Program-made: the position numbers and the translations under genes
Shown here: positions 1 to 64,000 of the stretch, piece after piece
How the letters are laid out: every line of letters begins with the position of its first letter
How positions within the stretch are numbered: the first letter of the stretch is position 1
The notes under the pieces: model-generated
Told to the model about the DNA's origin: nothing
Database searches by the model: none
The model's input: the letters and a program-made list of their open reading frames with translations, nothing else
Assembly (NCBI RefSeq): GCF_016432865.1
Contig: NC_067400.1
Coordinates: forward strand, 246,140,001 to 246,204,000
Origin: Antechinus flavipes
Lineage: Eukaryota
DNA length: 64,000 nt
Direction of reading: 5' to 3'

Positions 1-832
1 AATAAATGACATGTATTTTCTATTTGCCTTTGCATAGACTGGCTATCCAGCCTGTCCAGAAATCTTTCCTCTCATCTAACTTGCTCTTCAACATATTCTA
101 GTCCATTAGTCTCATTATAGTCCATCTTCTCCCAGTTTAAAACCCAACAGTGGTGCATGGGCTTGCTCACTTCCCTAAGTATCCTGTGCCTCTGCCTCTA
201 AGATGTTCTCTCGTCAACTCTCCCTTTTTGTTGCAGTCCCTCTGTATTTACATGTTCTCTCTAGTTTTAGGACTTTAAAGGCAGACAAAGAAAGGCATTC
301 TGTAGCCATTACTTATATTCCTAATATGAGGTTAGTGGAGGACAAAGTGTAAAAATTGGGGATTTCTGTTTTATCTGCTTTTGGAATAATTGTTGGATGG
401 ATAGACTCCAACACACTCTCAAGTCAAATCTGAAATTTGTATGAATCTCCTATCACTGGAGTGTCAAAGACCATTTATTTAGAGAAAGGATTTGACGGCT
501 GTAAAGAAGAATCAGAGCCAAGAAAGCATGTATAATGGAAGGAGGATGGTGACATTTTGGAGAACAATGCCATGAAGCTTGAGTAGGGCATCAGTCACAT
601 GCTTTAGCATACCTTTGGCAACATCATAATCATTCATATTATGGGAATGAGATTGTCACAGAACCTTGTCAGAAAAATGATGTATCAAGAGGGAAAAAAA
701 CAAAACAAAACATTAAGGAGCTGGTGGTGTCAGATGCCAAACAATTGCAAGAATGAGATTTTTCCCAGGGAATTTGGTTAATGGAAATGATGAAATCCTG
801 GCCTGACTCTGCCACATTTCCTGCTCAAAGAG

Positions 833-839
833 TATAAAA
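833..839 (+). promoter_or_regulatory. TATA box of K1
   Basis: TATAAAA 83 bp upstream of the ATG, at the homologous position in the paralogs. Confidence 0.85.
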
Positions 840-915
840 GCTGCTGTGCAGAAGGTGCCATACATACTCAAAGACCCTATCTGAAAATCCATCCACCCAA
901 GTGAATCCTGACACC

Positions 916-1149
916 ATGTGCTACTACGGCGGCTACTATGGGGGCCTGGGCTATGGCTATGGCTCTGGTTATGGCTGTGGATGCGGCTGTTTCCGTGGTC
1001 TAGGCTATGGCTATGGAGGCTGTGGCTATGGAGGCCTGGGCTATGGAGGCTATGGCTGTGGCTGTGGAGGCTATGGCTATGGAGGCTATGGCTATGGATG
1101 CTGCCGTCCATCTTGTTATGGAAGATATTCTTCTTATGGCTTCTACTGA
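916..1149 (+). CDS. KRTAP19-like: K1: high Gly/Tyr keratin-associated protein, 77 aa, single exon
   Basis: [28 protein letters not shown]...[16 protein letters not shown]. The start is the ACCATG at 916, not the GTG at 901 used by the ORF track. TATA and AATAAA are present. The N-terminus resembles KRTAP19 and the C-terminus resembles KRTAP20/19; exact orthology is uncertain. Confidence 0.93.
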
Positions 1150-1437
1150 AAAACCCCTTGCTACTGGACTGTCAAGGAATCTGTAGTCCTGGAAGGACAT
1201 CACCTTCCATCTGTTTCTACAGCTGTGCTACATGGAAAAACTACCACAACAGAGTCTAGCAATTTCCATGGCACATTCAGGGCAATGATGTGGCAGTGAC
1301 CAATAATGAGCAGGACTCATCCTTCTGAGAAGTGATGCAGACTCTCACCTATCATGAGAACATGATAGTTCTCCACCAACTCCTTCCCAGCAAGTTGGCT
1401 CACCTCTCATACATCATTGTGTCTTTTATGACTTTGC

Positions 1438-1443
1438 AATAAA
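1438..1443 (+). terminator. Poly(A) signal of K1
   Basis: AATAAA at the homologous 3' UTR position (caATAAActtg). Confidence 0.8.
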
Positions 1444-1914
1444 CTTGTTTCCCTTACTTACCAAAGTTGTTTTCATCTGTCCTGCTTATGTGTCTCCTTG
1501 GATTTTAGGCTATCATCATTAAGAGATTTTCAGCTTTCATGGGTTTATTTGTATCACTGAATAAGTATAGGCCTCTGATACATTTTTGGCAACAAGCAAA
1601 TACCTTTTAAATTTCTGTTCAGAAATGACATTATTTCTATGTAAAATAGCTTTCTCAGATTTGCAGTTCTTACATATAAGTCCATCAAAATACTTACACC
1701 CCATTTATTGAAGGAATGACCTTTTTCTCCTATATTCTCAGGTTCTTCTCTCATATTGTGCCCATAAATAGACAGTACATTTATTGTCAAAGTTTCTAAA
1801 ATAATTTATATGTACTCGGTATCATATTTATGATTTGTAAATTCTAAATACATGATGTCCTTGTTGATTTCAGAATTGTCTTCCCAGTCTCATTTTGGAA
1901 AGCTAGGTGAAACA

Positions 1915-2115
1915 AAGGATTGAGGAAATGGAGACAGAAAGATTTGTGTTAAAATCGGTCTTCATAGCCTAAGTAATTGAAGGCTTTGTTTGCCTCAATT
2001 TCCTCATCTGTATAATGGACTGGAGAAGGCTATGGCAAATGAATTTCCTTTCTTGGCCACAAAAACTTCAGATGCAGTGACAATGATTCAGATAATAGTG
2101 AAAAATCATTGAACA
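1915..2115 (+). mobile_element. Degenerate CORE-SINE (MAR1/MIR-like), shared by the left-hand units
   Basis: 'tttgcctcaatttcctcatctgt...ggactggagaagg...atggcaaa' CORE motif; boundaries approximate. Confidence 0.7.
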
Positions 2116-2239
2116 AGAAAATCCTTGTCACTCTCTTTTACTATTTTTTTTTCCTCTAGGGAATCTCAAGATCTGAAGCACAGCGCTAATTAATCGCAGA
2201 CTACAATAATCACAGAAAGGATCATTTACACAGTACAAA

Positions 2240-2795
2240 AGTTTTGTTTTGTTTTGTTTATTTAAAATTGTACAGCAAAAAACAAAAAATATTTACTTTT
2301 TTTTCAAAAATTTTTGAGTTCTAAGTTCTCTCCCTTATCCCCACCCACAATTAAGAGACCTCTTGTAAAGTCATTAAAAACATTTCCATAAAAGTCCAGT
2401 TGTCCAAAAAAACCCAGATCTCTCCTGCTAATGAAAATAAAAACCCTCAAAAAATATATAGTTAAGAAAAGAGAAAAGGATATGAGAGAGAAAGAGAGAA
2501 TGCTTCAGTCTTCATTCAGCCAATGAGTTCCTTCTCTGGGTATGGATACAATTTTTCATCATATTAGTCATTCACATTAGTCACATTGCTATGACTTTGC
2601 ATACAGAACATTTCACTTTGTTTGAGTTCATAGAGGACTTTTCAGATATTTTCCTTCCTGAGAGCATCTGGTCATCATTTCCCATAAAATAATAATATTC
2701 TATCATAAACATATTCTACAGTTAATTGAACTATTCCACAATTGATGGGCATCCCCTCAATTTGCATTTTAATGCCCTGAGAAAAGTGCTGCATA
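2240..2795 (-). mobile_element. L1 3' end fragment
   Basis: T-rich tail followed by reverse L1 3' UTR/ORF2-end sequence ('gatgggcatcccctcaattt'); boundaries approximate. Confidence 0.7.
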
Positions 2796-3040
2796 CTATC
2801 AGAATATCATCAGCTAACTGCACTTTCAGTGAGTTGACTCTCTACTAGCCAGCAACACATCCTGTCCAAATCAAACATTGACATAAATCTGTAGCTTTTC
2901 CTGACATGAGTGCAAGGATGTGTTTCATAGCCACAAAACACTTAAACTGTCAAGTCATCTTAAACACCCAAGAAAAAGAGCACCTGCTTGGCTGCTCAGC
3001 ACTCTACCTAACAACCTTTGGATTCCTCAGCTCCACGGGC

Positions 3041-3232
3041 TAGGGGTCCTCAAACTTTTTAAATAGGGGTCCAGTTCACTGTCCCTCAGACTGTTGGAGG
3101 GCGGACTATAGTAAAAAACAAAAACTTTGTTTTGTGGGCCTTTAAATAAAGAAACTTCATAGCCCTGGGTAAGGGGGATAATTGTCCTCTGCTGCTGAAT
3201 CTGGCCCACAGGCCATAGTTTGAGGACCCCTG
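3041..3232. mobile_element. Non-autonomous hAT (Charlie) MITE, OC1/OposCharlie1 type
   Basis: TIRs (c/t)AGGGGTCCTCAAACT ... AGTTTGAGGACCCCTG, about 190 bp, inserted at a CTAG site that is empty in the paralogous unit near 11785; no clean 8-bp TSD. Confidence 0.85.
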
Positions 3233-4369
3233 CTAGACTGTTCACAAAATCATGTCCCTGACAAAACTTCAGAATATACTAGAGCTTGATTGACACTCCA
3301 CTTGGTATATAGACAGTACTTACTCAATTTTATTAGTTTTTGTATTTCTACTGACTTTAGAACTGGAAAACTCCTCAACATCCTCATTCTGTTGAGTTCT
3401 TTCTAAAAAGGTCCCTAAAATCTTGAACAATTCATTGTCAGGAAACATTACAATAAGATTGTAAGACATGGATAACGCTTTCAGTAAAAAGGAAATTCTT
3501 TCTCATCCTCTCTAAGCAAAGAATATTTTATTTTGGTTAGCAAATACAAAAATCAGTTGATTGGGGAGAATGTTTTCTCTCAATTATTGTTATACTCCTT
3601 TTTGCCAAATAGAAGGGCTCCAATACTTAGACTATGTGTTTATAGACATAAAACACCTTAAGAGAGCTAGGATAAGTCCCTGAATATTTTCTAAACCCAA
3701 AAATCCTTGTTCCTCTAATTGAGTCACTTAAGTCTTAGTATAGAGGACCTTTTACCATGTGATTTGGACTGCTCTGAATGCTTTTCAGCTTAGCCAAAAA
3801 ACACTCTTGGACTAAGCAGTGCTATTTTAAAAAATCAATGCTTCCATCTTCCTGAACTCCAGTCTCTTGTATTTCACTTCAAGAAATCTCAAAGTTACAG
3901 AAGGATTTCTAGTTGCCAGTTTACATCTTATTGGGCAGCCTTATGCTTTTGATTGCAATTGTAAGAGGACTAGAATCTTGGAGAACAGATAACACACCTC
4001 TGGATGTCCAACAGACTTGAGTTCATTTTGTTCTGGAAGACTGAAGAATTTCTGAAGAGCTGCTTGATCTGAGAATAAAAACCCCCTTCTTTTCTTTCTG
4101 TTACACTTTCTTATTTGGTGTTTACCTTATTTATCATGTATTCAGTTACTTGCTCAGCTTGATATAAATAATCCAGTTTCAGCTCCAGTTCCAGACCAGC
4201 ATTTCTTCTGAACTCACTGGATCAACAGGCTATCAGTGGGTTGAATGCATGATCCTATCAATCTCATATTGCCAATACAGCCAACAACTCCCACATTTAA
4301 GAACACATTACCTGTACCTTGGAAACTACTCAGGGCCTCCAGCTGCTTTCCTTACACTTGCTTGGAAAT

Positions 4370-5790
4370 TCCTGAACATCACATTTTCAACCCTTAACTT
4401 CAAGAGAACTTGATCTCTGAAACTTGTCCATTGATGTCCTCCTGAGTAAATTTAAAGGCCACTTCAAATTGACTGTCACTTTATTCCTCTTTGACTTTGA
4501 TACTGCTGGTAAATTACTCCTCTTGGGTTTTCTTGGCCTTGCTCTTAATATTCTTATAATGTCCTTAATAAGGGACCCTGATTGTCTTTTATTGTTCTTC
4601 TTTTTATCTTCTTGTAATTATTTTTCTTCTTCTTTCTTCTTCTTCTTCTTCTTCATTTTCTTCTCCCTCTTGTTCGTTAATATAAAATGACTGACTGAAG
4701 CCCAGATTCTGTCACTTTTCTTTTTTTTAAATCATGCTATCTAGAATGAGAGAGAAAATTTCCCTTCCATTCCAGAGTTTACAAGCCAATTCATTGGACA
4801 CTCACTGACACAAGTTGAGATCAATAATAACATCTCTCATAAGACTCAGTCCCTCATTATGTAAATAGTCAATATAAAAAGATTGCATTTTGCTAACTAT
4901 TACAAATTTCAAATCAGTCCATATCTAGAACAGATTTCCTCATTTTGCCTAATTGCAAAGCTCCCTATCACTCTTCAAATTCTCTCCCCTTTTTGGAAAC
5001 AACATCTAGGCAAGTTTACAGGTTTGCAGTGTCAGAGACATCCCTACATCTCCACTTCCACTTCAAATATCATCCTAATTGAACAAACTTGTCTGCGCTA
5101 CATTCATATTACTGGCATAGAAATATTCTTTCCAATTACAGAGATTCTCACTTTAAACAAGGCCCATACAGCACCACTCCAAAAGAGCTTCTGACTGGTC
5201 TACTTGATTCTATTATTTGCTCACCCAGTTCCTCTTTCCACTCAGCTGTTCAATGGATCATTCAGGCTCTTCCTCCCCTAGGACTCCTGAAAGTCCCTGG
5301 CTCCACATTTGCTGTCTTGTAAACTCCAATTACCTTTCCTTTTCTGATCATTTAAAGATATAACTGCTGTCTGGCATTTAACCCTCTTCTCAAGCAAATC
5401 AATTCGAAAACTGGCAGTTTTCATACCCTTTATCTCTCTTCCTTAATTTGATGGTATTCCCTGTACTAGCCAACCTTCATTCAAACAATGAATGGCGTGA
5501 ACCTTCTATCTGCCTTGTATAAACTGCCTTTCCAGCCTGCCCAGAAAACTCTCCTGTCTCCTAACTTCCTAGTCCTAACATTTCCTAGTCCATTATACTC
5601 TCAGTTTGAAACCCACCAGTGCACATTTCTCCAAGTAGCCTGTGCCTCTATCTCTAAGATTGTCTCCCATCAACTCTCCCTGTTTGTGGCATGTCCCTCT
5701 GTTTACATGTTCTCTCTGGTGATTTTAAAGCCAGACAAGGAGGGAGATTCTGTAGCAGTTTCTTATATCCCTAATGTAAGATCAGTGGGG
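4370..5790 (+). mobile_element. Ancient L2 LINE 3' portion, part of the duplicated unit (upstream of K2)
   Basis: Degenerate L2 ORF2/3' motifs ('gatgtcctcct', 'ccagcctgcccagaa', terminal 'agggagattctgtag...tatccc'); boundaries approximate. Confidence 0.65.
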
Positions 5791-6286
5791 AGGAGGTTTC
5801 TGCTTTTTCTGCTTTTAGAATAAGTGTTAACTGGATGGATTCCTTCAAGAGGGTTTCCAACACACTCTCAAGTCAAATCTAAAATTTCTATGAAGTCTTC
5901 TGTCACTGGAGTCTCAAAGACCATTAATTTAGAGAAAGGATTTCATGGCTCTGATGAAGTATCAGATAGCAAGGAAAGCATGTATAATAGAAGGAGGATG
6001 GTGACGTTTTGGAGAGCAAAGCCATGAAGCTTGGGTAGGGCATCAGTCACGTGCTTTAGCATACCTTTGGCAACATCATAATCATTCACATTATGGGAAT
6101 GAGATTGTCACAGAACCTTCTCAGAAAAATAATGAATCAAGAGGAAAAAAACAAAAACAAAACATTAAGGAGCTGGTGGTGGTGTCAGAGACCAACAATT
6201 GCAAGAATGAGATTTTACCTAGGAAATTTGGTTAATGGAAATGATGAAATCCTGGCCTGACTCTGCCACATTTCCTGCTTGACGGG

Positions 6287-6293
6287 TATAAAA
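6287..6293 (+). promoter_or_regulatory. TATA box of K2
   Basis: TATAAAA 84 bp before the ATG. Confidence 0.85.
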
Positions 6294-6370
6294 ACTTCTG
6301 TTCAGATAATGCCATACATACTCAAAGACCCTATCCTGAAAATCCATCCACCCAAGTGAAACCTGACACC

Positions 6371-6619
6371 ATGTGCTACTACGGCGGCTGCTATGGGGGC
6401 CTGGGCTATGGCTATGGCTCTGGTTATGGCTGTGGATGTGGCTACTTCCGTGGCCTAGGTTATGGCTATGGAGGCTGTGGCTATGGAGGCCTGGGCTATG
6501 GAGGCTATGGCTGTGGCTGTGGAGGCTGTGGTTATGGAGGCCTGGGCTATGGAGGCTATGGTTATGGCTGCTGTCGCCCATCTTGCTGTGGAAGATATTA
6601 TTCTTATGGCTTCTACTGA
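6371..6619 (+). CDS. KRTAP19-like: K2: high Gly/Tyr keratin-associated protein, 82 aa
   Basis: [28 protein letters not shown]...[16 protein letters not shown]; ACCATG start, TATA and AATAAA present. Confidence 0.93.
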
Positions 6620-6904
6620 AAAACCCCTTGCTTCTGGACTATCAAGGAATCTGTATTCCTAGAAGGACATCACCTTCCATCTGTGTCTGCAGCTGGATTA
6701 CATGGGAAAGCTACCATAAGAGGGTCTAGCAATCCCCATGGCACATTCAGGGCACCAATGTGGCAGTAACCAAAAAAACAATAGGACCTGTCCTTCTGGG
6801 AAGTGATGCAGACTCTCACCTGTTATGAGAGTGACTTCTCCAACAACTCCTTCCTAGCAAGTTGGCTCACCTCTCATAGATTATTGTGTCTTTTATGACT
6901 TTGC

Positions 6905-6910
6905 AATAAA
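6905..6910 (+). terminator. Poly(A) signal of K2
   Basis: AATAAA at the homologous position. Confidence 0.8.
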
Positions 6911-8169
6911 CTTGTTTCCCTTGCTTACCAAAGTTGTTATTACTTGTTCTGCTTGACCTCTGTCTCCTTGGTTTTCAGCTTCTCATCATGAGGGAATTTT
7001 CATTCTTGATGTGCTATCTGTGTCATTGTGCCCATAAATGGACAGTGCTTTTATTTTCAAAATTTCATTTATATTTGGTGTCATATTCATGGTTCCTGTT
7101 GATTTCAGAATTTTCTTCCCAATCTTAGTCTGAAACACTAGGTGAAACAGAGGATTGAGTCAGGCTTTTAGTGGAAAATGTCCTCGGTACTCTCACTCTT
7201 TTGAGTTCTTTCTAAAAATGACTCCAAAAGGTTGAGCAATTCATTGTCAGGAAACAGTACATTAATGTCAGTTTCATGGATACAAAGCCTTCAAGAAAAG
7301 GGAAATTCTTTTTTTTCACCCCTAATTAAGCAAAGAATATTTTATTTTGGTTAGCAAATACAAAAATCAGTTGATTGGGGAAAAATGCTTTCTCTAAATC
7401 ATTGTTATCCTTTTTGACAAACTGACATGGTCTAATACTTACACTATGTGATGACCATAAAACACATTAAAAGAGCTATGACAAGTCCCTGAATATCTTT
7501 TCAACTCCAAAATCCATATTCCTTAAATTGAGTCACTTAGGTCTTAATCTTGAGTTCCTTTTCCCATATGGTCTGAATTTTCTGGATTCTCTTCAGTTTA
7601 ATGAAAAACCAGCCATGTAATAAGAAATTCATTTATACACTAACCATCAATTTCATTATCCTGAGACCTAAACTCCTGTATCTGTTTGTCACAGTAGAAT
7701 TTCTTGTTATCATGTGACATCTTATGTGATTACCTTATCTTTTACAATGCAGTTGTAAGAGAATTGGAATCTGGGAGCAGTTGATACAGCTTTGGATGCC
7801 CAAGCTACTTGAGTTCATTTTCTTCTGTGCAAGCAAATAATGTCTGAAAAGCTGTTCAATATGAGAATCAAAACCTTATTCTTTTTACTGCACTTTCTCA
7901 TGTGGTGACCACTTCATTTGCCATGGACTCAGTTACTTTCTCATACTGACTTAAAATAAGCCAGCAGCAGCTCCAGCTCCAGACTAGCATTTCTCTTGAA
8001 CTCACTGGTTCAGTAAACTATCAGTGACTGAATTAAATGATCTTCCCAACCTGCTATTATCAACGCTTACCAAGATTTCCACATTTAAGTAGACATTACC
8101 TTTACTATTATTGTTCATGGGGCCTACTCATGGTCACTAGCTTTTCTCCTTTCATTATCTTTGCAGCAA

Positions 8170-9450
8170 TGAACATCACATTCCTGATCCTCACCTTCAA
8201 GAGAAAGTGATCTCTGCAAATTGTCCTGTGATGTCCCCTAAAGCCTCCCAACCCTTATGCTATTTGATTTCTCTTTGGCTTTGACAGTGCTGGACAAAAG
8301 CTGTTCCTGGGTGTGCTTGAACCTACTCTGCCTGCCTGATTGTTCTTTCTTGGTCTTCTTAACTAATTCTACATCTTGTCTCTTCATGCAAAATAACTGG
8401 CTGAAGCCAGGGATCTATCTCTTTTCTTTCTTTTACCCATGTTCTTTTAAATAATGAGAGAGAAGAACCTCCTTCCATACCAGAGTTTTTAAGCCATTCC
8501 TGAGTCACATATTGCCATAGGTCTAGATCTCATAGAAACATCTCTTATAAGATCCAGATCCACATTTTCAATAGACCATATGCACAATTTCAACTTGATA
8601 ACTAATACATATTTCAAATTCTTCATCCTGCCTCATGCAAAGTCCCCTATTTCTCAACTTCTTTCCTCCTTTCAGGAGCACCAATCTGAGGCCAAGATTT
8701 TAGTTTTACAGTATCAAAGAAATCCCTGATCCTATACTATCAATATGAATATCTTTTTAGGAGAATAAACTCTGCTCTACTTTCATAACCTCATTAGCAT
8801 TAAAATACTTCCTTCCCATCACAAAGGTTACCACTTAGATAAGACCTAGAAGAGACTCCAAAAGAGTATTTTTGGTCTTCTTGACTCAGTCTTTTGCCTA
8901 TCCACGTCCTTGCTCTACTCAGCTGTCCAATGGATTTTCCAAAACCATTCTTCTGACTCCTCCTTCCCTAGGACTCCTCAAATTCCCAAACCTTTACACT
9001 TGTCATGTAAACTCCAACTGCCTTTTCCTTCTCTGAGGATTTAAATAAATAGTTTCTGTCTGGCATTTCGCTCTTTTTTTTTAGCTGGCCCATTCTCAAT
9101 TGACAATCTTCATATTCTTTATTTCCTTCCCCACATTTATTGGTCTTGTTATTGCTAGCCTACCCTCTTTCATTCAGATAATTATGTTTGCCTCTGCACA
9201 GATTGGCTATCCACCCTGCCCAGAATACTCTCCTCTCTCTGTCCTTCTCCACAGACTTTTTTTGGTCTCAGTTTGAAACCAACCATTAATACATAATCAT
9301 TTCCCCAAATTTGCTGTCTCAACCTATGATACCTTCTCCCATCAACTCTCCATATTAGTGGCAGTTCCTTGGTGTTTACCTGTTCTCGCTGGCCTTAGGA
9401 CTTTGTATCTGCCTGAGGAGAAGGATTTTGTGAATATTTTTTATAACATT
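8170..9450 (+). mobile_element. Ancient L2 remnant upstream of K3
   Basis: Paralogous to 4370-5790; boundaries approximate. Confidence 0.6.
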
Positions 9451-9994
9451 AACCATCAGTTGGGGCAGAATATAGTTTAAACATTGGGGAGGTGTTTCTG
9501 TTTAGCTGCATTTGGAATAGGTGTTGGATGAATGGATTTCATTAAGAAGGCCTCCATCCTAATCTCAACTCCAATCTGAAATTAGTATGAACTGTTCTGT
9601 CACTTGAGTTTCATGAAGCTCTGATTTAGAGAGGACTCCACACTTAAGATGGAGTACTAGATAGCCAGGGAAGCAAGTGTAATGGAAAGAGGACAGTGGG
9701 TCTGAAAGAGTGCTGCCATGAAGCCTGGATAGGGTATCATCCAAATTAACAACATACCTGTGGCAATGCTATAACTATTTCATGTTATAGGAATGAGATT
9801 GTGGCAAAGCCTGCTCAAAAAAACAATGAATCAAGAGGAAAAATACAAAAACAAAACCTTGAGTATACTGGGTTTGTTAGTCGTTTGTTGTTGTTAGGGA
9901 CTAAACAATTGAAAGAATATGATTTTAATGGCAATTTGGTTAATGGGAATCACATTATTCTAGCCTGGGTCTACCATACTTCCTGTTTAATGAG

Positions 9995-10001
9995 TATAAA
10001 A
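9995..10001 (+). promoter_or_regulatory. TATA box of K3
   Basis: TATAAAA 84 bp before the ATG. Confidence 0.8.
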
Positions 10002-10078
10002 GTTCCTGTATATATGGTGCCATACATACTCACAGAACTTACCATTAACATCTATCCATCCAAGTGAATTCTGACACC

Positions 10079-10276
10079 ATGTGTTACTATAGTGGCTATT
10101 ATGGGGACCTGAGTTATGGCTGTGGTTCTGGTTATGGCTGCAGATGTGGCAGCTTTGGTGGTCTAGGATGTGGCCATGGAAGCTGTGGCTATGTAGGCTT
10201 AGGCTATGGCAGTTATGGCTATAGTTGCTGCCACCCATCTTGCTGTAGAAGATATTATTCTTATGGCTTCTACTGA
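10079..10276 (+). CDS. KRTAP19-like: K3: divergent high Gly/Tyr KRTAP, 65 aa
   Basis: [28 protein letters not shown]...[16 protein letters not shown]; open frame with TATA and AATAAA, but many substitutions at consensus Gly/Tyr/Arg positions. Confidence 0.82.
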
Positions 10277-10595
10277 AAAACACCTTGCTGAGGGCTCACA
10301 TGGAATACTTGATCCTCTCTACTTTGAGCTAATTCCATGATCTTGTAAGGTCATCACATTCCATCAGCTACTGCACCTGGTTGGCATGGGAAAGCTACCA
10401 CAAGATGGTCTTGAAATCTCCATGAAGCGTTCAGCACAGGGATATAGCAGGGATCATGAAGCAGCAGGACCTGTCCTTCTTGGACATGATGCAGTCTCTG
10501 ACCTGTCATCAGGGAGACTCCTTCAACAACAACTTCTTTCCAGTAAGTTTACTCACCTCTCATTTATTATAGCTGGGTGTAAGTTAAAACTTTCC

Positions 10596-10601
10596 AATAA
10601 A
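10596..10601 (+). terminator. Poly(A) signal of K3
   Basis: AATAAA at the homologous position. Confidence 0.78.
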
Positions 10602-11079
10602 CTTGTTTCCCTTTTTTATCAAATTTGTTTTTAACCTGTCCTGCTTGACTTCCTTGTACTTGAGTTTTAGAATCTCATCAGGAAAAGATGTTCAGCCTTG
10701 ATGTACTCACCTATGTCATTGCAGATTTGATCTTTTTGATGCATTTTTGGCAACAGGCTTATATCTCTGACAATTTCTATTCAGAAAAGACATTATTTCC
10801 ACATAAAATGTCTTTATCAAATTTAATTTCTGAAGTAATAAGATTTTATTATTAATGCCCTTCTTTACTAAAGATATGACCTTTGTCCCATATTAGCTCC
10901 ATCCCCTTCTCCCACATTCTGCTCATAAATGGACAGGGCTCTTTTCTTCAAAGTTTCAAAAAATTTCACATATTTTTGGTATCATATTTATGGCTGATGA
11001 CTTTCACATCCAAGTTTTTCTGATGATTTCAGATCTATCTTCCCCTCTTAGTCTGAAAAAGTAAGTAGAATAGTAGATT

Positions 11080-11310
11080 GAGTACAGAAAATGGAGTCAG
11101 GAAGACTCATCTTCCTGAGTTCAAATCTATCCTCATAAACTAAGTAGTTTGTATGGCCCTGGGCAAGCCACTTTATTTTGTTTGCCTCATTTTCCTTATC
11201 TGTAAAAAAGACTGGAGATGGAAATGGAAAATTATTTCATTTTCTTGGCTAAGAAATCCTCAGAGGGTCACAGTGACAAAGATTCAGAGAATAGTGAAAA
11301 ATGACTGAAC
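11080..11310 (+). mobile_element. CORE-SINE (MAR1-like), unit-shared copy
   Basis: 'gagtcaggaagactcatcttcctgagttcaaat...gggcaagccact...tttgcctcattttcct'. Confidence 0.8.
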
Positions 11311-11984
11311 AACAAAATCCTTGCCTACTTGTCTTTCACTACTTTGTTTTCACCAAGAAATCTCAAAATCTGGAACACAGCACAAGTTAATGACATTCCA
11401 CCAAGATCATCAAAGAGTCATATAGAAAGTCTGAATATTGTCATCGAAACTTGCATCTTCAGGGGGCCCCCCCTCTTGTAGCTGACTATACATCCTGTCT
11501 AACTCAAACACTGCCCTTGAAATGAGGCTTTCCCATATATGAGGGTAGTGCATTCATAATAGCAAGGTATCCTTCATAACCAGCAAACACAAACACTCTC
11601 AAATCCTAACTTGGAACTGAACCTTTCCCCTACTTGAGAGCAGAGGACTCATGGTGGCTAGGATTTCCTATATAATCTACAAACACTTTAACTCTCCAGT
11701 AAACTTAAACACCCAGCAAAAGAGAACATCTGTTTGACTGCTAATCAGTCTATCTAATACCCTATGGATTCCTCAGCTGCATAGCCTAGACTTTCCCCAA
11801 AATCATGTTCTTCAGAGAGGTTCTTTGGTAGAAAGCAGAGCTTGACACTCCTCTTCATACATAGGTGGTGCCTACTAAATTTTTCTTGATTAAATTCTGT
11901 TTCGGTCTGTGTGGAAAACACAAGAAATCCCTGTAACAATAGATCTTTGCTCTCCTGCTGTTTGTTAGCTTCAAATGCACTTCC

Positions 11985-12760
11985 TTTCAATTTTTATTTT
12001 AACTTTTGCTTTTAGAATATCAGCACAGTTTTCCTTGATAATTTTTTGAAAACTATGTCTATGCTCTTTTTTTAATCATGATTTTCAGGTAGACCAATAA
12101 TTTTTAAATTATTTTTGTTGAGTATGGTTTTCAGGTCAGTTGTTTTTCCAATGAGATATTTCATGTTATTTTCAATTTTTCTTTCCTTTGTTTTTGTTTT
12201 AAAGTTTATTTATTTCTCATAAAATTCTTCCATTTGCTCAATTTTAATTGTAAAGGAATTATGTTCTTTAGTGAGCTTTTGTATTTTCTCATTTGGCCAA
12301 TTTTGCTTTTTAAGCTATTTGTCTATTAGCTTTGTGTATTTCCATTTGCATCACTCTCAACTCTCTTCCCATTTTCCTCTATCTCTCTTACTTTATTTTC
12401 AAAATCCCTTTTGAGTTCTTCCATGGCCTGAGATCAATTCTTATTTTTCTTGGAGGCTTTGGGTGTAAGAGTTTTGACTTTGTTATCTTCTTCTGAGTGT
12501 GTGTTTTGATTTTCTTTATCAACATAGTAACTTTCTATGGTCAGAATCTTTTTCTGTTTTCTGCTCATTTTTCCAGTCTGTTACTCAGCTTTTAACTCTT
12601 TGTTGAAGTAGAGCTCTATTTCCTGTATGGAGGTGCACTGTTTCTAGCTTTAGGGGGTTTGTGAATCTGTTTTTAAGAGATCATTTTAGGGATCTGATCA
12701 CAAACACTTTTTTCTGTCCTGGAACTATTAGGAGTGCCCCTGTTCCACTGTAGCTCTAAG
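11985..12760 (-). mobile_element. L1 ORF1-region fragment
   Basis: T-rich reverse-strand marsupial L1 ORF1 sequence ('tcaggtagaccaataattttt', 'tttccaatgagatatttc'); boundaries approximate. Confidence 0.7.
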
Positions 12761-13099
12761 TTCTAGTGGACCAAAGCAAAAGGGTCCTTTCTCATGAGTT
12801 GAGACTTCACAAAGCTCCCAAAGTTGCCACTGCCACCACAATCCACTCCCATTCCTGGTTTTCTGGTTTCCCAAGGCCCTCTCACCCTACTGACAAATCT
12901 TTCCTGCTGAGCTTCCAAGTAGATTACTTCTAGCTGGCATTTTATCATCTTCTTCAGCTGGCCCATTCTCACCTTCACTTGTAATTTGCGCCTTGACCCT
13001 TTCCCCAAGTGACTTGTGCCTCTACTTAAAACCTTTTCCCATAAATTTTCCATGTTTGGGTATATTCCTTGGCATTTTCATGTTTTCCCTGGCCACAAT

Positions 13100-13745
13100 A
13101 TTTTAGATTTACCTGAGAACAGAGACTATGTTGCCATTTCTTGATAATATCAACCAAGAGTACAATTACTGTCATAGTGAATATACTAAGGAAGTGGTTT
13201 GCTGCTTTTGACATATTTGTTGCATGGATGGATTCCATAAAGCTGTATTCCACCATAATACCAATCTGCAATCTGAAACTTGTATGAGCTTCCATTTGAA
13301 TCTCGAGAAGCATTAATTTATAGAGACAGGATTCTAGCCAGGTAGTTTCAGAAGACTAAGGAGGAAAGTTTAATGAAAGGAAAATAATGCTATCTGGGAA
13401 AAGACTGCCATTAAGGCTGGATAGGGCATCAGCTACATTAACTACTTAGATTTTTGCAACACTATAATCATTTCTCATTACATGAATGAAATTGTGACAA
13501 AGCCTTTTCTGAAAAAGGGAAAGAAATCAAGTGAAACAAAGAGAGACAAAGCAAGAGACAACAGAAAGCAAGCAAGAAAGAAATCAAGGAAAAGAAAGAG
13601 AGAGCAAGAGACAACAGAAAGAAAGAAAGAAAGAAAGGAAAGAAGCAAGCAAGGAAGGAAGGAAGGAAGAAGACCCTTAATAACTTAGAATAAGTGTTGT
13701 CAGGGACTAAATGATATCAGGACTCTGATTTCCCCTGGCAATTTG
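13100..13745 (+). pseudogene. Orphan KRTAP upstream promoter region (gene deleted)
   Basis: Paralogous upstream motifs ('actataatcatttctcattac', 'cccctggcaatttg') end abruptly and join the downstream SINE; no TATA or ORF. Confidence 0.75.
13520..13672 (+). repeat. GAAA/GGAA-rich simple repeat expansion
   Basis: (GAAA)n and (GGAA)n replace the short A-rich tract found in the other promoters. Confidence 0.9.
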
Positions 13746-13938
13746 CCTAGAGTCAGGAAAATTCATTTTTCTAAGTTCAAAACTGTCTTCAGACACTAAC
13801 TTATCTGTGTGACTCTGGACCAGTCACTTAAACCTGTTTACCTCAGTTTCCTCATCTATCAAATGCCTAAAGAAGAAAATTGCAAACTATTCCATTTTCT
13901 TACCCAAGAAATTTTCAAATGATCAAAAAAAAAAAAAA
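13746..13938 (+). mobile_element. CORE-SINE (MAR1-like), 5'-clipped unit-shared copy
   Basis: 'cctagagtcaggaa...cagtcacttaaacctgtttacctcagtttcctcatct' ending in an A-tail. Confidence 0.75.
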
Positions 13939-14247
13939 ACCAACAATTCCCTATCTAGCTATCTCCAAGAACTTTGTTATCACCAAAAAAATCTGAAAAT
14001 TTGAAATAAAGCACAAGTGAATGACCCACCATAAAGACTACACAAAAGTCATATAATAAGTCTAAACATTGTGGTGCCATTTTTTTGCCTTGAATGCCCC
14101 CCATTCATTACAGTCAATGGCACAGTCTGTCCAAATCAGAACAATGACCTAAAGCTAAAGTTCTGCCTCCCATGGAAGTAACTCATGTTGGCAAAGATGC
14201 TCAGCAAAATATTTGAATATTAAAAATCTCTAATAAATTCAAACTTC

Positions 14248-14892
14248 TTAGCAGCCCTGTTTGTAGTGGCTAGAAACTGGAAAATGAATGGATGCCCATC
14301 AATTGGAGGATGGCTGGGTAAATTGTGGTATATGAATGTTATGGAATATTATTGCTCTGTAAGGAATGACCAGCAGGATGAATACAGAGAGGCTTGGAGA
14401 GACCTACATGGACTGATGCTAAGTGAGATGAGCAGAACCAGGAGATCATCATACACTTCGACAACAATATTGTATGAGCATGTATTCTGATGGAAGTTGA
14501 TTTCTATGACAAAGAGACCTAACTGAGTTTCAATGGATAAATGATGGACAGAAACAGCTACACCCAAAGAAGGAACACTAGGAAACAAATGTAAACTATT
14601 TGCATTTTTGATTTTCTTCCCGAGTTATTTTTACCTTCTGAATCCAATTCTCCCTATGCAACAGGAGAACTGTTCGGTTCTGCAAATATGTATTGTATCT
14701 AGGATATACTGCAACATATTTAACATATATAGGACTGCTTGCCATCTTGGGGGGGGTGGAGGGAGGGAGGGGAAAAATCGAAACGTAAGCGAGTGCAAGG
14801 GATAATGTTGTAAAAAATTACCCTGGCATGGATTCTGTCAATGCAAAGTTATTATTAAATAAAATAAAATTAAAATATAAAATAAATAAATA
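14248..14892 (+). mobile_element. Young 5'-truncated L1 (ORF2 C-terminus plus 3' UTR) with TSD
   Basis: ORF 14266-14490 is L1 ORF2 C-terminal (WLGKLWYMNVMEYY); A-rich tail; TSD aataaattcaaac(t/c)tc at 14232-14247 and 14893-14908; several CpGs retained. Confidence 0.92.
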
Positions 14893-16199
14893 AATAAATT
14901 CAAACCTCCAGGGAAAGTTTTGACCTTTGCAGTTCAAAAGTCTGGCTACTTTTCTTAGATTCCTTCAGCAACATTGGCCAGTCTGTCCCTGAAATCTTTT
15001 CCTTACATGATTGCTGGGGAAGAAAGTCAGAGCTTGACATTTGCTGAGTACATACATAGTAGGTGTTTAGTAGATTTTTTTTTATTAAAATTGCATTGTA
15101 GGCAGTGGAGGAAGCACTACAAGTGCTGTAAAATCGAAACTTATCCCTCCTGCTGTAGGTTAGCTTAAAATAAATTTACATTATTATATATTGTTTATAG
15201 GCATTATTCTACATTGAAAAATGATTGCATATATCTATATAGCCACTGCATTTTAAAAGATGTCTTCAGCATCTCATTTCTTTCTAAAAATACCTCCAAA
15301 AGATTGCTCAATTGTTTGCCATGAGACATTCTATGAAGGTCCATTCAATGGAAGAAGATAATTTCTCTCTTAGGCTCTTCTCATTGGGCAAAGAATATTT
15401 CATTCTCTTTACCAAACACAAAAATTTTTTGAGGGGGAAAACACCATATCTGAACCTACCTTATTCCCCCTAAGTATAAGCAGAAGAGATCTACTATTTA
15501 TAGTCTGTGGTGGGTCATTAAAACATGCTAAGAAAGCTAAGTCCCTCAATACTTTCTAAAAACAAGAGTCCAAGTTATATGAAATCAAGCTTTTATTTCC
15601 TGAGCTGGAAGATTTCCTGTCGCATTGTTTCAACTTCTCTGGATGCTACTCCACTTAGTCAAAGACCAGAAATGCATTGAGCAGTGCAGGTTACAGACAG
15701 ACCATCACCTCTATTTTCCTGGGCTCTAGTCCTTCACACCCCATTTTATTGAGTCTCAAGATCACAGTGGGATTTCTCATAGTCATGTGATATTCTGTTG
15801 AGTTTCATCTCTTACTATGCAATTGTGAAATGAAGCTGGAATGAGATATGAGACACCTATTATTGCCCCAAGCACCTTGAGCTAATTTTTCTCCTGATCA
15901 ATCAATCTTCTTCGGATATTGCTCACCCAGTGAATCACAACCTAGTTCTCTTCTCTAGAGTCTCCCAAGTGGTAACATCATCATCTGCCTTTCTAACACT
16001 CAATAGCCCATCTCTACCTCCATACTTATTTCTCCTAAATTCATTGGATCAGTGGGCTATCTATCTCTTCCCCAATCACAGATCCTACCAAATATCATAG
16101 TATCAGCACTTCTTAGTACTTGCACATTTAAATCCTTACCTTTACTGATAGCCTAGCGCCTACTCAAGAGCCCTAGCTGTTCTCCTTTCACTCTTTCAC

Positions 16200-17695
16200 T
16201 TTCGACATCCTGAATGTCACATTCTTGATCTGTATCTTCAAGAGAAACTTGTCTCTCCAGGGATGTTCTCATGGCTAAACCTAAGGGACTCTTCTGAATA
16301 TTCCTGTTTCTTGATTTTTCTTTGGCTTTTGACCATACTGGCCAACTGCTGTTCCTGGTATGCTTCACAATGATATGCCCACTTTTTGTTCCTTCTAATT
16401 CATCTTATTTAGTTCCCCTTTTGTCCATTCATTCAAATCAACTCTGACTGAAGCCCAAGGCTCTGTCTTTTTCACTTCCTCTTTAATTCATGTTTTTTCC
16501 AATGATGAGAAAGTAGACCATTCTTAGATCCTTTGGTTTCCAAGATCTTTTTTTATCCACTCTCTGCTACATGTCCAGATCCAAACCTACATCTCTCCCA
16601 AGATTCAGATCTACATCATTAATAATCAATGAATATAATTTCTACTTGATAGCCTATATACATTTCAAATTGCCCCACTTCTAGAGAAAAATCTTATTCC
16701 ATTCCGGAGTTTCCAAGACATTTCTTTGGACACAGATCCAGACACACAGTATCAATAGTCATTACACAATTTCAGTTTGCTAGCCAATATGTATCTTAAA
16801 CATCCTAAGTCTACAACAGATTTCCTCACCCTCCCTCATGCAAAGCACTCTACCTCTTCTTAACTTCTCTGCTCAAGAGCATCAATATTAAACTAAGAGC
16901 TTAAGTTTATAGTGTCAAGGACTTTCTTGACTCTGCATTATCAATGTACATATTTGATTAGTTGACTAAATTGGATTATTCTACCTTCATGACATCACTG
17001 GCATCCAAACATTTTTTTCCTATCAAATGGTTCCCCTTTGATCAGGCCCTCATAGCATATCTCTTGAAAGAACCTTTGATGGACCCCTTTGATTAAATTT
17101 TTTCCATCCTGATCATCACTCTACTCCACTACCAAAGGAATATTTACAAGGCATTCTTCTGACTTCTTGTCCCCTATGACTCCTCATGTCATCTTATCTT
17201 GTTAGTTGCTTTTTCTTCCATGATGATTTAAATTCATAGTGTCTTTCTGCCATTCTACATTCTTTAGCTGTTCTATTTCCACCTTTCCAGACTGAGTACA
17301 CTTAATTTCCCTTCTTACAATTTTATGATTTTTCCCAAAATAATCTACCTTCTTTCACTCAGATGATGTCCTGCACATGCCTTCTGCCTGACTTTGCACA
17401 GACTGACTGTCCATCCTGCCCAGAATTCTCTCCTCTTTTCTCTCTCTCTCTCTCTCTCTCCCTCTTTTTTTCTCTCTCTCACTATTCAATTATGTTTTCA
17501 ATTCTAAATCCATGTTTAGCTGTTTTTTCCTCTGCTTCCAACATTTTCTCTCATCAACTTTCCATGTTTGCAACAGATGCTGTAGTATTTTCACATTCTC
17601 CATGGCCTTAGGTCTTTAGAGTTGTCTAAGGACAGGGACTCTACCTAGGGACATTTCTTTGTAACCACAAGCATTAGCACAGTAGCTGGTACAGC
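16200..17695 (+). mobile_element. Ancient L2 remnant upstream of K4
   Basis: Ends in an L2 3' terminus-like 'ggacagggact...gcattagcacagtagctggtacag'. Confidence 0.7.
17438..17481 (+). repeat. (CT)n microsatellite
   Basis: Interrupted CT dinucleotide run. Confidence 0.85.
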
Positions 17696-18180
17696 ACAAA
17701 CAGTGGGGAAGTGGTTTGTACTTTGACTGCTTTTGGAATACTTGCTTAATGGATGAATTCCAGCATTGCAGTACTTCAGGACAGTCTGAACTCCAATCTG
17801 AAATTTTTGTCAACCATTTTGTCATTTAAGTTTCAAGAAGCAGTGACTTGGAGAAATAGGATTCCATAATATTTCCAGAAAGCCAGTTAGGCCAATGTAA
17901 TGGAAGGAGGACATTAACATCTGGAAGAGGCTGCTATGAAATCTGGATTGGGATATCAGTCATGTTGACCACAAAGACTTTGCCAACACTATAATCATTT
18001 CATTACAGCTAAGAGATAATGGTAGAGCTTTGGGGGGAAAATCAAATCAAGAGAAAAATCCTTAATGAGCTGGAGGAATTATTCTCAGGAAATAATAATA
18101 ATGGGATTTTGCTCTAGTAATTTGGTTAATGAGAATTATGCAACTCAGAAATGGGTCTGACACACCTCACACTGGAAGAG

Positions 18181-18187
18181 TATAAAA
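18181..18187 (+). promoter_or_regulatory. TATA box of K4
   Basis: TATAAAA 84 bp before the ATG. Confidence 0.85.
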
Positions 18188-18264
18188 GTCCCTGTGTAGA
18201 TGGTGCTGTACACAAGCACAGAACCTACCCTCATCATCCTTCCAAATCTGGGAATCTTGACACA

Positions 18265-18462
18265 ATGAGCTACTATGGCAGCTACTATGGGGGCCTGGGC
18301 TATGGCTATGGCTCTGGTTATGGCTGTGGATGTGGCAGCTACCGTGGCCTAGGCTATGGCTTTGGAGGCTATGGCTATGGAGGCCTGGGCTATGGTGGCT
18401 ATGGCTATGGCTGCTGCCGTCCATCTTGCTGTGGAAGGTATTCTTCCTATGGCTTCTTCTGA
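18265..18462 (+). CDS. KRTAP19-like: K4: high Gly/Tyr KRTAP, 65 aa
   Basis: [28 protein letters not shown]...[16 protein letters not shown]; the track's ATG at 18151 lies upstream of the TATA box and is not used. Confidence 0.93.
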
Positions 18463-18773
18463 AAAACTCCTTGCTGTTGAGCCTTCTTGGAATCCTTGTT
18501 CCTCTCTGCTTTGAATTAATTCCATAGCCTTGTCACTTCCATCTATGTCCGCAGCCACATTACATGGGAGAGCTACAGCATCAGAGTTTTAGAATCCCCA
18601 CGGATCTCTTGGGGAGGAAAGTGGCAGGGACCACAAAGCGGCAGGACCTGTCTTTCTGGAAAATGATGCAGAATCTCATCTTTTATGAGAGAGATTCTTC
18701 TAACAACAACTCATTTCCAACAAGTTTTCTTAGCTCTGATATACCATGGCTGAGGTTTCTTTTATTATTTTCT

Positions 18774-18779
18774 AATAAA
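18774..18779 (+). terminator. Poly(A) signal of K4
   Basis: AATAAA at the homologous position. Confidence 0.8.
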
Positions 18780-19224
18780 CTTGTTTCTGGATTAACAAAA
18801 TTGTTTTTATCTTTTCTTCTAGACCTCTATATAGTTGGGTTTCAGCCTCTCATCATGAAGACATTTTCAGCCTTGATATACTTAACTGTATTATTGCAGA
18901 AAATTTGCTCTCTAAGGCTTTTTTTTTTTTTTTGCAATGAAGTGATATATTTCCAGATTTCTGTTCAGACAACATTTTTTTTCCTTGTAAAATATCTTTA
19001 TAAAATTTGACTTTTGAATTTTTTCAATTTTAGTACATCATGATATTCAAGTTCCACTTTATTGAAGGCAAGGCATGTATCCCCTCTAAGCTTCTTCCCT
19101 TCTCACACATTCTAAGGACAAATGAACAATGTTTTTCTCTTTAAGGTTTCAAAGAGATTTTCAAGCTTATGACTTCCAGATCCAAGATGTTCCTTATGTC
19201 TGTCAAAATTGGTTTAACTTATTG

Positions 19225-19450
19225 TCTGAGGGAAGCCAGGTGGTGAAGTTGATTAAGTGTTGAGCCTAGAGTTATCTTCTTAAATTCAATTCTGTCTTCA
19301 CACACTAGTTTGCATGACTGGGCAAGTCATTTAACCCTTTTAGCTTCAGTTTTCTTATCTATCAAATGAGCAAGGCAAGAAAACGGCAAATTGCTGTGTT
19401 ATCATCACCAAGAAATCTTTGAATGGACTCCCAATTGATAAACAACTGAA
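19225..19450 (+). mobile_element. CORE-SINE (MAR1-like), unit-shared copy
   Basis: 'ggaagccaggtggtgaagttgattaag...gggcaagtcatttaacc'. Confidence 0.78.
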
Positions 19451-21941
19451 TAATAAATTCTTTGCATACTTTCTTCCAATACATTTTTTTAATCACCAAC
19501 AATCTGAGGCTTTAGGGCACAGCACAAATGAATGATCCATCACAAAGATAACAGAAGAGAGTTATAATCCAAGTGTGAAGGTTGTCATGGAATCTTGTGT
19601 CTTTTGTTAGCCCCATGTCCTCAGGTCAGCTGCAAAGCCTGTCCAATTCAAAGTACTGACCTCAGGCTAAGGCCTCCTGTCCACAGGGAAGGAAGTTCCA
19701 TTGATGCAAGGGCATCCAGAAAAATATTCAAAAACGTCAACTCTCTAATAAATTCAAATACCAAGGGAAAGAAAACAAATGCATTGCTATTCAGCATCTT
19801 GTCTACCAGCCTTTAGATTTCTTACTTCCATAGGCCAACAGGACCCCTGAAATTATGCCCTTTGTATGGGTGCTTGGGAAGAAAACCAACTTAGCACAAT
19901 CTCTAGCACTGACTAGGTGCTTAATAATTGTTTATTGATTGAACTTACATTTCAGACAATGGAGAAACAGTCCAAGTGCTACTAGCAGCATTAGCATAAA
20001 ATGCTTTCCTATTATTATTATTCCTATATATCACTGCTTGGAACTATTCTGAATTGAACAAAAAGCATGTAAATATTTGTATCTCTACTGGAGTTTATAG
20101 AGAAATGTCCTCAAAAGTCTCACTCTATTTGATTTCTACCAAAGCATAATTCCAAAAGATTCACCAGTTATTTATTGGGAAACATTCTATGAGGATCAAT
20201 TCAATGGAAACAAATGAGATGGTTTCTCTCTAGGACACATTGCATTGGGTAAAAAATAATTCATTCTTTTTAGCAAAGACAAAAAATTAGTGTCAGGGTA
20301 GATGGTACAAAAACCATTTTTCAATCTACATTATCCCTGGGAGGGACAAGCAAAAGTGATCTAATATTTTATTAGAATGATGGCCATTGAAACGCCCTAA
20401 GAATGTTAGACAAGTCTCTGGGTGCCCTCTAAAATGAAGAATCTCAGTTCCTTGAAATGAGTCTCTTAGGTTTTGTGGTCTAGACTTTCCCAGATGTTCT
20501 CTAGCTAAGCCAAAGATCAATCATTCATTGAACAATGCATCTCCATTTTCCTGAGCTTTGTACCTCCAGTCACCTGCAGAATATCTGAGACCCTCCATAA
20601 TCTACTACAACATTCTCTATTCTCTACTACATTCTCTCAGTTGGTATCTATCTGATCTGTTGTGTGCTCAGCTCCCTTTTCTCTGACACTAAATATCCCT
20701 TCTCCAGCTCTAAACCAGCATTTTTCCTGAACTAACTTCTAGCTGTCCACCAAGGCCCAGATGGAATGATTTTACCTACCTCATATAATCAGTACTTTTC
20801 AGAACTTCCATATTTAAAAAGTTCATGGTTCTACTGAAGTCACTGGGGCCTACTCAGGATTTCTGGCTACTCTCCTTTATCTTTGAAAGCCCTAAACCTT
20901 AGGTTCCTGACCCTCAACTTCAAGAGAAACTGCTCTCTCCAAAGATCTCAGTGCTGTTCTCATGAACAAAACTAATGACCTCTTCAGAGTTTTTCTTCTT
21001 TTTGACCTTCCTTAGAATTTTGACTGCACTGACCAGCAAGTACTCTCAAGTGTGTTTGACACCACTTTTTCTGGCTAACTGTTCCTTTCTGGTGGACTTA
21101 GGTGGGCCCATTATTCTACCATCTCAGACCCACTATCTCTGGTTGTACTTCTTTTCCTTTTACTCTTCCTTACTCTCTACAGAAATGAGACAAAAGACCC
21201 TTAATTCTCAGAGCTTCATTGATCTTTTCTCTGCCACTCACTGTGAAATCTGCAGATCCAGATATTCATCTCTTTTGAGCACCAGTCCTACACTGTGAAT
21301 TATCATTACCCACAAATTTCAGCTTGATGTTCCCTACATATCTCAAAACCTCCAAGTCTGGTGCAAATTTCCTCATCTTGTCTTGTCTAAAGTATACTGC
21401 TCCTCTCAAATTCTCTATTCCTTTGAAGATCACAGACAAAAAGCCAAGGTTTTAGGTTTACAGCCTTAGAGATGCTCTTGACCTTTCACTATCATAGCAC
21501 TTATTTGATCAATTTACAAAACGTGTCCTATATACTTTGACAACATCTGTAGAATTCAAAAACTTCTCTCAAATCCCATAGTCTAGATTTGCCCTGCCTG
21601 ATCATCTTCCCACTCATATTCCTTCTCCAATCAGCAGTTCAGGGTACTTTTCTGAAGTATTCATCTTACTCCTGTTCCCTTGAAAGTCCTCCAAGTCCCT
21701 GGCCTTGCTCCAATTTTCTTGGAAACTCCAGTTGCTGTTTTATGCTGATTAAAATAAATAGCTTCTATCTGGCATTTTGCCCTCTTCTTTAGCTGGCCCA
21801 TTCCCATCTTTCTAGTCTCAAAACATTTTATTTCACTCCCCATAATTTTAGGGTCTTGCCAGGGCTAGCCTACCTTCTTTTACTCAGACAATGCATTGAA
21901 TGTCTTTTCTGTTTGCCTTTGCACTGCTTGACTGTCCACTC

Positions 21942-22575
21942 TGTGTGGGGATTTAAATTATCCAGCCTATAACAAAAGAGACTGAGACAGTGCTCTGAGT
22001 CTGTGGTATTTTATTCAAGGATAAATGAAGTGAACTTTAGATCTTTCTTATGACATAAGATGCTCTCTTCTCCCAGGGACTTATTTTTATAAGGTTTGAT
22101 ACCATATTTGACATATGAACTTTCAAAAGAGGCTACAAAAAGTATACAATACCACTGGTTGATAGATCTTGCTTCATGGGTCTAAAGATTATGCCTTAGC
22201 TAAAAATGCTAGGTCAGCAAAGGGATCTTGTGAGTAGCAAATATGGGGCATCTCCACTAAGTGGTCATTAAATTGTCACCTGTTCACATGTCACCTTTCA
22301 GAAGAAAAAATGGTCTGAGGTACAAAAATAAGTTGGGGGACTTTCCATGTCATTGAATCACCTTCATCACACTGTGTTTGGTTACCATAATGAGGAAAAA
22401 CAAGGATGAGGGCCTCTAGCTAGCTTCCTATGATTAAGCAAGTGAACTAACAATTTGTAACTCAGAGGTCTTGGGTCTCATATATAGAACTTATAATCAC
22501 TCCTACTCTAGTCCAATCATATGAAATTGACTAATATTGATCAGAATAGTGAGCTCAAATGAATTATTTCTCTCA
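21942..22575 (-). mobile_element. Probable solo LTR inserted in the L2 remnant upstream of K5
   Basis: About 630 bp absent from the paralogous units, starting TG and ending CA, with reverse-strand AATAAA near 22007-22012; TSD not clean. Confidence 0.5.
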
Positions 22576-22775
22576 CTTGCTATGAATCCTCTCTTTCTTC
22601 TTCCCCCTCTGACTTTCTCTGATCCATTATATTCTAAATTCCTAAATCAACTGTGGCACATAACCTTTGTCTTTTCCCAAAAATTTCTTGTGCTTCTGCC
22701 TCTGAGATCTTCTCCCCTCAACCCTCCATATTTGTTATTTTTACCATGTTCCCTCTGGCCTTAAAACTTTTGAGG

Positions 22776-23138
22776 TCCCTGCAAAATGATTTTCAGAACA
22801 GTTCCAATTGTCTTGTGATTGAGAGAGCCATATGCACTCAGAGAGAGGACTGTGGGGACTGAGTGTAGATCACATTATAGTATTTCCATTTTTTTGTTGT
22901 TGTTTGCTTGCATTTTTTCTTTCTCATTTTTTTTCCTTTTTGATCTGATTTTCTTGTGCAGCATGATATTTGTGGAAATATGTATAGAAGATCTACATGT
23001 GTTTAATACATATTGGATTATTTGCCATCTGAGGAGAGGATTGGGAGGGAGAAAAAAATTGGAATACAAGGTTTTACAAGGGTGGATATTGAAAAATGTC
23101 TACGCATATATTTTGAAAATAAAAAGCTTTAAAAAAAA
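22776..23138 (+). mobile_element. L1 3' UTR fragment
   Basis: 'gagagagccat...agagagaggactgtgg' through 'aaaataaaaagctttaaaaaaaaa'; flanked by a 'cttttgag' duplication. Confidence 0.85.
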
Positions 23139-23704
23139 ATCTTTTGAGCTGCCTGAGAACAGGAATATTGTTGGTATTCCTTTTTATCCCTAACATGAGC
23201 ACGATGGCTATTACAGTTCAAAAACTAAGAATATGATTTGTACTTTTGTGGTTTTTGGAGTAGTTACTGAAGTAAATGGATTCAACAAAGCTGATCCACA
23301 ATTTCAACTCAATTCTGAAATTTGTGTGAACTATTCTGTCACTTGAGTCTCAAGATTTGGAGAGACAGAATTCTATAGTGCAAATAAAGAATCACAAGGC
23401 CAGATAACAAAGTATTATGGAATGGGGGAAAATGAGGGATGCCATGAAGCCTGGGTAGAGTATCAGCTACCTTAACTACATACGCTTTGGCTAAATGATA
23501 ATCATTTCTCATTATAGCAAAAAGATAATGGCCAAGCCTTCTCAGAGGAATGACAAATAAAGATAAAATAAACTTTTAATGAGCTGGAGGAATTGTTGTT
23601 AGCAACCAAACAATGACAAGAATGTGATTTTTGCCCTGGTAATTTGGTTAATGGAAGTTATGCAATTCCTAGTTCTGCATCTGCCACACCTGCTAATGGA
23701 AATG

Positions 23705-23711
23705 TATAAAA
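23705..23711 (+). promoter_or_regulatory. TATA box of K5
   Basis: TATAAAA 84 bp before the ATG. Confidence 0.85.
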
Positions 23712-23788
23712 GTCCCTGTGTAGATCATGCTGTACACACTCACAGAATCTACCCTTAACATCCATCCAAATAAGTGAATCCTGACACC

Positions 23789-24016
23789 ATGAGCTACTAC
23801 GGCAGCTACTATGGAGGCCTGGGCTATGGCTATGGCTCTGGTTATGGCTGTGGATGTGGCAGCTACCGTGGCCTAGGCTATGGCTATGGCAGCTGTGGCT
23901 GTAGAGGCCTGGGCTATGGTGGCTATGGCTATGGAGGCTTGGGCTATGGTGGCTATGGCTATGGCTGCTGCCGCCCATCTTGCTGTGGAAGGTATTCTTC
24001 CTATGGCTTTTACTAA
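23789..24016 (+). CDS. KRTAP19-like: K5: high Gly/Tyr KRTAP, 75 aa
   Basis: [28 protein letters not shown]...[16 protein letters not shown]; ACCATG, TATA and AATAAA present. Confidence 0.94.
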
Positions 24017-24268
24017 AGAATTACCTGCTCCTGTGGTGTCCCTCCCTGCTTTGGATTAATTCCATGACCTTGGAAGGACATCACTTTCCATCTGCCTCTA
24101 CAGCTGGTTGGTGTGAGAGAACTATCACAAGAAGGTCTTGGAATCTCCAGGAAGCACTCAGGGCAGGGACCAAGAAGAAGCAGGACCTACCCTTCTGGGA
24201 AAAGATGCAGAATCTCCTCCAACAACAGCTCATTTCTACCATGGCTGAGTTTTCTGTTACTGCTTTTC

Positions 24269-24274
24269 AATAAA
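24269..24274 (+). terminator. Poly(A) signal of K5
   Basis: AATAAA at the homologous position. Confidence 0.8.
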
Positions 24275-24711
24275 CTTTCTTCACTGCCTTAACAAAACTG
24301 TTTTTTACCTATGCTTCTTAACTTCTATATATTTGGGTTTTAGCCTATTATTATGAAGAAATTTTCAGCCATTATCTACATTGAAAATTTGTTCTCTAAT
24401 TCATCTTTTGCAATGAGATGACACAAATCATTTTTGTTCAAAAAATACATTATTTTCTTGTTAAATATCTATCTAAAATGGAATTTCTGCAATACTTAAA
24501 TTTGAATACTTCATAATATTTCAGCCACTCTTTACTAGAGGGAAGGTATTTGTCACCTATAAGCTTCATCCCTTCTCACATATTCTAAGCAAACATGGAC
24601 AGGGTTTTTACCTTCAAAGTTTCAAAAAGATTCATATGTTCATTGTGTCATGTTCATGGTTGTCAGTTGTCCCTGATGATTGAGAATTAGTTTAACCTAT
24701 CTCTTGTTGAG

Positions 24712-24925
24712 AGCAGCTCAATAGTGCAGTGTATCAAAGTTTGGCCTCAGACATTAACTAGTCTGGATGACTCTAAACAAGTCACTTCACTCTATTTGCC
24801 TCATTTTCCTCATCTGTCAAAGGAGCCAGAGAAGAAAATGGCAAACCACTCTAATATCTTTGCTAAGAAAATACTAAATGTATTCACTAAGAGTTGGACA
24901 TGAGTGAAAAATGATTAACAGACAA
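24712..24925 (+). mobile_element. CORE-SINE (MAR1-like), unit-shared copy
   Basis: 'caagtcacttcactctatttgcctcattttcctcatctgtcaaaggagccagagaagaaaatggcaaaccactc'. Confidence 0.78.
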
Positions 24926-26069
24926 ATCCCTTGTTTAGCTGAATTTCACCATTTTGTTATCATGTAGTGCTCTAAAGATTTAGAGCACAGAATAAGTGAA
25001 TGTTCTACTACCAAAATTACACAAGAAAGACATATACTTAGTCTGAAAGTTGTTATGAAACCTCTCATTTTCAGGGGGCCCATTTCTTCTAACCAACTCC
25101 ACAACTTGACATATTCCCTTCTCCTTAGCCAAGACAAAAATCAATTTATGTAGGGGAAATGCCAATTGAATTTCCTTAGGGATCCTTCCCCTAGGAAACA
25201 AAAAGAATAGATCTAATACCTATAACTATGTTGTGACCATTAAAACACATTAAGAGAGTTAGGACAGCCACCTAAATGTCCTTTAACCCCAAGAGTCCCA
25301 GTTTCTTTAAATGAATTGCTCAGGCTTTGAACTGGAAGCCCTTCTATTCCCTGGTCTGGACTCCACTGGATGTTCTCCAGCTTAGTGAAAAACTAACCAT
25401 GCACTAAGCAATCCACCATCATTTCATTTCCTGAGTTTTTGTTTCTTCTGTTCCCTTTTTGCAACCTCATGTCACAATGTGATTACTGGTTGTCATATAA
25501 CATTTATTTGGGCTTCCTTATCCTTTAGTGTGCTGCTGTGAGAGGTTCAAAGTTAGAAGGAGACAAGAATTACTTATTGCTGTCCTATTCACCTTGAGTT
25601 TATTTTTCTCCTGTTCAATTAAAATCTTTCTAAGATGCTCCACAACCAGGGAATTATAGACTGACTTCTTTGCACAACCTTTGTTCACATCTGCTCTCTG
25701 ATTGAATCTTGGATTGGATTCTCACCCAGATCCCTTCTCTACTCTGCTACACAAGGGATTTTTTTTAAGATGTTTACATTCTTTTTTATATTTAAAACTT
25801 AAATAGAAAATTTGAAAAAATGAAATAGAAAAAAAACAGAAAAATAGAAAACTGTCATATGCAGAGCAGAACATAAGAGAGGATTCAAAATGTTCAAATA
25901 AATTTCCATTTCAAGAAAGTGTTATAATGATAAAGTACAATGTATTCAGAACTGTAAATCTTTGCTTTCTTGTAGGTTTTGTTTTTTTCTCTATTATTCA
26001 CTTTTTACTTTATTTTTGTTTCTCCCCTTTCTCTCCTCCACTTCCCCCAAGTAGAATGTAGATAAGCAC

Positions 26070-26212
26070 NNNNNNNNNNNNNNNNNNNNNNNNNNNNNNN
26101 NNNNNNNNNNNNNNNNNNNNNNNNNNNNNNNNNNNNNNNNNNNNNNNNNNNNNNNNNNNNNNNNNNNNNNNNNNNNNNNNNNNNNNNNNNNNNNNNNNNN
26201 NNNNNNNNNNNN
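26070..26212. other. Assembly gap (143 N)
   Basis: Run of N. Confidence 1.
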
Positions 26213-27365
26213 TAGGTATATGCATTCTCTCATTTTTTTATCCCTGCTAATTCTTCTACTTTACATCTACCCACTGGCTTGCCTTGCTATTACTTAATCT
26301 CCCTCCCCACTCCAAGGATTCTTCTTGTATCCTCTCCTTCCACCCTTTCCTTAACTCTTTATTCCTTTTCCATTAATCTACACACCTTATCCCTCTCCAT
26401 TTAGTCTATACATTCTTCTGTACATTTCCCTATCCCATCTCCCTTCCCTCTCATTTCTTTATAGATTTTGGAAGGTATTACCAACCTCCTTCCCCATATA
26501 ATTACTCTGTCTCCTCTCACACCTTATTTGTATAGCATAATTACTTTTTTTTTTTTTTTTACTTTTTTCTACATGGTTTTGCTTTTTAGAATCATATCAT
26601 ACTTAGCTTTATGTAAATCTTTCTTTTGTATTAACCAATTATTAAGCATAATCTTAGACATTTGGTTTGTATTTCTACATATAAAACAATCAATTTGTCT
26701 TTATTGAGTCCCTTGAAATTATTCTTTGATATCAGCACTTATAGGTCAAATTTTTTATTGGGTTCAGGTTTCAAAGTCCTGAAAATCTGACAATTCATTA
26801 AATGTCCTTTCTTTTCATTCAGTGTTATACTTAATTTTGCTGTATAGAATATTTTCAGTCAAAAATCCAGCAGTTCTTGTATTGTAACTGCTTAATGGTC
26901 TTATGTGATTTTAATTGTAGCTCCAATATATTTGAATTGTCTTCTTCTTCTTGTCGTTGCTTGTAAGATTCTCTCTTTGATCTGGAAGCTTCAAAATTTA
27001 GCAAAGATGTTCATGTATGTTTTCTTTGTTAGATCTCTTTCAGGTAGTGAACAGTGGATATTTTTTTTGTACTTCAACCTTCCCCTCTTGTTCTATCACC
27101 TCAGGATATTTTTCTTTAATTATTTTCTCTATTATTGTATCAAGGTTCAATTTTTCTTCACAGTTTTCAGGTAGTCAATCATTTTTATGTTTTCTTTTCT
27201 TGATCTGTACTCCAAATCTGTTGTCTTCTTTTTTTTAATTTTTTAACGTTCTTTTCTACTTGCATTCTTTATATTTTGTTTTATTACTTGTTAGTCTCTT
27301 TTGACTTCACTGGCTTCCCTTTGCCCAGTTCAAATTTTCAAAGAGTCATTTTCTTTCTTAAGACT

Positions 27366-28210
27366 GTATGGGATCTCCCACACTAATACATTGTTGGTGG
27401 AGTAATGAATGGATCCAGCCATTCTTGAGAGCAATTTGGAACTATGTTCAAAAAGTTATCAAACTGTGCATACCCTTTGACTCACCAATGTTTCTATTGG
27501 GCCTATATCCCAAAGAGATCTTAAAGGAAGGAAAGGGACCCACATGTGCAAAAATGTTTGTGGCAGCTCTTTTCATAGTGGCAAAAAACTAGAAACTGAG
27601 TGGATACCCATCAGTTGGAGAATGGCTGAATAAGTTATGGTATATGAATGCCATGGAATATTATTGTTCTATAAGAAACGATCAGCAGGATGATTTTCAG
27701 AGAGGCCTGGAGACACTCACATGAACTGATATTAAGTGAAATGATCAGAACCAGGAGATCATTGTACATGGCAACATCAATATTATATGACAATCAGTTC
27801 TGATGAATGTGACTCTTCCAACAATGAGATGATGGATGCCAGTTCCAATGATCTTGTGATGAAGAGAGCCATTTATACCCAAAGAGAGGACTGTGGGAAC
27901 TGAATGTAGATCACAACATAATATTCTTACTCTTCTTGTTGTTGTTCACTTGCATTTTTTCTTATTCATTTACTTTCTTTTTGACCTGATTTTCTTATGT
28001 AGCAAGAGAATTGTATAATTATATTTATACATTTGGATTTAACATATATTTTAATATGTTTAACATATATTGGATTGCTTGCCATCTAGGAGAGAGTGTG
28101 GGGAAAAGGAGAATAAAATCTAAAACACAAGGCTATGTAAGTGTCAAAATTGTCAAATTATCCATGCATATGTTTTGAAAATTAAAAGCTTTATTAAAAA
28201 AAAATAAAAA
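27366..28210 (+). mobile_element. Nested L1 3' fragment
   Basis: ORF 27368-27592 is L1 ORF2 C-terminal (LIHCWWS...LLGLYPKE) followed by 3' UTR and A-tail. Confidence 0.88.
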
Positions 28211-28915
28211 GACTAGATCTCCCAGTAGTGTCTCTATTGAATCTGTATCCCAAGGAGATCATAAAAGAGGGAAAAAGACCCACAAGTGCAAAAAATGTTT
28301 GTAACAGCCTTTTTGTAACAGCAAGGAACTGGAAACTGAGTGGATGCCCATCAGTTGGGAAATGGCTAAATAAGTTATGGTATATAAATGTAATGGAATA
28401 TTATTGTTCTATAAGAAATGATGAGCAGACTGATTTTAGAAAAGCCTGGAAAGACTCACATGAACTGATGCTAAATGAAAAGAGCAGAACCAAGAGAATA
28501 TTGTACATAGTTACAACAATATTATGTAATGAACAACTGTGATAGACTCAGCTTTTTTCAACAAATGATTCTAATAGACTTGTAATAGAAAGTACCATCC
28601 ACATCCAGAGAGAGAACTATGGAGACTGAATGTGCATCAAAACTATTTTTATCTTTTTGTTGTTGCTGCTGTTTGTTTGCTTTTTTCCCTTTCTTATGTT
28701 TTTCCCTTTTGCTCTGATTTTTTTTTATTCAGCATAATGAGTATGGAAATATGTTTAAAAGAACTCCACATGTTTAACCTTATTGGATGAATTGCTGTCT
28801 TAGGGAGTGAGGAGGAAGGGAGGAGAAGGAAAAAAGAATTGAAAAATAAAGTTTAATAAAGGTGAATATTGAATGTATTTGTACTTGAAAAAAATAAAAT
28901 GCTATTTTTGAAAAA
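28211..28915 (+). mobile_element. Second nested L1 3' fragment
   Basis: ORF 28228-28542 is L1 ORF2 C-terminal (LYPKEII...WLNKLWY) followed by 3' UTR. Confidence 0.85.
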
Positions 28916-29099
28916 GACTGGATTTTTTTTTAATGATTGACTTTGTTTTCATAATTTTCTTGTTTTTCTTGTATTGTTCTCATTTTTTTAGTTTTTCCTC
29001 AACTTCTCTAATTTTATTTTTAATGTCCTTTTTAAAGTTCTTCTATGAATTCTCTTCAGGCAGGTAACCATGTGATGTTACTTTTTGGGGTAGGAAAAG

Positions 29100-29515
29100 C
29101 TTTTTTTATTTTTTTTATTTTATTAAAGCTTTTTATGTACAAAACAATGCATGGGTAATTTTTCAACACTGACCCTTGCAAAACCTTCTGTACCAAATTT
29201 TCCCCTCCCTCCCTCCATCCTCTCCCCTAGATGGCAGGTAGTCCAATACATGTTAAATATGNNNNNNNNNNNNNNNNNNNNNNNNNNNNNNNNNNNNNNN
29301 NNNNNNNNNNNNNNNNNNNNNNNNNNNNNNNNNNNNNNNNNNNNNNNNNNNNNNNNNNNNNNNNNNNNNNNNNNNNNNNNNNNNNNNNNNNNNNNNNNNN
29401 NNNNNNNNNNATCAAATTAAGAAGGAAAAAACTAAGAAAGAAAACAAAATGCAAGCGAACAACAACAGAAAGAGTGAAAATGCTACATTGTGTTCCACAC
29501 TCAGTTCCCATAGAG
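29100..29515 (-). mobile_element. L1 3' end, reverse strand, spanning a gap
   Basis: Poly-T followed by 'aaagctttttat...acccttgcaaaacc...agatggcagg'. Confidence 0.85.
29262..29410. other. Assembly gap (149 N)
   Basis: Run of N. Confidence 1.
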
Positions 29516-31262
29516 AATACCTTTTTTTATTCCAGTATTCTAAAAATGAGATCTAGTCTTCCCTATTCCCCTAGTAACTTTCTATAGTTGGGTTTTGCCT
29601 ATTCATCTTTAAAAAAATAAAAGCTTTTTAGTATAATCACCACTAGTCCTGGTGAGGGGTGGAGGTGAATAATGTTTCTGGCTTCAGATCTTTCTGCTCT
29701 TCTCTCTGGAAGTCAAAACCCCAAACTCCATCCTCCTGTAAATGCCCACTGCTAGCAGCTTCCCTGCCCTATTGCTTTTGCACTCCCTGGGCATATGCTT
29801 GTTCCTTCTTAGTCAGGGCTGAGATTAATAGCACAGCTGATCTTGACATTCCCTATCACAGAGGTTCCCTCAATCTTCTTCTTCCCCTCAGACTTGCAAT
29901 TCTTCCTACTGTTCTGACCCAAGTAGCTTCAGGGATCCTCACTTGCTGTTTCAGCAGAGCTGCCCTGAAGATATTTACACTTCACACTAACCAAACCTCT
30001 GTCCTAGTTGTCCCAATAGGAACCACTGTTCTGTCCTTGCCCTTAATTATTTTTTCACCTTTTCACACATCTATGTTCATCCTAAGACACAGTTTTGTTT
30101 TGTTTGTGGGAGAAATCTAAAGAACTTGGAATTGTCTGATATATTCCATCACTTTCCCATAATCTTCTCTCCCAAAAAAATTTTCCTAAAGCTTTCTTTT
30201 GACTCCTAGGCCACATATGATAAATTCTTCTTGCTTCCTATTTTGTGTTGATTTAAATAGAGACATTCTGTTAGGTATGTCTACATCCCTAGTCTTGGTG
30301 TACTTTATTGCCTTACCCATATTTCATAGTCCTGCCTATGCTGACCTACTCTTGTTCCTCAGATAAAATACTACTTGCTCCTCCTTCTGCTTGCCTTTGC
30401 ACTGGCTAACTGTCCACTTTGCCCAGAATCCTCTCCTCTTTTTGCCTCTCCCACTTTACCTTCCCTGGTCCAAAAGAGTCTTAGCCCTAGTAGGACTTAT
30501 GCCACATAATCTATCTTTTTATTATGATGATTTGTGCCTTTCTTCTGAGATCTCCTCTGAAAGATTCTCTTTGTCTTACACAAGTACCTTGTTTTCATAT
30601 CCTCAGGGGTTTTGGAACTGCCAAATATAGGAACTTTTAAAACATTTCTTTATAGCCCCAGGCATGAGCACAGTGACTGGTACAGTGCAAACACTAGGGA
30701 CCCAGTTGGTACTTGAATTGATTTTGGAATTGTTTGATTGATGCATTCATATACCTGTGCCCAGTCACCATCTCACTTTCAATCTAAAACTAGTGTACTT
30801 ATGTCACTTAAGTCTCAAGAAACACTTTATAGAAGAGACAGGATTCAAATATCTGAATCAAAATCTGAATACCAGTGGAAAGTATGATGGAAAGAAATCA
30901 ATGTCATTTAACTGAGGTCTGCCTTGAAGCTTAAGGAGAGCATCACCCACACTAAACACATAGACCTTGGCAATACTACAGTCATGTGTTATTACAAAAA
31001 TGAGATCATAGCATAATCTTCTCAGAAAAAGAGTAGATCAAGAGAAAACAACCTTAATGAGCTAGGGGAATTGTTAGGGACCAAAGAAAGACAAGAATGT
31101 GATTTTGCCCTGGCAATTTGTTTAATGGGAATTATGCAATTCTGGAAGGATTCTCTGCAATACCTCCTACTGGAATTGTATAAACATCCTTGTGAAGCCC
31201 GTGCTGCACAAATGCATGCAAACCAAATCTTGTCATCATCTAAATCCTTGAATCTTGACACC

Positions 31263-31460
31263 ATGAGCTACTGTGGCAGTTACTGTGGGGGTCTGGGCTA
31301 TGGTTATGGCTCTGGTTATAGCTGTAGATGTGGCAGCTTCTGTGAGCTAGACTATGGCTATAGTGGTTATGACTATGGAGGCTTGGGCTATGGTGGCTAT
31401 GGCTATGGCTGCTGCTGTCCTTCTTATTGTGGAAGATATTATTCTTCTGGCTTCTACTGA
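31263..31460 (+). CDS. KRTAP19-like: K6: degenerating high Gly/Tyr KRTAP, 65 aa ORF (possible incipient pseudogene)
   Basis: [31 protein letters not shown]...[16 protein letters not shown]; TATA variant TATAAAC (31179), uORF 31216-31251, poly(A) signal AATGAA (31781). Confidence 0.72.
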
Positions 31461-32004
31461 AAAACCACCTTCTCCTGCAGCATCATGGAATCCTTGTCTG
31501 ACCAAGCTTGGGATAATTTCCATAGCATTATAAAATATCACATTTCATCTGCTTCTACAGCAAAGTGACATAGGAAAGATACTACAAGAGGGTCTTGGAA
31601 TCTCCATGGAACAATCAAGGGTGTGAAGTGGCAGGGACCAAGAAGCAGCAGGATCCATCCTTCGGGGAAATGATGCAGAATTTTGCATTTCATGAGGGAG
31701 ATTCCTCCAACAATAATTCATTCCCAGCAAGTTTGCTCAGCTCTGATAGACCATGGGTGAGGTGTCTGTTACAATGTTCTAATGAACCTTTTTCAGTCAC
31801 TGACTTATCAAAATTCTTTTAACCTGTCCTCCTTGACTTCACTATACTTGGGTTTTAAATTGAAAAGGTTTTTAATTTTAACCTATTCTTGAATGTCTTT
31901 GCAAAAGTTTTATTCTCCAAATCATCTTTTGCAAAGAAATGATACCTCTCTAGATTTCTATTGAAAAAAAATTTTTTTTGCAAAATTAATACTTTTAATT
32001 ATAT

Positions 32005-32772
32005 TAAATTAAAAAAGGTTTTGTAAAAACAAAACTAATGCAGCCAAGATTAGAAGGGAAGCAGAAAACTGGGGGTGGGGGGAGAAATTTTTACATCCAA
32101 GGGCCTCATTTCTAAAATATATAGGGAGTTGACTCAAATTTATAAAAATGCAAGCCATTTTCCAACTGATAAATAAAAGGATATGAAAAAACAATTCAGA
32201 TGAAGAAATTAAAGCCATTTCTCATCATATGGAAAAAATGCTCTAAATCACTATTGATTTTTTAAATGAAAATTAAGATAATTCTGAGGTATCACTTCAT
32301 ACCTTTCAGACTGGCTAAGATTACAGGAAAAGGTAATAATAAATGTTGGAGAGGATTGTACATAGCAACAACAAGATTACATGTTAATCAACTATGATGG
32401 ACTTGGCTCTTTTCAACAATGAGGTGATTCAGGCTAATTTCAATAGATTTGTGATGGAAAGAGCCATCTGCACACAGATAGAAGACTATGGGGATCACAA
32501 CATAGCATTTTCACTTTTTGTTCTTGTTTGCTTATTTGCTTTTTTTCTTTCTCACATTTTTCTTTTTGATCTGATTTTTCTTCTGCAGCAAGATAATTGT
32601 AGAAATATATTTAGGAGAATTGTACATGTTTCACCTATATTGGATTAGTTGCTGATAGGGAAGAAAGGAGGAGGAAGGAAGGGAAAAAATTGAAACATAA
32701 GATTTTGCAAGGGTGAATATTAAAAACTCTCTTTGCATGTATTTTGAAAAATAAAAAGCTATTTTAAAAAAA
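32005..32772 (+). mobile_element. L1 3' fragment with internal deletion
   Basis: ORF2-end sequence ('ttctgaggtatcacttcatacct', 'aaatgttggagagga') joined to 3' UTR and A-tail. Confidence 0.85.
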
Positions 32773-35021
32773 CTTACTTTTCCCTTGTTACAAGGCTTTC
32801 TAAGATTTGACTTCTATAATATTTACATTTGAGTACCTCATACTACTCAACTCCAACTTTATCAAAGTTAAGATATTTGTCCCTATAACCAGTGATATTT
32901 CCACTATATTCTCTATGCACAAGGACATTTTTATCTTCAAGATCTCAAAAAGATTTAAATGTTCAGAGCCTCAAGTTCATGATTCATAACTTCCAGATCC
33001 AGGGTATCCCTGATAACTGTCAGAATTTGGCTTGGTTTATCCTTTTCTAAATCACTTCCATCAATTTGTTATCACCAAGTAACTTGAAATTTTGTAGCAC
33101 ATTACAAGTAAATAGCATATCACAAGAATTGTAAAAGACCATCATATATTTTCTGTAAGTTATCATGGAAACTTTGCTTTTCTTTGGGTACTATCTCTGG
33201 TACTACATTATTAATTTATTTGACAATACTAACTGCAAACTGAGGTCAATCTATTCAAAGGAGTAGTAGACTTCTTGTTGCATAGGTGCCCTGCAAATCA
33301 TTCAAATATCTGAACTTTCCAATCAACTTAACTCCCAGGAAAAGAAAGCTTCTGCTTTGTTGTTCCATAAATAAAACTCAGGTCTTTAAATTTCTCAGCT
33401 CCATAGACCCACAATTTCACTGTATTTATGTGCTTCAGATAAGTTCTTGGGAATAAAACCAGAGTTTAGCACTCTACCTGGGACATAGAGTAGGGGATGT
33501 TAATAAATGATTATTGATTAAATTTTTGTCTCAGACAATGGAGGAAACAGTACAAACATTATTAAAATAATATTTTATCCCTCCTGCTGTTTGCTAGCTT
33601 AATAAATTTCTGTTACTAATTATCCTTTCTAGGTATCATTTGCCATTCATAAAAAGCCTGTTTTTTGACAGAAGTGTTGTCAGCAGTCTCATTTTGTATA
33701 ATCCACCCAAAACACATCTCCAAATGATTCGACAATCCTTTGCCATAAAACATTGTATAGAGGTTAATTCATTGGAAATTAATCCTTCGGGAAGATTATC
33801 ATTCTGCTCTTATACAGCTCTCATTGAGCAAAGAATATTTCATTCTCTTTATCAAAGTTGATATTCTGTTTATAGGGTAAATTGTCACCTCTGGATCCAA
33901 ATTCTCCCTCCTAGGTATAAATAGAATAGATCTAGTCTATATTTTACATAGTAGCCACTAAAGCACCTTAAGAAAATTAGTATCACTCTCTGATTACTTT
34001 AAGTCCAAAAATTCCAGTTCTTTCAAGTGAAGTACTAGAGTTTGAGCTGAAGACCCTTCTACCAAAATGTTTGGACTTCTCTGGATGGTCTCCAGCTTAA
34101 CCAAAGAGCAGCCATGAACTGATCAGTGAAGATTACATTCAGATCATCACCTCCATTTTCACAACTTCTAGTCTTTTATGCTAACCTTATACAATCTCAA
34201 GGTCACAATGGGATTTCAGGTTGTCCTGTGACATCCTATTGGGCTCCTTATTTTTTGACATGCAGTTGTGAGAAGATTGGAAGCTGGGAGGAGAGAGGAA
34301 ACACTTATTGTTATAGGAAACTCTTTGAGTTTATTTTTCTCCTTATCAGAAGTTTTTCTGAGAGGCTTCACAACCAAAGAACTATAGCCTTCTCTGTTCT
34401 CCTCAACAATTTCGTCATTAGTCACCTCTTCATCTGCCATGCGCTCAGTTTCCTTTCCTATGATACTTATTACGTTATCTCTAAGTCTAGTCTAGCATTT
34501 TTCCTTAACTCATTTATTTAGCTCTTGTCTACCCATGCCGAGATTTCATATTCCTACCCAAGCTCATATTATCAGCACCTCCCAGTATTTCTACATTGAA
34601 AAGATCTAATGGCTATACTGCATTCATTAGTGATCCCTAGAGGCTTTTGTGATCTCTGGATGCTCTCCTTTCACTTATTTTGAAAACCCTTCAAATCAAG
34701 TTCCTGACCCCAAATTTCAAAAGAAACTAGTCTCTCTCTCTCTCCAAAGTGCTTAATAGAGTGCTCATAACTTAAATTAATAGCTTCTTCTTGATCTTCC
34801 TTCACTTTTTGACACTGATGACCAAATTATGCTCATGGGGATCCTTAACACTTCATGTCCAGCCTGACTGTTTCTTCTTAGTTGCTTTAAACAACCTACT
34901 CTCATATCATTTCAGACCCACTGTTTCTGCCTCAACCTCAATCTTTTCTCTTTTTTTCCCTAGATTATTCTTTTTTGAAGGATGAGAGAATAGGTCCTTA
35001 GGATCCATACTTTAAGTATTC

Positions 35022-35237
35022 TTATCTTAAGGATCTTTTTCTCTTGTGCAGCATGATAAATGTGGAAATATGTTTAGAAGAATTGCATATGTTTAATCTA
35101 TACTGGATTATTTGTTGTCTAGGGGAGGAAAAAGAAGGGAGGAAGAAAAAATTGGAACTCAAAATTTTGCAAGGGTGAACGTTGAAAACTATCTTTGTAT
35201 TTTGAAAATAAAAAAACATTATCAAAAAATACCAAAA
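35022..35237 (+). mobile_element. L1 3' UTR fragment
   Basis: 'cttgtgcagcatgataaatgtggaaatatg...ttttgcaagggtgaacgttgaaaact'. Confidence 0.8.
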
Positions 35238-38200
35238 AGGGAAATTTTTCCAAGATGGTGGAGAGGATACACACATCTTGCTCTCAGAAAATTTTTTTCA
35301 TAATAAGACCTCGGAATTAGTGCTTGACTGAAAAAAAAAACCCACAAATACTTACCAACAGATGTCCTTGAAATTCACCAGAAAAGGTCTGTTTTTGTTT
35401 GCAGGGATGGTTAGATCAGGCACAGACTGAAGGTAGGCAGTGACAGAGCAGCAGACAGTGAGAGTATGGAAGATAGCTCACACTGAGCAGACCAGAAAGG
35501 GGTGGGGTGTGATCTCAGCCATTTCTGTGGAGAGAATTTTACCACAGTGTGGCTATTTTGCCCTGGCAGCAAACCAGTAGAGCAACAGAGTAGCTATCAC
35601 AGGGGGTAAAGACTATAACCCCAAAAAGCTAGGATCTCTCGGACCTGGCCACACCCACTTGGAGTGTCTCAGTATGCTCTCAAAGTCTCAGAGTGTAGAG
35701 TCAGTAAAACCATTGCTGTCCAGCTAGTGCCTTACTGCTGACCCCTGCAGTTTGTAGAGGAAGCTCGGTAATACCATCAAGCCCCCTCCGCACTCCCCGC
35801 CCCCCCCCCAAAAAAAAAGCAGACTGCATTTTGTTGTTGTTTTTGTTGTTAGTTTGCTTTCTTTGGTTCTTCTTTGACAAAATGAGCAAAAAATTGAAAC
35901 AGGCTCTAATTATTGATAGCTTCTATATGGATAAAGAGCAGACTTTAAACCCTGAGGAAACTAAAAATAGACTGTCTCCAGATGAATCTCCAAAGGGGGT
36001 TATGATCTAATTCTCAACACATAAGACTCTCATAGAAGAAATTAAAAAGGCTCTCACAAGAGAGCTAGAAGAAAAATGGGAAAAGGAAAGGGAAGTTTGG
36101 CAAGAGGGTCTGGATAAGTCATCCCACTCATTTAAAGATAGAGTGGATAAAGAAATCAAATCCTTGAAAAGCAGAATTAGTGAATTGGAAAAGGTAAACA
36201 ATTTCAAGGAAAACAGAATCAGTGAATTGGAAAAAGAAAATTACTCCAGTAATGAATTGAACCAGCTACACCCAGCGAAAGAACTCTGGGAGATGACTAA
36301 GAACCATTACATAGAATTCCCAATTCCTATATTTTTGCCCGTCTGTATTTTTTATTTCCTTCACAGGATAATTGTACAATATTTTAGAGTCTGATTCTTT
36401 TTGCACAGCAAAATAGTTTGGACTAATAATTGTACTCACACCCAGGTTGATGATTTGTTACAGGTGTGTTTTTCTAGGGAAAAAGATGAATATTCAATGA
36501 AATAGGTGAATTTCATCTATTTTTGATGAAAAAAAACAGAACTAAAAAAAAGTTTGATCTCCAACTATAAGACTCAAGAGAAACCTAAAAAGGTAAAAAG
36601 AAAATTTGGGAACTATATTTCTGCTATAAAGATATATAAAGAACACATGTATAATTTGTTCTAGAAACTAAAGATGGAAAGGAAATTATACCCGGAAAAG
36701 GGTAAAGTTGGGGTACTACATCTCACAAAGAGGCAGAGGAAACCTATTATATCTGAGAGAAAGAAGGGAGGAAGATTTAAGCCAGAATTGGCTTAAAGAG
36801 AAAAATATTAAACATATTCAATTTATGGTGAAACTTCTCCCACCACATTGCAAAGTGGGAGGAGGGAAATGAAAAGGGAAGGAGTAAGTTAAGTGGAAGG
36901 GAATACAGAAATTGTGAGGAAAGGGGGTAAGAAAGGGGGAGGAACTCTAAGTGGGGAGAGGCACACTAAAAAGGGAGAGCTATGAGAAGCAAGTGGTGTT
37001 CACAAGTTCAAAACTGGGGAGGGAGATAAGGGAGAAGGAAAGGACAAAAGCTTAAGCAAGGGTTAATAAGATGGCAAGTAATACAGAATTAGTAATTTTA
37101 ACCATAAATGTGAATGGGGTAAACTCCCCCATAAAGAGGAAGCAGTTAACAGACTGGATTAAAAGCCAGAGTGCTACAATATGTTGTTTACAGGAAACAC
37201 ATCTGAAGCAGGGTGATACATACAGAGTAAAGGTAAAAGGCTGGAGAAGAATCTACTATGTTTCAGGTGAAGTCAAAAAAGCAGGGCTAGCCATCCTGAT
37301 CTCAGATCAAGCAAAAACAAAAACTGATCTAATTAAAAGAGATAAGGAAGGGCACTATATCTTGCTAAAGGGTACCATAGATAATGAAGCGATATCAATA
37401 TTAAACATATATGCACCAAGTGGTGTAGCATCTAAATTCTTAAAAGAGAAATTAAGAGAGCTGCAAAAAGAAATAGATAGTAAAACTATAATAGTGGAAG
37501 ATCTCAACCTTGCACTCTCAGAACTAGATAAATCAAAGCACAAAATAAATAAGAAAGAAGTCAAAGAATTAAATAGAATACTAAGAAAGTTAGATATGAT
37601 AGAATTTTGGAGAAAACTAAATGGAGACAGAAAGGAGTATACTTTTTTCTCAGCAGTTCATGGAACCTATACAAAAACTGACCATATATTAGGACATAAA
37701 AACCTCAAATTCAAATGTAGAAAGGCAGAAATAGTAAGTGTATCCTTTTCATATCAAGATGCAATGAAAATTACACTCAATAAAAAGCCAGGGGAAAATA
37801 GACCAAAAAATAATTGGAAACTAAATAATCTCATCCTAAAGAAACGATTGGGTGAAACAGCAAATCATAGACATAATTAATTTGTTCTAGAACACCCAAG
37901 AAATGACAATAATGAGAATCATACCAAAATTTGTGGGATGCAGCCAAAGCAGTAATAAGGGGAAATTTTGTATCTCTAGAGGCCTACTTGCATAAAATAG
38001 AGAAAGAGAAGGTTAATGAATTGGGCTTGCCATTAAAAATGCTAGAAAAGGAACAAATTAAAAACCCCCAGTCAAACACTAAATTTGAAATTCTAAAAAT
38101 AAAAGGAGAGATTAATAAAATTAAAAGTAAAAAAAAAACTATTGAATTAATAAATAAAACTGAGTTGGTTCTATGAAAAAAAACCAACAAAACAGATAAA

Positions 38201-38672
38201 CCCTTGATAAATTTGATTAGAAAAAGGAAAGAGGAAAATCAAATTGTTAGTCTTAAAAATGAAAAGGGAGAACTTGCCACTAAGGAAGAGGAAATTAGAG
38301 CTATAATTAGAATTACTTTGGCCAACTTTATGCCAATAAATTTGATAACTTAAATGAAATCAATGAATACCTTCAAAAATATAAATTTCACAGATTAACA
38401 GAGGAAGAAGTAAATTGGTTAAACAGTCCCATTTTAGAAAAAGAAATAGTACAAGCTATAAATCAACTCCCTAAGGAAAAATCCCCAGGATCAGATGGAT
38501 TTACATGTGAATTCTACCAAACATTTAATGAACAATTAACTCCAATACCCCTTGAAAAAAATAGGGATTGAAGGAGTCCTACCAAATTCCTTTTATGACA
38601 AAGACATGGTACTGATACCTAAACCAGGTAGGTTGAAAAGAGAGAAAGAAAATTATAGACCCATCTCCCTAA
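35238..38672 (+). mobile_element. L1 with intact 5' end (5' UTR, broken ORF1, ORF2 start), truncated at the 3' side
   Basis: 5' 'ttccaagatggtggag', ORF1 remnants from about 35880, ORF2 from 37071; ends at 'tagacccatctccctaa' near the start of the RT region. Confidence 0.92.
37071..37880 (+). mobile_element. L1 ORF2 apurinic-like endonuclease domain, 269-aa open frame; frameshifts follow
   Basis: TINVNGVNSPIKRK...CCLQETHL...NIYAP...YTFFS...TDHILGH are L1 EN motifs. Confidence 0.95.
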
Positions 38673-39525
38673 AGAACAGAGGCATCCTTGAACCCTCCCT
38701 ACTATTGTACCTAACCAGATCAGTTGACAAAACTTGTCATTACTACCTCCACAAAATCTCTGGAATCCAAATACTTTTCTCTATTCACACAGTTCCCCCT
38801 GGATCAGGAATTCACGATGTCTCTCTGAAAGAGCTTTCATTGCCTTCCTGCTTCAATCTTTTTTGAGGCCAGATCCCTAATCTACTCCAGCACAAGAGAT
38901 TTTTCTATATCATTTGTTTGACTCTTTTCCCCTTTTAATCTGCAAAAGGCCCAGACTTCATATTAATTGTCTTGTAAATTCAAGTTGCTTCCTGTTTGAT
39001 ATGCATTAGTTACCCTCTGCCTGAAATTTTTCCTTCCTCATCAGCTGGACCCTTCCTATCTTTCCAGTCTCATTACACTTTATTTCTTTGTCCATATATT
39101 ATGTCTCCGCTTATGCTGGTCTACTTCTTTCACTCAGACAATATACTGCATGCCACTTCTGCTTGTCTTTGCAATGACTGCCCAGAATTCTCTCCTCTCC
39201 CCTCTCCTTCCATCTGAATTCCCATGCTCCCTTTGAGGCTCAGTTCTAATCCTCTCTATAACAGGATTATTTTCCCCCTTTCCTCCAGTAACCTGTGCAT
39301 CTGTCGGTGAGATCTTCTACCATCAACTCTCCAAGATTGTGGCAGGTACTTTGTGATTTTCATATTCTGAGTGATTTTAGAATGTTAAGGATTGACCATT
39401 TCATCCCTCTATAGTCCTGATCACAATGGCTAGCTCAGTACAAACACTAGGGAGTTGCTTTGTATTTGGGTTGATTTGGGAATGGTTCTTTGACTAATAA
39501 TTGTATCCCACCACCATTTTAATTC

Positions 39526-40136
39526 TGATGAAGTCTAGTTTTGGGGTACCCAAATTAAAATGAGGACTAGTGGTAGGTTCGGGGTACAGAGTCAAATAGA
39601 GCTCACCTACAATCCCTTTGGATTTGGCACAAGAGTGGAGAGTTAAATGAGATCTAGTAGTGGCACAAGAGTCCTCTGTAAAGGAATTTGCAGACCCGAA
39701 AACCTGGATTGATAAAATAGGTTTATTATGGGGTTAAATTCTAGTTAAGGAAATAGGTGTGGATAAAGAGCATCAGAAATAGGGTTCCAGTAGATAGAGG
39801 CTTCTTGGCATGCCAGGCGTAAAGCTGGCATGTTTGGAATCTCTGCAAAGAGAGTACTCCAGCTTGGCTCTTTTATAATAAGAGATTTAGCTAAAGAGGC
39901 CCATGGGTGGAGTCCCAAGTTGGCTCAGATCTGATGGGGGTTGGGAGAGCCCAAGTTGGCTTCGATCCAGATGAGGGCTGGGACAAGCCCTGATCTCCTA
40001 TTGGAATTCAAAGAGATGCTTTTGACCAGGATAGCTTCCTGAATTGATAATGCATCAGCTAGGAGGGGTTGGGAATCAAAAAGGAATAGATCAATCTGAA
40101 TGCACTAGTTTCTTAAAGGGACCACAAACTACATCA
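39526..40136 (-). mobile_element. Solo LTR (ERV1-like, 4-bp TSD) in the upstream promoter of K7
   Basis: TGATG...CATCA termini, TSD ATTC (39522-39525 and 40137-40140), reverse-strand TATAAAA (39871-39877) and AATAAA (39722-39727), 'cccaagttggct' direct repeats. Confidence 0.88.
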
Positions 40137-40600
40137 ATTCGATTTGGAAATTTAAATGATTCTTTCACTCCATTCTTAAACAGAACAGATTAAAAGGCAG
40201 AGGAATCTATAAGCTATCCAAAAAAAAAAAAAAAAAAAAAAAGCAGAAGATTAAGATGGCAAACATAATGGAAGTAGAAATATGTGAATGGGGGAGAGAA
40301 AGGCTATGAAGTTAGGCACCATCCACATTAATGATATGGGCTTGACAACACTATAATCATTTGCAATTATAAGAATGAGATCCTTGCAGAGCCTTCTCTG
40401 AGAAAGAACAAATCAAGAGAAAATAACCTTAATGAGCTTGAGAATTTATTCTCAGAGAACAAACAGTGACAAAAATGCAGTACTGGCTTGGGTCTCCCAC
40501 ACCTCCTGCTGGAAGTGTACAAAAGTCCCTATGCAGATAGTGCCTTATACATTCACACAACTTACCTTAACATTCATGAAATTAAGTGAATCCTGACATC

Positions 40601-40798
40601 ATGAACTACTATGGTGGCTACTATGGAGGCCTGGGCTATGGCTATGGCTCTGGTTATGGGTGTGGATGTGGCAGCTTCCGTGGCTTAGGCTATGGCTATG
40701 GCAGCTATGGCTATGGAGGCCTGGGCTATGGTGGCTATGGCTTTGGCTGCTGCTGCCCATCTTGTGGTGGAAGGTATTCTTCCTATGGCTTGTTCTGA
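40601..40798 (+). CDS. KRTAP19-like: K7: high Gly/Tyr KRTAP, 65 aa ORF with damaged regulatory signals
   Basis: [28 protein letters not shown]...[16 protein letters not shown]; TATA is TACAAAA (40518), uORF 40576-40596, poly(A) signal is AACAAA (41112). Confidence 0.78.
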
Positions 40799-42328
40799 AA
40801 AACCACCTGCTCCTGGCCGATCATTGAAACCTTGATCCTGTCTGTCTTAGGCTAATTCCACAACCTAGTAAAGATATCACATTCCATTTGCCTCTATGGC
40901 TAGGGAGCATGGAAGAGCTCAAACAACAGAGTCTTTGAATCCCTAAGGAGCACTCAGGTCACTTAAGTAGCAGTGATTCCAGCAGTATGATCCATCCTTC
41001 TGGGAAACTATGCAGAATTACAACTGTCACAAGGCAGACTCCTCCAACAACTCATTTCTAGCAATTTGTTGCTGTAATACACCATTGCTGAGGTGTCTGT
41101 TGTGAATTTCTAACAAACTTGATTCACTGACTTAGCAAAACCCTTTTTATCAGTATTCTTTGACCTCCCTCTAGTTTGGTTTCAGCTTCTCATCATAAAG
41201 AAATTTTCAACTTTGATATATTTATTTGTGTTTATTGCAGATTTGCTCTCCAATTTCTTTTTAGGAATGAGCTGATATCTCCACATTTCTGTTTGAAAAT
41301 CTTATATTTACTTGTTAAATATTTTTTCTAAAATTTAAATCTGTATTACTTACATTTTAATACTTCATAATAATCAACTCCTAGTTTTTCAAAGCCAAGG
41401 AATATGACTGAATAAGCTGCATCCCTACATTATACACATGGACAGGGACTTCATCTTCAAACTTTCAAAAAGATTAACATATTTATGGCTTCATGTTCAT
41501 GATTCATGATCTCCAGATTTAAGGCAACCCTGATGACTATCAGAATCTGGCTTAGCCTATGCCTTATCTAGCAGTCTTTCATAACTTCTTATCACCAAGC
41601 AATTTGAAGTTTTGAAGCACAGCACAAGTGAATGACACTCCAGAAAGAAACCAGAAAAAAAGCCATAACTAAATCTGGAGGTTGTCATAGAACCTTTGGT
41701 TGGCTAGCATCTCCTCCAGTCGACTAAACAATCAGTACAATTCAAAACACTGCCTTGAGCCAAAGACAGCCCCATACACAAGAGAACTAGATTCATTGCA
41801 AATGTTTCCTCCAAAGCACTCAAACACCTAACCACTAGTCAATCCAGACTTCAGAGAAAGAGATCATCTGCTTTTGCTGCTTCATAACCTGCCTCACTCT
41901 TTGGATTCCTCAATTCCACAAGGCAACATGGACTCCAAAATTATGTCTCTGAGATGGGTTCTTGGGAAGAAAGCCAAAGGTTTGCTCTCTGTCTGTATAT
42001 AGTAGATGCTTGATAAAGCATCTTGTGTTTCATATAGTGGAAGAAATAGTACAAACCTTATTCCTTCTGCTGTTTATTATATTAACATTAGATTAGATAG
42101 TAATTTATATTACTATATATCACTGCTAGCATTATTCTTCATTCACTAGACATCTTTTCATTTTTATGGTTCCACTAGCTTTTTTTTATAGAAATGCCCT
42201 CAGTAGCCTCATTACATTTGTTTTCTCCCAAAACATATTTCCAAATGATTCATCAGGTTTTTTTTTTCAAGACACATCCTATAGAAATCACTTCAGTGGA
42301 AACAAATCCTGGGAAATAATGCTCCTTT

Positions 42329-42460
42329 CATGACTCTTCAACAACTGCTCATTTCTAGAAGTCTGTTCAACTCTGATATAACACAGCAGAGGTGTATGTT
42401 ACAATGTTCTAAAATATATGTATCATTTTCTTATTGAAACTGTTTTCACCTTTCTTCCCT
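42329..42460 (+). pseudogene. Orphan KRTAP 3' UTR tail (gene deleted)
   Basis: 'gactcttcaacaactgctcatttctagaagtctgttcaactctgatataacacagcagaggtgtatgttacaatgttcta' matches the end of the paralogous 3' UTRs but is joined directly to mid-unit sequence. Confidence 0.75.
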
Positions 42461-42718
42461 AAGCTCCTAATACTTGAGTTTCAGCTTCACACCATGAAAA
42501 TATTTTTCATCTTGATCTACTATTCTGCATCATTACAGAATATTTATTACCCAATTTTGCAATGAAATGTGTAGATTGCCTGAATTCTAGAGAATTCATA
42601 TTTGAATTCTTGTATCCAAAGATACTTTGAACTACTTGAAACTACTTGAAACAAGGATACTTACAACAAGGTGTTAACTCAGTGCCATTGATGAGATGAT
42701 AGTTCTCTAGTTTACATA

Positions 42719-43733
42719 CCGTGTTTCCCCGATAATAAGACACTGTCTTATTATTTTTTTGGACAGAAAACCACCACAGGGCTTATTTTCAGGGGAGGGC
42801 TTATTTTAATGAACAATGACAGCAATTTTAATAAACAGGTAAATGTGAACAAAAACAAGTACCTTTATTCAATAATGATCATGTCATCTTCTTCAACAAC
42901 ATCGTCATAAGTGTCCATACCCTGAATTCTGTCCTGGATGTCTTGTGCCTCTATTTCCTTCAGAAGAAGTGGACCCAATCTGTCATGTCCAGCAATATAG
43001 CTCTCTTTAAATGAACATGTCTTGTCCAGGTAACCTGCTCGTAATGCCTTGGCGACACAGCTATCAGTAATTTTATCCCATGACTTCTTCACCCAAGTCA
43101 TGACTTCTTGCAGACAGGGCTTCACAAAGTTTCCACACTGATTTCTTTCCATTCTATTTTCAGTGTAGTCATTGACTTCCATGTGCAAATGGTCCTTGAA
43201 TGGCTTGTTTATTGCAATATCAAGGGTCTGGAGATAGGCAGTCATTCCTGCAGGAATCATTACTTGATCTATTCTTCTCTCTGCAAGGAAGTTCTTTCTT
43301 TAGCATGGTGAGTGCTGGCTGAGTTCTTCTTTTATCCTCCATCATGCCCCTTTTATCCTCCATCCCTTTTATCCATCCCCTCACTCCTGCTTACATACCA
43401 GGTTTTTATGTTGTCCTGCCTCAGCTCTCCTCCGCGGCACTGCTCTCAATGGCGCCAGCAAGCAAATCACTGGGGAAGAACAGGATGACACACTCACTGC
43501 TGCAGCTCTGATTGGATGCAGATTGGAGCGCGGCGTGCATTTCATCCGGGGGGAGGAGGAGGACGGTGCATACAGAGGGTACCATAATGTAGCGTGTAGC
43601 ACAGGGGATCACCTTCACTACAGTAGCAATCTCAATAGGGCTTATTTCCGGGGGAGAGCTTATTTTAGAGGAATCTTACACAGTAAGGGGAAGGCTTATT
43701 TTTGGGATAGGTCTTATTATCGGGGAAACATGG
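42719..43733 (-). mobile_element. Internally deleted Tc1/mariner-superfamily DNA transposon (pogo/Tc2 group) nested in the LTR
   Basis: TIRs CCGTGTTTCCCCGATAATAAGAC and GTCTTATTATCGGGGAAACATGG, flanked by TA on the left and CA (mutated TA) on the right; carries a transposase remnant. Confidence 0.9.
42865..43325 (-). pseudogene. pogo/Tc2-type DDE_1 transposase C-terminal remnant
   Basis: Open 131 aa MIPAGMTAYLQTLDIAINKPFKDHL...EDDMIIIE resembles the pogo 'IP.G.T..LQPLD..INKPFK' motif; a frameshifted upstream extension reads SASTHHAK...KNFLAERRIDQV. Confidence 0.88.
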
Positions 43734-45412
43734 CATACTTAGTACTTAAGTATGGTGATGTAATGGTTCTCTAGTTCACATATATTCAGTATGCTGTAAT
43801 GATGTAATTTTAATATGGTATTTAAGGGCTGAGAAAACTGGGGGCAGAGTCAGTTGGTCAGTCAGTCAGAGTGAACAGACTGTGAAGGAGTCAGACTGGG
43901 ACAGACTATGAAGGAGACAGTAAAGACTTTAGACTCTATTCCTCACCATTCTTGTGGTGACTATCCTGCTGAGACCAAGGACATCCAGAAGACCTCCAGA
44001 AAGCTTGCCTAGGCATTACAGAAATTATATCTCTTCAGATTTCTACTGGAAAATATATATTTCCTTCTTGAATGTTTTTCTAAAGTTTGATTTCAATAGC
44101 ACTTACATTTTAGTTCTTGGTAATATCTAATCCTAACTTTACCAAAGGTAAGGAATATATATCCATGTAAGCTGTGCCCCCTCCCCAACATGTTTTCTGT
44201 GCATATGGACAGAATTGTTTTCTTAAAGGTTTCAAAAAATTCATATATTCAGGGCCTCATATTTATGGTTCATAATCTTCAGATTCAAAGTTTACTTAAT
44301 GACTGCCAGAATTAGATTAGATTTTCCCTTGTCTAGCTATCTTCCACCACTTTATTATCACCAAGAAATTTGGAGTTTTGGAGCACCGCACAAGAAATTT
44401 CGGCAAACCACATAGAATACAGATGATAATCATATATGAAATTCTAAATTTGTCATGGAAACTTTCTCTTTAAGTGGGTACCATTTCCTATAGCCAGCCA
44501 CATGCTTTGTTGATTCAAATCATAACATTGCCCTTGAGCTGAAACCCACCCTTTCATCAGGGCTAGGTACTCATTCTTGCAAGGGAGTCCCCAAAATCAC
44601 TCAGACACCTCAGCTCTTTAATCAATTCAAACTCCCAGGGAAAGAGAATATCTACTTTGTCAGTCCACAATTGGCATTGAGGCATTTGGATTCTTGAGTT
44701 CCATATGCCAAGGATGGCCCCATAATGATGTGTTCCAGAAAAGTTCACAGGGAAAAATGTCAGAACTTCACACTCTAGGTATTTAATAAATGATTATTAG
44801 TTGAACTTTTATTTCAAACAGTGAACCAAACAATACAAGTATCACAATGGATCTTATTCTGCCTGCTGCTTTTTAGCTTGAAATTAATTTCTATTATTCC
44901 AGATGATTCCTAGGCATTATACTCCATTCATAAAAAGCCAGTTCACTTCTATGAATTCAATTGCTTTTCTAGAGAAATATCCTTAACATCCTCATTTCAA
45001 TCTATTCCTTCCAAAACACATCTCCAAATGATTCTCCAGTCCTTTTCCAGAACATTATATAGAGGTTACTTTAGTGGAAACTAATCCTTCAGGAAAATGA
45101 TCATTTCTTTCTTGGCTCATATTAGGCAAAGAATATTTTATTCTCTTTAGCAAAGTAGAAATTCAATTTCTGATGGGAAACTGTCACATCTGAATCCAAA
45201 TTCTCCTACATGGGAAAGTCAAAATAAAATAGGGCCTATTCTATATATTAGCCACTAAAACTCCTTAGTAGAGCTAGCACTACTAACCCTGAATATCCTA
45301 CAAGCCCAAGAGCCCCAGTTCATTCAAGTGAATGTCCTAGAGTCTGAATTGGAATCTGTACTTCTCAAAATGCTCTCCAGCTTAGGCAAAGATCAGCTAT
45401 GCCCTGAGAAGT

Positions 45413-45478
45413 GTGTATATATATATATACACACACACATATATATATATATATATACATATATAATATATATTCATA
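45413..45478 (+). repeat. (TA)n/(CA)n compound microsatellite
   Basis: Direct sequence. Confidence 0.9.
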
Positions 45479-46335
45479 TAATCTCAAGGTCACAATATGA
45501 TTTCTGGTGGTCAAATGATATCCTGTTGAAGCTGTTTATGCTTTAGAGTAGATTTGTAAAAGAATTGGAAGCTGGGAAGAGAGATGAGACAACTATTGAT
45601 GCCCCATGTTTCCTAACCAGAGAGCTATAGCCCACCTTCTCTTCTCTCTACTACATTCTCTCAATTAGTGAACTCCTAATTTCCCATGGATTCAATTCCT
45701 TTCTCTTTGCAGCTCACTAAACCAGTATTTCCCCTAAATTCACTTGTTCAACTGGATGTCTAAATACCCTGAATGCATTTTCCTACCTAAAATCATATAA
45801 TCAGCACTACTCAGTATTTATACAATTAAAAGGTCGATGACTTTATTGTGGTCTTTGGTGCCTACTAAGGAACTCTCTCTGACATCCTTGCATTGTCTTT
45901 GTTTGAAGGAATTATTCCATATAGTTGTGATTCACCACCTTAACTCCAATCTAAAACTTGTATGATTCTGTCACTTAAGTCTCAAGAAGTACATATTAAA
46001 AGACACTGAATTTCATAGCCTGCCAAAAAAAAAAAAAGTCAGAAGGCCAGGAAGACAAATATACTGGAAATAAGACAGTGCACCTGGGAAATTGTTGCCA
46101 TGAAGGCAGGTTAAGGCATATCACATTAACTATATGGACTTTGGAAACACTATAATAAACAAGATCCTGGCAGAGACTTCTCAGAGAAACATCAGATAGA
46201 GAGAAAATACCCTTAATAAGCTAAAGTAATCATTTTCATGGAAAAAAATTGAAAAAAATGTGATTTGTCTTTACAATTTCATTAATGTGAATTAATGTGA
46301 ATGAAATGAATCTGGCATCCTTTCTGCTGGATGTG

Positions 46336-46342
46336 TATAAAA
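46336..46342 (+). promoter_or_regulatory. TATA box of pseudogene K8
   Basis: TATAAAA intact. Confidence 0.75.
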
Positions 46343-46414
46343 GTCCCCATACAGATGGTACTGTATACTCTTACAACTTCTTGACATTAATCCAAATTTG
46401 TGAATCCTGATAAA

Positions 46415-46627
46415 ACGAGATACTATGGCAGCAATTATAGGGGCCTGAACTATAGCTGAGGCTATGGATATGGCTCCTTCCATAGCCTAGTTTATGGCTG
46501 TGGTAGATATGGCTATGGAGGCTTAGGTTATGGTGGTTATGGCTATGGAATCTACAGCTATGGAGGCTATGGCCATGGATGCTGCTGCTCATCTTGCTGG
46601 GGAAGTTATTATTTTTCTGGCTTCTAA
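46415..46627 (+). pseudogene. K8: KRTAP pseudogene
   Basis: Start codon is ACG (46415) and there is an in-frame TGA at 46457; the remainder still reads [24 protein letters not shown]...[15 protein letters not shown]-stop. Confidence 0.9.
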
Positions 46628-46938
46628 TAAAAAAAAACCATATACACCTGCAGCATGGAATCCTTGTTTGAGCCTGCTTAAAGTAATTTCTTGGCCTAGG
46701 GAGGCATCATATTCTATCTGCTACTATAGCTGGGTATCATGAAAGAGAGTCCTGGAATTTACATGAAGATCTCAGAGCACTGAAATGACAGGGACTGAAA
46801 AGCCGCAAGACTTGTCCTTCTGGGAAAGGATGCAGAATTTCACCTATAATTAGAGAGACCCCTCCCCCAACAACAGCTTATCCCCACAAGTTTGCTCCAG
46901 TCTTCTACACTTGGTTGAGATGTATGTCACTATGTTCT

Positions 46939-46944
46939 AATAAA
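46939..46944 (+). terminator. Poly(A) signal of K8
   Basis: AATAAA intact. Confidence 0.7.
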
Positions 46945-48424
46945 CTTGTTTTACTGGCATAGCAAAACTGTTTTCACCTCTCCTCCTTGACCTCCTAGTG
47001 CTTGGGTTTCAGCCTCATATTGTGAAGAGATTTTCAATTATGACCTATATTGGAAAATATTTGTAATCTAATTCATCTTTTGCAATGAAAGAATACATCC
47101 CAAGATTTCTATTGAAAAATAAAAATCATATTATTTCTTTGTTGAATGTCTTTATAAAAATTCTTATTTGTTCTACTTTTATTTATTTTAGGACTTCATA
47201 ATGGTCAACCCTAATTTTACTGAAGATAAGGCATTTGTCCCTATAAACTATTTTTCTTCTCCTATTTTCTCCATGCACATAGGCATGATTTTCATCTTCA
47301 AGGTTTCAAAAAGATTCACATGATCAGGGCCACACGTTTATCATTCATGACCTTCAGATCCAAGGTGTCCCTAACAAATACCAAAATTTGGTTTTGCCTA
47401 TCCTGTCTACCAGTATTTCAATGTGAAGTTTTATGGCACAGCACAAATGAATGGCACAGAAAAAAAAAAGAGTAGAAAAGGGAGTTTTGGACTTCAAGTC
47501 CAAAAGTTTCCATGACAACTTTCCCTTTGAGTGTTGTTCATCTCCTCACTGACTCACATCATTGTCCTAGAACTGAAGCCTATCTAGTAGACTATTTTCT
47601 GCACAGATATCCTATAAATCACTCAAACAATTGAACTCTCTAATCAACTCAATTCCCTGTCTGCTTGGCTGCCCCACAATAGTTTTGGGGACCTTTGTAT
47701 ATTTTCAACTTCTTAACCCAACGTGGCCCTTGTAATCCTGTCCCTCTAAGGGGTTCTTGGGAAGAAAATCAAAGTTTAGCACTCTACTTGGCACATAGTA
47801 GGTTACAGATTAACTATCACCTCCATTTTTTGAGGACTAGTTCCTTAAACCCTTCTTCATACAGTCTCAAGTTCATAATGGGATTATGGGTTGTCATGTA
47901 ACATCCTATTGGGTTTGTTTATCTTTTAGATATAGTTCTGCTATAGTCTACTAGATAGTATAGTTCTGAAAGATTTGTAAGTTGAGAAGAGAAATGAGAC
48001 ACCTATTGTGGCCCTAAATGTCTTGAGATCATTTTGTTCCTGGTCAATTGAAGTCTTTCTAAAATTTTTCACAATCACAAAAACTAAAACCTGCCTCCTC
48101 CTCTCTCTACCACACTATCTCAGTTGGTGATTTCCTCATAAGTTTATTTCCCTTCTTTTTTACACTCACTACTGCCATTTCCAAGAATAATATAGAATCT
48201 CCCCTGAACTCATATGTCTCACTGGTGTCTAAATATGCCTGAATGCAGGATTCTAAAGAATCAGAAGGCCAGGCCCAATTTTCACACATTCCCTCCTACA
48301 ATTGTCATTTTCCCTTTCTGTCATGTCTGACTCTTCTTGATGTCATTTGGGATTTTCTCTTGCAAAATACTACAGTGGTTTGGCATTTCCTCTGCAATCA
48401 CATATTACACTCCCCACCTTAGAT

Positions 48425-48855
48425 TAAGCCCTGATCATATATTTTGACTATTTATCAATTGGAGAATGTCTTATATTCTTATAAAACTGACTCTATTCTC
48501 CATATATCTGAGAAATGAAACCTTTAGCAAAAATATTTATTGTAAAAAAAAATTCTGCAGTTTTCTGCTTTCCTGATAATCTTAGCAACATTGGATTTGT
48601 TTGTGAAAAAACTTTTTAATTTCAATCAAAATTAATTCCTTTTATATCTATAAATCTAACAGGTAAACTATTCATGCTCCCATAATTTGCTTATGATATA
48701 ATCCTTTATGCATCAATCATGTACTCATTTGGCCTTATCTTGGTATGTGGTTTGAGATCATTAATATACCTAGTTTCTGCCAAACAACTTTCTAATTTTT
48801 TCATCCATTTTTTCTCCAAATAATAAATTATTGTTCTTAAAACTTAAATCTTTGG
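48425..48855 (-). mobile_element. L1 ORF2 fragment
   Basis: Reverse-strand L1 ORF2-like sequence ('gactatttatcaattggagaatg', 'tacctagtttctgcca'); boundaries approximate. Confidence 0.7.
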
Positions 48856-50208
48856 GTTGCCTAATCTATTCAGTTTAAGAGTTATAATTATCATTTTCTC
48901 AAGAGGGAATTGACCAGGGCTCCGCTCCTGCTAGTACTCCTTCTCACACTAGAACTGTAACCCGTAACTGCTTGTAGTTGTTATGCAACAGAGTCCTGTT
49001 CCTGCAAAGGGTTCCCTATAATCTTTTTCTGACCAGTTGTCCAATACCCTTACCATCTGTGTGCTGAGAGCTTCCCTGATATCACCTCGTATTCAATCTC
49101 CCCCGAGACCTTCTGCTGATTTAACAGGAAAAGTATATGCTTCATATGGTTAGCACTGGATTGTACTCCACTTACAATCTTACTGTGACAGACCTTTCCT
49201 ACTTATCTTCTAGTTATCTTAGACTGGAAAAGAATTTCACTTCATTCTGTTGTTAGTTTCATTGCTTCAGAATTCATTTTGAGACATTATATTAGCATTA
49301 TTTGGAAAAAACTCAGAAGAGTTGCTGCGTTTACTCCAGTAAAGTGTCTTGACTCTATCCCCAACTGAAGTTTTTCTAAGACACTTGGCAACCAGAGAGA
49401 CAATCTGCCTTCTCTTCTCTCAACTGCACTCTGAAAGTTAGATACCAGCCACTAAGGTGGAGTTCCTATGGATTCAATTCCTTTCTCTCCGAAACTCAAA
49501 AATCCATCTCTAATTCTAGCCCAGATTATCCCCTGAACTCAGTTGTTCAAGTGATTGTGTATGCCCTGAATGTATGATCTTATTCAAATGTACATTATTA
49601 GCCCTTCTGAGTATTTACATATTTAAAAAGTCCTTACTTATACTGCATACATTGGGTTCTACTATAAAGATCTCTGATTGCTTCCATTTCACTGTTTTTG
49701 AAAATCATGAAAATTGAATCCTGATGCCAATCTTCAAGAAAATTGCTTTCTACAAAATGTTTGATGATGTTCTTCTATGAATGGCCTCCTCTGATCTTCC
49801 TTTACCTCCCTTCAGCTTTCGACATCTCTGGCCAACTGGTGCTCCTGGGTATTTAATACTGTTCTTTTAGCTTGGCTATCCCTTCCTTATCATCTTAGTT
49901 TACCCATGCCCGCTATCTCAGGCTAAACCTGAAAAGTATGTCTCTTTTCTTTCCTCCCTACCAAGCTTCTTTTAGTTTGAAAGAATAGATCTTCCAGAAT
50001 CCTAGTCTTTAGATCCTAAAAAGAACCTTTAAGAACCTTCTTTCTTACACTCAGTCACATTTCTAGTCTTGGCTCTCTCCTGAGCTCCTGTATCACATCA
50101 TAAACTGTCTTATTAGAAAATTTCAAGATTTTGGCCCTTATACATCTAAAGCTCCTTTAGAGCTTTAGAACAGATCTCTTCATTTGGCCTTTTCATAAGT
50201 ACCCCAAC

Positions 50209-50862
50209 TTTGAAAGGGATTCACATGTGCAAAAAATATTTGTGGCAGCCCTTTTCATAGTGGCAAGAAAATGGAAAGTCAGTGGATGCCCATCCGTTGG
50301 AGAATGGCTGAATAAGTTATGGTATATGAATGTTATGGAATATTATTGTTCTATAAGAAATGATCAGCAGGACGATTTCAGAGAGGCTTGGAGACACTTA
50401 TATGAACTGATGCTAAGTGAAATTAGCAGAACCAGGAGATCATTGTATGTGGCAACAACAAGATTATACAATGATCAATTCTGATGGATGTGGCTCCTTT
50501 CAACAATGAGACAATTCAAACCAGTGCCATGTATAGCCAGAGAGAGCTCTGTGGGAACTGAGTGTGTATCACAACATAACATTTTCACTCTTTTTGTTGT
50601 TGTTTGCTTGCATTTTATTGTCTTTCTCATTTTCCTATTTTTGATTTGATTTTTCTTGTGCAACAAGATAATTGTATAAATATGTATGCATATATTGAAT
50701 TTAACATACATTTTACCATGTTTAACATATATTGAATTACTTGCAATCTAAGGGAGGGGTGAGGGAAAGAGGGAGAAAATTGGAACACAAGGTTTTGCAA
50801 GGGTTCATGTTGAAAAATTATTCATGTATATCTTTTGAAAATTAAAAAGCTTTAATAAAAAA
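50209..50862 (+). mobile_element. L1 3' fragment
   Basis: ORF 50227-50484 is L1 ORF2 C-terminal (IFVAALFIVARKW...WLNKLWY) followed by 3' UTR and tail. Confidence 0.9.
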
Positions 50863-51099
50863 TGTTCAACAAAAAAACTATGCTTCAATCTGCAGACAAT
50901 AAAAGTTTGTTTTCTGGGGGGGAAAGAGAAGAGTTCATATCCTTGTACAATATATTCATAAGGGAAGTGCTATATGTACACATGCATTCATACATATGTA
51001 TATATAAATATATATTTGGTTTTGTACTTTGTATATTAAACCTTTATTAGAGGAAAATAAAAGTACCCTACCTTTTCCCACCAGCATATGGAGTGTTCA

Positions 51100-51592
51100 T
51101 GAAAGTCTAGCACATCTAGTATAAGGGTTTATTGGACACTTTTCAACACTGCTCATCCAACTTTGGTACTTATCTGTCACTGAGCTCTCACCTCAAGCTC
51201 CAAGTTGTATGGCTCGCAGCAGCCACACCTAAATAAAACCTTCTTGGCAGACAGGATAAACCAGGTTGAGATAACTACGAAGACATTTCTACCCAAGCAT
51301 GTGTAGACTTCCCTCAGCAGAATGGTTAGATGAACAATAGTCATGAATGTGCCTGAAGCAGAAAACTGTGCAGTGCATAGAGCTTGGACAGATATCTAAG
51401 ATGCCAAGATAGTCCACTGCATCCCAAACTATCACCAGTCACCTTGCTTTTTGTCTTGCCATTGGACTTTGATGTTTCTGGAAAAGCAAGTGAAGCTGAT
51501 TTGTGCAAGTCTGTGTCACTTAAATCCAATTCATGTATGTCAAGACATCACCCAATGTTATCATTTATTCTCTTTGAAAAAGGACAAACAAC
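51100..51592 (+). mobile_element. RTE-related SINE or RTE fragment (WALLSI/RTESINE-like)
   Basis: 'tttttgtcttgccattggactttgatg...cacttaaatccaattca...gtcaagacatcacc...aaggacaaacaac' resembles a marsupial RTE tail; 5' boundary approximate. Confidence 0.6.
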
Positions 51593-52501
51593 TATAGCCA
51601 ATTTCCAATCTATTTCTATTGTCTCGACTTCTTTTCAGAACACCAATTATCAAGTCAAGAACTTAGTTTCAAAGTCTCAAAGACCATGGCTCCTAACTAT
51701 TATGGCATCTATCTGTTCTGTTGATAACATTTGTCTTTTCTGCTTTCAAATATCTCTAGCGCAAATATCAAACACTGCTCTAAATTCACACAACTCTTAC
51801 CTCAAATCAGACCCTCATAATATCTCTCTATAAAGAGTTTAACATTATTAGCTTCCCTGCCTCAATTTTATTTCCACTCAGATCCCTTCTCCACTAAGAT
51901 GATCAAGACATTTTCCAAAAACATTTTTCTGACTCCTTTTCGCTTCTCACCTGTAAAGCCTCAGCAGGGCAACAATTATCTTGTAACCTTCAGTTGCTTC
52001 CTTTACCTCTTTTCATGAGCTGGACCATTTCTATTTTTTTTAGATTTCACACACTTTATTGTACTCATCATGGTCCTGCCCATGCTGACTTATCTGCCTT
52101 ATCTACAATACATTTTATGTTTTTTTTCTGTTTGACTTTGCACTAGTTGGCTTTCCAGCCTGTCCAGAAGCTTCCCCTTTTCCCACCTCTTCCATCTGAC
52201 TTTCCCTGGTCCATTAGAATCTCACCTTTAATCCTACCTGTTACATTTCCCCTATTGGCTTGTACCTTTGCTTCTGAAATATTCTCCCTCTAATTCTGTG
52301 TTTGTCACAAGTACCTTGATGTTTTCATATTCTCAATGTCTAGCACAATACAAATACTGAAGAGTTGATTTGTATATAGATTGATTTTGGAATAGTTGAT
52401 TGGAATTGGGGCACAATTGAAATTAGAATTATTTGAGGTTCAAGAATAACTTATTAAAAGAGACAGAATTTTATAATCTGTCTCAAAAATCAGAAGGTTA
52501 T

Positions 52502-52654
52502 GGGGACAGATAGATGGCATAGTGGATAGAGCACTAGCCCTGAAGTCAGGAGGACCTGAATTCAAAACTGATCTCAGACACTTTACACTTCCTATCTGTG
52601 TGACTCTGGGCAAGTCACTTAAACCTCAATTGCCTCAGCCAAAAAAAAAAAAAA
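52502..52654 (+). mobile_element. WSINE1-like SINE in the K9 upstream promoter
   Basis: 'ggggacagatagatggcatagtggatagagcactagccctgaagtcaggaggacctg...caattgcctcagcc' plus poly(A); TSD aaaatcagaag. Confidence 0.9.
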
Positions 52655-52965
52655 TCAGAAGATCAAACTGGCAAGTCTAATGGAAGGAGGCAATGCCATC
52701 TGAGAGAAATTTCATGAAACCTGAATTGGGCATCAATCATATTAACCTAATGGGCTTTGATAACGCCATAATCATTTCTTATTAAAAGAATGAGATCCTG
52801 GCAGAGCCTTCTCAGAGAAACAGCAAATAGAAAATACCTTTAATAAGCTACAGTAGTAGTTTTCATGAAACAAAAAATGAAAAGAATGTGATATTACCTT
52901 TGTAATTTCATTAATGTGAGTTATGCAGTTGTGAAATGGATCTGCCACACCTCCTGCTGGATGTG

Positions 52966-52972
52966 TATAAAA
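52966..52972 (+). promoter_or_regulatory. TATA box of K9
   Basis: TATAAAA 82 bp before the ATG. Confidence 0.85.
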
Positions 52973-53047
52973 GTCTCCATGCAGGTGGTGCTGTACACAT
53001 TCACAACTTCTCACTGACATCAAACCAAATCTGTAAAACCTGAAACC

Positions 53048-53275
53048 ATGAGCTACTACGGCGGCTACTATGGAGGACTGGGCTATGGCTATGGCTCTGG
53101 TTATGGCTGTGGATGTGGCAGCTACCGTGGCCTAGGCTATGGCTATGGCAGCTGTGGCTATGGAGGCCTGGGCTATGGTGGCTATGGCTATGGAGGCCTG
53201 GGCTATGGTAACTATGGCTATGGCTGCTGCCGCCCATCTTGCTGTGGAAGATATTCTTCTTATGGCTTCTATTGA
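53048..53275 (+). CDS. KRTAP19-like: K9: high Gly/Tyr KRTAP, 75 aa
   Basis: [28 protein letters not shown]...[16 protein letters not shown]; ACCATG, TATA and AATAAA present. Confidence 0.95.
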
Positions 53276-53584
53276 AAAACTGTTTGCTTCTGAGTTGTCA
53301 TGGAATCCTTGGGTTTGGAGATATTTCCACAGCATGTAAAATACATCATTGTATCTTCTTCTACTGCCTGGTATCATGGGAAAACTACCGTGAAAAGAAT
53401 TTGGAATTCCTCTGGAGACTCAAAACAATAAAGTGGCAGAAACTGAAAAGCAGCAGGATCCATCCTTCTAGGAAATGATGCAGAATTTCACTTGTCATGA
53501 AGGAGACTCCTCCAATGACAGCTCATTTTCAGCAATTTGTTCGTCTTTAATACACCATTGCTGAGGTGTCTATTATGAATTTCT

Positions 53585-53590
53585 AATAAA
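53585..53590 (+). terminator. Poly(A) signal of K9
   Basis: AATAAA at the homologous position. Confidence 0.8.
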
Positions 53591-55669
53591 CTTATTTCAC
53601 TGCCTTAGCAAAACTGTTTTCACATCTTCTTTTTGACCTCCCTGTGCTTGGTTTTCAGCCTCACATTATGAAAAATATTTTCAATTTTGACCTATGTTTA
53701 TATATCATTGCAGAAGATTTATTCTCTAGTTCATCTTTTGTAATGAAGAGATACTACTCTATATTCAATATATCTATTGAAAAAGTAGATTGTTTTCTGG
53801 TTAAATGTCTTCCTAAAATTTTATTTCTGTAGTACTTAAATTTTAGTACTCCATAATGTTCAATCCCCAAATATAAGCTGTTCCCCTTCTTCACTGTTCT
53901 TGGTGCACACAGAGAGAGATTTCATTTATAAGGTTTGAAAAAAGACTGATATGTCCAGAGCCTCAGGTTCATGTTTATGACTTCCAGATTCAAGGCATCT
54001 CTAATAACTGACAAAATTTGACAGAATTCCCCTTGTCTAGCTGTAATTCACTATTTTCTTATCATCAAGAAACTTGAAGTTTTGTAGCACATCACAAGGG
54101 AATGGCATGACAAAGAGAGTCATGCACCAAGTTCAAAAGCTGTCATGGAAACTTTCTCATCTCCTCCAACCTCGTGTACTGTTGGTCAAGCTCAGTCCTA
54201 CCTTTCTACAGGGAAAGTAGACTCATTGCTACACAGGTGTCCTGCAAATCACTCAAATACATGAATTATCTAATCAATTCAATTCCCAGAGAAAGATACC
54301 ATATGCTTTGCTACTTCACAACAGGCCATGGGGCCTTTGGATTCCTTAACTTCATAAACCAACATATCTTTTGTAATCCTCTGTAAAACCTGTGTAAACT
54401 TCAGAGGGATTCTTGGGGGAAAATCCAGAGATTAGCATCTACTAGCACATAATAGGTGCTTAATAAATGTTTCTTGATTGAACTTGGGTTCAGATGGTGG
54501 AGAAAACACCACTATCAATGGATCTCATTGCTCTTATTGTTTTTAAATTTATAATGAACTTCTAAATTAAATGCAAAAATAAAATAAAAATCATTTCCAA
54601 TACTATAGATTATTCCAAGTTATTATTCTCCATTCACAAAAAAAAAAAACTAATAAAATCTAATAGTTCCTATGAATTCACTAGGCTTTTTTCTGACAGA
54701 AATGTCCTTAGCAGCATCATTTCATTCACTTCTCAAAACACATTTCCAAATGATTTACCAATCCTTTTTCAGGAGACATTCTAAGAAGGTCATTTCAGTA
54801 ACAACTAATTCTTCAGTATGAAAATCTTTTCTCTCTTGTATATCTCTCATTTCATTTTCTTTAGGAAAGTTGAGTATCAATTTATGAGGGGAAAATGGCA
54901 AACTCTGGATCCATATTCCACCCTATCCCCCAAGAGGATAAACAGAATATATCTAGCACCTGTACTACAAAGTGGAATTAAAACTAATTTAAGGTGGAAA
55001 ATTAGTTACCATTGTCCCCTGAGGGTACTTTAGTTCAAGACTCCCAATTTCTTCAAGTGATTTTCCTAGGGCCTGAAGTGGATACTTTCTACCATTTGGT
55101 CTAGAATTTAATAGATTCTCTCCATCTCAGCAAAAGATGAGCCATACACTGAGCAGTGTAAATTATACAGATCTTCACTACAATTTTCCTGCACTCTAAT
55201 CTCTTATGCTCCATTTATGGAATCTCAAGGTTACATTAGGATCTTTAGCTGACATGTAACAGCCTATTGGGCTTCCTTATCCTTTAATATGTAGTTGTGA
55301 GAATTTTTGGAAGCTGGGAAAATAGGTGAGAAACTCAATGCAGCCCTAATCATGCTCAGCTCATTTTTCTCATGGTCAAATAAAGATGCTCTTTTTTGAG
55401 ATGCTCCTTAACCAGAGAGCTACTACCTTCTTTTCTGTCCACTAAACTCAGTTGATGATCTCATCTGCTATGGTTAACATTCCTTCTAACATTCTCTAGT
55501 TCCAACCCAGAATTTCCCCTGAACTCAATGTTCAGCTAACTGGGTATACCCTGAAAGCATGATTCTACCAAAACTCTTATAATCAGAACTTCTCCATTAT
55601 TCTCCATTTAAAAAATCCATGACTCTACTGATGATCAGGGTCTCTGGTTGCTGTCCTTTCACTATCTTT

Positions 55670-56791
55670 GAAAACCTTGCTTATTAGGTTCTGGACCCCC
55701 ATCTTCAAGAAAAGCTGTTTTTTCCAAATATCCAATGATGTCCTCTTAGCCAAAATTTATGGTGTCCTCTGAGTTTTCCTTTTTCTTGATCTCCCTTTTG
55801 GCTTTTGAGAACACTGGCCAACTGCTGTTCCTGGGTGTGTTTGACACTGTACTTCCAATATGACTATTCCTTTCCAGTCACCCTAACTAATGTATTATCA
55901 TGTCATTTCATTCCCATTATCTCTAGCTGAATCCTGAACTTCCATTTCTTTTCTTTTAAAAATTTTTAAAATTTCTTTTCTTTTCTCCCTAATATGCTCT
56001 CTCCAAGGGTAAAAAAAAGTAGACCTTCCTTAAATCTCAGAGTTTCAGGGATTTTCTCTCTGCCAAATTCAGATCTGTATCTCTCCTGAGATCCAGTCCC
56101 ACATTGTGAGCTGTCTGATTACATATTTTCAACTTGCTGTCCCCCAGACATCTCAAAGCTCCCCCCACCCAAGTCTAGAATAGATTTCCTTATCCTGCCT
56201 TATTAAAAGCACCCTACCTCTTCACAACCTCTCTACTCCATTGAAGGGCACTAATATCAAATTAAGAACTTAGGTTCCTAACCTCAGGGCCCTCCTTGAC
56301 CCTTCACTTTCATTGCAACTATCTGATCAGTTGGCAAAATTAGTTTTTTACTTTTACAACATCTCTTGAACCCAAAGACTACTCTGCAAGACAAAATCCC
56401 CAACCTCACTGTAAGAATCTTTAGTTGGTCTCCCTGCCTAAATCTTCCCACCCAAATCCAACCTCTACTTAGCCGCCCTAAGAATTGCCCTAAAGCACTC
56501 ATCTTATTCTTCTTCCCATTCGAACCCATAAAAGTCCCAGCCCTCTCTCATTGTTTCCTTTTCAGTATTTATTTAAAAATACATCTTCTTTCTGATATTT
56601 CACTCTCTTCTTACTTTTCTAAGGTTAGTATATTTTAATCACCCTACCCAAATATTATGGTCTTGTCTTTTCTGGCCTATCTGCTTATACTCAAATGATG
56701 TACTACATGTCCTGCCTATTTTCCTTTTCACTGATTATTAGCCCTGCCCAGAATTCTCTCTCTTTCTGCCCCTCCTCTCTGACTTTCCCTG
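55670..56791 (+). mobile_element. Ancient L2 remnant fused directly to the K10 5' UTR
   Basis: L2 motifs ('atctctcctgagatccagtcccacattg', 'gttggtctccctgcct', 'gccctgcccagaattctctc') end at 'gactttccctg'. Confidence 0.7.
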
Positions 56792-56850
56792 TTATACATA
56801 CTCACTTAACCTATTTTTGACATTTCTCCAAATTAGTGAATGCTAAAACA

Positions 56851-57042
56851 ATGAGCTACTATGGCAGCTACTATGGGGGTTTGGGCTATGGCTATGGCAC
56901 TGGTTATGGCTGTGGATGTGGCAGCTTCCATGGCCTAGGCTATAGCTATGGTGGCTATAGCTGTAGAGGACTGGGCTATGGTGGCTATGGCTGTTGCCAC
57001 CCATCTTGTTATGGAACATATTATTCTTCTAGCTTCTACTGA
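56851..57042 (+). CDS. KRTAP19-like: K10: high Gly/Tyr KRTAP, 63 aa ORF with no promoter (probable pseudogene)
   Basis: [28 protein letters not shown]...[16 protein letters not shown]; promoter and TATA deleted, uORF 56840-56854 overlaps the ATG, poly(A) signal is AATCAA (57357). Confidence 0.7.
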
Positions 57043-57448
57043 AAAAATTTTTGCTCCGGATTGTCATGGAATCCCTGTCCCTCTGTTTTTTGGGCTAATT
57101 CCATGGTATGGACATCACATTCCATCTGCCTTTGTGGTGGGATGGCATGGGAAATCTACCACAAGAGGGTCTTGGAATCTCTGGAGCATGGGCAAGGTAG
57201 ACCCTTGTACGGGCAAGGAATAATAGGGATCCCTTCTTCTGGGAAATGATGTAGAATCTCATCTGTCATGAGGGAGACTGCCCCAATGACAGCTCATTTC
57301 CAGCAAGTTTGTTCAGCTCTGACATACCACAGCTGAAGTGTCTGTTAAAACTTTATAATCAACTTGTTTCTTTAATTTAGCAAAGTTTCTCATCTCTCCA
57401 CCTTAAAGTCCCTATACTTGGGTTTCATTCTCATATAATGAAGACATT

Positions 57449-57503
<55 letters not shown>

Positions 57504-57507
57504 GTAT
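57449..57507 (+). repeat. (TG)n(TA)n microsatellite
   Basis: Direct sequence. Confidence 0.95.
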
Positions 57508-57551
57508 ATAAAATTTTTTCATTAAATATCTTTCTGAAATTTAAGTATTTT

Positions 57552-57802
57552 TTATTGTTGTTCAGTTGTTTCAGTTATATCCAATTCTTTGTGACATTAT
57601 TTGGGGGTTTCTTGGAAAAGATACTGCAGTGGTTTGCCATTTTTTTTTCTAGATCATTTTACAGATAGGAATGGAGGTAAATGGGGTTAAGTGACTTAAG
57701 GTCACATAGATTAGTTACTGTCTGAAGCCAAATTTGAACTCAGAAGCATGAATTTCCTGGCTCTGGACCCAGCACTCTATCTATTGTCCTACTTAGCTGC
57801 CC
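57552..57802 (-). mobile_element. MAR1-like CORE-SINE
   Basis: 'gttgttcagttgtttcag...gatactgcagtggtttgccattt...ggggttaagtgactt...atttgaactcag...agctgccc'. Confidence 0.88.
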
Positions 57803-59291
57803 TCCAAAGTTTGAATTCTGTAATAATTAAACATTAGTACTTTAGCCCAGGCCCTGTTTTACTAAAGTTATGGAATTCATCCCTGTAAATTGTGGCCCTT
57901 GTCCTATATACTAAACACACATGGACTGGGGTTTTATCTTCAGGGTTTCTCAAAGAGTCACAGTGGTTCAACATCTCCAGATCAAAGTATCTCTGATGAT
58001 AGTCAGAATCTAACTTAGTAGCCTATCCATTCTATAGTTTTCTTCAACCACCTTGTTATCATCAACCTATGTGAAATTTTAAAGCAAGGCAAAAGTGAAT
58101 GGCACACCACAAAGTTACACAAGAGAGTCATTTATCTAGTCTGAAGATTGTCATGAAACCTTACCCTTCATGTGAGTCCCCTCTTCTCCAGTGATCTATA
58201 CACCCTATCCAACACACAGCACTGACGTTGAGCTGAGGCCCACCTTTCCATTGTCAAAGTAGACTCATTGTTGAAAGGGTATCCTGCAAATCATCCAAAC
58301 ACCTAAACTCTGTAATCAACTCAAATTCCCAAAGAAAGAAAGCACAAACTGTGTCAAGAGCTTTGGATTCCTCAGCTCTAATGGGATAATATAATGCCTG
58401 GTATTAAGTCCCTAACTTCATAAAAAAGACAGCTTACCATTTACCTATCACATAGTAGAAGCTAATTAAATATTTATTAAACTTGTTTCCCATACAATGG
58501 AGGAAACATTGTAATTGCTGCTATGAGTAGATCTTATTCCTTATTCTATTTATTGGCTTAAAATAAATTGGTTCTTACTATAAATCACTCCTGAGCATTA
58601 TTCTATATTGATAAGAAGCATGTATGTTTCTATGAATTCAATAACTTTTTTCTCACTTCTTTCCTCTAAAAAAACATATTTCCAAATAATTTATCAATTC
58701 TTTGCCAGGAATCATCCCTTGAAGGTCATTTCAGTTCAGTCTTTCTGGAAGAATATCATTTCTATCTTTGACAGCTCTCAGAGAGAAACAAGTATTTTAA
58801 TCTCTTTAATAAAGTTGAAAATCAATTTATAGGAATAAAAGATCACCTCTGGATCCAAATTCTCCAATCAGGGAATAAATGAAATACATCTAATATACAT
58901 ACTACATAGTGACCATTAAAATAAATTTAGGAGAACTGAAACTATCACCTGAGTGTCCTCTAAGGTCAAGAGTCCCAGTTTCTTCAAGTGAATCTCAAAA
59001 GCTCTGAGTTGGAGACTTTTCTATCAACTGGTCTGGTCTCTTCTGGATGCCCAACAGCTTGGTCAAAGACCAGCTTTGCATTGATCAGTGTAGATTGCAG
59101 ATGGGTCATCACCTCCATTTTCCTGAATTCTAGTCCCTTATGCTCCTCTTCATGAAATCTCAAGGTCACATTGAGATGCCTGGGTGCCATAGGATCTCCT
59201 AATAGTCTTCCTTATTCTTTAGAGTACATTGTGAGAGATTTAGAAGCTGGAAAGGAGATAAGACATTTATTGCTGCCCAAATCACTTTGTC

Positions 59292-59624
59292 AGGGAACAG
59301 TTAAGCAGGAAGAACAGTATGAAATACATCTGGGATCTCCAGTTAGCCAGAAGTGTCAAAAGTCAAAGTGAAGTCAGAAAGAAGGAAAATTTAGAACAGG
59401 CTGTTAGAGAGAATTTTTTTTTTTAATATTAGGATCCGGAACCAGGTATCCAGGGCTTTTGAAGGCAATGATAAGAGAGCAGACAGAGAATCTAAGTAGA
59501 TTCCATAGCTGAAATGCATTCATTGGAACCTACTCAGATTCTCTATCTGCTCTCTTTTCATTTTCTTTGAAAGACCTGAATACCAGGTATTCTTCATACT
59601 GTTCTTCCTGCTTAATTGTTCCCT
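59292..59624. mobile_element. Unclassified foldback/MITE-like element with about 32-bp terminal inverted repeats and an internal 33-bp hairpin
   Basis: AGGGAACAGTTAAGCAGGAAGAACAGTATGAA matches the reverse complement of the right end at 31/32; inner inverted repeat 59473-59505 and 59524-59556. Confidence 0.75.
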
Positions 59625-61210
59625 CTTGCTCATTCTAATTAGCTTACTGTCATGTTATTTTATTCACATTTATTCTGGATGAACCTCAAGATTGTGCCTT
59701 TTTTGCTTTCCTTACCATTATATCTCTCTTCCATTCACTGGGCAGCACCAGCTTTGAATCTCTCCTGAGCTTATCATATATCATATGCTGTCGATGTACA
59801 CAATCTTAAGTTGATATTCCCTAGACATTTCAAAGTTTAGAACATAGCTCCTCATCCTACTTATTCAAAAGCAGCCTACCACTTCTCTAACTCTACTACT
59901 TTAATAGCATTTTCTTGCTGCCAGGAACTCAGGATCAGACTTTCAGAGACATGCTTAAAATTTCTCTGTCATTTCACCTGTCCAACCAGTTGGCAAAATT
60001 TGTCCTTGTACTTGAACCACATCCCTGGAATAGTTATCCTTCTTTGACCTCATACATTCACCATCTTAGATCAGGGCCTCACAGTATTTTTCTGAAAGAG
60101 CCTTGTGATTAACCTTCCTATCTCAGAACACTTCCCAGAATAATCCATCCTCCACTCTGGTGTCCAAGGGATTTTCCTAAAACATTCATCTTACTCCTCA
60201 CCTCCTTCAACATTCAACCCCCGAGCCTCACACATGTTATCTGGTAAATGCTTACCTCCTGTTCTGTCCTAGTACAAATTGATACTATTGTCTGATATTT
60301 CACCCTCTTCCTAAACTGGTTTCTTTCCTTTCCAATTTGGTGTAGTCTATTCCCCTCTCCATATTTTATAGTCTGTCCCTTGAAAGTTTAAGTGCTTTCC
60401 CACAAGTGATAAACTTTTTGTCCCTTCTCATTGCCTTTATATTGCCATGCTATCCAACCTTCTCAACCTTCTATTTTCCCTTCTCCTCTGACTTTCCCTC
60501 TTTCTTTGAGTCTCAATTTTCACATAGTCGATCTTCTCCCATCAACTCTCCATGTTTGTGACAATTCTCACTGACCTTGGAATTTTAGAGTTACCCAGGA
60601 GCATCCCCTATACTGAAAACAGTTGTTGGCACATTGCAAACATTAGAGAAATGTTGAGGTACTTTCAGAATAGTAGTTTTATTAACCTATTCCATAAACC
60701 AGTGCTTAACCACCATCTCAAGTCCAATATGAAACTTGCATGACTAATTTGGTCTCAAATAGCACTGATTGAAAGAGACAGCATTCAACTACCTACCTAA
60801 GAAATCAGAAGGTCTACATGGCAATCAGTCCTTCATAATGGAAGGACAGTGTCACCCAGGAGATTAATGTCATGAAACCTGGGTAGGGCACCAGTAATAT
60901 AAAATATATAGGCTTTGACAACACTATAATCACTTCCCATTATAGAAACACGTTCATAGCATAGTCTTTTCAGAGAAATAGCAAATGGAGAGAAAACACC
61001 CTTAATGAACTGTATGATTTGTTCTTAAGAAACAAAACATGAGAAAAAGGCGATATTTCTTTGACAGGAAACATTATTTTTTAATTGGAAATAAGCATTT
61101 CTACTGAGAATCTACCACATCTCCTGATGGTAAAGTCCTATGCAGATTTTGCTACATACATTCATACAATCTATCCTTGACATCCATCCAACTAAATTAA
61201 TACTGACACA

Positions 61211-61400
61211 ATGAGCTACTATGTTAAGTACTACTGGGATCTGGGTTAATACTCTGGCTCTGATTATAGTCATACATGTAGCAACTTCCCTGGCCTGAGT
61301 TATATGACTAAGGCTATGAAAGCCTAAGCTATGATGGCTTTGGCTATAGGCACTATTGCCCATCTTGCTGTCAAGATTTTAGCCTTCTGGATTCTACTAA
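61211..61400 (+). pseudogene. K11: KRTAP pseudogene
   Basis: ATG AGC TAC TAT GTT AAG TAC TAC TGG GAT CTG GGT TAA (stop at 61247), further indels, TATA deleted ('atggtaaagtcc'), 3' UTR truncated. Confidence 0.88.
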
Positions 61401-63519
61401 AAATACCTGTTCCTCAGCTATCCTGGAATCCTTATTCCCCTTTGCCCCTACCATGTTTAGATCTAATTTCATGAGTTTGTAAAAATGTCAAATTTCCTCA
61501 GTCTATATAGCTGACTGGAAAACTCATAGTCCATTACTTCTCAGAATGTGGATCAGACCATCACCTACTTGCCGGCTTGGTTTTCATTATTTTGTAATTT
61601 CCCACAAATTTGCAGTTATAGAGCATTGCATATATATTACATATAGTGCACATAATATACAGTGCATATTACAGAGCATTGTAAATAGCACATCACTGAG
61701 ATTATAAAAAAAGAATCATAAACCAAGCCATAAGGTTGAGATGACACTATGCCCTTCTGATAGGTCCTGTCTTCTCTAGCCAGCTGTACTTTGTCCACTC
61801 CACAACACTGCCCTTGAATTGATGTCCTTTCAATGGCAAAGGAAAAAGAATAATTTTAAAAGAACATTTCTAAAATTCCTGAAAAATCTGGACTCACTAA
61901 TCAACTAAAACATCTTCTCTTAAAAAGAGAAGATGAGCTTTACTGCTTCACAGCTGACTTTGGACATTTGGCCCCCCAAATCATATCCTTCAGATAGATC
62001 CTTTGGAAGAAATCCTAAGTTTAGCATTCTCTGTGGCACATAGTGAGCATCTAAAAAATGTTTATTGATTGAAATGTTAATTGACTGAACTAGTGTTTCA
62101 GGAAGTGGAGGAAAAGCTACAAGTACTGCTGGTAACTGCTCATATCCCTCCTGTAGTTTATCTTAAAATTGTGGTGTGTGAATTTGTGCGTGTATGTGAT
62201 TCCAAGCCCTTATTCTCCATTCAAAAAAAAAAAACATATATGTTTCTGTGGATTTAGTGACTTTTCAAGGGAAATTTCTTCAATAGACTCATTTCATTGA
62301 ATCCTCCCAAATCCAAATGATTCATCAATCCTTTTCCAGGAGACATCTAATGAAAGTTATTTCAATGAAAAACTTATTCTTCTGGGAAATGATGTTTTCT
62401 TTCTTTGACAGTTCTCAGTGGGAAAAGAATGATTTATTCTCTAGAATATGAAAAACGAAAAATCATTTTGTGAGGGGAAAGAACACCTATCAATTCAAAT
62501 TCTCATACACAGAAACAACATAGGTAGCAATTGTACTTCATGGTAGCCATTTTAAAAAAACTTTAAGGGAGCTGATAAAATCTCCTGACTGTCTTTTAAG
62601 CTTAGAAAACCCAGTAGCCTGCAAAGAAATGTCATAAGCTGTTATTAGCTGGAATCTTTTCTTGCAAATGGTCTGTAATTCTCTAGATGCTCTATACCTA
62701 TACCAAGTCATAAATAGTACAGGTTATAGTTGGATCATCACTCTATATTCCCAAAATCTAGTTTCTGATGCTCCTTTTATTCATTTGCAAGATCACATTA
62801 GAATGTCTGGCTGACATATGACAATTTGTTGAAAATAATTATCCTTTAGAATGAAATTTAGAGAGATTTAGTAACAGGAAGGGAGGAGTGATGTCCTTTG
62901 CTTGTCCCAATCACTTTGACTTCATTTTTCTCATAATTGGTTAAAGTTTTTCTGAGATGCCCCCCAACCAGAGAACTATGTCTTACTTCTTTCCTCTCCA
63001 CTACACTCAATATCATTTAACAATATCTTCATCTGACATGGGCTCAGTTGTTTTCTCTCTGATATTTAAACTATCACATCTCAAGTTCCAGAATAGCATT
63101 TTCCCTGAACTCATTTGTCTAGTGGCTGTCTACCAATGCCAAAAATGTATGAGCCTACCCAATTTGAACTACCAGTACTTTTCAGTACTTCCACATTTAA
63201 AAAGTCCTTGACTATATTACAATCAGCAGCACCTACTCCTTCCTGAACTCCTTTTATTGTCTTTGAAAGTCTGACTCTAACATTCAAGAATAACTATCTC
63301 CCATGTGCCCAGTGATGTCCATGGCCAAAATTAATAGCTTCATCTGAATTTTCCTTCTTACTCTCCCATTGGCTCTTAAAAATTCTAGTTAATTGTTACT
63401 CCTGAGTAGATCTGACACTACATTTTTAACCAAATTGTTCATTTCCAGTGGCCTTTTAAACTTTTTTATTGTTTGGTGAAAGAGTAACTATTTCTAAGCT
63501 CTTGGGGCTTCAGAGTACT

Positions 63520-63725
63520 TCTCTCTGTGTGTGTCTCTCTCATTATCTCTGTCTACCTATCTCTCTGTCTCTGTCTCTGACTCTGTGAATGTGTCTCTGT
63601 TTCTCTCTCTCTCTATCACGGTGTGTGTGTCTCTGTCTCTGTCTTGTGTTTCTCTCTTTTTGTCACAATGCCCATGTCTTTTTCTTTGCCTCTGTTTGTC
63701 TCTCTATCTGTGTGTTTCTTGTCCT
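63520..63725 (+). repeat. CT/GT-rich low-complexity simple repeat
   Basis: Degenerate (CT)n/(GT)n/(CTGT)n. Confidence 0.85.
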
Positions 63726-64000
63726 CTCCCCTCCCATTCATTGTCACATCTTCAAACATTGCCAGAATTCTCTCTTGAATTTTATTACCATACCATGAAC
63801 TATCAGATTAAACAATTTCAATTTGATGGCTCCTACATATTTCAAAACCCTCAATTCTACAATAAACCTCCTCATTTTGTTTCTTCAAAGAAACTTATCT
63901 ATCCAAAATTTCTCTACAGTTTTCAAGGAAACTACCATCAATCTAGGAAATCAAATTCTGAGACTTGGGGAAGGTCTTAACTTCTCATGTTTATCATCCA

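What the first reader, a model, noticed from the sequence alone, without database searches (positions are those of the whole stretch)
1..64000. Marsupial Gly/Tyr hair-KRTAP array caught mid birth-and-death, with many modes of gene death side by side
Seen: at least 13 tandem units. Five copies are clean (K1, K2, K4, K5, K9) and one is divergent (K3). Three have an open ORF but broken regulatory signals (K6, K7, K10), two are coding pseudogenes (K8, K11), and two units have lost the gene (13.7 kb, 42.3 kb). Established: high Gly/Tyr KRTAPs are single-exon hair-shaft matrix genes found in tandem clusters. Inference: this is a lineage-specific expansion of one KRTAP19/20-hybrid-like type (KRTAP19-like N-terminus, [16 protein letters not shown]-terminus). 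ORF-only annotation would count 9 genes, whereas perhaps 5-6 are functional.
Basis: partly seen in the sequence, partly recalled or inferred. Interest (0 to 1): 0.7.

Follow-up and report, generated by a model that had tools for sequence, protein, structure and literature searches.

The report
Old marsupial hair-protein gene array
This window is the middle of a known marsupial cluster of about 56 tiny hair-protein gene copies, mostly old and partly dead; the coding parts of distant copies are unexpectedly alike even at silent positions, likely because the copies overwrite each other by recombination.

Summary
The 13 units and their lesions are real. The window is a fifth of a 360-kb array of 56 Gly/Tyr keratin-associated protein units (48 open frames, 42 with TATA and AATAAA) between KRTAP8/7/11 and claudin-17 of a dasyurid marsupial. 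It is the positional ortholog of the opossum KRTAP20 cluster; the marsupial KRTAP20 expansion with pseudogenes is already published. 'Caught mid birth-and-death', 'lineage-specific' and 'hybrid' overstate it: window copies differ 29-37% in far flanks (about 35 Myr or older), and eutherian KAP19/20 proteins carry both termini. Broken-signal copies do carry more amino-acid decay (median 7 vs 1). Expression could not be tested. New here: silent coding sites diverge at about a third of the flank rate (K5 versus a copy 129 kb away: 4 of 228 bases, flanks about 30%), and several units are chimeras switching at the coding region. That suggests coding-limited gene conversion, as described for KRTAP1 but reported near-absent for KRTAP20; silent-site constraint is not excluded. 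The scan noted old spacer relics in another genome's KRTAP array.

The parts
833..1443 (+). K1: TATA 833, CDS 916-1149 (77 aa), AATAAA 1438; intact; chimeric flanks relative to a paralog 29 kb upstream
6287..6910 (+). K2: TATA 6287, CDS 6371-6619 (82 aa), AATAAA 6905; intact
9995..10601 (+). K3: CDS 10079-10276 (65 aa), both signals intact, 8 rare amino-acid changes in 46 scored codons
12997..14243 (+). Gene-less unit: upstream flank joined at about 13745/13746 to downstream flank; TATA, CDS and 3'UTR missing (about 1.1 kb)
18181..18779 (+). K4: CDS 18265-18462 (65 aa), AATAAA 18774; intact
23705..24274 (+). K5: CDS 23789-24016 (75 aa), AATAAA 24269; intact; CDS differs at 4 of 228 bases from copies 129-141 kb away whose flanks differ 29-34%
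31179..31786 (+). K6: CDS 31263-31460 open, poly(A) signal AATGAA at 31781, 10 rare amino-acid changes
40518..41117 (+). K7: TACAAA 40518, CDS 40601-40798 open, AACAAA 41112, 5 rare amino-acid changes
42308..45600 (+). Gene-less unit: 3'UTR end (about 42310-42570) and downstream flank (about 44030-45600), split by a 1.3-kb repeat insertion
   Evidence: junction bridged in two other DNA runs
46336..46944 (+). K8: coding pseudogene 46415-46630 (start codon lost, stop at codon 15); TATA 46336 and AATAAA 46939 intact
52966..53590 (+). K9: CDS 53048-53275 (75 aa), AATAAA at 53427 and 53585; intact
56790..57362 (+). K10: CDS 56851-57042 open; promoter with TATA deleted (junction about 56793); AATCAA 57357; 7 rare amino-acid changes
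61033..61520 (+). K11: coding pseudogene 61211-61400 (stop at codon 13, frameshifts), TATA lost, 3'UTR truncated

Best explanation
The window is the most decayed middle part of an old tandem array of marsupial KRTAP20-type genes that likely encode small Gly/Tyr hair-matrix proteins, and whose near-identical coding regions likely act as pairing sites for recombination between copies. Shown: array anatomy, synteny, lesions, flank divergence, low silent divergence, chimeric units. Inferred: unequal crossing-over adds and deletes units; short conversion tracts filtered by selection keep coding regions alike while flanks drift; a copy that loses its TATA box or poly(A) signal leaves selection, gathers amino-acid and silent changes, then stops and deletions. 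Odds: identity and old birth-and-death 0.9; conversion as main cause of the silent-site likeness about 0.6.
For: Synteny KRTAP11-1, 7-1, 8-1, array, claudin-17, named by exact look-up, with the same order and ORF lengths (426, 264, 192 nt) as the opossum chr4 cluster. 56 CDS-bearing units: 48 ORFs, 8 coding pseudogenes. Far-flank K2P median 0.33 over 20 pairs (21 of 55 window pairs alignable, K1/K2 set apart). Four-fold site diversity 0.152 vs 0.32 for context-matched flank sites in 41 copies, p=6e-4. Simulation on the flank tree with amino-acid selection gives silent p 0.31-0.34; observed 0.123; 0 of 60 runs reach it at 100, 75 or 50% of the flank rate, with or without CpG effect. [quoted passage not shown] Chimeric units: u50/u51 5' 4.7% vs 3' 26% (p=1e-13), u21/u25, K1/u20, u38/u40 (uncorrected, 1176 pairs). 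GC at four-fold sites 0.59 vs 0.39 in flanks. Broken-signal ORFs: median 7 rare changes vs 1, p=6e-4 (5 vs 39 copies).
Against: The apparent excess homoplasy of silent sites (retention index 0.28 vs 0.49-0.58) largely vanished when matched for minor-allele count. Silent likeness does not clearly follow physical distance (partial Mantel r=0.13, p=0.09). Several codon states follow the flank clades. The 28 copies were chosen for few amino-acid changes, which biases silent divergence down. PMC2528016 and PMC4180150 report almost no conversion in KRTAP20. Only K1 among window copies is a clear flank chimera.
Confidence: 0.7

Rival explanations
1. Same old birth-and-death array, but the silent sites are alike because selection acts on them directly (codon use, mRNA structure or coding-region regulatory elements), not because of conversion.
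For: No frequency-matched excess homoplasy and no clear distance effect; most silent deviations are scattered C-to-T changes from one consensus; silent and amino-acid changes rise together (Spearman 0.59).
Against: The fixed codons are position-specific (different Gly codons fixed at different positions), which simple codon preference does not predict; chimeric units show that paralogs do recombine at the coding region.
Confidence: 0.3
2. One reading: a recent, lineage-specific burst of one KRTAP19/20 hybrid gene, caught while copies are being born and dying.
For: Young duplicates exist elsewhere in the array (flank K2P 0.06-0.13 among u46-u54); 7 of 13 window units are damaged.
Against: Window copies are old (K2P 0.32 or more except K1/K2); K7 and K8 flanks have 92-94% identical counterparts in two other coded organisms, far closer than any paralog; similar arrays in opossum and wallaby; both termini occur in eutherian proteins.
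Confidence: 0.08
3. The MSYY-type and MCYY-type copies are the marsupial co-orthologs of eutherian KRTAP19 and KRTAP20, so the split is as old as therian mammals.
For: MCYY copies u06-u28 form one flank clade (support 100) lying nearer KRTAP8 than most MSYY copies, the same order as human KRTAP19 then KRTAP20 then KRTAP8.
Against: The MCYY clade nests among MSYY copies at similar flank distance (0.36-0.5); the Ser-to-Cys change is one base and recurs in u46-u50; PMC4180150 finds KRTAP19 only in eutherians.
Confidence: 0.1

Closest known systems
Opossum and wallaby KRTAP20 expansion (Wu 2008, PMC2528016; Khan 2014, PMC4180150)
   Same: Same locus and order beside KRTAP8-1, 7-1, 11-1; tandem, almost all one strand; intact ORFs 168-294 nt in opossum, 183-294 nt here; pseudogenes interspersed (5 of 31 opossum copies on that side; 8 of 56 here); KRTAP13-type block missing.
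   Different: More copies on this side (56 vs 31); no second block beyond KRTAP11 in 96 kb searched, where opossum has 8; both papers report near-zero conversion in KRTAP20, whereas flank-versus-coding comparison here suggests it.
Eutherian KRTAP1 coding-limited concerted evolution (Zhou et al., bioRxiv 10.1101/282418)
   Same: Coding regions alike, silent sites included, flanks divergent, abrupt change at start and stop codons.
   Different: KRTAP1 is a stable four-copy high-sulphur family tested across species; here a high Gly/Tyr family of about 56 units with gene death, tested in one genome only.
Eutherian KRTAP19/KRTAP20 proteins
   Same: PF11759, shared N- and C-terminal motifs, same cluster position in human.
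   Different: Humans have 2 KRTAP20 copies; KRTAP6, 19 and 21 are reported absent in wallaby.

Membership tests
High Gly/Tyr KRTAP (PF11759) | Pfam KRTAP domain above curated cut-off | tested here: met
   9 of 9 window ORFs, 27.5-39.7 bits vs cut-off 21.1
High Gly/Tyr KRTAP (PF11759) | Short protein rich in Gly and Tyr | tested here: met
   63-82 aa, Gly+Tyr 49-69%, Cys 9-15%
High Gly/Tyr KRTAP (PF11759) | Single-exon gene with TATA box and poly(A) signal | tested here: met
   Contiguous ORFs, TATAAA near -84 and AATAAA at +250-320 in 6 of 9 window ORFs and 42 of 48 in the array; transcript structure itself not seen
High Gly/Tyr KRTAP (PF11759) | Expression in hair-follicle cortex and presence in hair matrix | not testable with these tools
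   No run on record as RNA; only contigs available
Marsupial KRTAP20 cluster | Position between KRTAP8/7/11 and the claudin side | tested here: met
   KRTAP11-1, 7-1, 8-1 upstream and claudin-17 downstream; opossum table
Marsupial KRTAP20 cluster | Phylogenetic grouping with KRTAP20 rather than KRTAP19 | tested here: inconclusive
   Homologs are named KAP6-2-like, 19-like and 20-2-like; low-complexity proteins, no outgroup DNA obtained
KRTAP1-type coding-limited concerted evolution | Silent coding sites more alike than flanks, sharp boundary at start and stop | tested here: met
KRTAP1-type coding-limited concerted evolution | Coding tree groups by species while flank tree groups by ortholog | not testable with these tools
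   No other marsupial genome is served; the two supplements searched list coordinates, no sequences found
KRTAP1-type coding-limited concerted evolution | Silent variants shared across non-sister paralogs | tested here: inconclusive
   Retention-index deficit mostly lost after frequency matching

The most novel reading that the evidence does not exclude
The marsupial KRTAP20 array is homogenised by gene conversion confined to coding regions across more than 100 kb while flanks record duplications 35 Myr or older. This overturns the published view that high Gly/Tyr KRTAPs escape conversion and undermines the positive-selection signals reported for opossum and wallaby KRTAP20; loss of a promoter or poly(A) signal marks a copy's exit from the homogenised pool.
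Probability: 0.55. Interest if true: 0.45.

Novelty: new member of a known kind. Interest (0 to 1): 0.3.

Why it matters
As a gene array it is ordinary: another marsupial KRTAP20 cluster. It matters modestly in two ways. Coding-only trees and dS badly underestimate copy ages here, and the two standard surveys relied on an absence of conversion to accept positive selection in this subfamily. The graded lesions (poly(A) only, TATA plus poly(A), promoter deletion, coding death with intact signals) also give a ready test set for which signal loss silences a single-exon gene.

Tried and rejected
Expression: no RNA holder listed; four coded runs were laid on 40000-47500 only. Contigs of two runs guessed to be RNA touch the K7 3'UTR and K8, but also K8 promoter and sequence past its poly(A) site, and contigs cannot rank genes: no verdict. 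Outgroup DNA: metagenome scan found 0 relatives among 598 pattern matches; no KRTAP sequences found in the Khan supplements. Exact look-up: 0 of 9 window ORFs are in the protein collection; uninformative, since annotations may extend the N-terminus (as P0003). AU test rejected flank trees for the coding blocks, but it had no overfitting control and too few replicates, so it is not used. Homoplasy and distance tests were inconclusive. Neutral ORF survival: 8-32% at 0.10 substitutions per site, under 1-13% at 0.20, so K6, K7, K10 were not neutral since birth but may be neutral now. Window more decayed than the rest (6 of 13 vs 36 of 48 intact units), p=0.09. K10, K11, u09, u56 and u62 flank distances are inflated by deletions or insertions and were not used for dating. 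A moved rather than lost KRTAP13/24/26/27 block: rejected, 1 PMG match of 19 candidates, KRTAP11-1 itself, and no KRTAP in 70 kb round the second claudin. No fold or complex was run: low-complexity 65-80 aa proteins would not bear on the question.
Full report
Observation. Six-frame translation and self-alignment show nine intact Gly/Tyr ORFs and two coding pseudogenes on the + strand, embedded in homologous units whose flanks align at 62-72% (K1/K2 82%). All nine ORFs pass the Pfam KRTAP cut-off. Contigs of two other DNA runs, about 99% identical, bridge the 42.3 kb junction. Whether the two remnants lost a gene or arose as partial duplicates cannot be told for certain; the 13.7 kb unit keeps both flanks, which favours deletion.

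Context. A search of the own genome returned 57 matches from 55 scored candidates, all within 246.007-246.355 Mb of contig C3. In 464 kb fetched around the window a unit profile finds 56 CDS-bearing units: 48 ORFs and 8 coding pseudogenes, plus five gene-less remnants counting the 13.7 kb one. Of the 48 ORFs, 42 have both a TATA box and AATAAA; six do not (u11, u12, K6, K7, K10, u60). The array lies between KRTAP11-1, 7-1, 8-1 and claudin-17; exact look-up names these four proteins as Antechinus flavipes records on a contig of the same length as C3.

What is known. Wu 2008 (PMC2528016; passages, section 10, supplement 1 parts 1 and 5 seen) lists 42 opossum KRTAP20 genes, 31 of them, 5 pseudogenes included, next to KRTAP8-1, 7-1 and 11-1 with the same ORF lengths as here; it reports conversion events close to zero and positive selection. 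Khan 2014 (PMC4180150; passages, section 8 part 1, supplement search rows) gives wallaby 38 KRTAP20 and no KRTAP6, 19 or 21, again without detected conversion. So the family, the marsupial expansion and interspersed pseudogenes are in print. The 'hybrid' label fails because named eutherian KAP19-like and KAP20-like proteins already join both motifs.

Age. In a flank tree of 56 units, window copies other than K1/K2 have nearest paralogs at K2P 0.32 or more. Far flanks give a median of 0.33 (range 0.29-0.37, 20 pairs; 21 of 55 pairs alignable; local alignments bias this down) and 0.20 for K1/K2. At 0.0045 substitutions per site per Myr, a SINE-derived rate that its authors found faster than the others they tried (PMC3403934, passages), that is about 37 and 22 Myr; slower rates make them older. 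K7 and K8 flanks have 92-94% identical counterparts in two other coded organisms. Young duplicates exist, but outside the window (u17-u27 with K1/K2 at its edge, u38-u40, u46-u54).

Death. Rare amino-acid changes in 46 scored codons: K1 1, K2 2, K4 1, K5 0, K9 0; K3 8, K6 10, K7 5, K10 7. Array-wide, broken-signal ORFs have a median of 7 against 1 (5 vs 39; u03, u11, u42, u44 dropped for indels in the blocks; p=6e-4). This supports the inference that they are leaving selection; expression was not testable. K3 decays despite intact signals.

The unexpected part. K5 differs from u50 and u51, 129 and 141 kb away, at 4 of 228 coding bases, with 1 of 38-39 four-fold sites changed where about 12 are expected from flanks differing 30-31% (p about 1e-5 per pair, pairs not independent). 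Over 41 copies four-fold diversity is 0.152 against 0.32 for context-matched flank sites. Simulation with amino-acid selection alone needs a silent rate near a third of the flank rate (28 copies chosen for few amino-acid changes). Several units are chimeras whose likeness to a partner switches at the coding region, the clearest u50/u51 (0-7% over 900 bases upstream, 20-35% right after the stop) and, in the window, K1/u20. This matches the KRTAP1 pattern of Zhou et al. (bioRxiv 10.1101/282418; abstract, passages, first part of Results; supplements not seen), explained there by short conversion tracts plus selection. Tests on coding sequences alone would miss whole-CDS homogenisation (inference). 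Against: frequency-matched homoplasy and distance tests were not significant, and some codon states follow flank clades, so selection on silent sites remains open. Searches listed no paper on coding-limited conversion in marsupial KRTAP20; only listings were read for most hits and the library lacks most subscription journals.

Verdict. Observation confirmed; interpretation partly supported; a new member of a known kind, interest 0.3. The role as hair-matrix proteins rests on established knowledge of the family, not on a test here.

Noticed in passing
window 42643-43980: A repeat insertion splitting the 42.3 kb remnant: an LTR-like element carrying a nested 1.03-kb internally deleted DNA transposon with terminal inverted repeats (42717-43742) and a DDE_1 fragment; 92% identical to another copy in the array. 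Very deep cover in two DNA runs, none over most of its interior in one other run. The pogo/Tc2-like label is recalled.
   Followed up: partly
G000:C3:246069000-246071750 (L013-L014): Public protein P0001 (132 aa, named KAP6-2-like) is a fusion of two neighbouring single-exon copies, u10 and u11: likely an annotation chimera.
   Followed up: partly
L038:216-887 and L056:5236-5907: Claudin-17 abuts the array (about 7 kb from the last unit), while its closest paralog (55% identical; claudin-8-like by recall) lies 75 Mb away on C3 with no KRTAP beside it. In human the two are neighbours (recalled).
   Followed up: partly
G000:C3:245860001-245956000 (L041-L048, L001-L002): No KRTAP20-like block beyond KRTAP11-1, where opossum has 8 copies.
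   Followed up: yes
window 40754-40802: One contig (depth 6) of coded organism A skips the last 14 codons and stop of the K7 counterpart, hinting that it is dead there; single contig, may be chimeric.
   Followed up: no
window 36000-38700: A LINE-like repeat, mostly antisense to the genes, 77-89% identical to other copies in the region, between K6 and K7.
   Followed up: no
L051 (G000:C3:246428208-246429789): Two retrovirus-like open frames (integrase-like and envelope-like by recall) downstream of claudin-17; observed only.
   Followed up: no
L009-L010 and L031: Three array units (u06, u07, u52) are inverted relative to the other 53.
   Followed up: no

Follow-up and report, generated by a model that had tools for sequence, protein, structure and literature searches.

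Transposases of the Tc1/mariner/pogo group bind the terminal inverted repeats (TIRs) of their element, excise it and insert it at a TA dinucleotide, which is duplicated in the process. Late activity of DNA transposons is rare in mammals outside bats. Within pogo, the Passer family is characterised by a DD35D catalytic motif, TIRs shorter than 30 bp, a TA target and a single open reading frame (ORF) of 400–500 amino acids (aa) with an HTH_Tnp_Tc5 domain, with or without BrkDBD, and a DDE_1 domain (PMC7386202, PMC9976928). The accessible parts of these two surveys name bats, afrotherians, monotremes and a few other hosts, and no marsupial. The horizontal transfer of the hAT element OC1_Das into dasyurids is known (PMC3621081, PMC4408412), and hAT transfers (OC1 and hAT-1_MEu) are the only ones described for Australian marsupials in the literature found, as far as its accessible parts go. 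For the devil, what the accessible part of the report lists is confined to hAT transfers and the older Mariner/Tigger and Charlie families (PMC4408412).

We analysed a stretch of 64,000 nucleotides from Antechinus flavipes (contig NC_067400.1, positions 246,140,001 to 246,204,000; the window), in which an initial annotation had described a pogo-type transposon nested in a solo LTR. We consider it quite probable that this element is a non-autonomous deletion copy of a young Passer transposon lying in an older LTR, which was moved in trans in a burst about 6–11 My ago after a likely horizontal entry. A single nested copy is ordinary; the finding is the family itself, which is probably an undescribed invasion of marsupials by a member of the known Passer family.

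The transposon in the window and its host LTR

The transposon occupies 42719–43733 (1015 bp) and is a non-autonomous internal-deletion copy. Its 23-bp TIRs lie on the minus strand at 42719..42741 (transposon 3' end) and 43711..43733 (5' end) and match at 22/23 positions, the mismatch being a CpG transition, so the length and the TIRs of the initial annotation were confirmed in the sequence. Its TA target held for the left copy only, as the right copy (43734..43735, plus strand) reads CA in the window. A 4-bp CATA target duplication was considered and rejected, because empty LTRs carry one TA and 23/30 sibling elements are flanked by TA. The hairpin noted at the left end is present at 42732..42754, with a 10-bp stem that overlaps the TIR, and so are the repeated subterminal motifs: GGCTTATTT occurs twice on the plus strand in 42780..42806 (starts 42780 and 42798) and on the 5' side at 43639 and 43693. 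These copies of GGCTTATTT are likely additional transposase-binding sites, and judged from the sequences, hairpin and motifs are features of the whole family and not of the window copy.

The transposase gene is reduced to a C-terminal remnant, codons 280–432 (42865..43322, minus strand), that keeps only the third catalytic Asp (D315). The internal-deletion junction (43319..43322, minus strand) shows 4 bp of microhomology; about 970 bp were removed here, including the start codon, the HTH domain, D175 and D279. The 131 uninterrupted codons reported earlier were found as a Met-started minus-strand frame at 42865–43260 with a DDE_1 match (E 2.6e-6). Near 43294 the remnant has a private 4-bp deletion, and four extra letters were seen at 43294 in 8/8 sequencing runs examined. 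The remaining 5' non-coding region (43323..43710, minus strand) is likely the transposon promoter: it is CpG-rich and has two CCAAT boxes in reverse orientation at 43511 and 43522, as had been noted, with a CpG observed/expected ratio of 0.52 in the 5' part of the element, 0.33 in the whole element and 0.07 in the window.

The surroundings consist of a tandem cluster (window 916–57042) of at least nine Gly/Tyr-rich frames, which we take to be of the KRTAP type from their sequence, in units that are 63–82% alike. The nearest upstream frame (65 aa) is at 40601..40798 on the plus strand, and the LTR lies about 1.8 kb downstream of it, within a non-coding part of this duplicated unit. The three-layer structure proposed earlier was right for the transposon in the LTR; the LTR itself is not inside a KRTAP gene. 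Given a CpG-rich region with CCAAT boxes and an open frame of 131 codons in the vicinity of a KRTAP gene, one could suspect that the window copy has been co-opted by the host, either to regulate the KRTAP cluster or as a coding remnant. However, all three features belong to the whole family, and the copy is 3.7% diverged like its siblings, has lost 17/33 CpGs and is left with no start codon, no HTH domain and only one of three catalytic residues, which makes co-option highly improbable; the 131-codon frame is what is left of the gene and does not point to a function. The KRTAP-type unit near 46400–46600 looks broken, and the LTR-bearing segment of the cluster seems to be without its coding part. 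At 59441–59588 there is an unrelated imperfect palindrome of 150 bp.

The solo LTR extends over 42570–44020 and is split by the transposon into a 5' part (42570..42718, plus strand), which ends in the target TA at 42717–42718, and a 3' part (43736..44020, plus strand). It is flanked by GAAATG (42564..42569) and GAAATT (44021..44026), both on the plus strand; the 6-bp length of the target site duplication (TSD) given in the initial annotation stands, and its two copies match at 5/6 positions. A left edge at 42643 was rejected: other copies match only from there and 42564–42660 is unique, which is explained by a private insert of about 45 bp at about 42595–42642, and the left edge of the initial annotation was retained. 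The LTR has 3250 candidates in the genome, the best copies being 78–86% identical, and where the 5' end could be located (24 copies) the 6-bp TSD was exact in nine and had one mismatch in five. We assigned the family to ERV LTRs because one copy elsewhere adjoins Gag_p24, zf-CCHC_5 and protease remnants, which provides the retroviral gene link in addition to the TG...CA ends and the 6-bp TSD; by these sequence features it is probably a class II ERV. Other loci of the family include L137 (G000:C2:624833000-624839000) and L138 (G000:C1:660556000-660564500), and in L137, where two LTRs lie 4.4 kb apart, no retroviral domain was detected in the two frames scanned. An internal LTR repeat of about 47 bp (42689–42718 and 43753–43782) was also seen, and the transposon landed in its first unit.

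The transposon arrived after the LTR, as the initial annotation had proposed. In 23/29 other LTR copies the two halves are contiguous and share exactly the two bases of a single TA, an insert at that TA was found in 0/29, and LTR copies differ pairwise by 12.7% compared to 5.0% for element copies (30 sequences each). It is these empty sites together with the difference in divergence that identify the transposon as the later arrival.

The family in the Antechinus genome and its age

Genome-wide, we found 2,818 candidates for the element, the best 40 at 91–94% identity, and 1,031 perfect TA plus TIR ends compared to 0 in the control. The 30 best short copies are 1000–1034 bp long and 23 of them have TA on both sides; their K2P divergence from the consensus is 3.2%, or 1.9% without CpG sites, and about 21% of their CpG positions have decayed. 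A second sample, anchored on loci with one perfect TIR (30 loci, 28 elements), gave 3.5% and 2.3%, respectively, and full-length copies gave 2.9% and 2.0%. Both samples of copies are biased towards well-preserved ones, selected as best matches or by a perfect TIR. The consensus and divergence check that had been proposed returned low values, in line with the young age claimed for the element. The right breakpoint of the window element is common to 13/28 of the TIR-anchored elements, and 3/28 are full-length. Other deletion subfamilies in L107–L136 are of about 385 bp (3/28) and about 1.36 kb (4/28), with several single types.

To locate the autonomous parent we used P0001, a 432-aa protein with a 95% match to the window remnant. 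The parent, with both TIRs and flanked by TA, was present in 27 of the 30 best transposase loci (1768–2359 bp). It is a transposon of about 1.8–2.0 kb with a single 432-aa ORF, HTH_Tnp_Tc5 and DDE_1 domains and the triad D175, D279 and D315, that is DD35D; BrkDBD was not detected in its transposase by domain search. Positions 1–415 of the window element correspond to 1–416 of the parent, and 412–1015 to 1386–1993.

Together with the 23-bp TIRs and the TA target, these are the properties of Passer elements, and the pogo membership proposed earlier is borne out. The initial annotation could not name the family; we place it in Passer (DD35D pogo) and regard it as PasserB-like, a link that derives from the TIR and the ends, as the tree had no named Passer reference. 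As far as the accessible descriptions go, PasserB of Crocodylus porosus and Schmidtea mediterranea and the Antechinus family are alike in DD35D, HTH_Tnp_Tc5 plus DDE_1, 431–432 aa, about 1.6–2.0 kb and TA. The crocodile and planarian TIRs (23–24 bp) differ by one base from those of the Antechinus family, with the same hairpin and subterminal motifs. Unlike these elements, the Antechinus one is a distinct family in which a deletion derivative dominates. Its TIR core has no row in the accessible part of the published Passer table (PMC7386202, PMC9976928).

Thousands of copies would enter any de novo repeat library, and the family could be young and yet already catalogued for marsupials in Dfam or Repbase, so that only its description would be new. 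We regard this as rather unlikely, since in the parts of the sources available to us the family is absent from the devil's list of seven DNA transposons above 1,500 nt (PMC4408412) and the Passer tables contain no marsupial. Such a family is also unmentioned in the accessible parts of a bat survey (PMC10162687), a vertebrate screen (PMC7070016), a snake paper (PMC8872380) and a transposase-capture preprint (bioRxiv 10.1101/2020.05.07.082677), the supplements of which may list marsupial fusions. No description of the family was found in the literature covered by our search, outside of which were Dfam, Repbase and most subscription papers.

The catalytic DDD is kept in 25/27 full-length copies and is combined with an open frame in 5/27, and the pooled dN/dS of the full-length copies is 0.83, near neutral. 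Two copies, L061 (G000:C2:335466159-335467454) and L062 (G000:C1:727056534-727057826), have an open frame, DDD, perfect TIRs and a TA at either end; they are 1.4% from the consensus, and both lie near zinc-finger gene exons. Their dN/dS values of 0.38 and 0.27 come from 12–14 changes and from selection as best matches. Open frames are also found in L070, L076 and L083. The closest pair of short copies is 3.2% apart and the full-length minimum is 1.4% from the consensus. Near-identical pairs are absent among the copies, so nothing points to current activity, and the family seems to have died out completely or almost completely.

A marsupial rate of 3.21e-9 per site per year, derived from opossum–wallaby repeats, was used for OC1_Das in the accessible part of that study (PMC3621081). 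At this rate a divergence of 3.2–3.5% corresponds to 10–11 My and 1.9–2.3% to 6–7 My, which would put the burst about 6–11 My ago, with a borrowed rate and samples that favour well-kept copies. From the accessible parts of the reports, OC1_Das resembles the Antechinus family: it too is a DNA transposon that recently invaded an Australian marsupial, has thousands of copies and gave rise to non-autonomous derivatives; it is 5.4% from its consensus, dated to 17 My (PMC3621081). It differs in being a hAT element, in its higher divergence (5.4%, about 17 My, as compared to 3.2–3.5%) and in having known non-marsupial partners. At about 3% divergence, the pogo family would represent a separate and younger invasion, involving a different superfamily and shared between marsupial orders, and its thousands of presence/absence sites would be a dated marker set for the dasyurid radiation.

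These data are consistent with a sequence of events in which a Passer-type transposon entered the marsupial lineage from outside and deletion derivatives were moved in trans by the transposase of full-length copies during the burst. The derivatives would then have outnumbered the parent before the family went extinct, and a separate entry may have taken place in the glider lineage.

Relatives in the sugar glider and in other organisms

The 90% cluster of P0001 has one named member, the Petaurus breviceps papuanus protein P0036 (XP_068919392.1), in which a SCAN domain is joined in frame to a whole 432-aa transposase. At the protein level, P0036 differs from the Antechinus consensus transposase in 14/432 residues (96.8% identity), and it groups with the Antechinus transposase at 100/100 in a tree of 19 rows picked from protein matches. 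The host exons compared with the glider are 60–73% (calpain-13), 78% (SCAN exon 2) and 97.9% (SCAN exon 1) identical, and as SCAN exon 1 is this similar, high protein identity alone proves nothing. The Antechinus orthologue of the SCAN gene (G000:C4:187.79-187.81 Mb, L104–L106) has kept its zinc-finger exon, and no transposon was found there in 30 kb. None was found either within 30 kb upstream of the Antechinus calpain locus, which is a weak test. L061 and L062 were considered as orthologues of the glider fusion and rejected, as no SCAN exon lies within 20 kb upstream of them.

Additionally, 20 sequencing runs from 11 studies contain the element or part of it, of which eight were examined; runs with a small share (X17–X21) were left out of the comparison. 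Four related organisms, with flank differences of about 0.1%, 1.3%, 2.2% and 3.4–4.6%, all hold the element and the LTR, and their flanks and LTR-only bins are deeply covered. In contrast, the same bins and flanks had zero cover at 80% likeness in X10, X12, X13 and X16; three of these four runs comprise only 7–97 million letters, and contigs can demonstrate that a sequence is present but not that it is missing. The element in these runs differs from the Antechinus majority at 7/393 (X10), 4/224 (X12), 2/400 (X13) and 6/206 (X16) positions, that is 98–99.5% identity, and one change is common with the glider and P0001. The contigs of X12 add up to 1.6 billion letters, half of the amount for close relatives, and contain many TIR ends. 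The organism of this run may be a non-marsupial, the alternative being a distant marsupial at low coverage.

Horizontal acquisition, raised earlier as something that may have happened, is thus strongly suggested by the glider protein, the LTR-free runs and the empty orthologous site, and from these sequence comparisons we consider it likely. The element is far more similar between species than host DNA, with 98–99.5% in the LTR-free runs and 96.8% in the glider protein compared to 60–78% in variable host exons. Near-identical named copies were found by protein searches in marsupials only, and conservation of 98% also occurs in a host exon, both of which would fit vertical persistence from the ancestor of Australian marsupials with low activity and late bursts in several lineages. 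The cross-order split of marsupials is at about 60 My. With a dN/dS of 0.83, a protein difference of only about 3% across orders would be hard to keep, and further arguments against such persistence are the empty SCAN-gene site in Antechinus and an LTR-free organism whose element differs at two of 400 bp. According to the accessible part of a vertebrate screen, DNA transposons evolve neutrally within their hosts (PMC7070016), which also counts against it. Vertical persistence is in our view improbable. An old, highly diverged family with insertions orthologous across marsupial orders was not observed; the one testable cross-order site is empty.

With horizontal entry as the preferred reading, the family could tentatively be regarded as the youngest DNA transposon invasion seen so far in marsupials, with independent entry less than about 10 My ago into both dasyurid-like marsupials and gliders, as well as into at least one non-marsupial (genome of about 1.6 Gb), intact transposase genes and a SCAN capture in the glider; we hold this extended version somewhat less probable than its opposite. 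The family itself would allow a route to an Australasian vector to be traced and may have given rise to a very young transposase-capture gene.

No non-marsupial transposase above 87% was found in the protein searches, the closest named ones being from Rhinolophus (82%), Zootoca (79%) and Pipistrellus (75%). The DD35D transposases of Rhinolophus, Pipistrellus, Zootoca, Crotalus, frog, leech and spider are 70–82% identical and have the same domains; they form separate clades on the tree and are too distant for a direct donor. A second family, about 82–86% like the element, was seen in X10, X12 and one low-depth contig of X2 (record 10). X16 is a whole-organism metatranscriptome with the element and without the host LTR; the source could be a different host, a parasite or a blood meal. 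Presence or absence of the window insertion in relatives was sought in contigs and rejected as a result, since flank contigs end inside the LTR and joints possibly come from other LTR copies. Depth in X9 was roughly tenfold lower and the profiles of X12 and X13 were end-heavy, which are hints only, as summed run depth is not a copy number.

The glider SCAN–transposase is possibly a very young host–transposase fusion, as read from a gene model in another species, and the fused copy could be under selection. It is similar in this respect to POGK, POGZ and the fusion genes described in the accessible part of the transposase-capture preprint (bioRxiv 10.1101/2020.05.07.082677), whereas no fusion is seen in the window copy. 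The same or a related transposase is joined to host domains in P0113 (a Petaurus calpain-13 model), P0002, P0006, P0003 and P0005; in these vertebrate proteins, many of which may be annotation artefacts, the host partners are calpain, R3H, DnaJ, GTF2I and KRAB-zinc finger.
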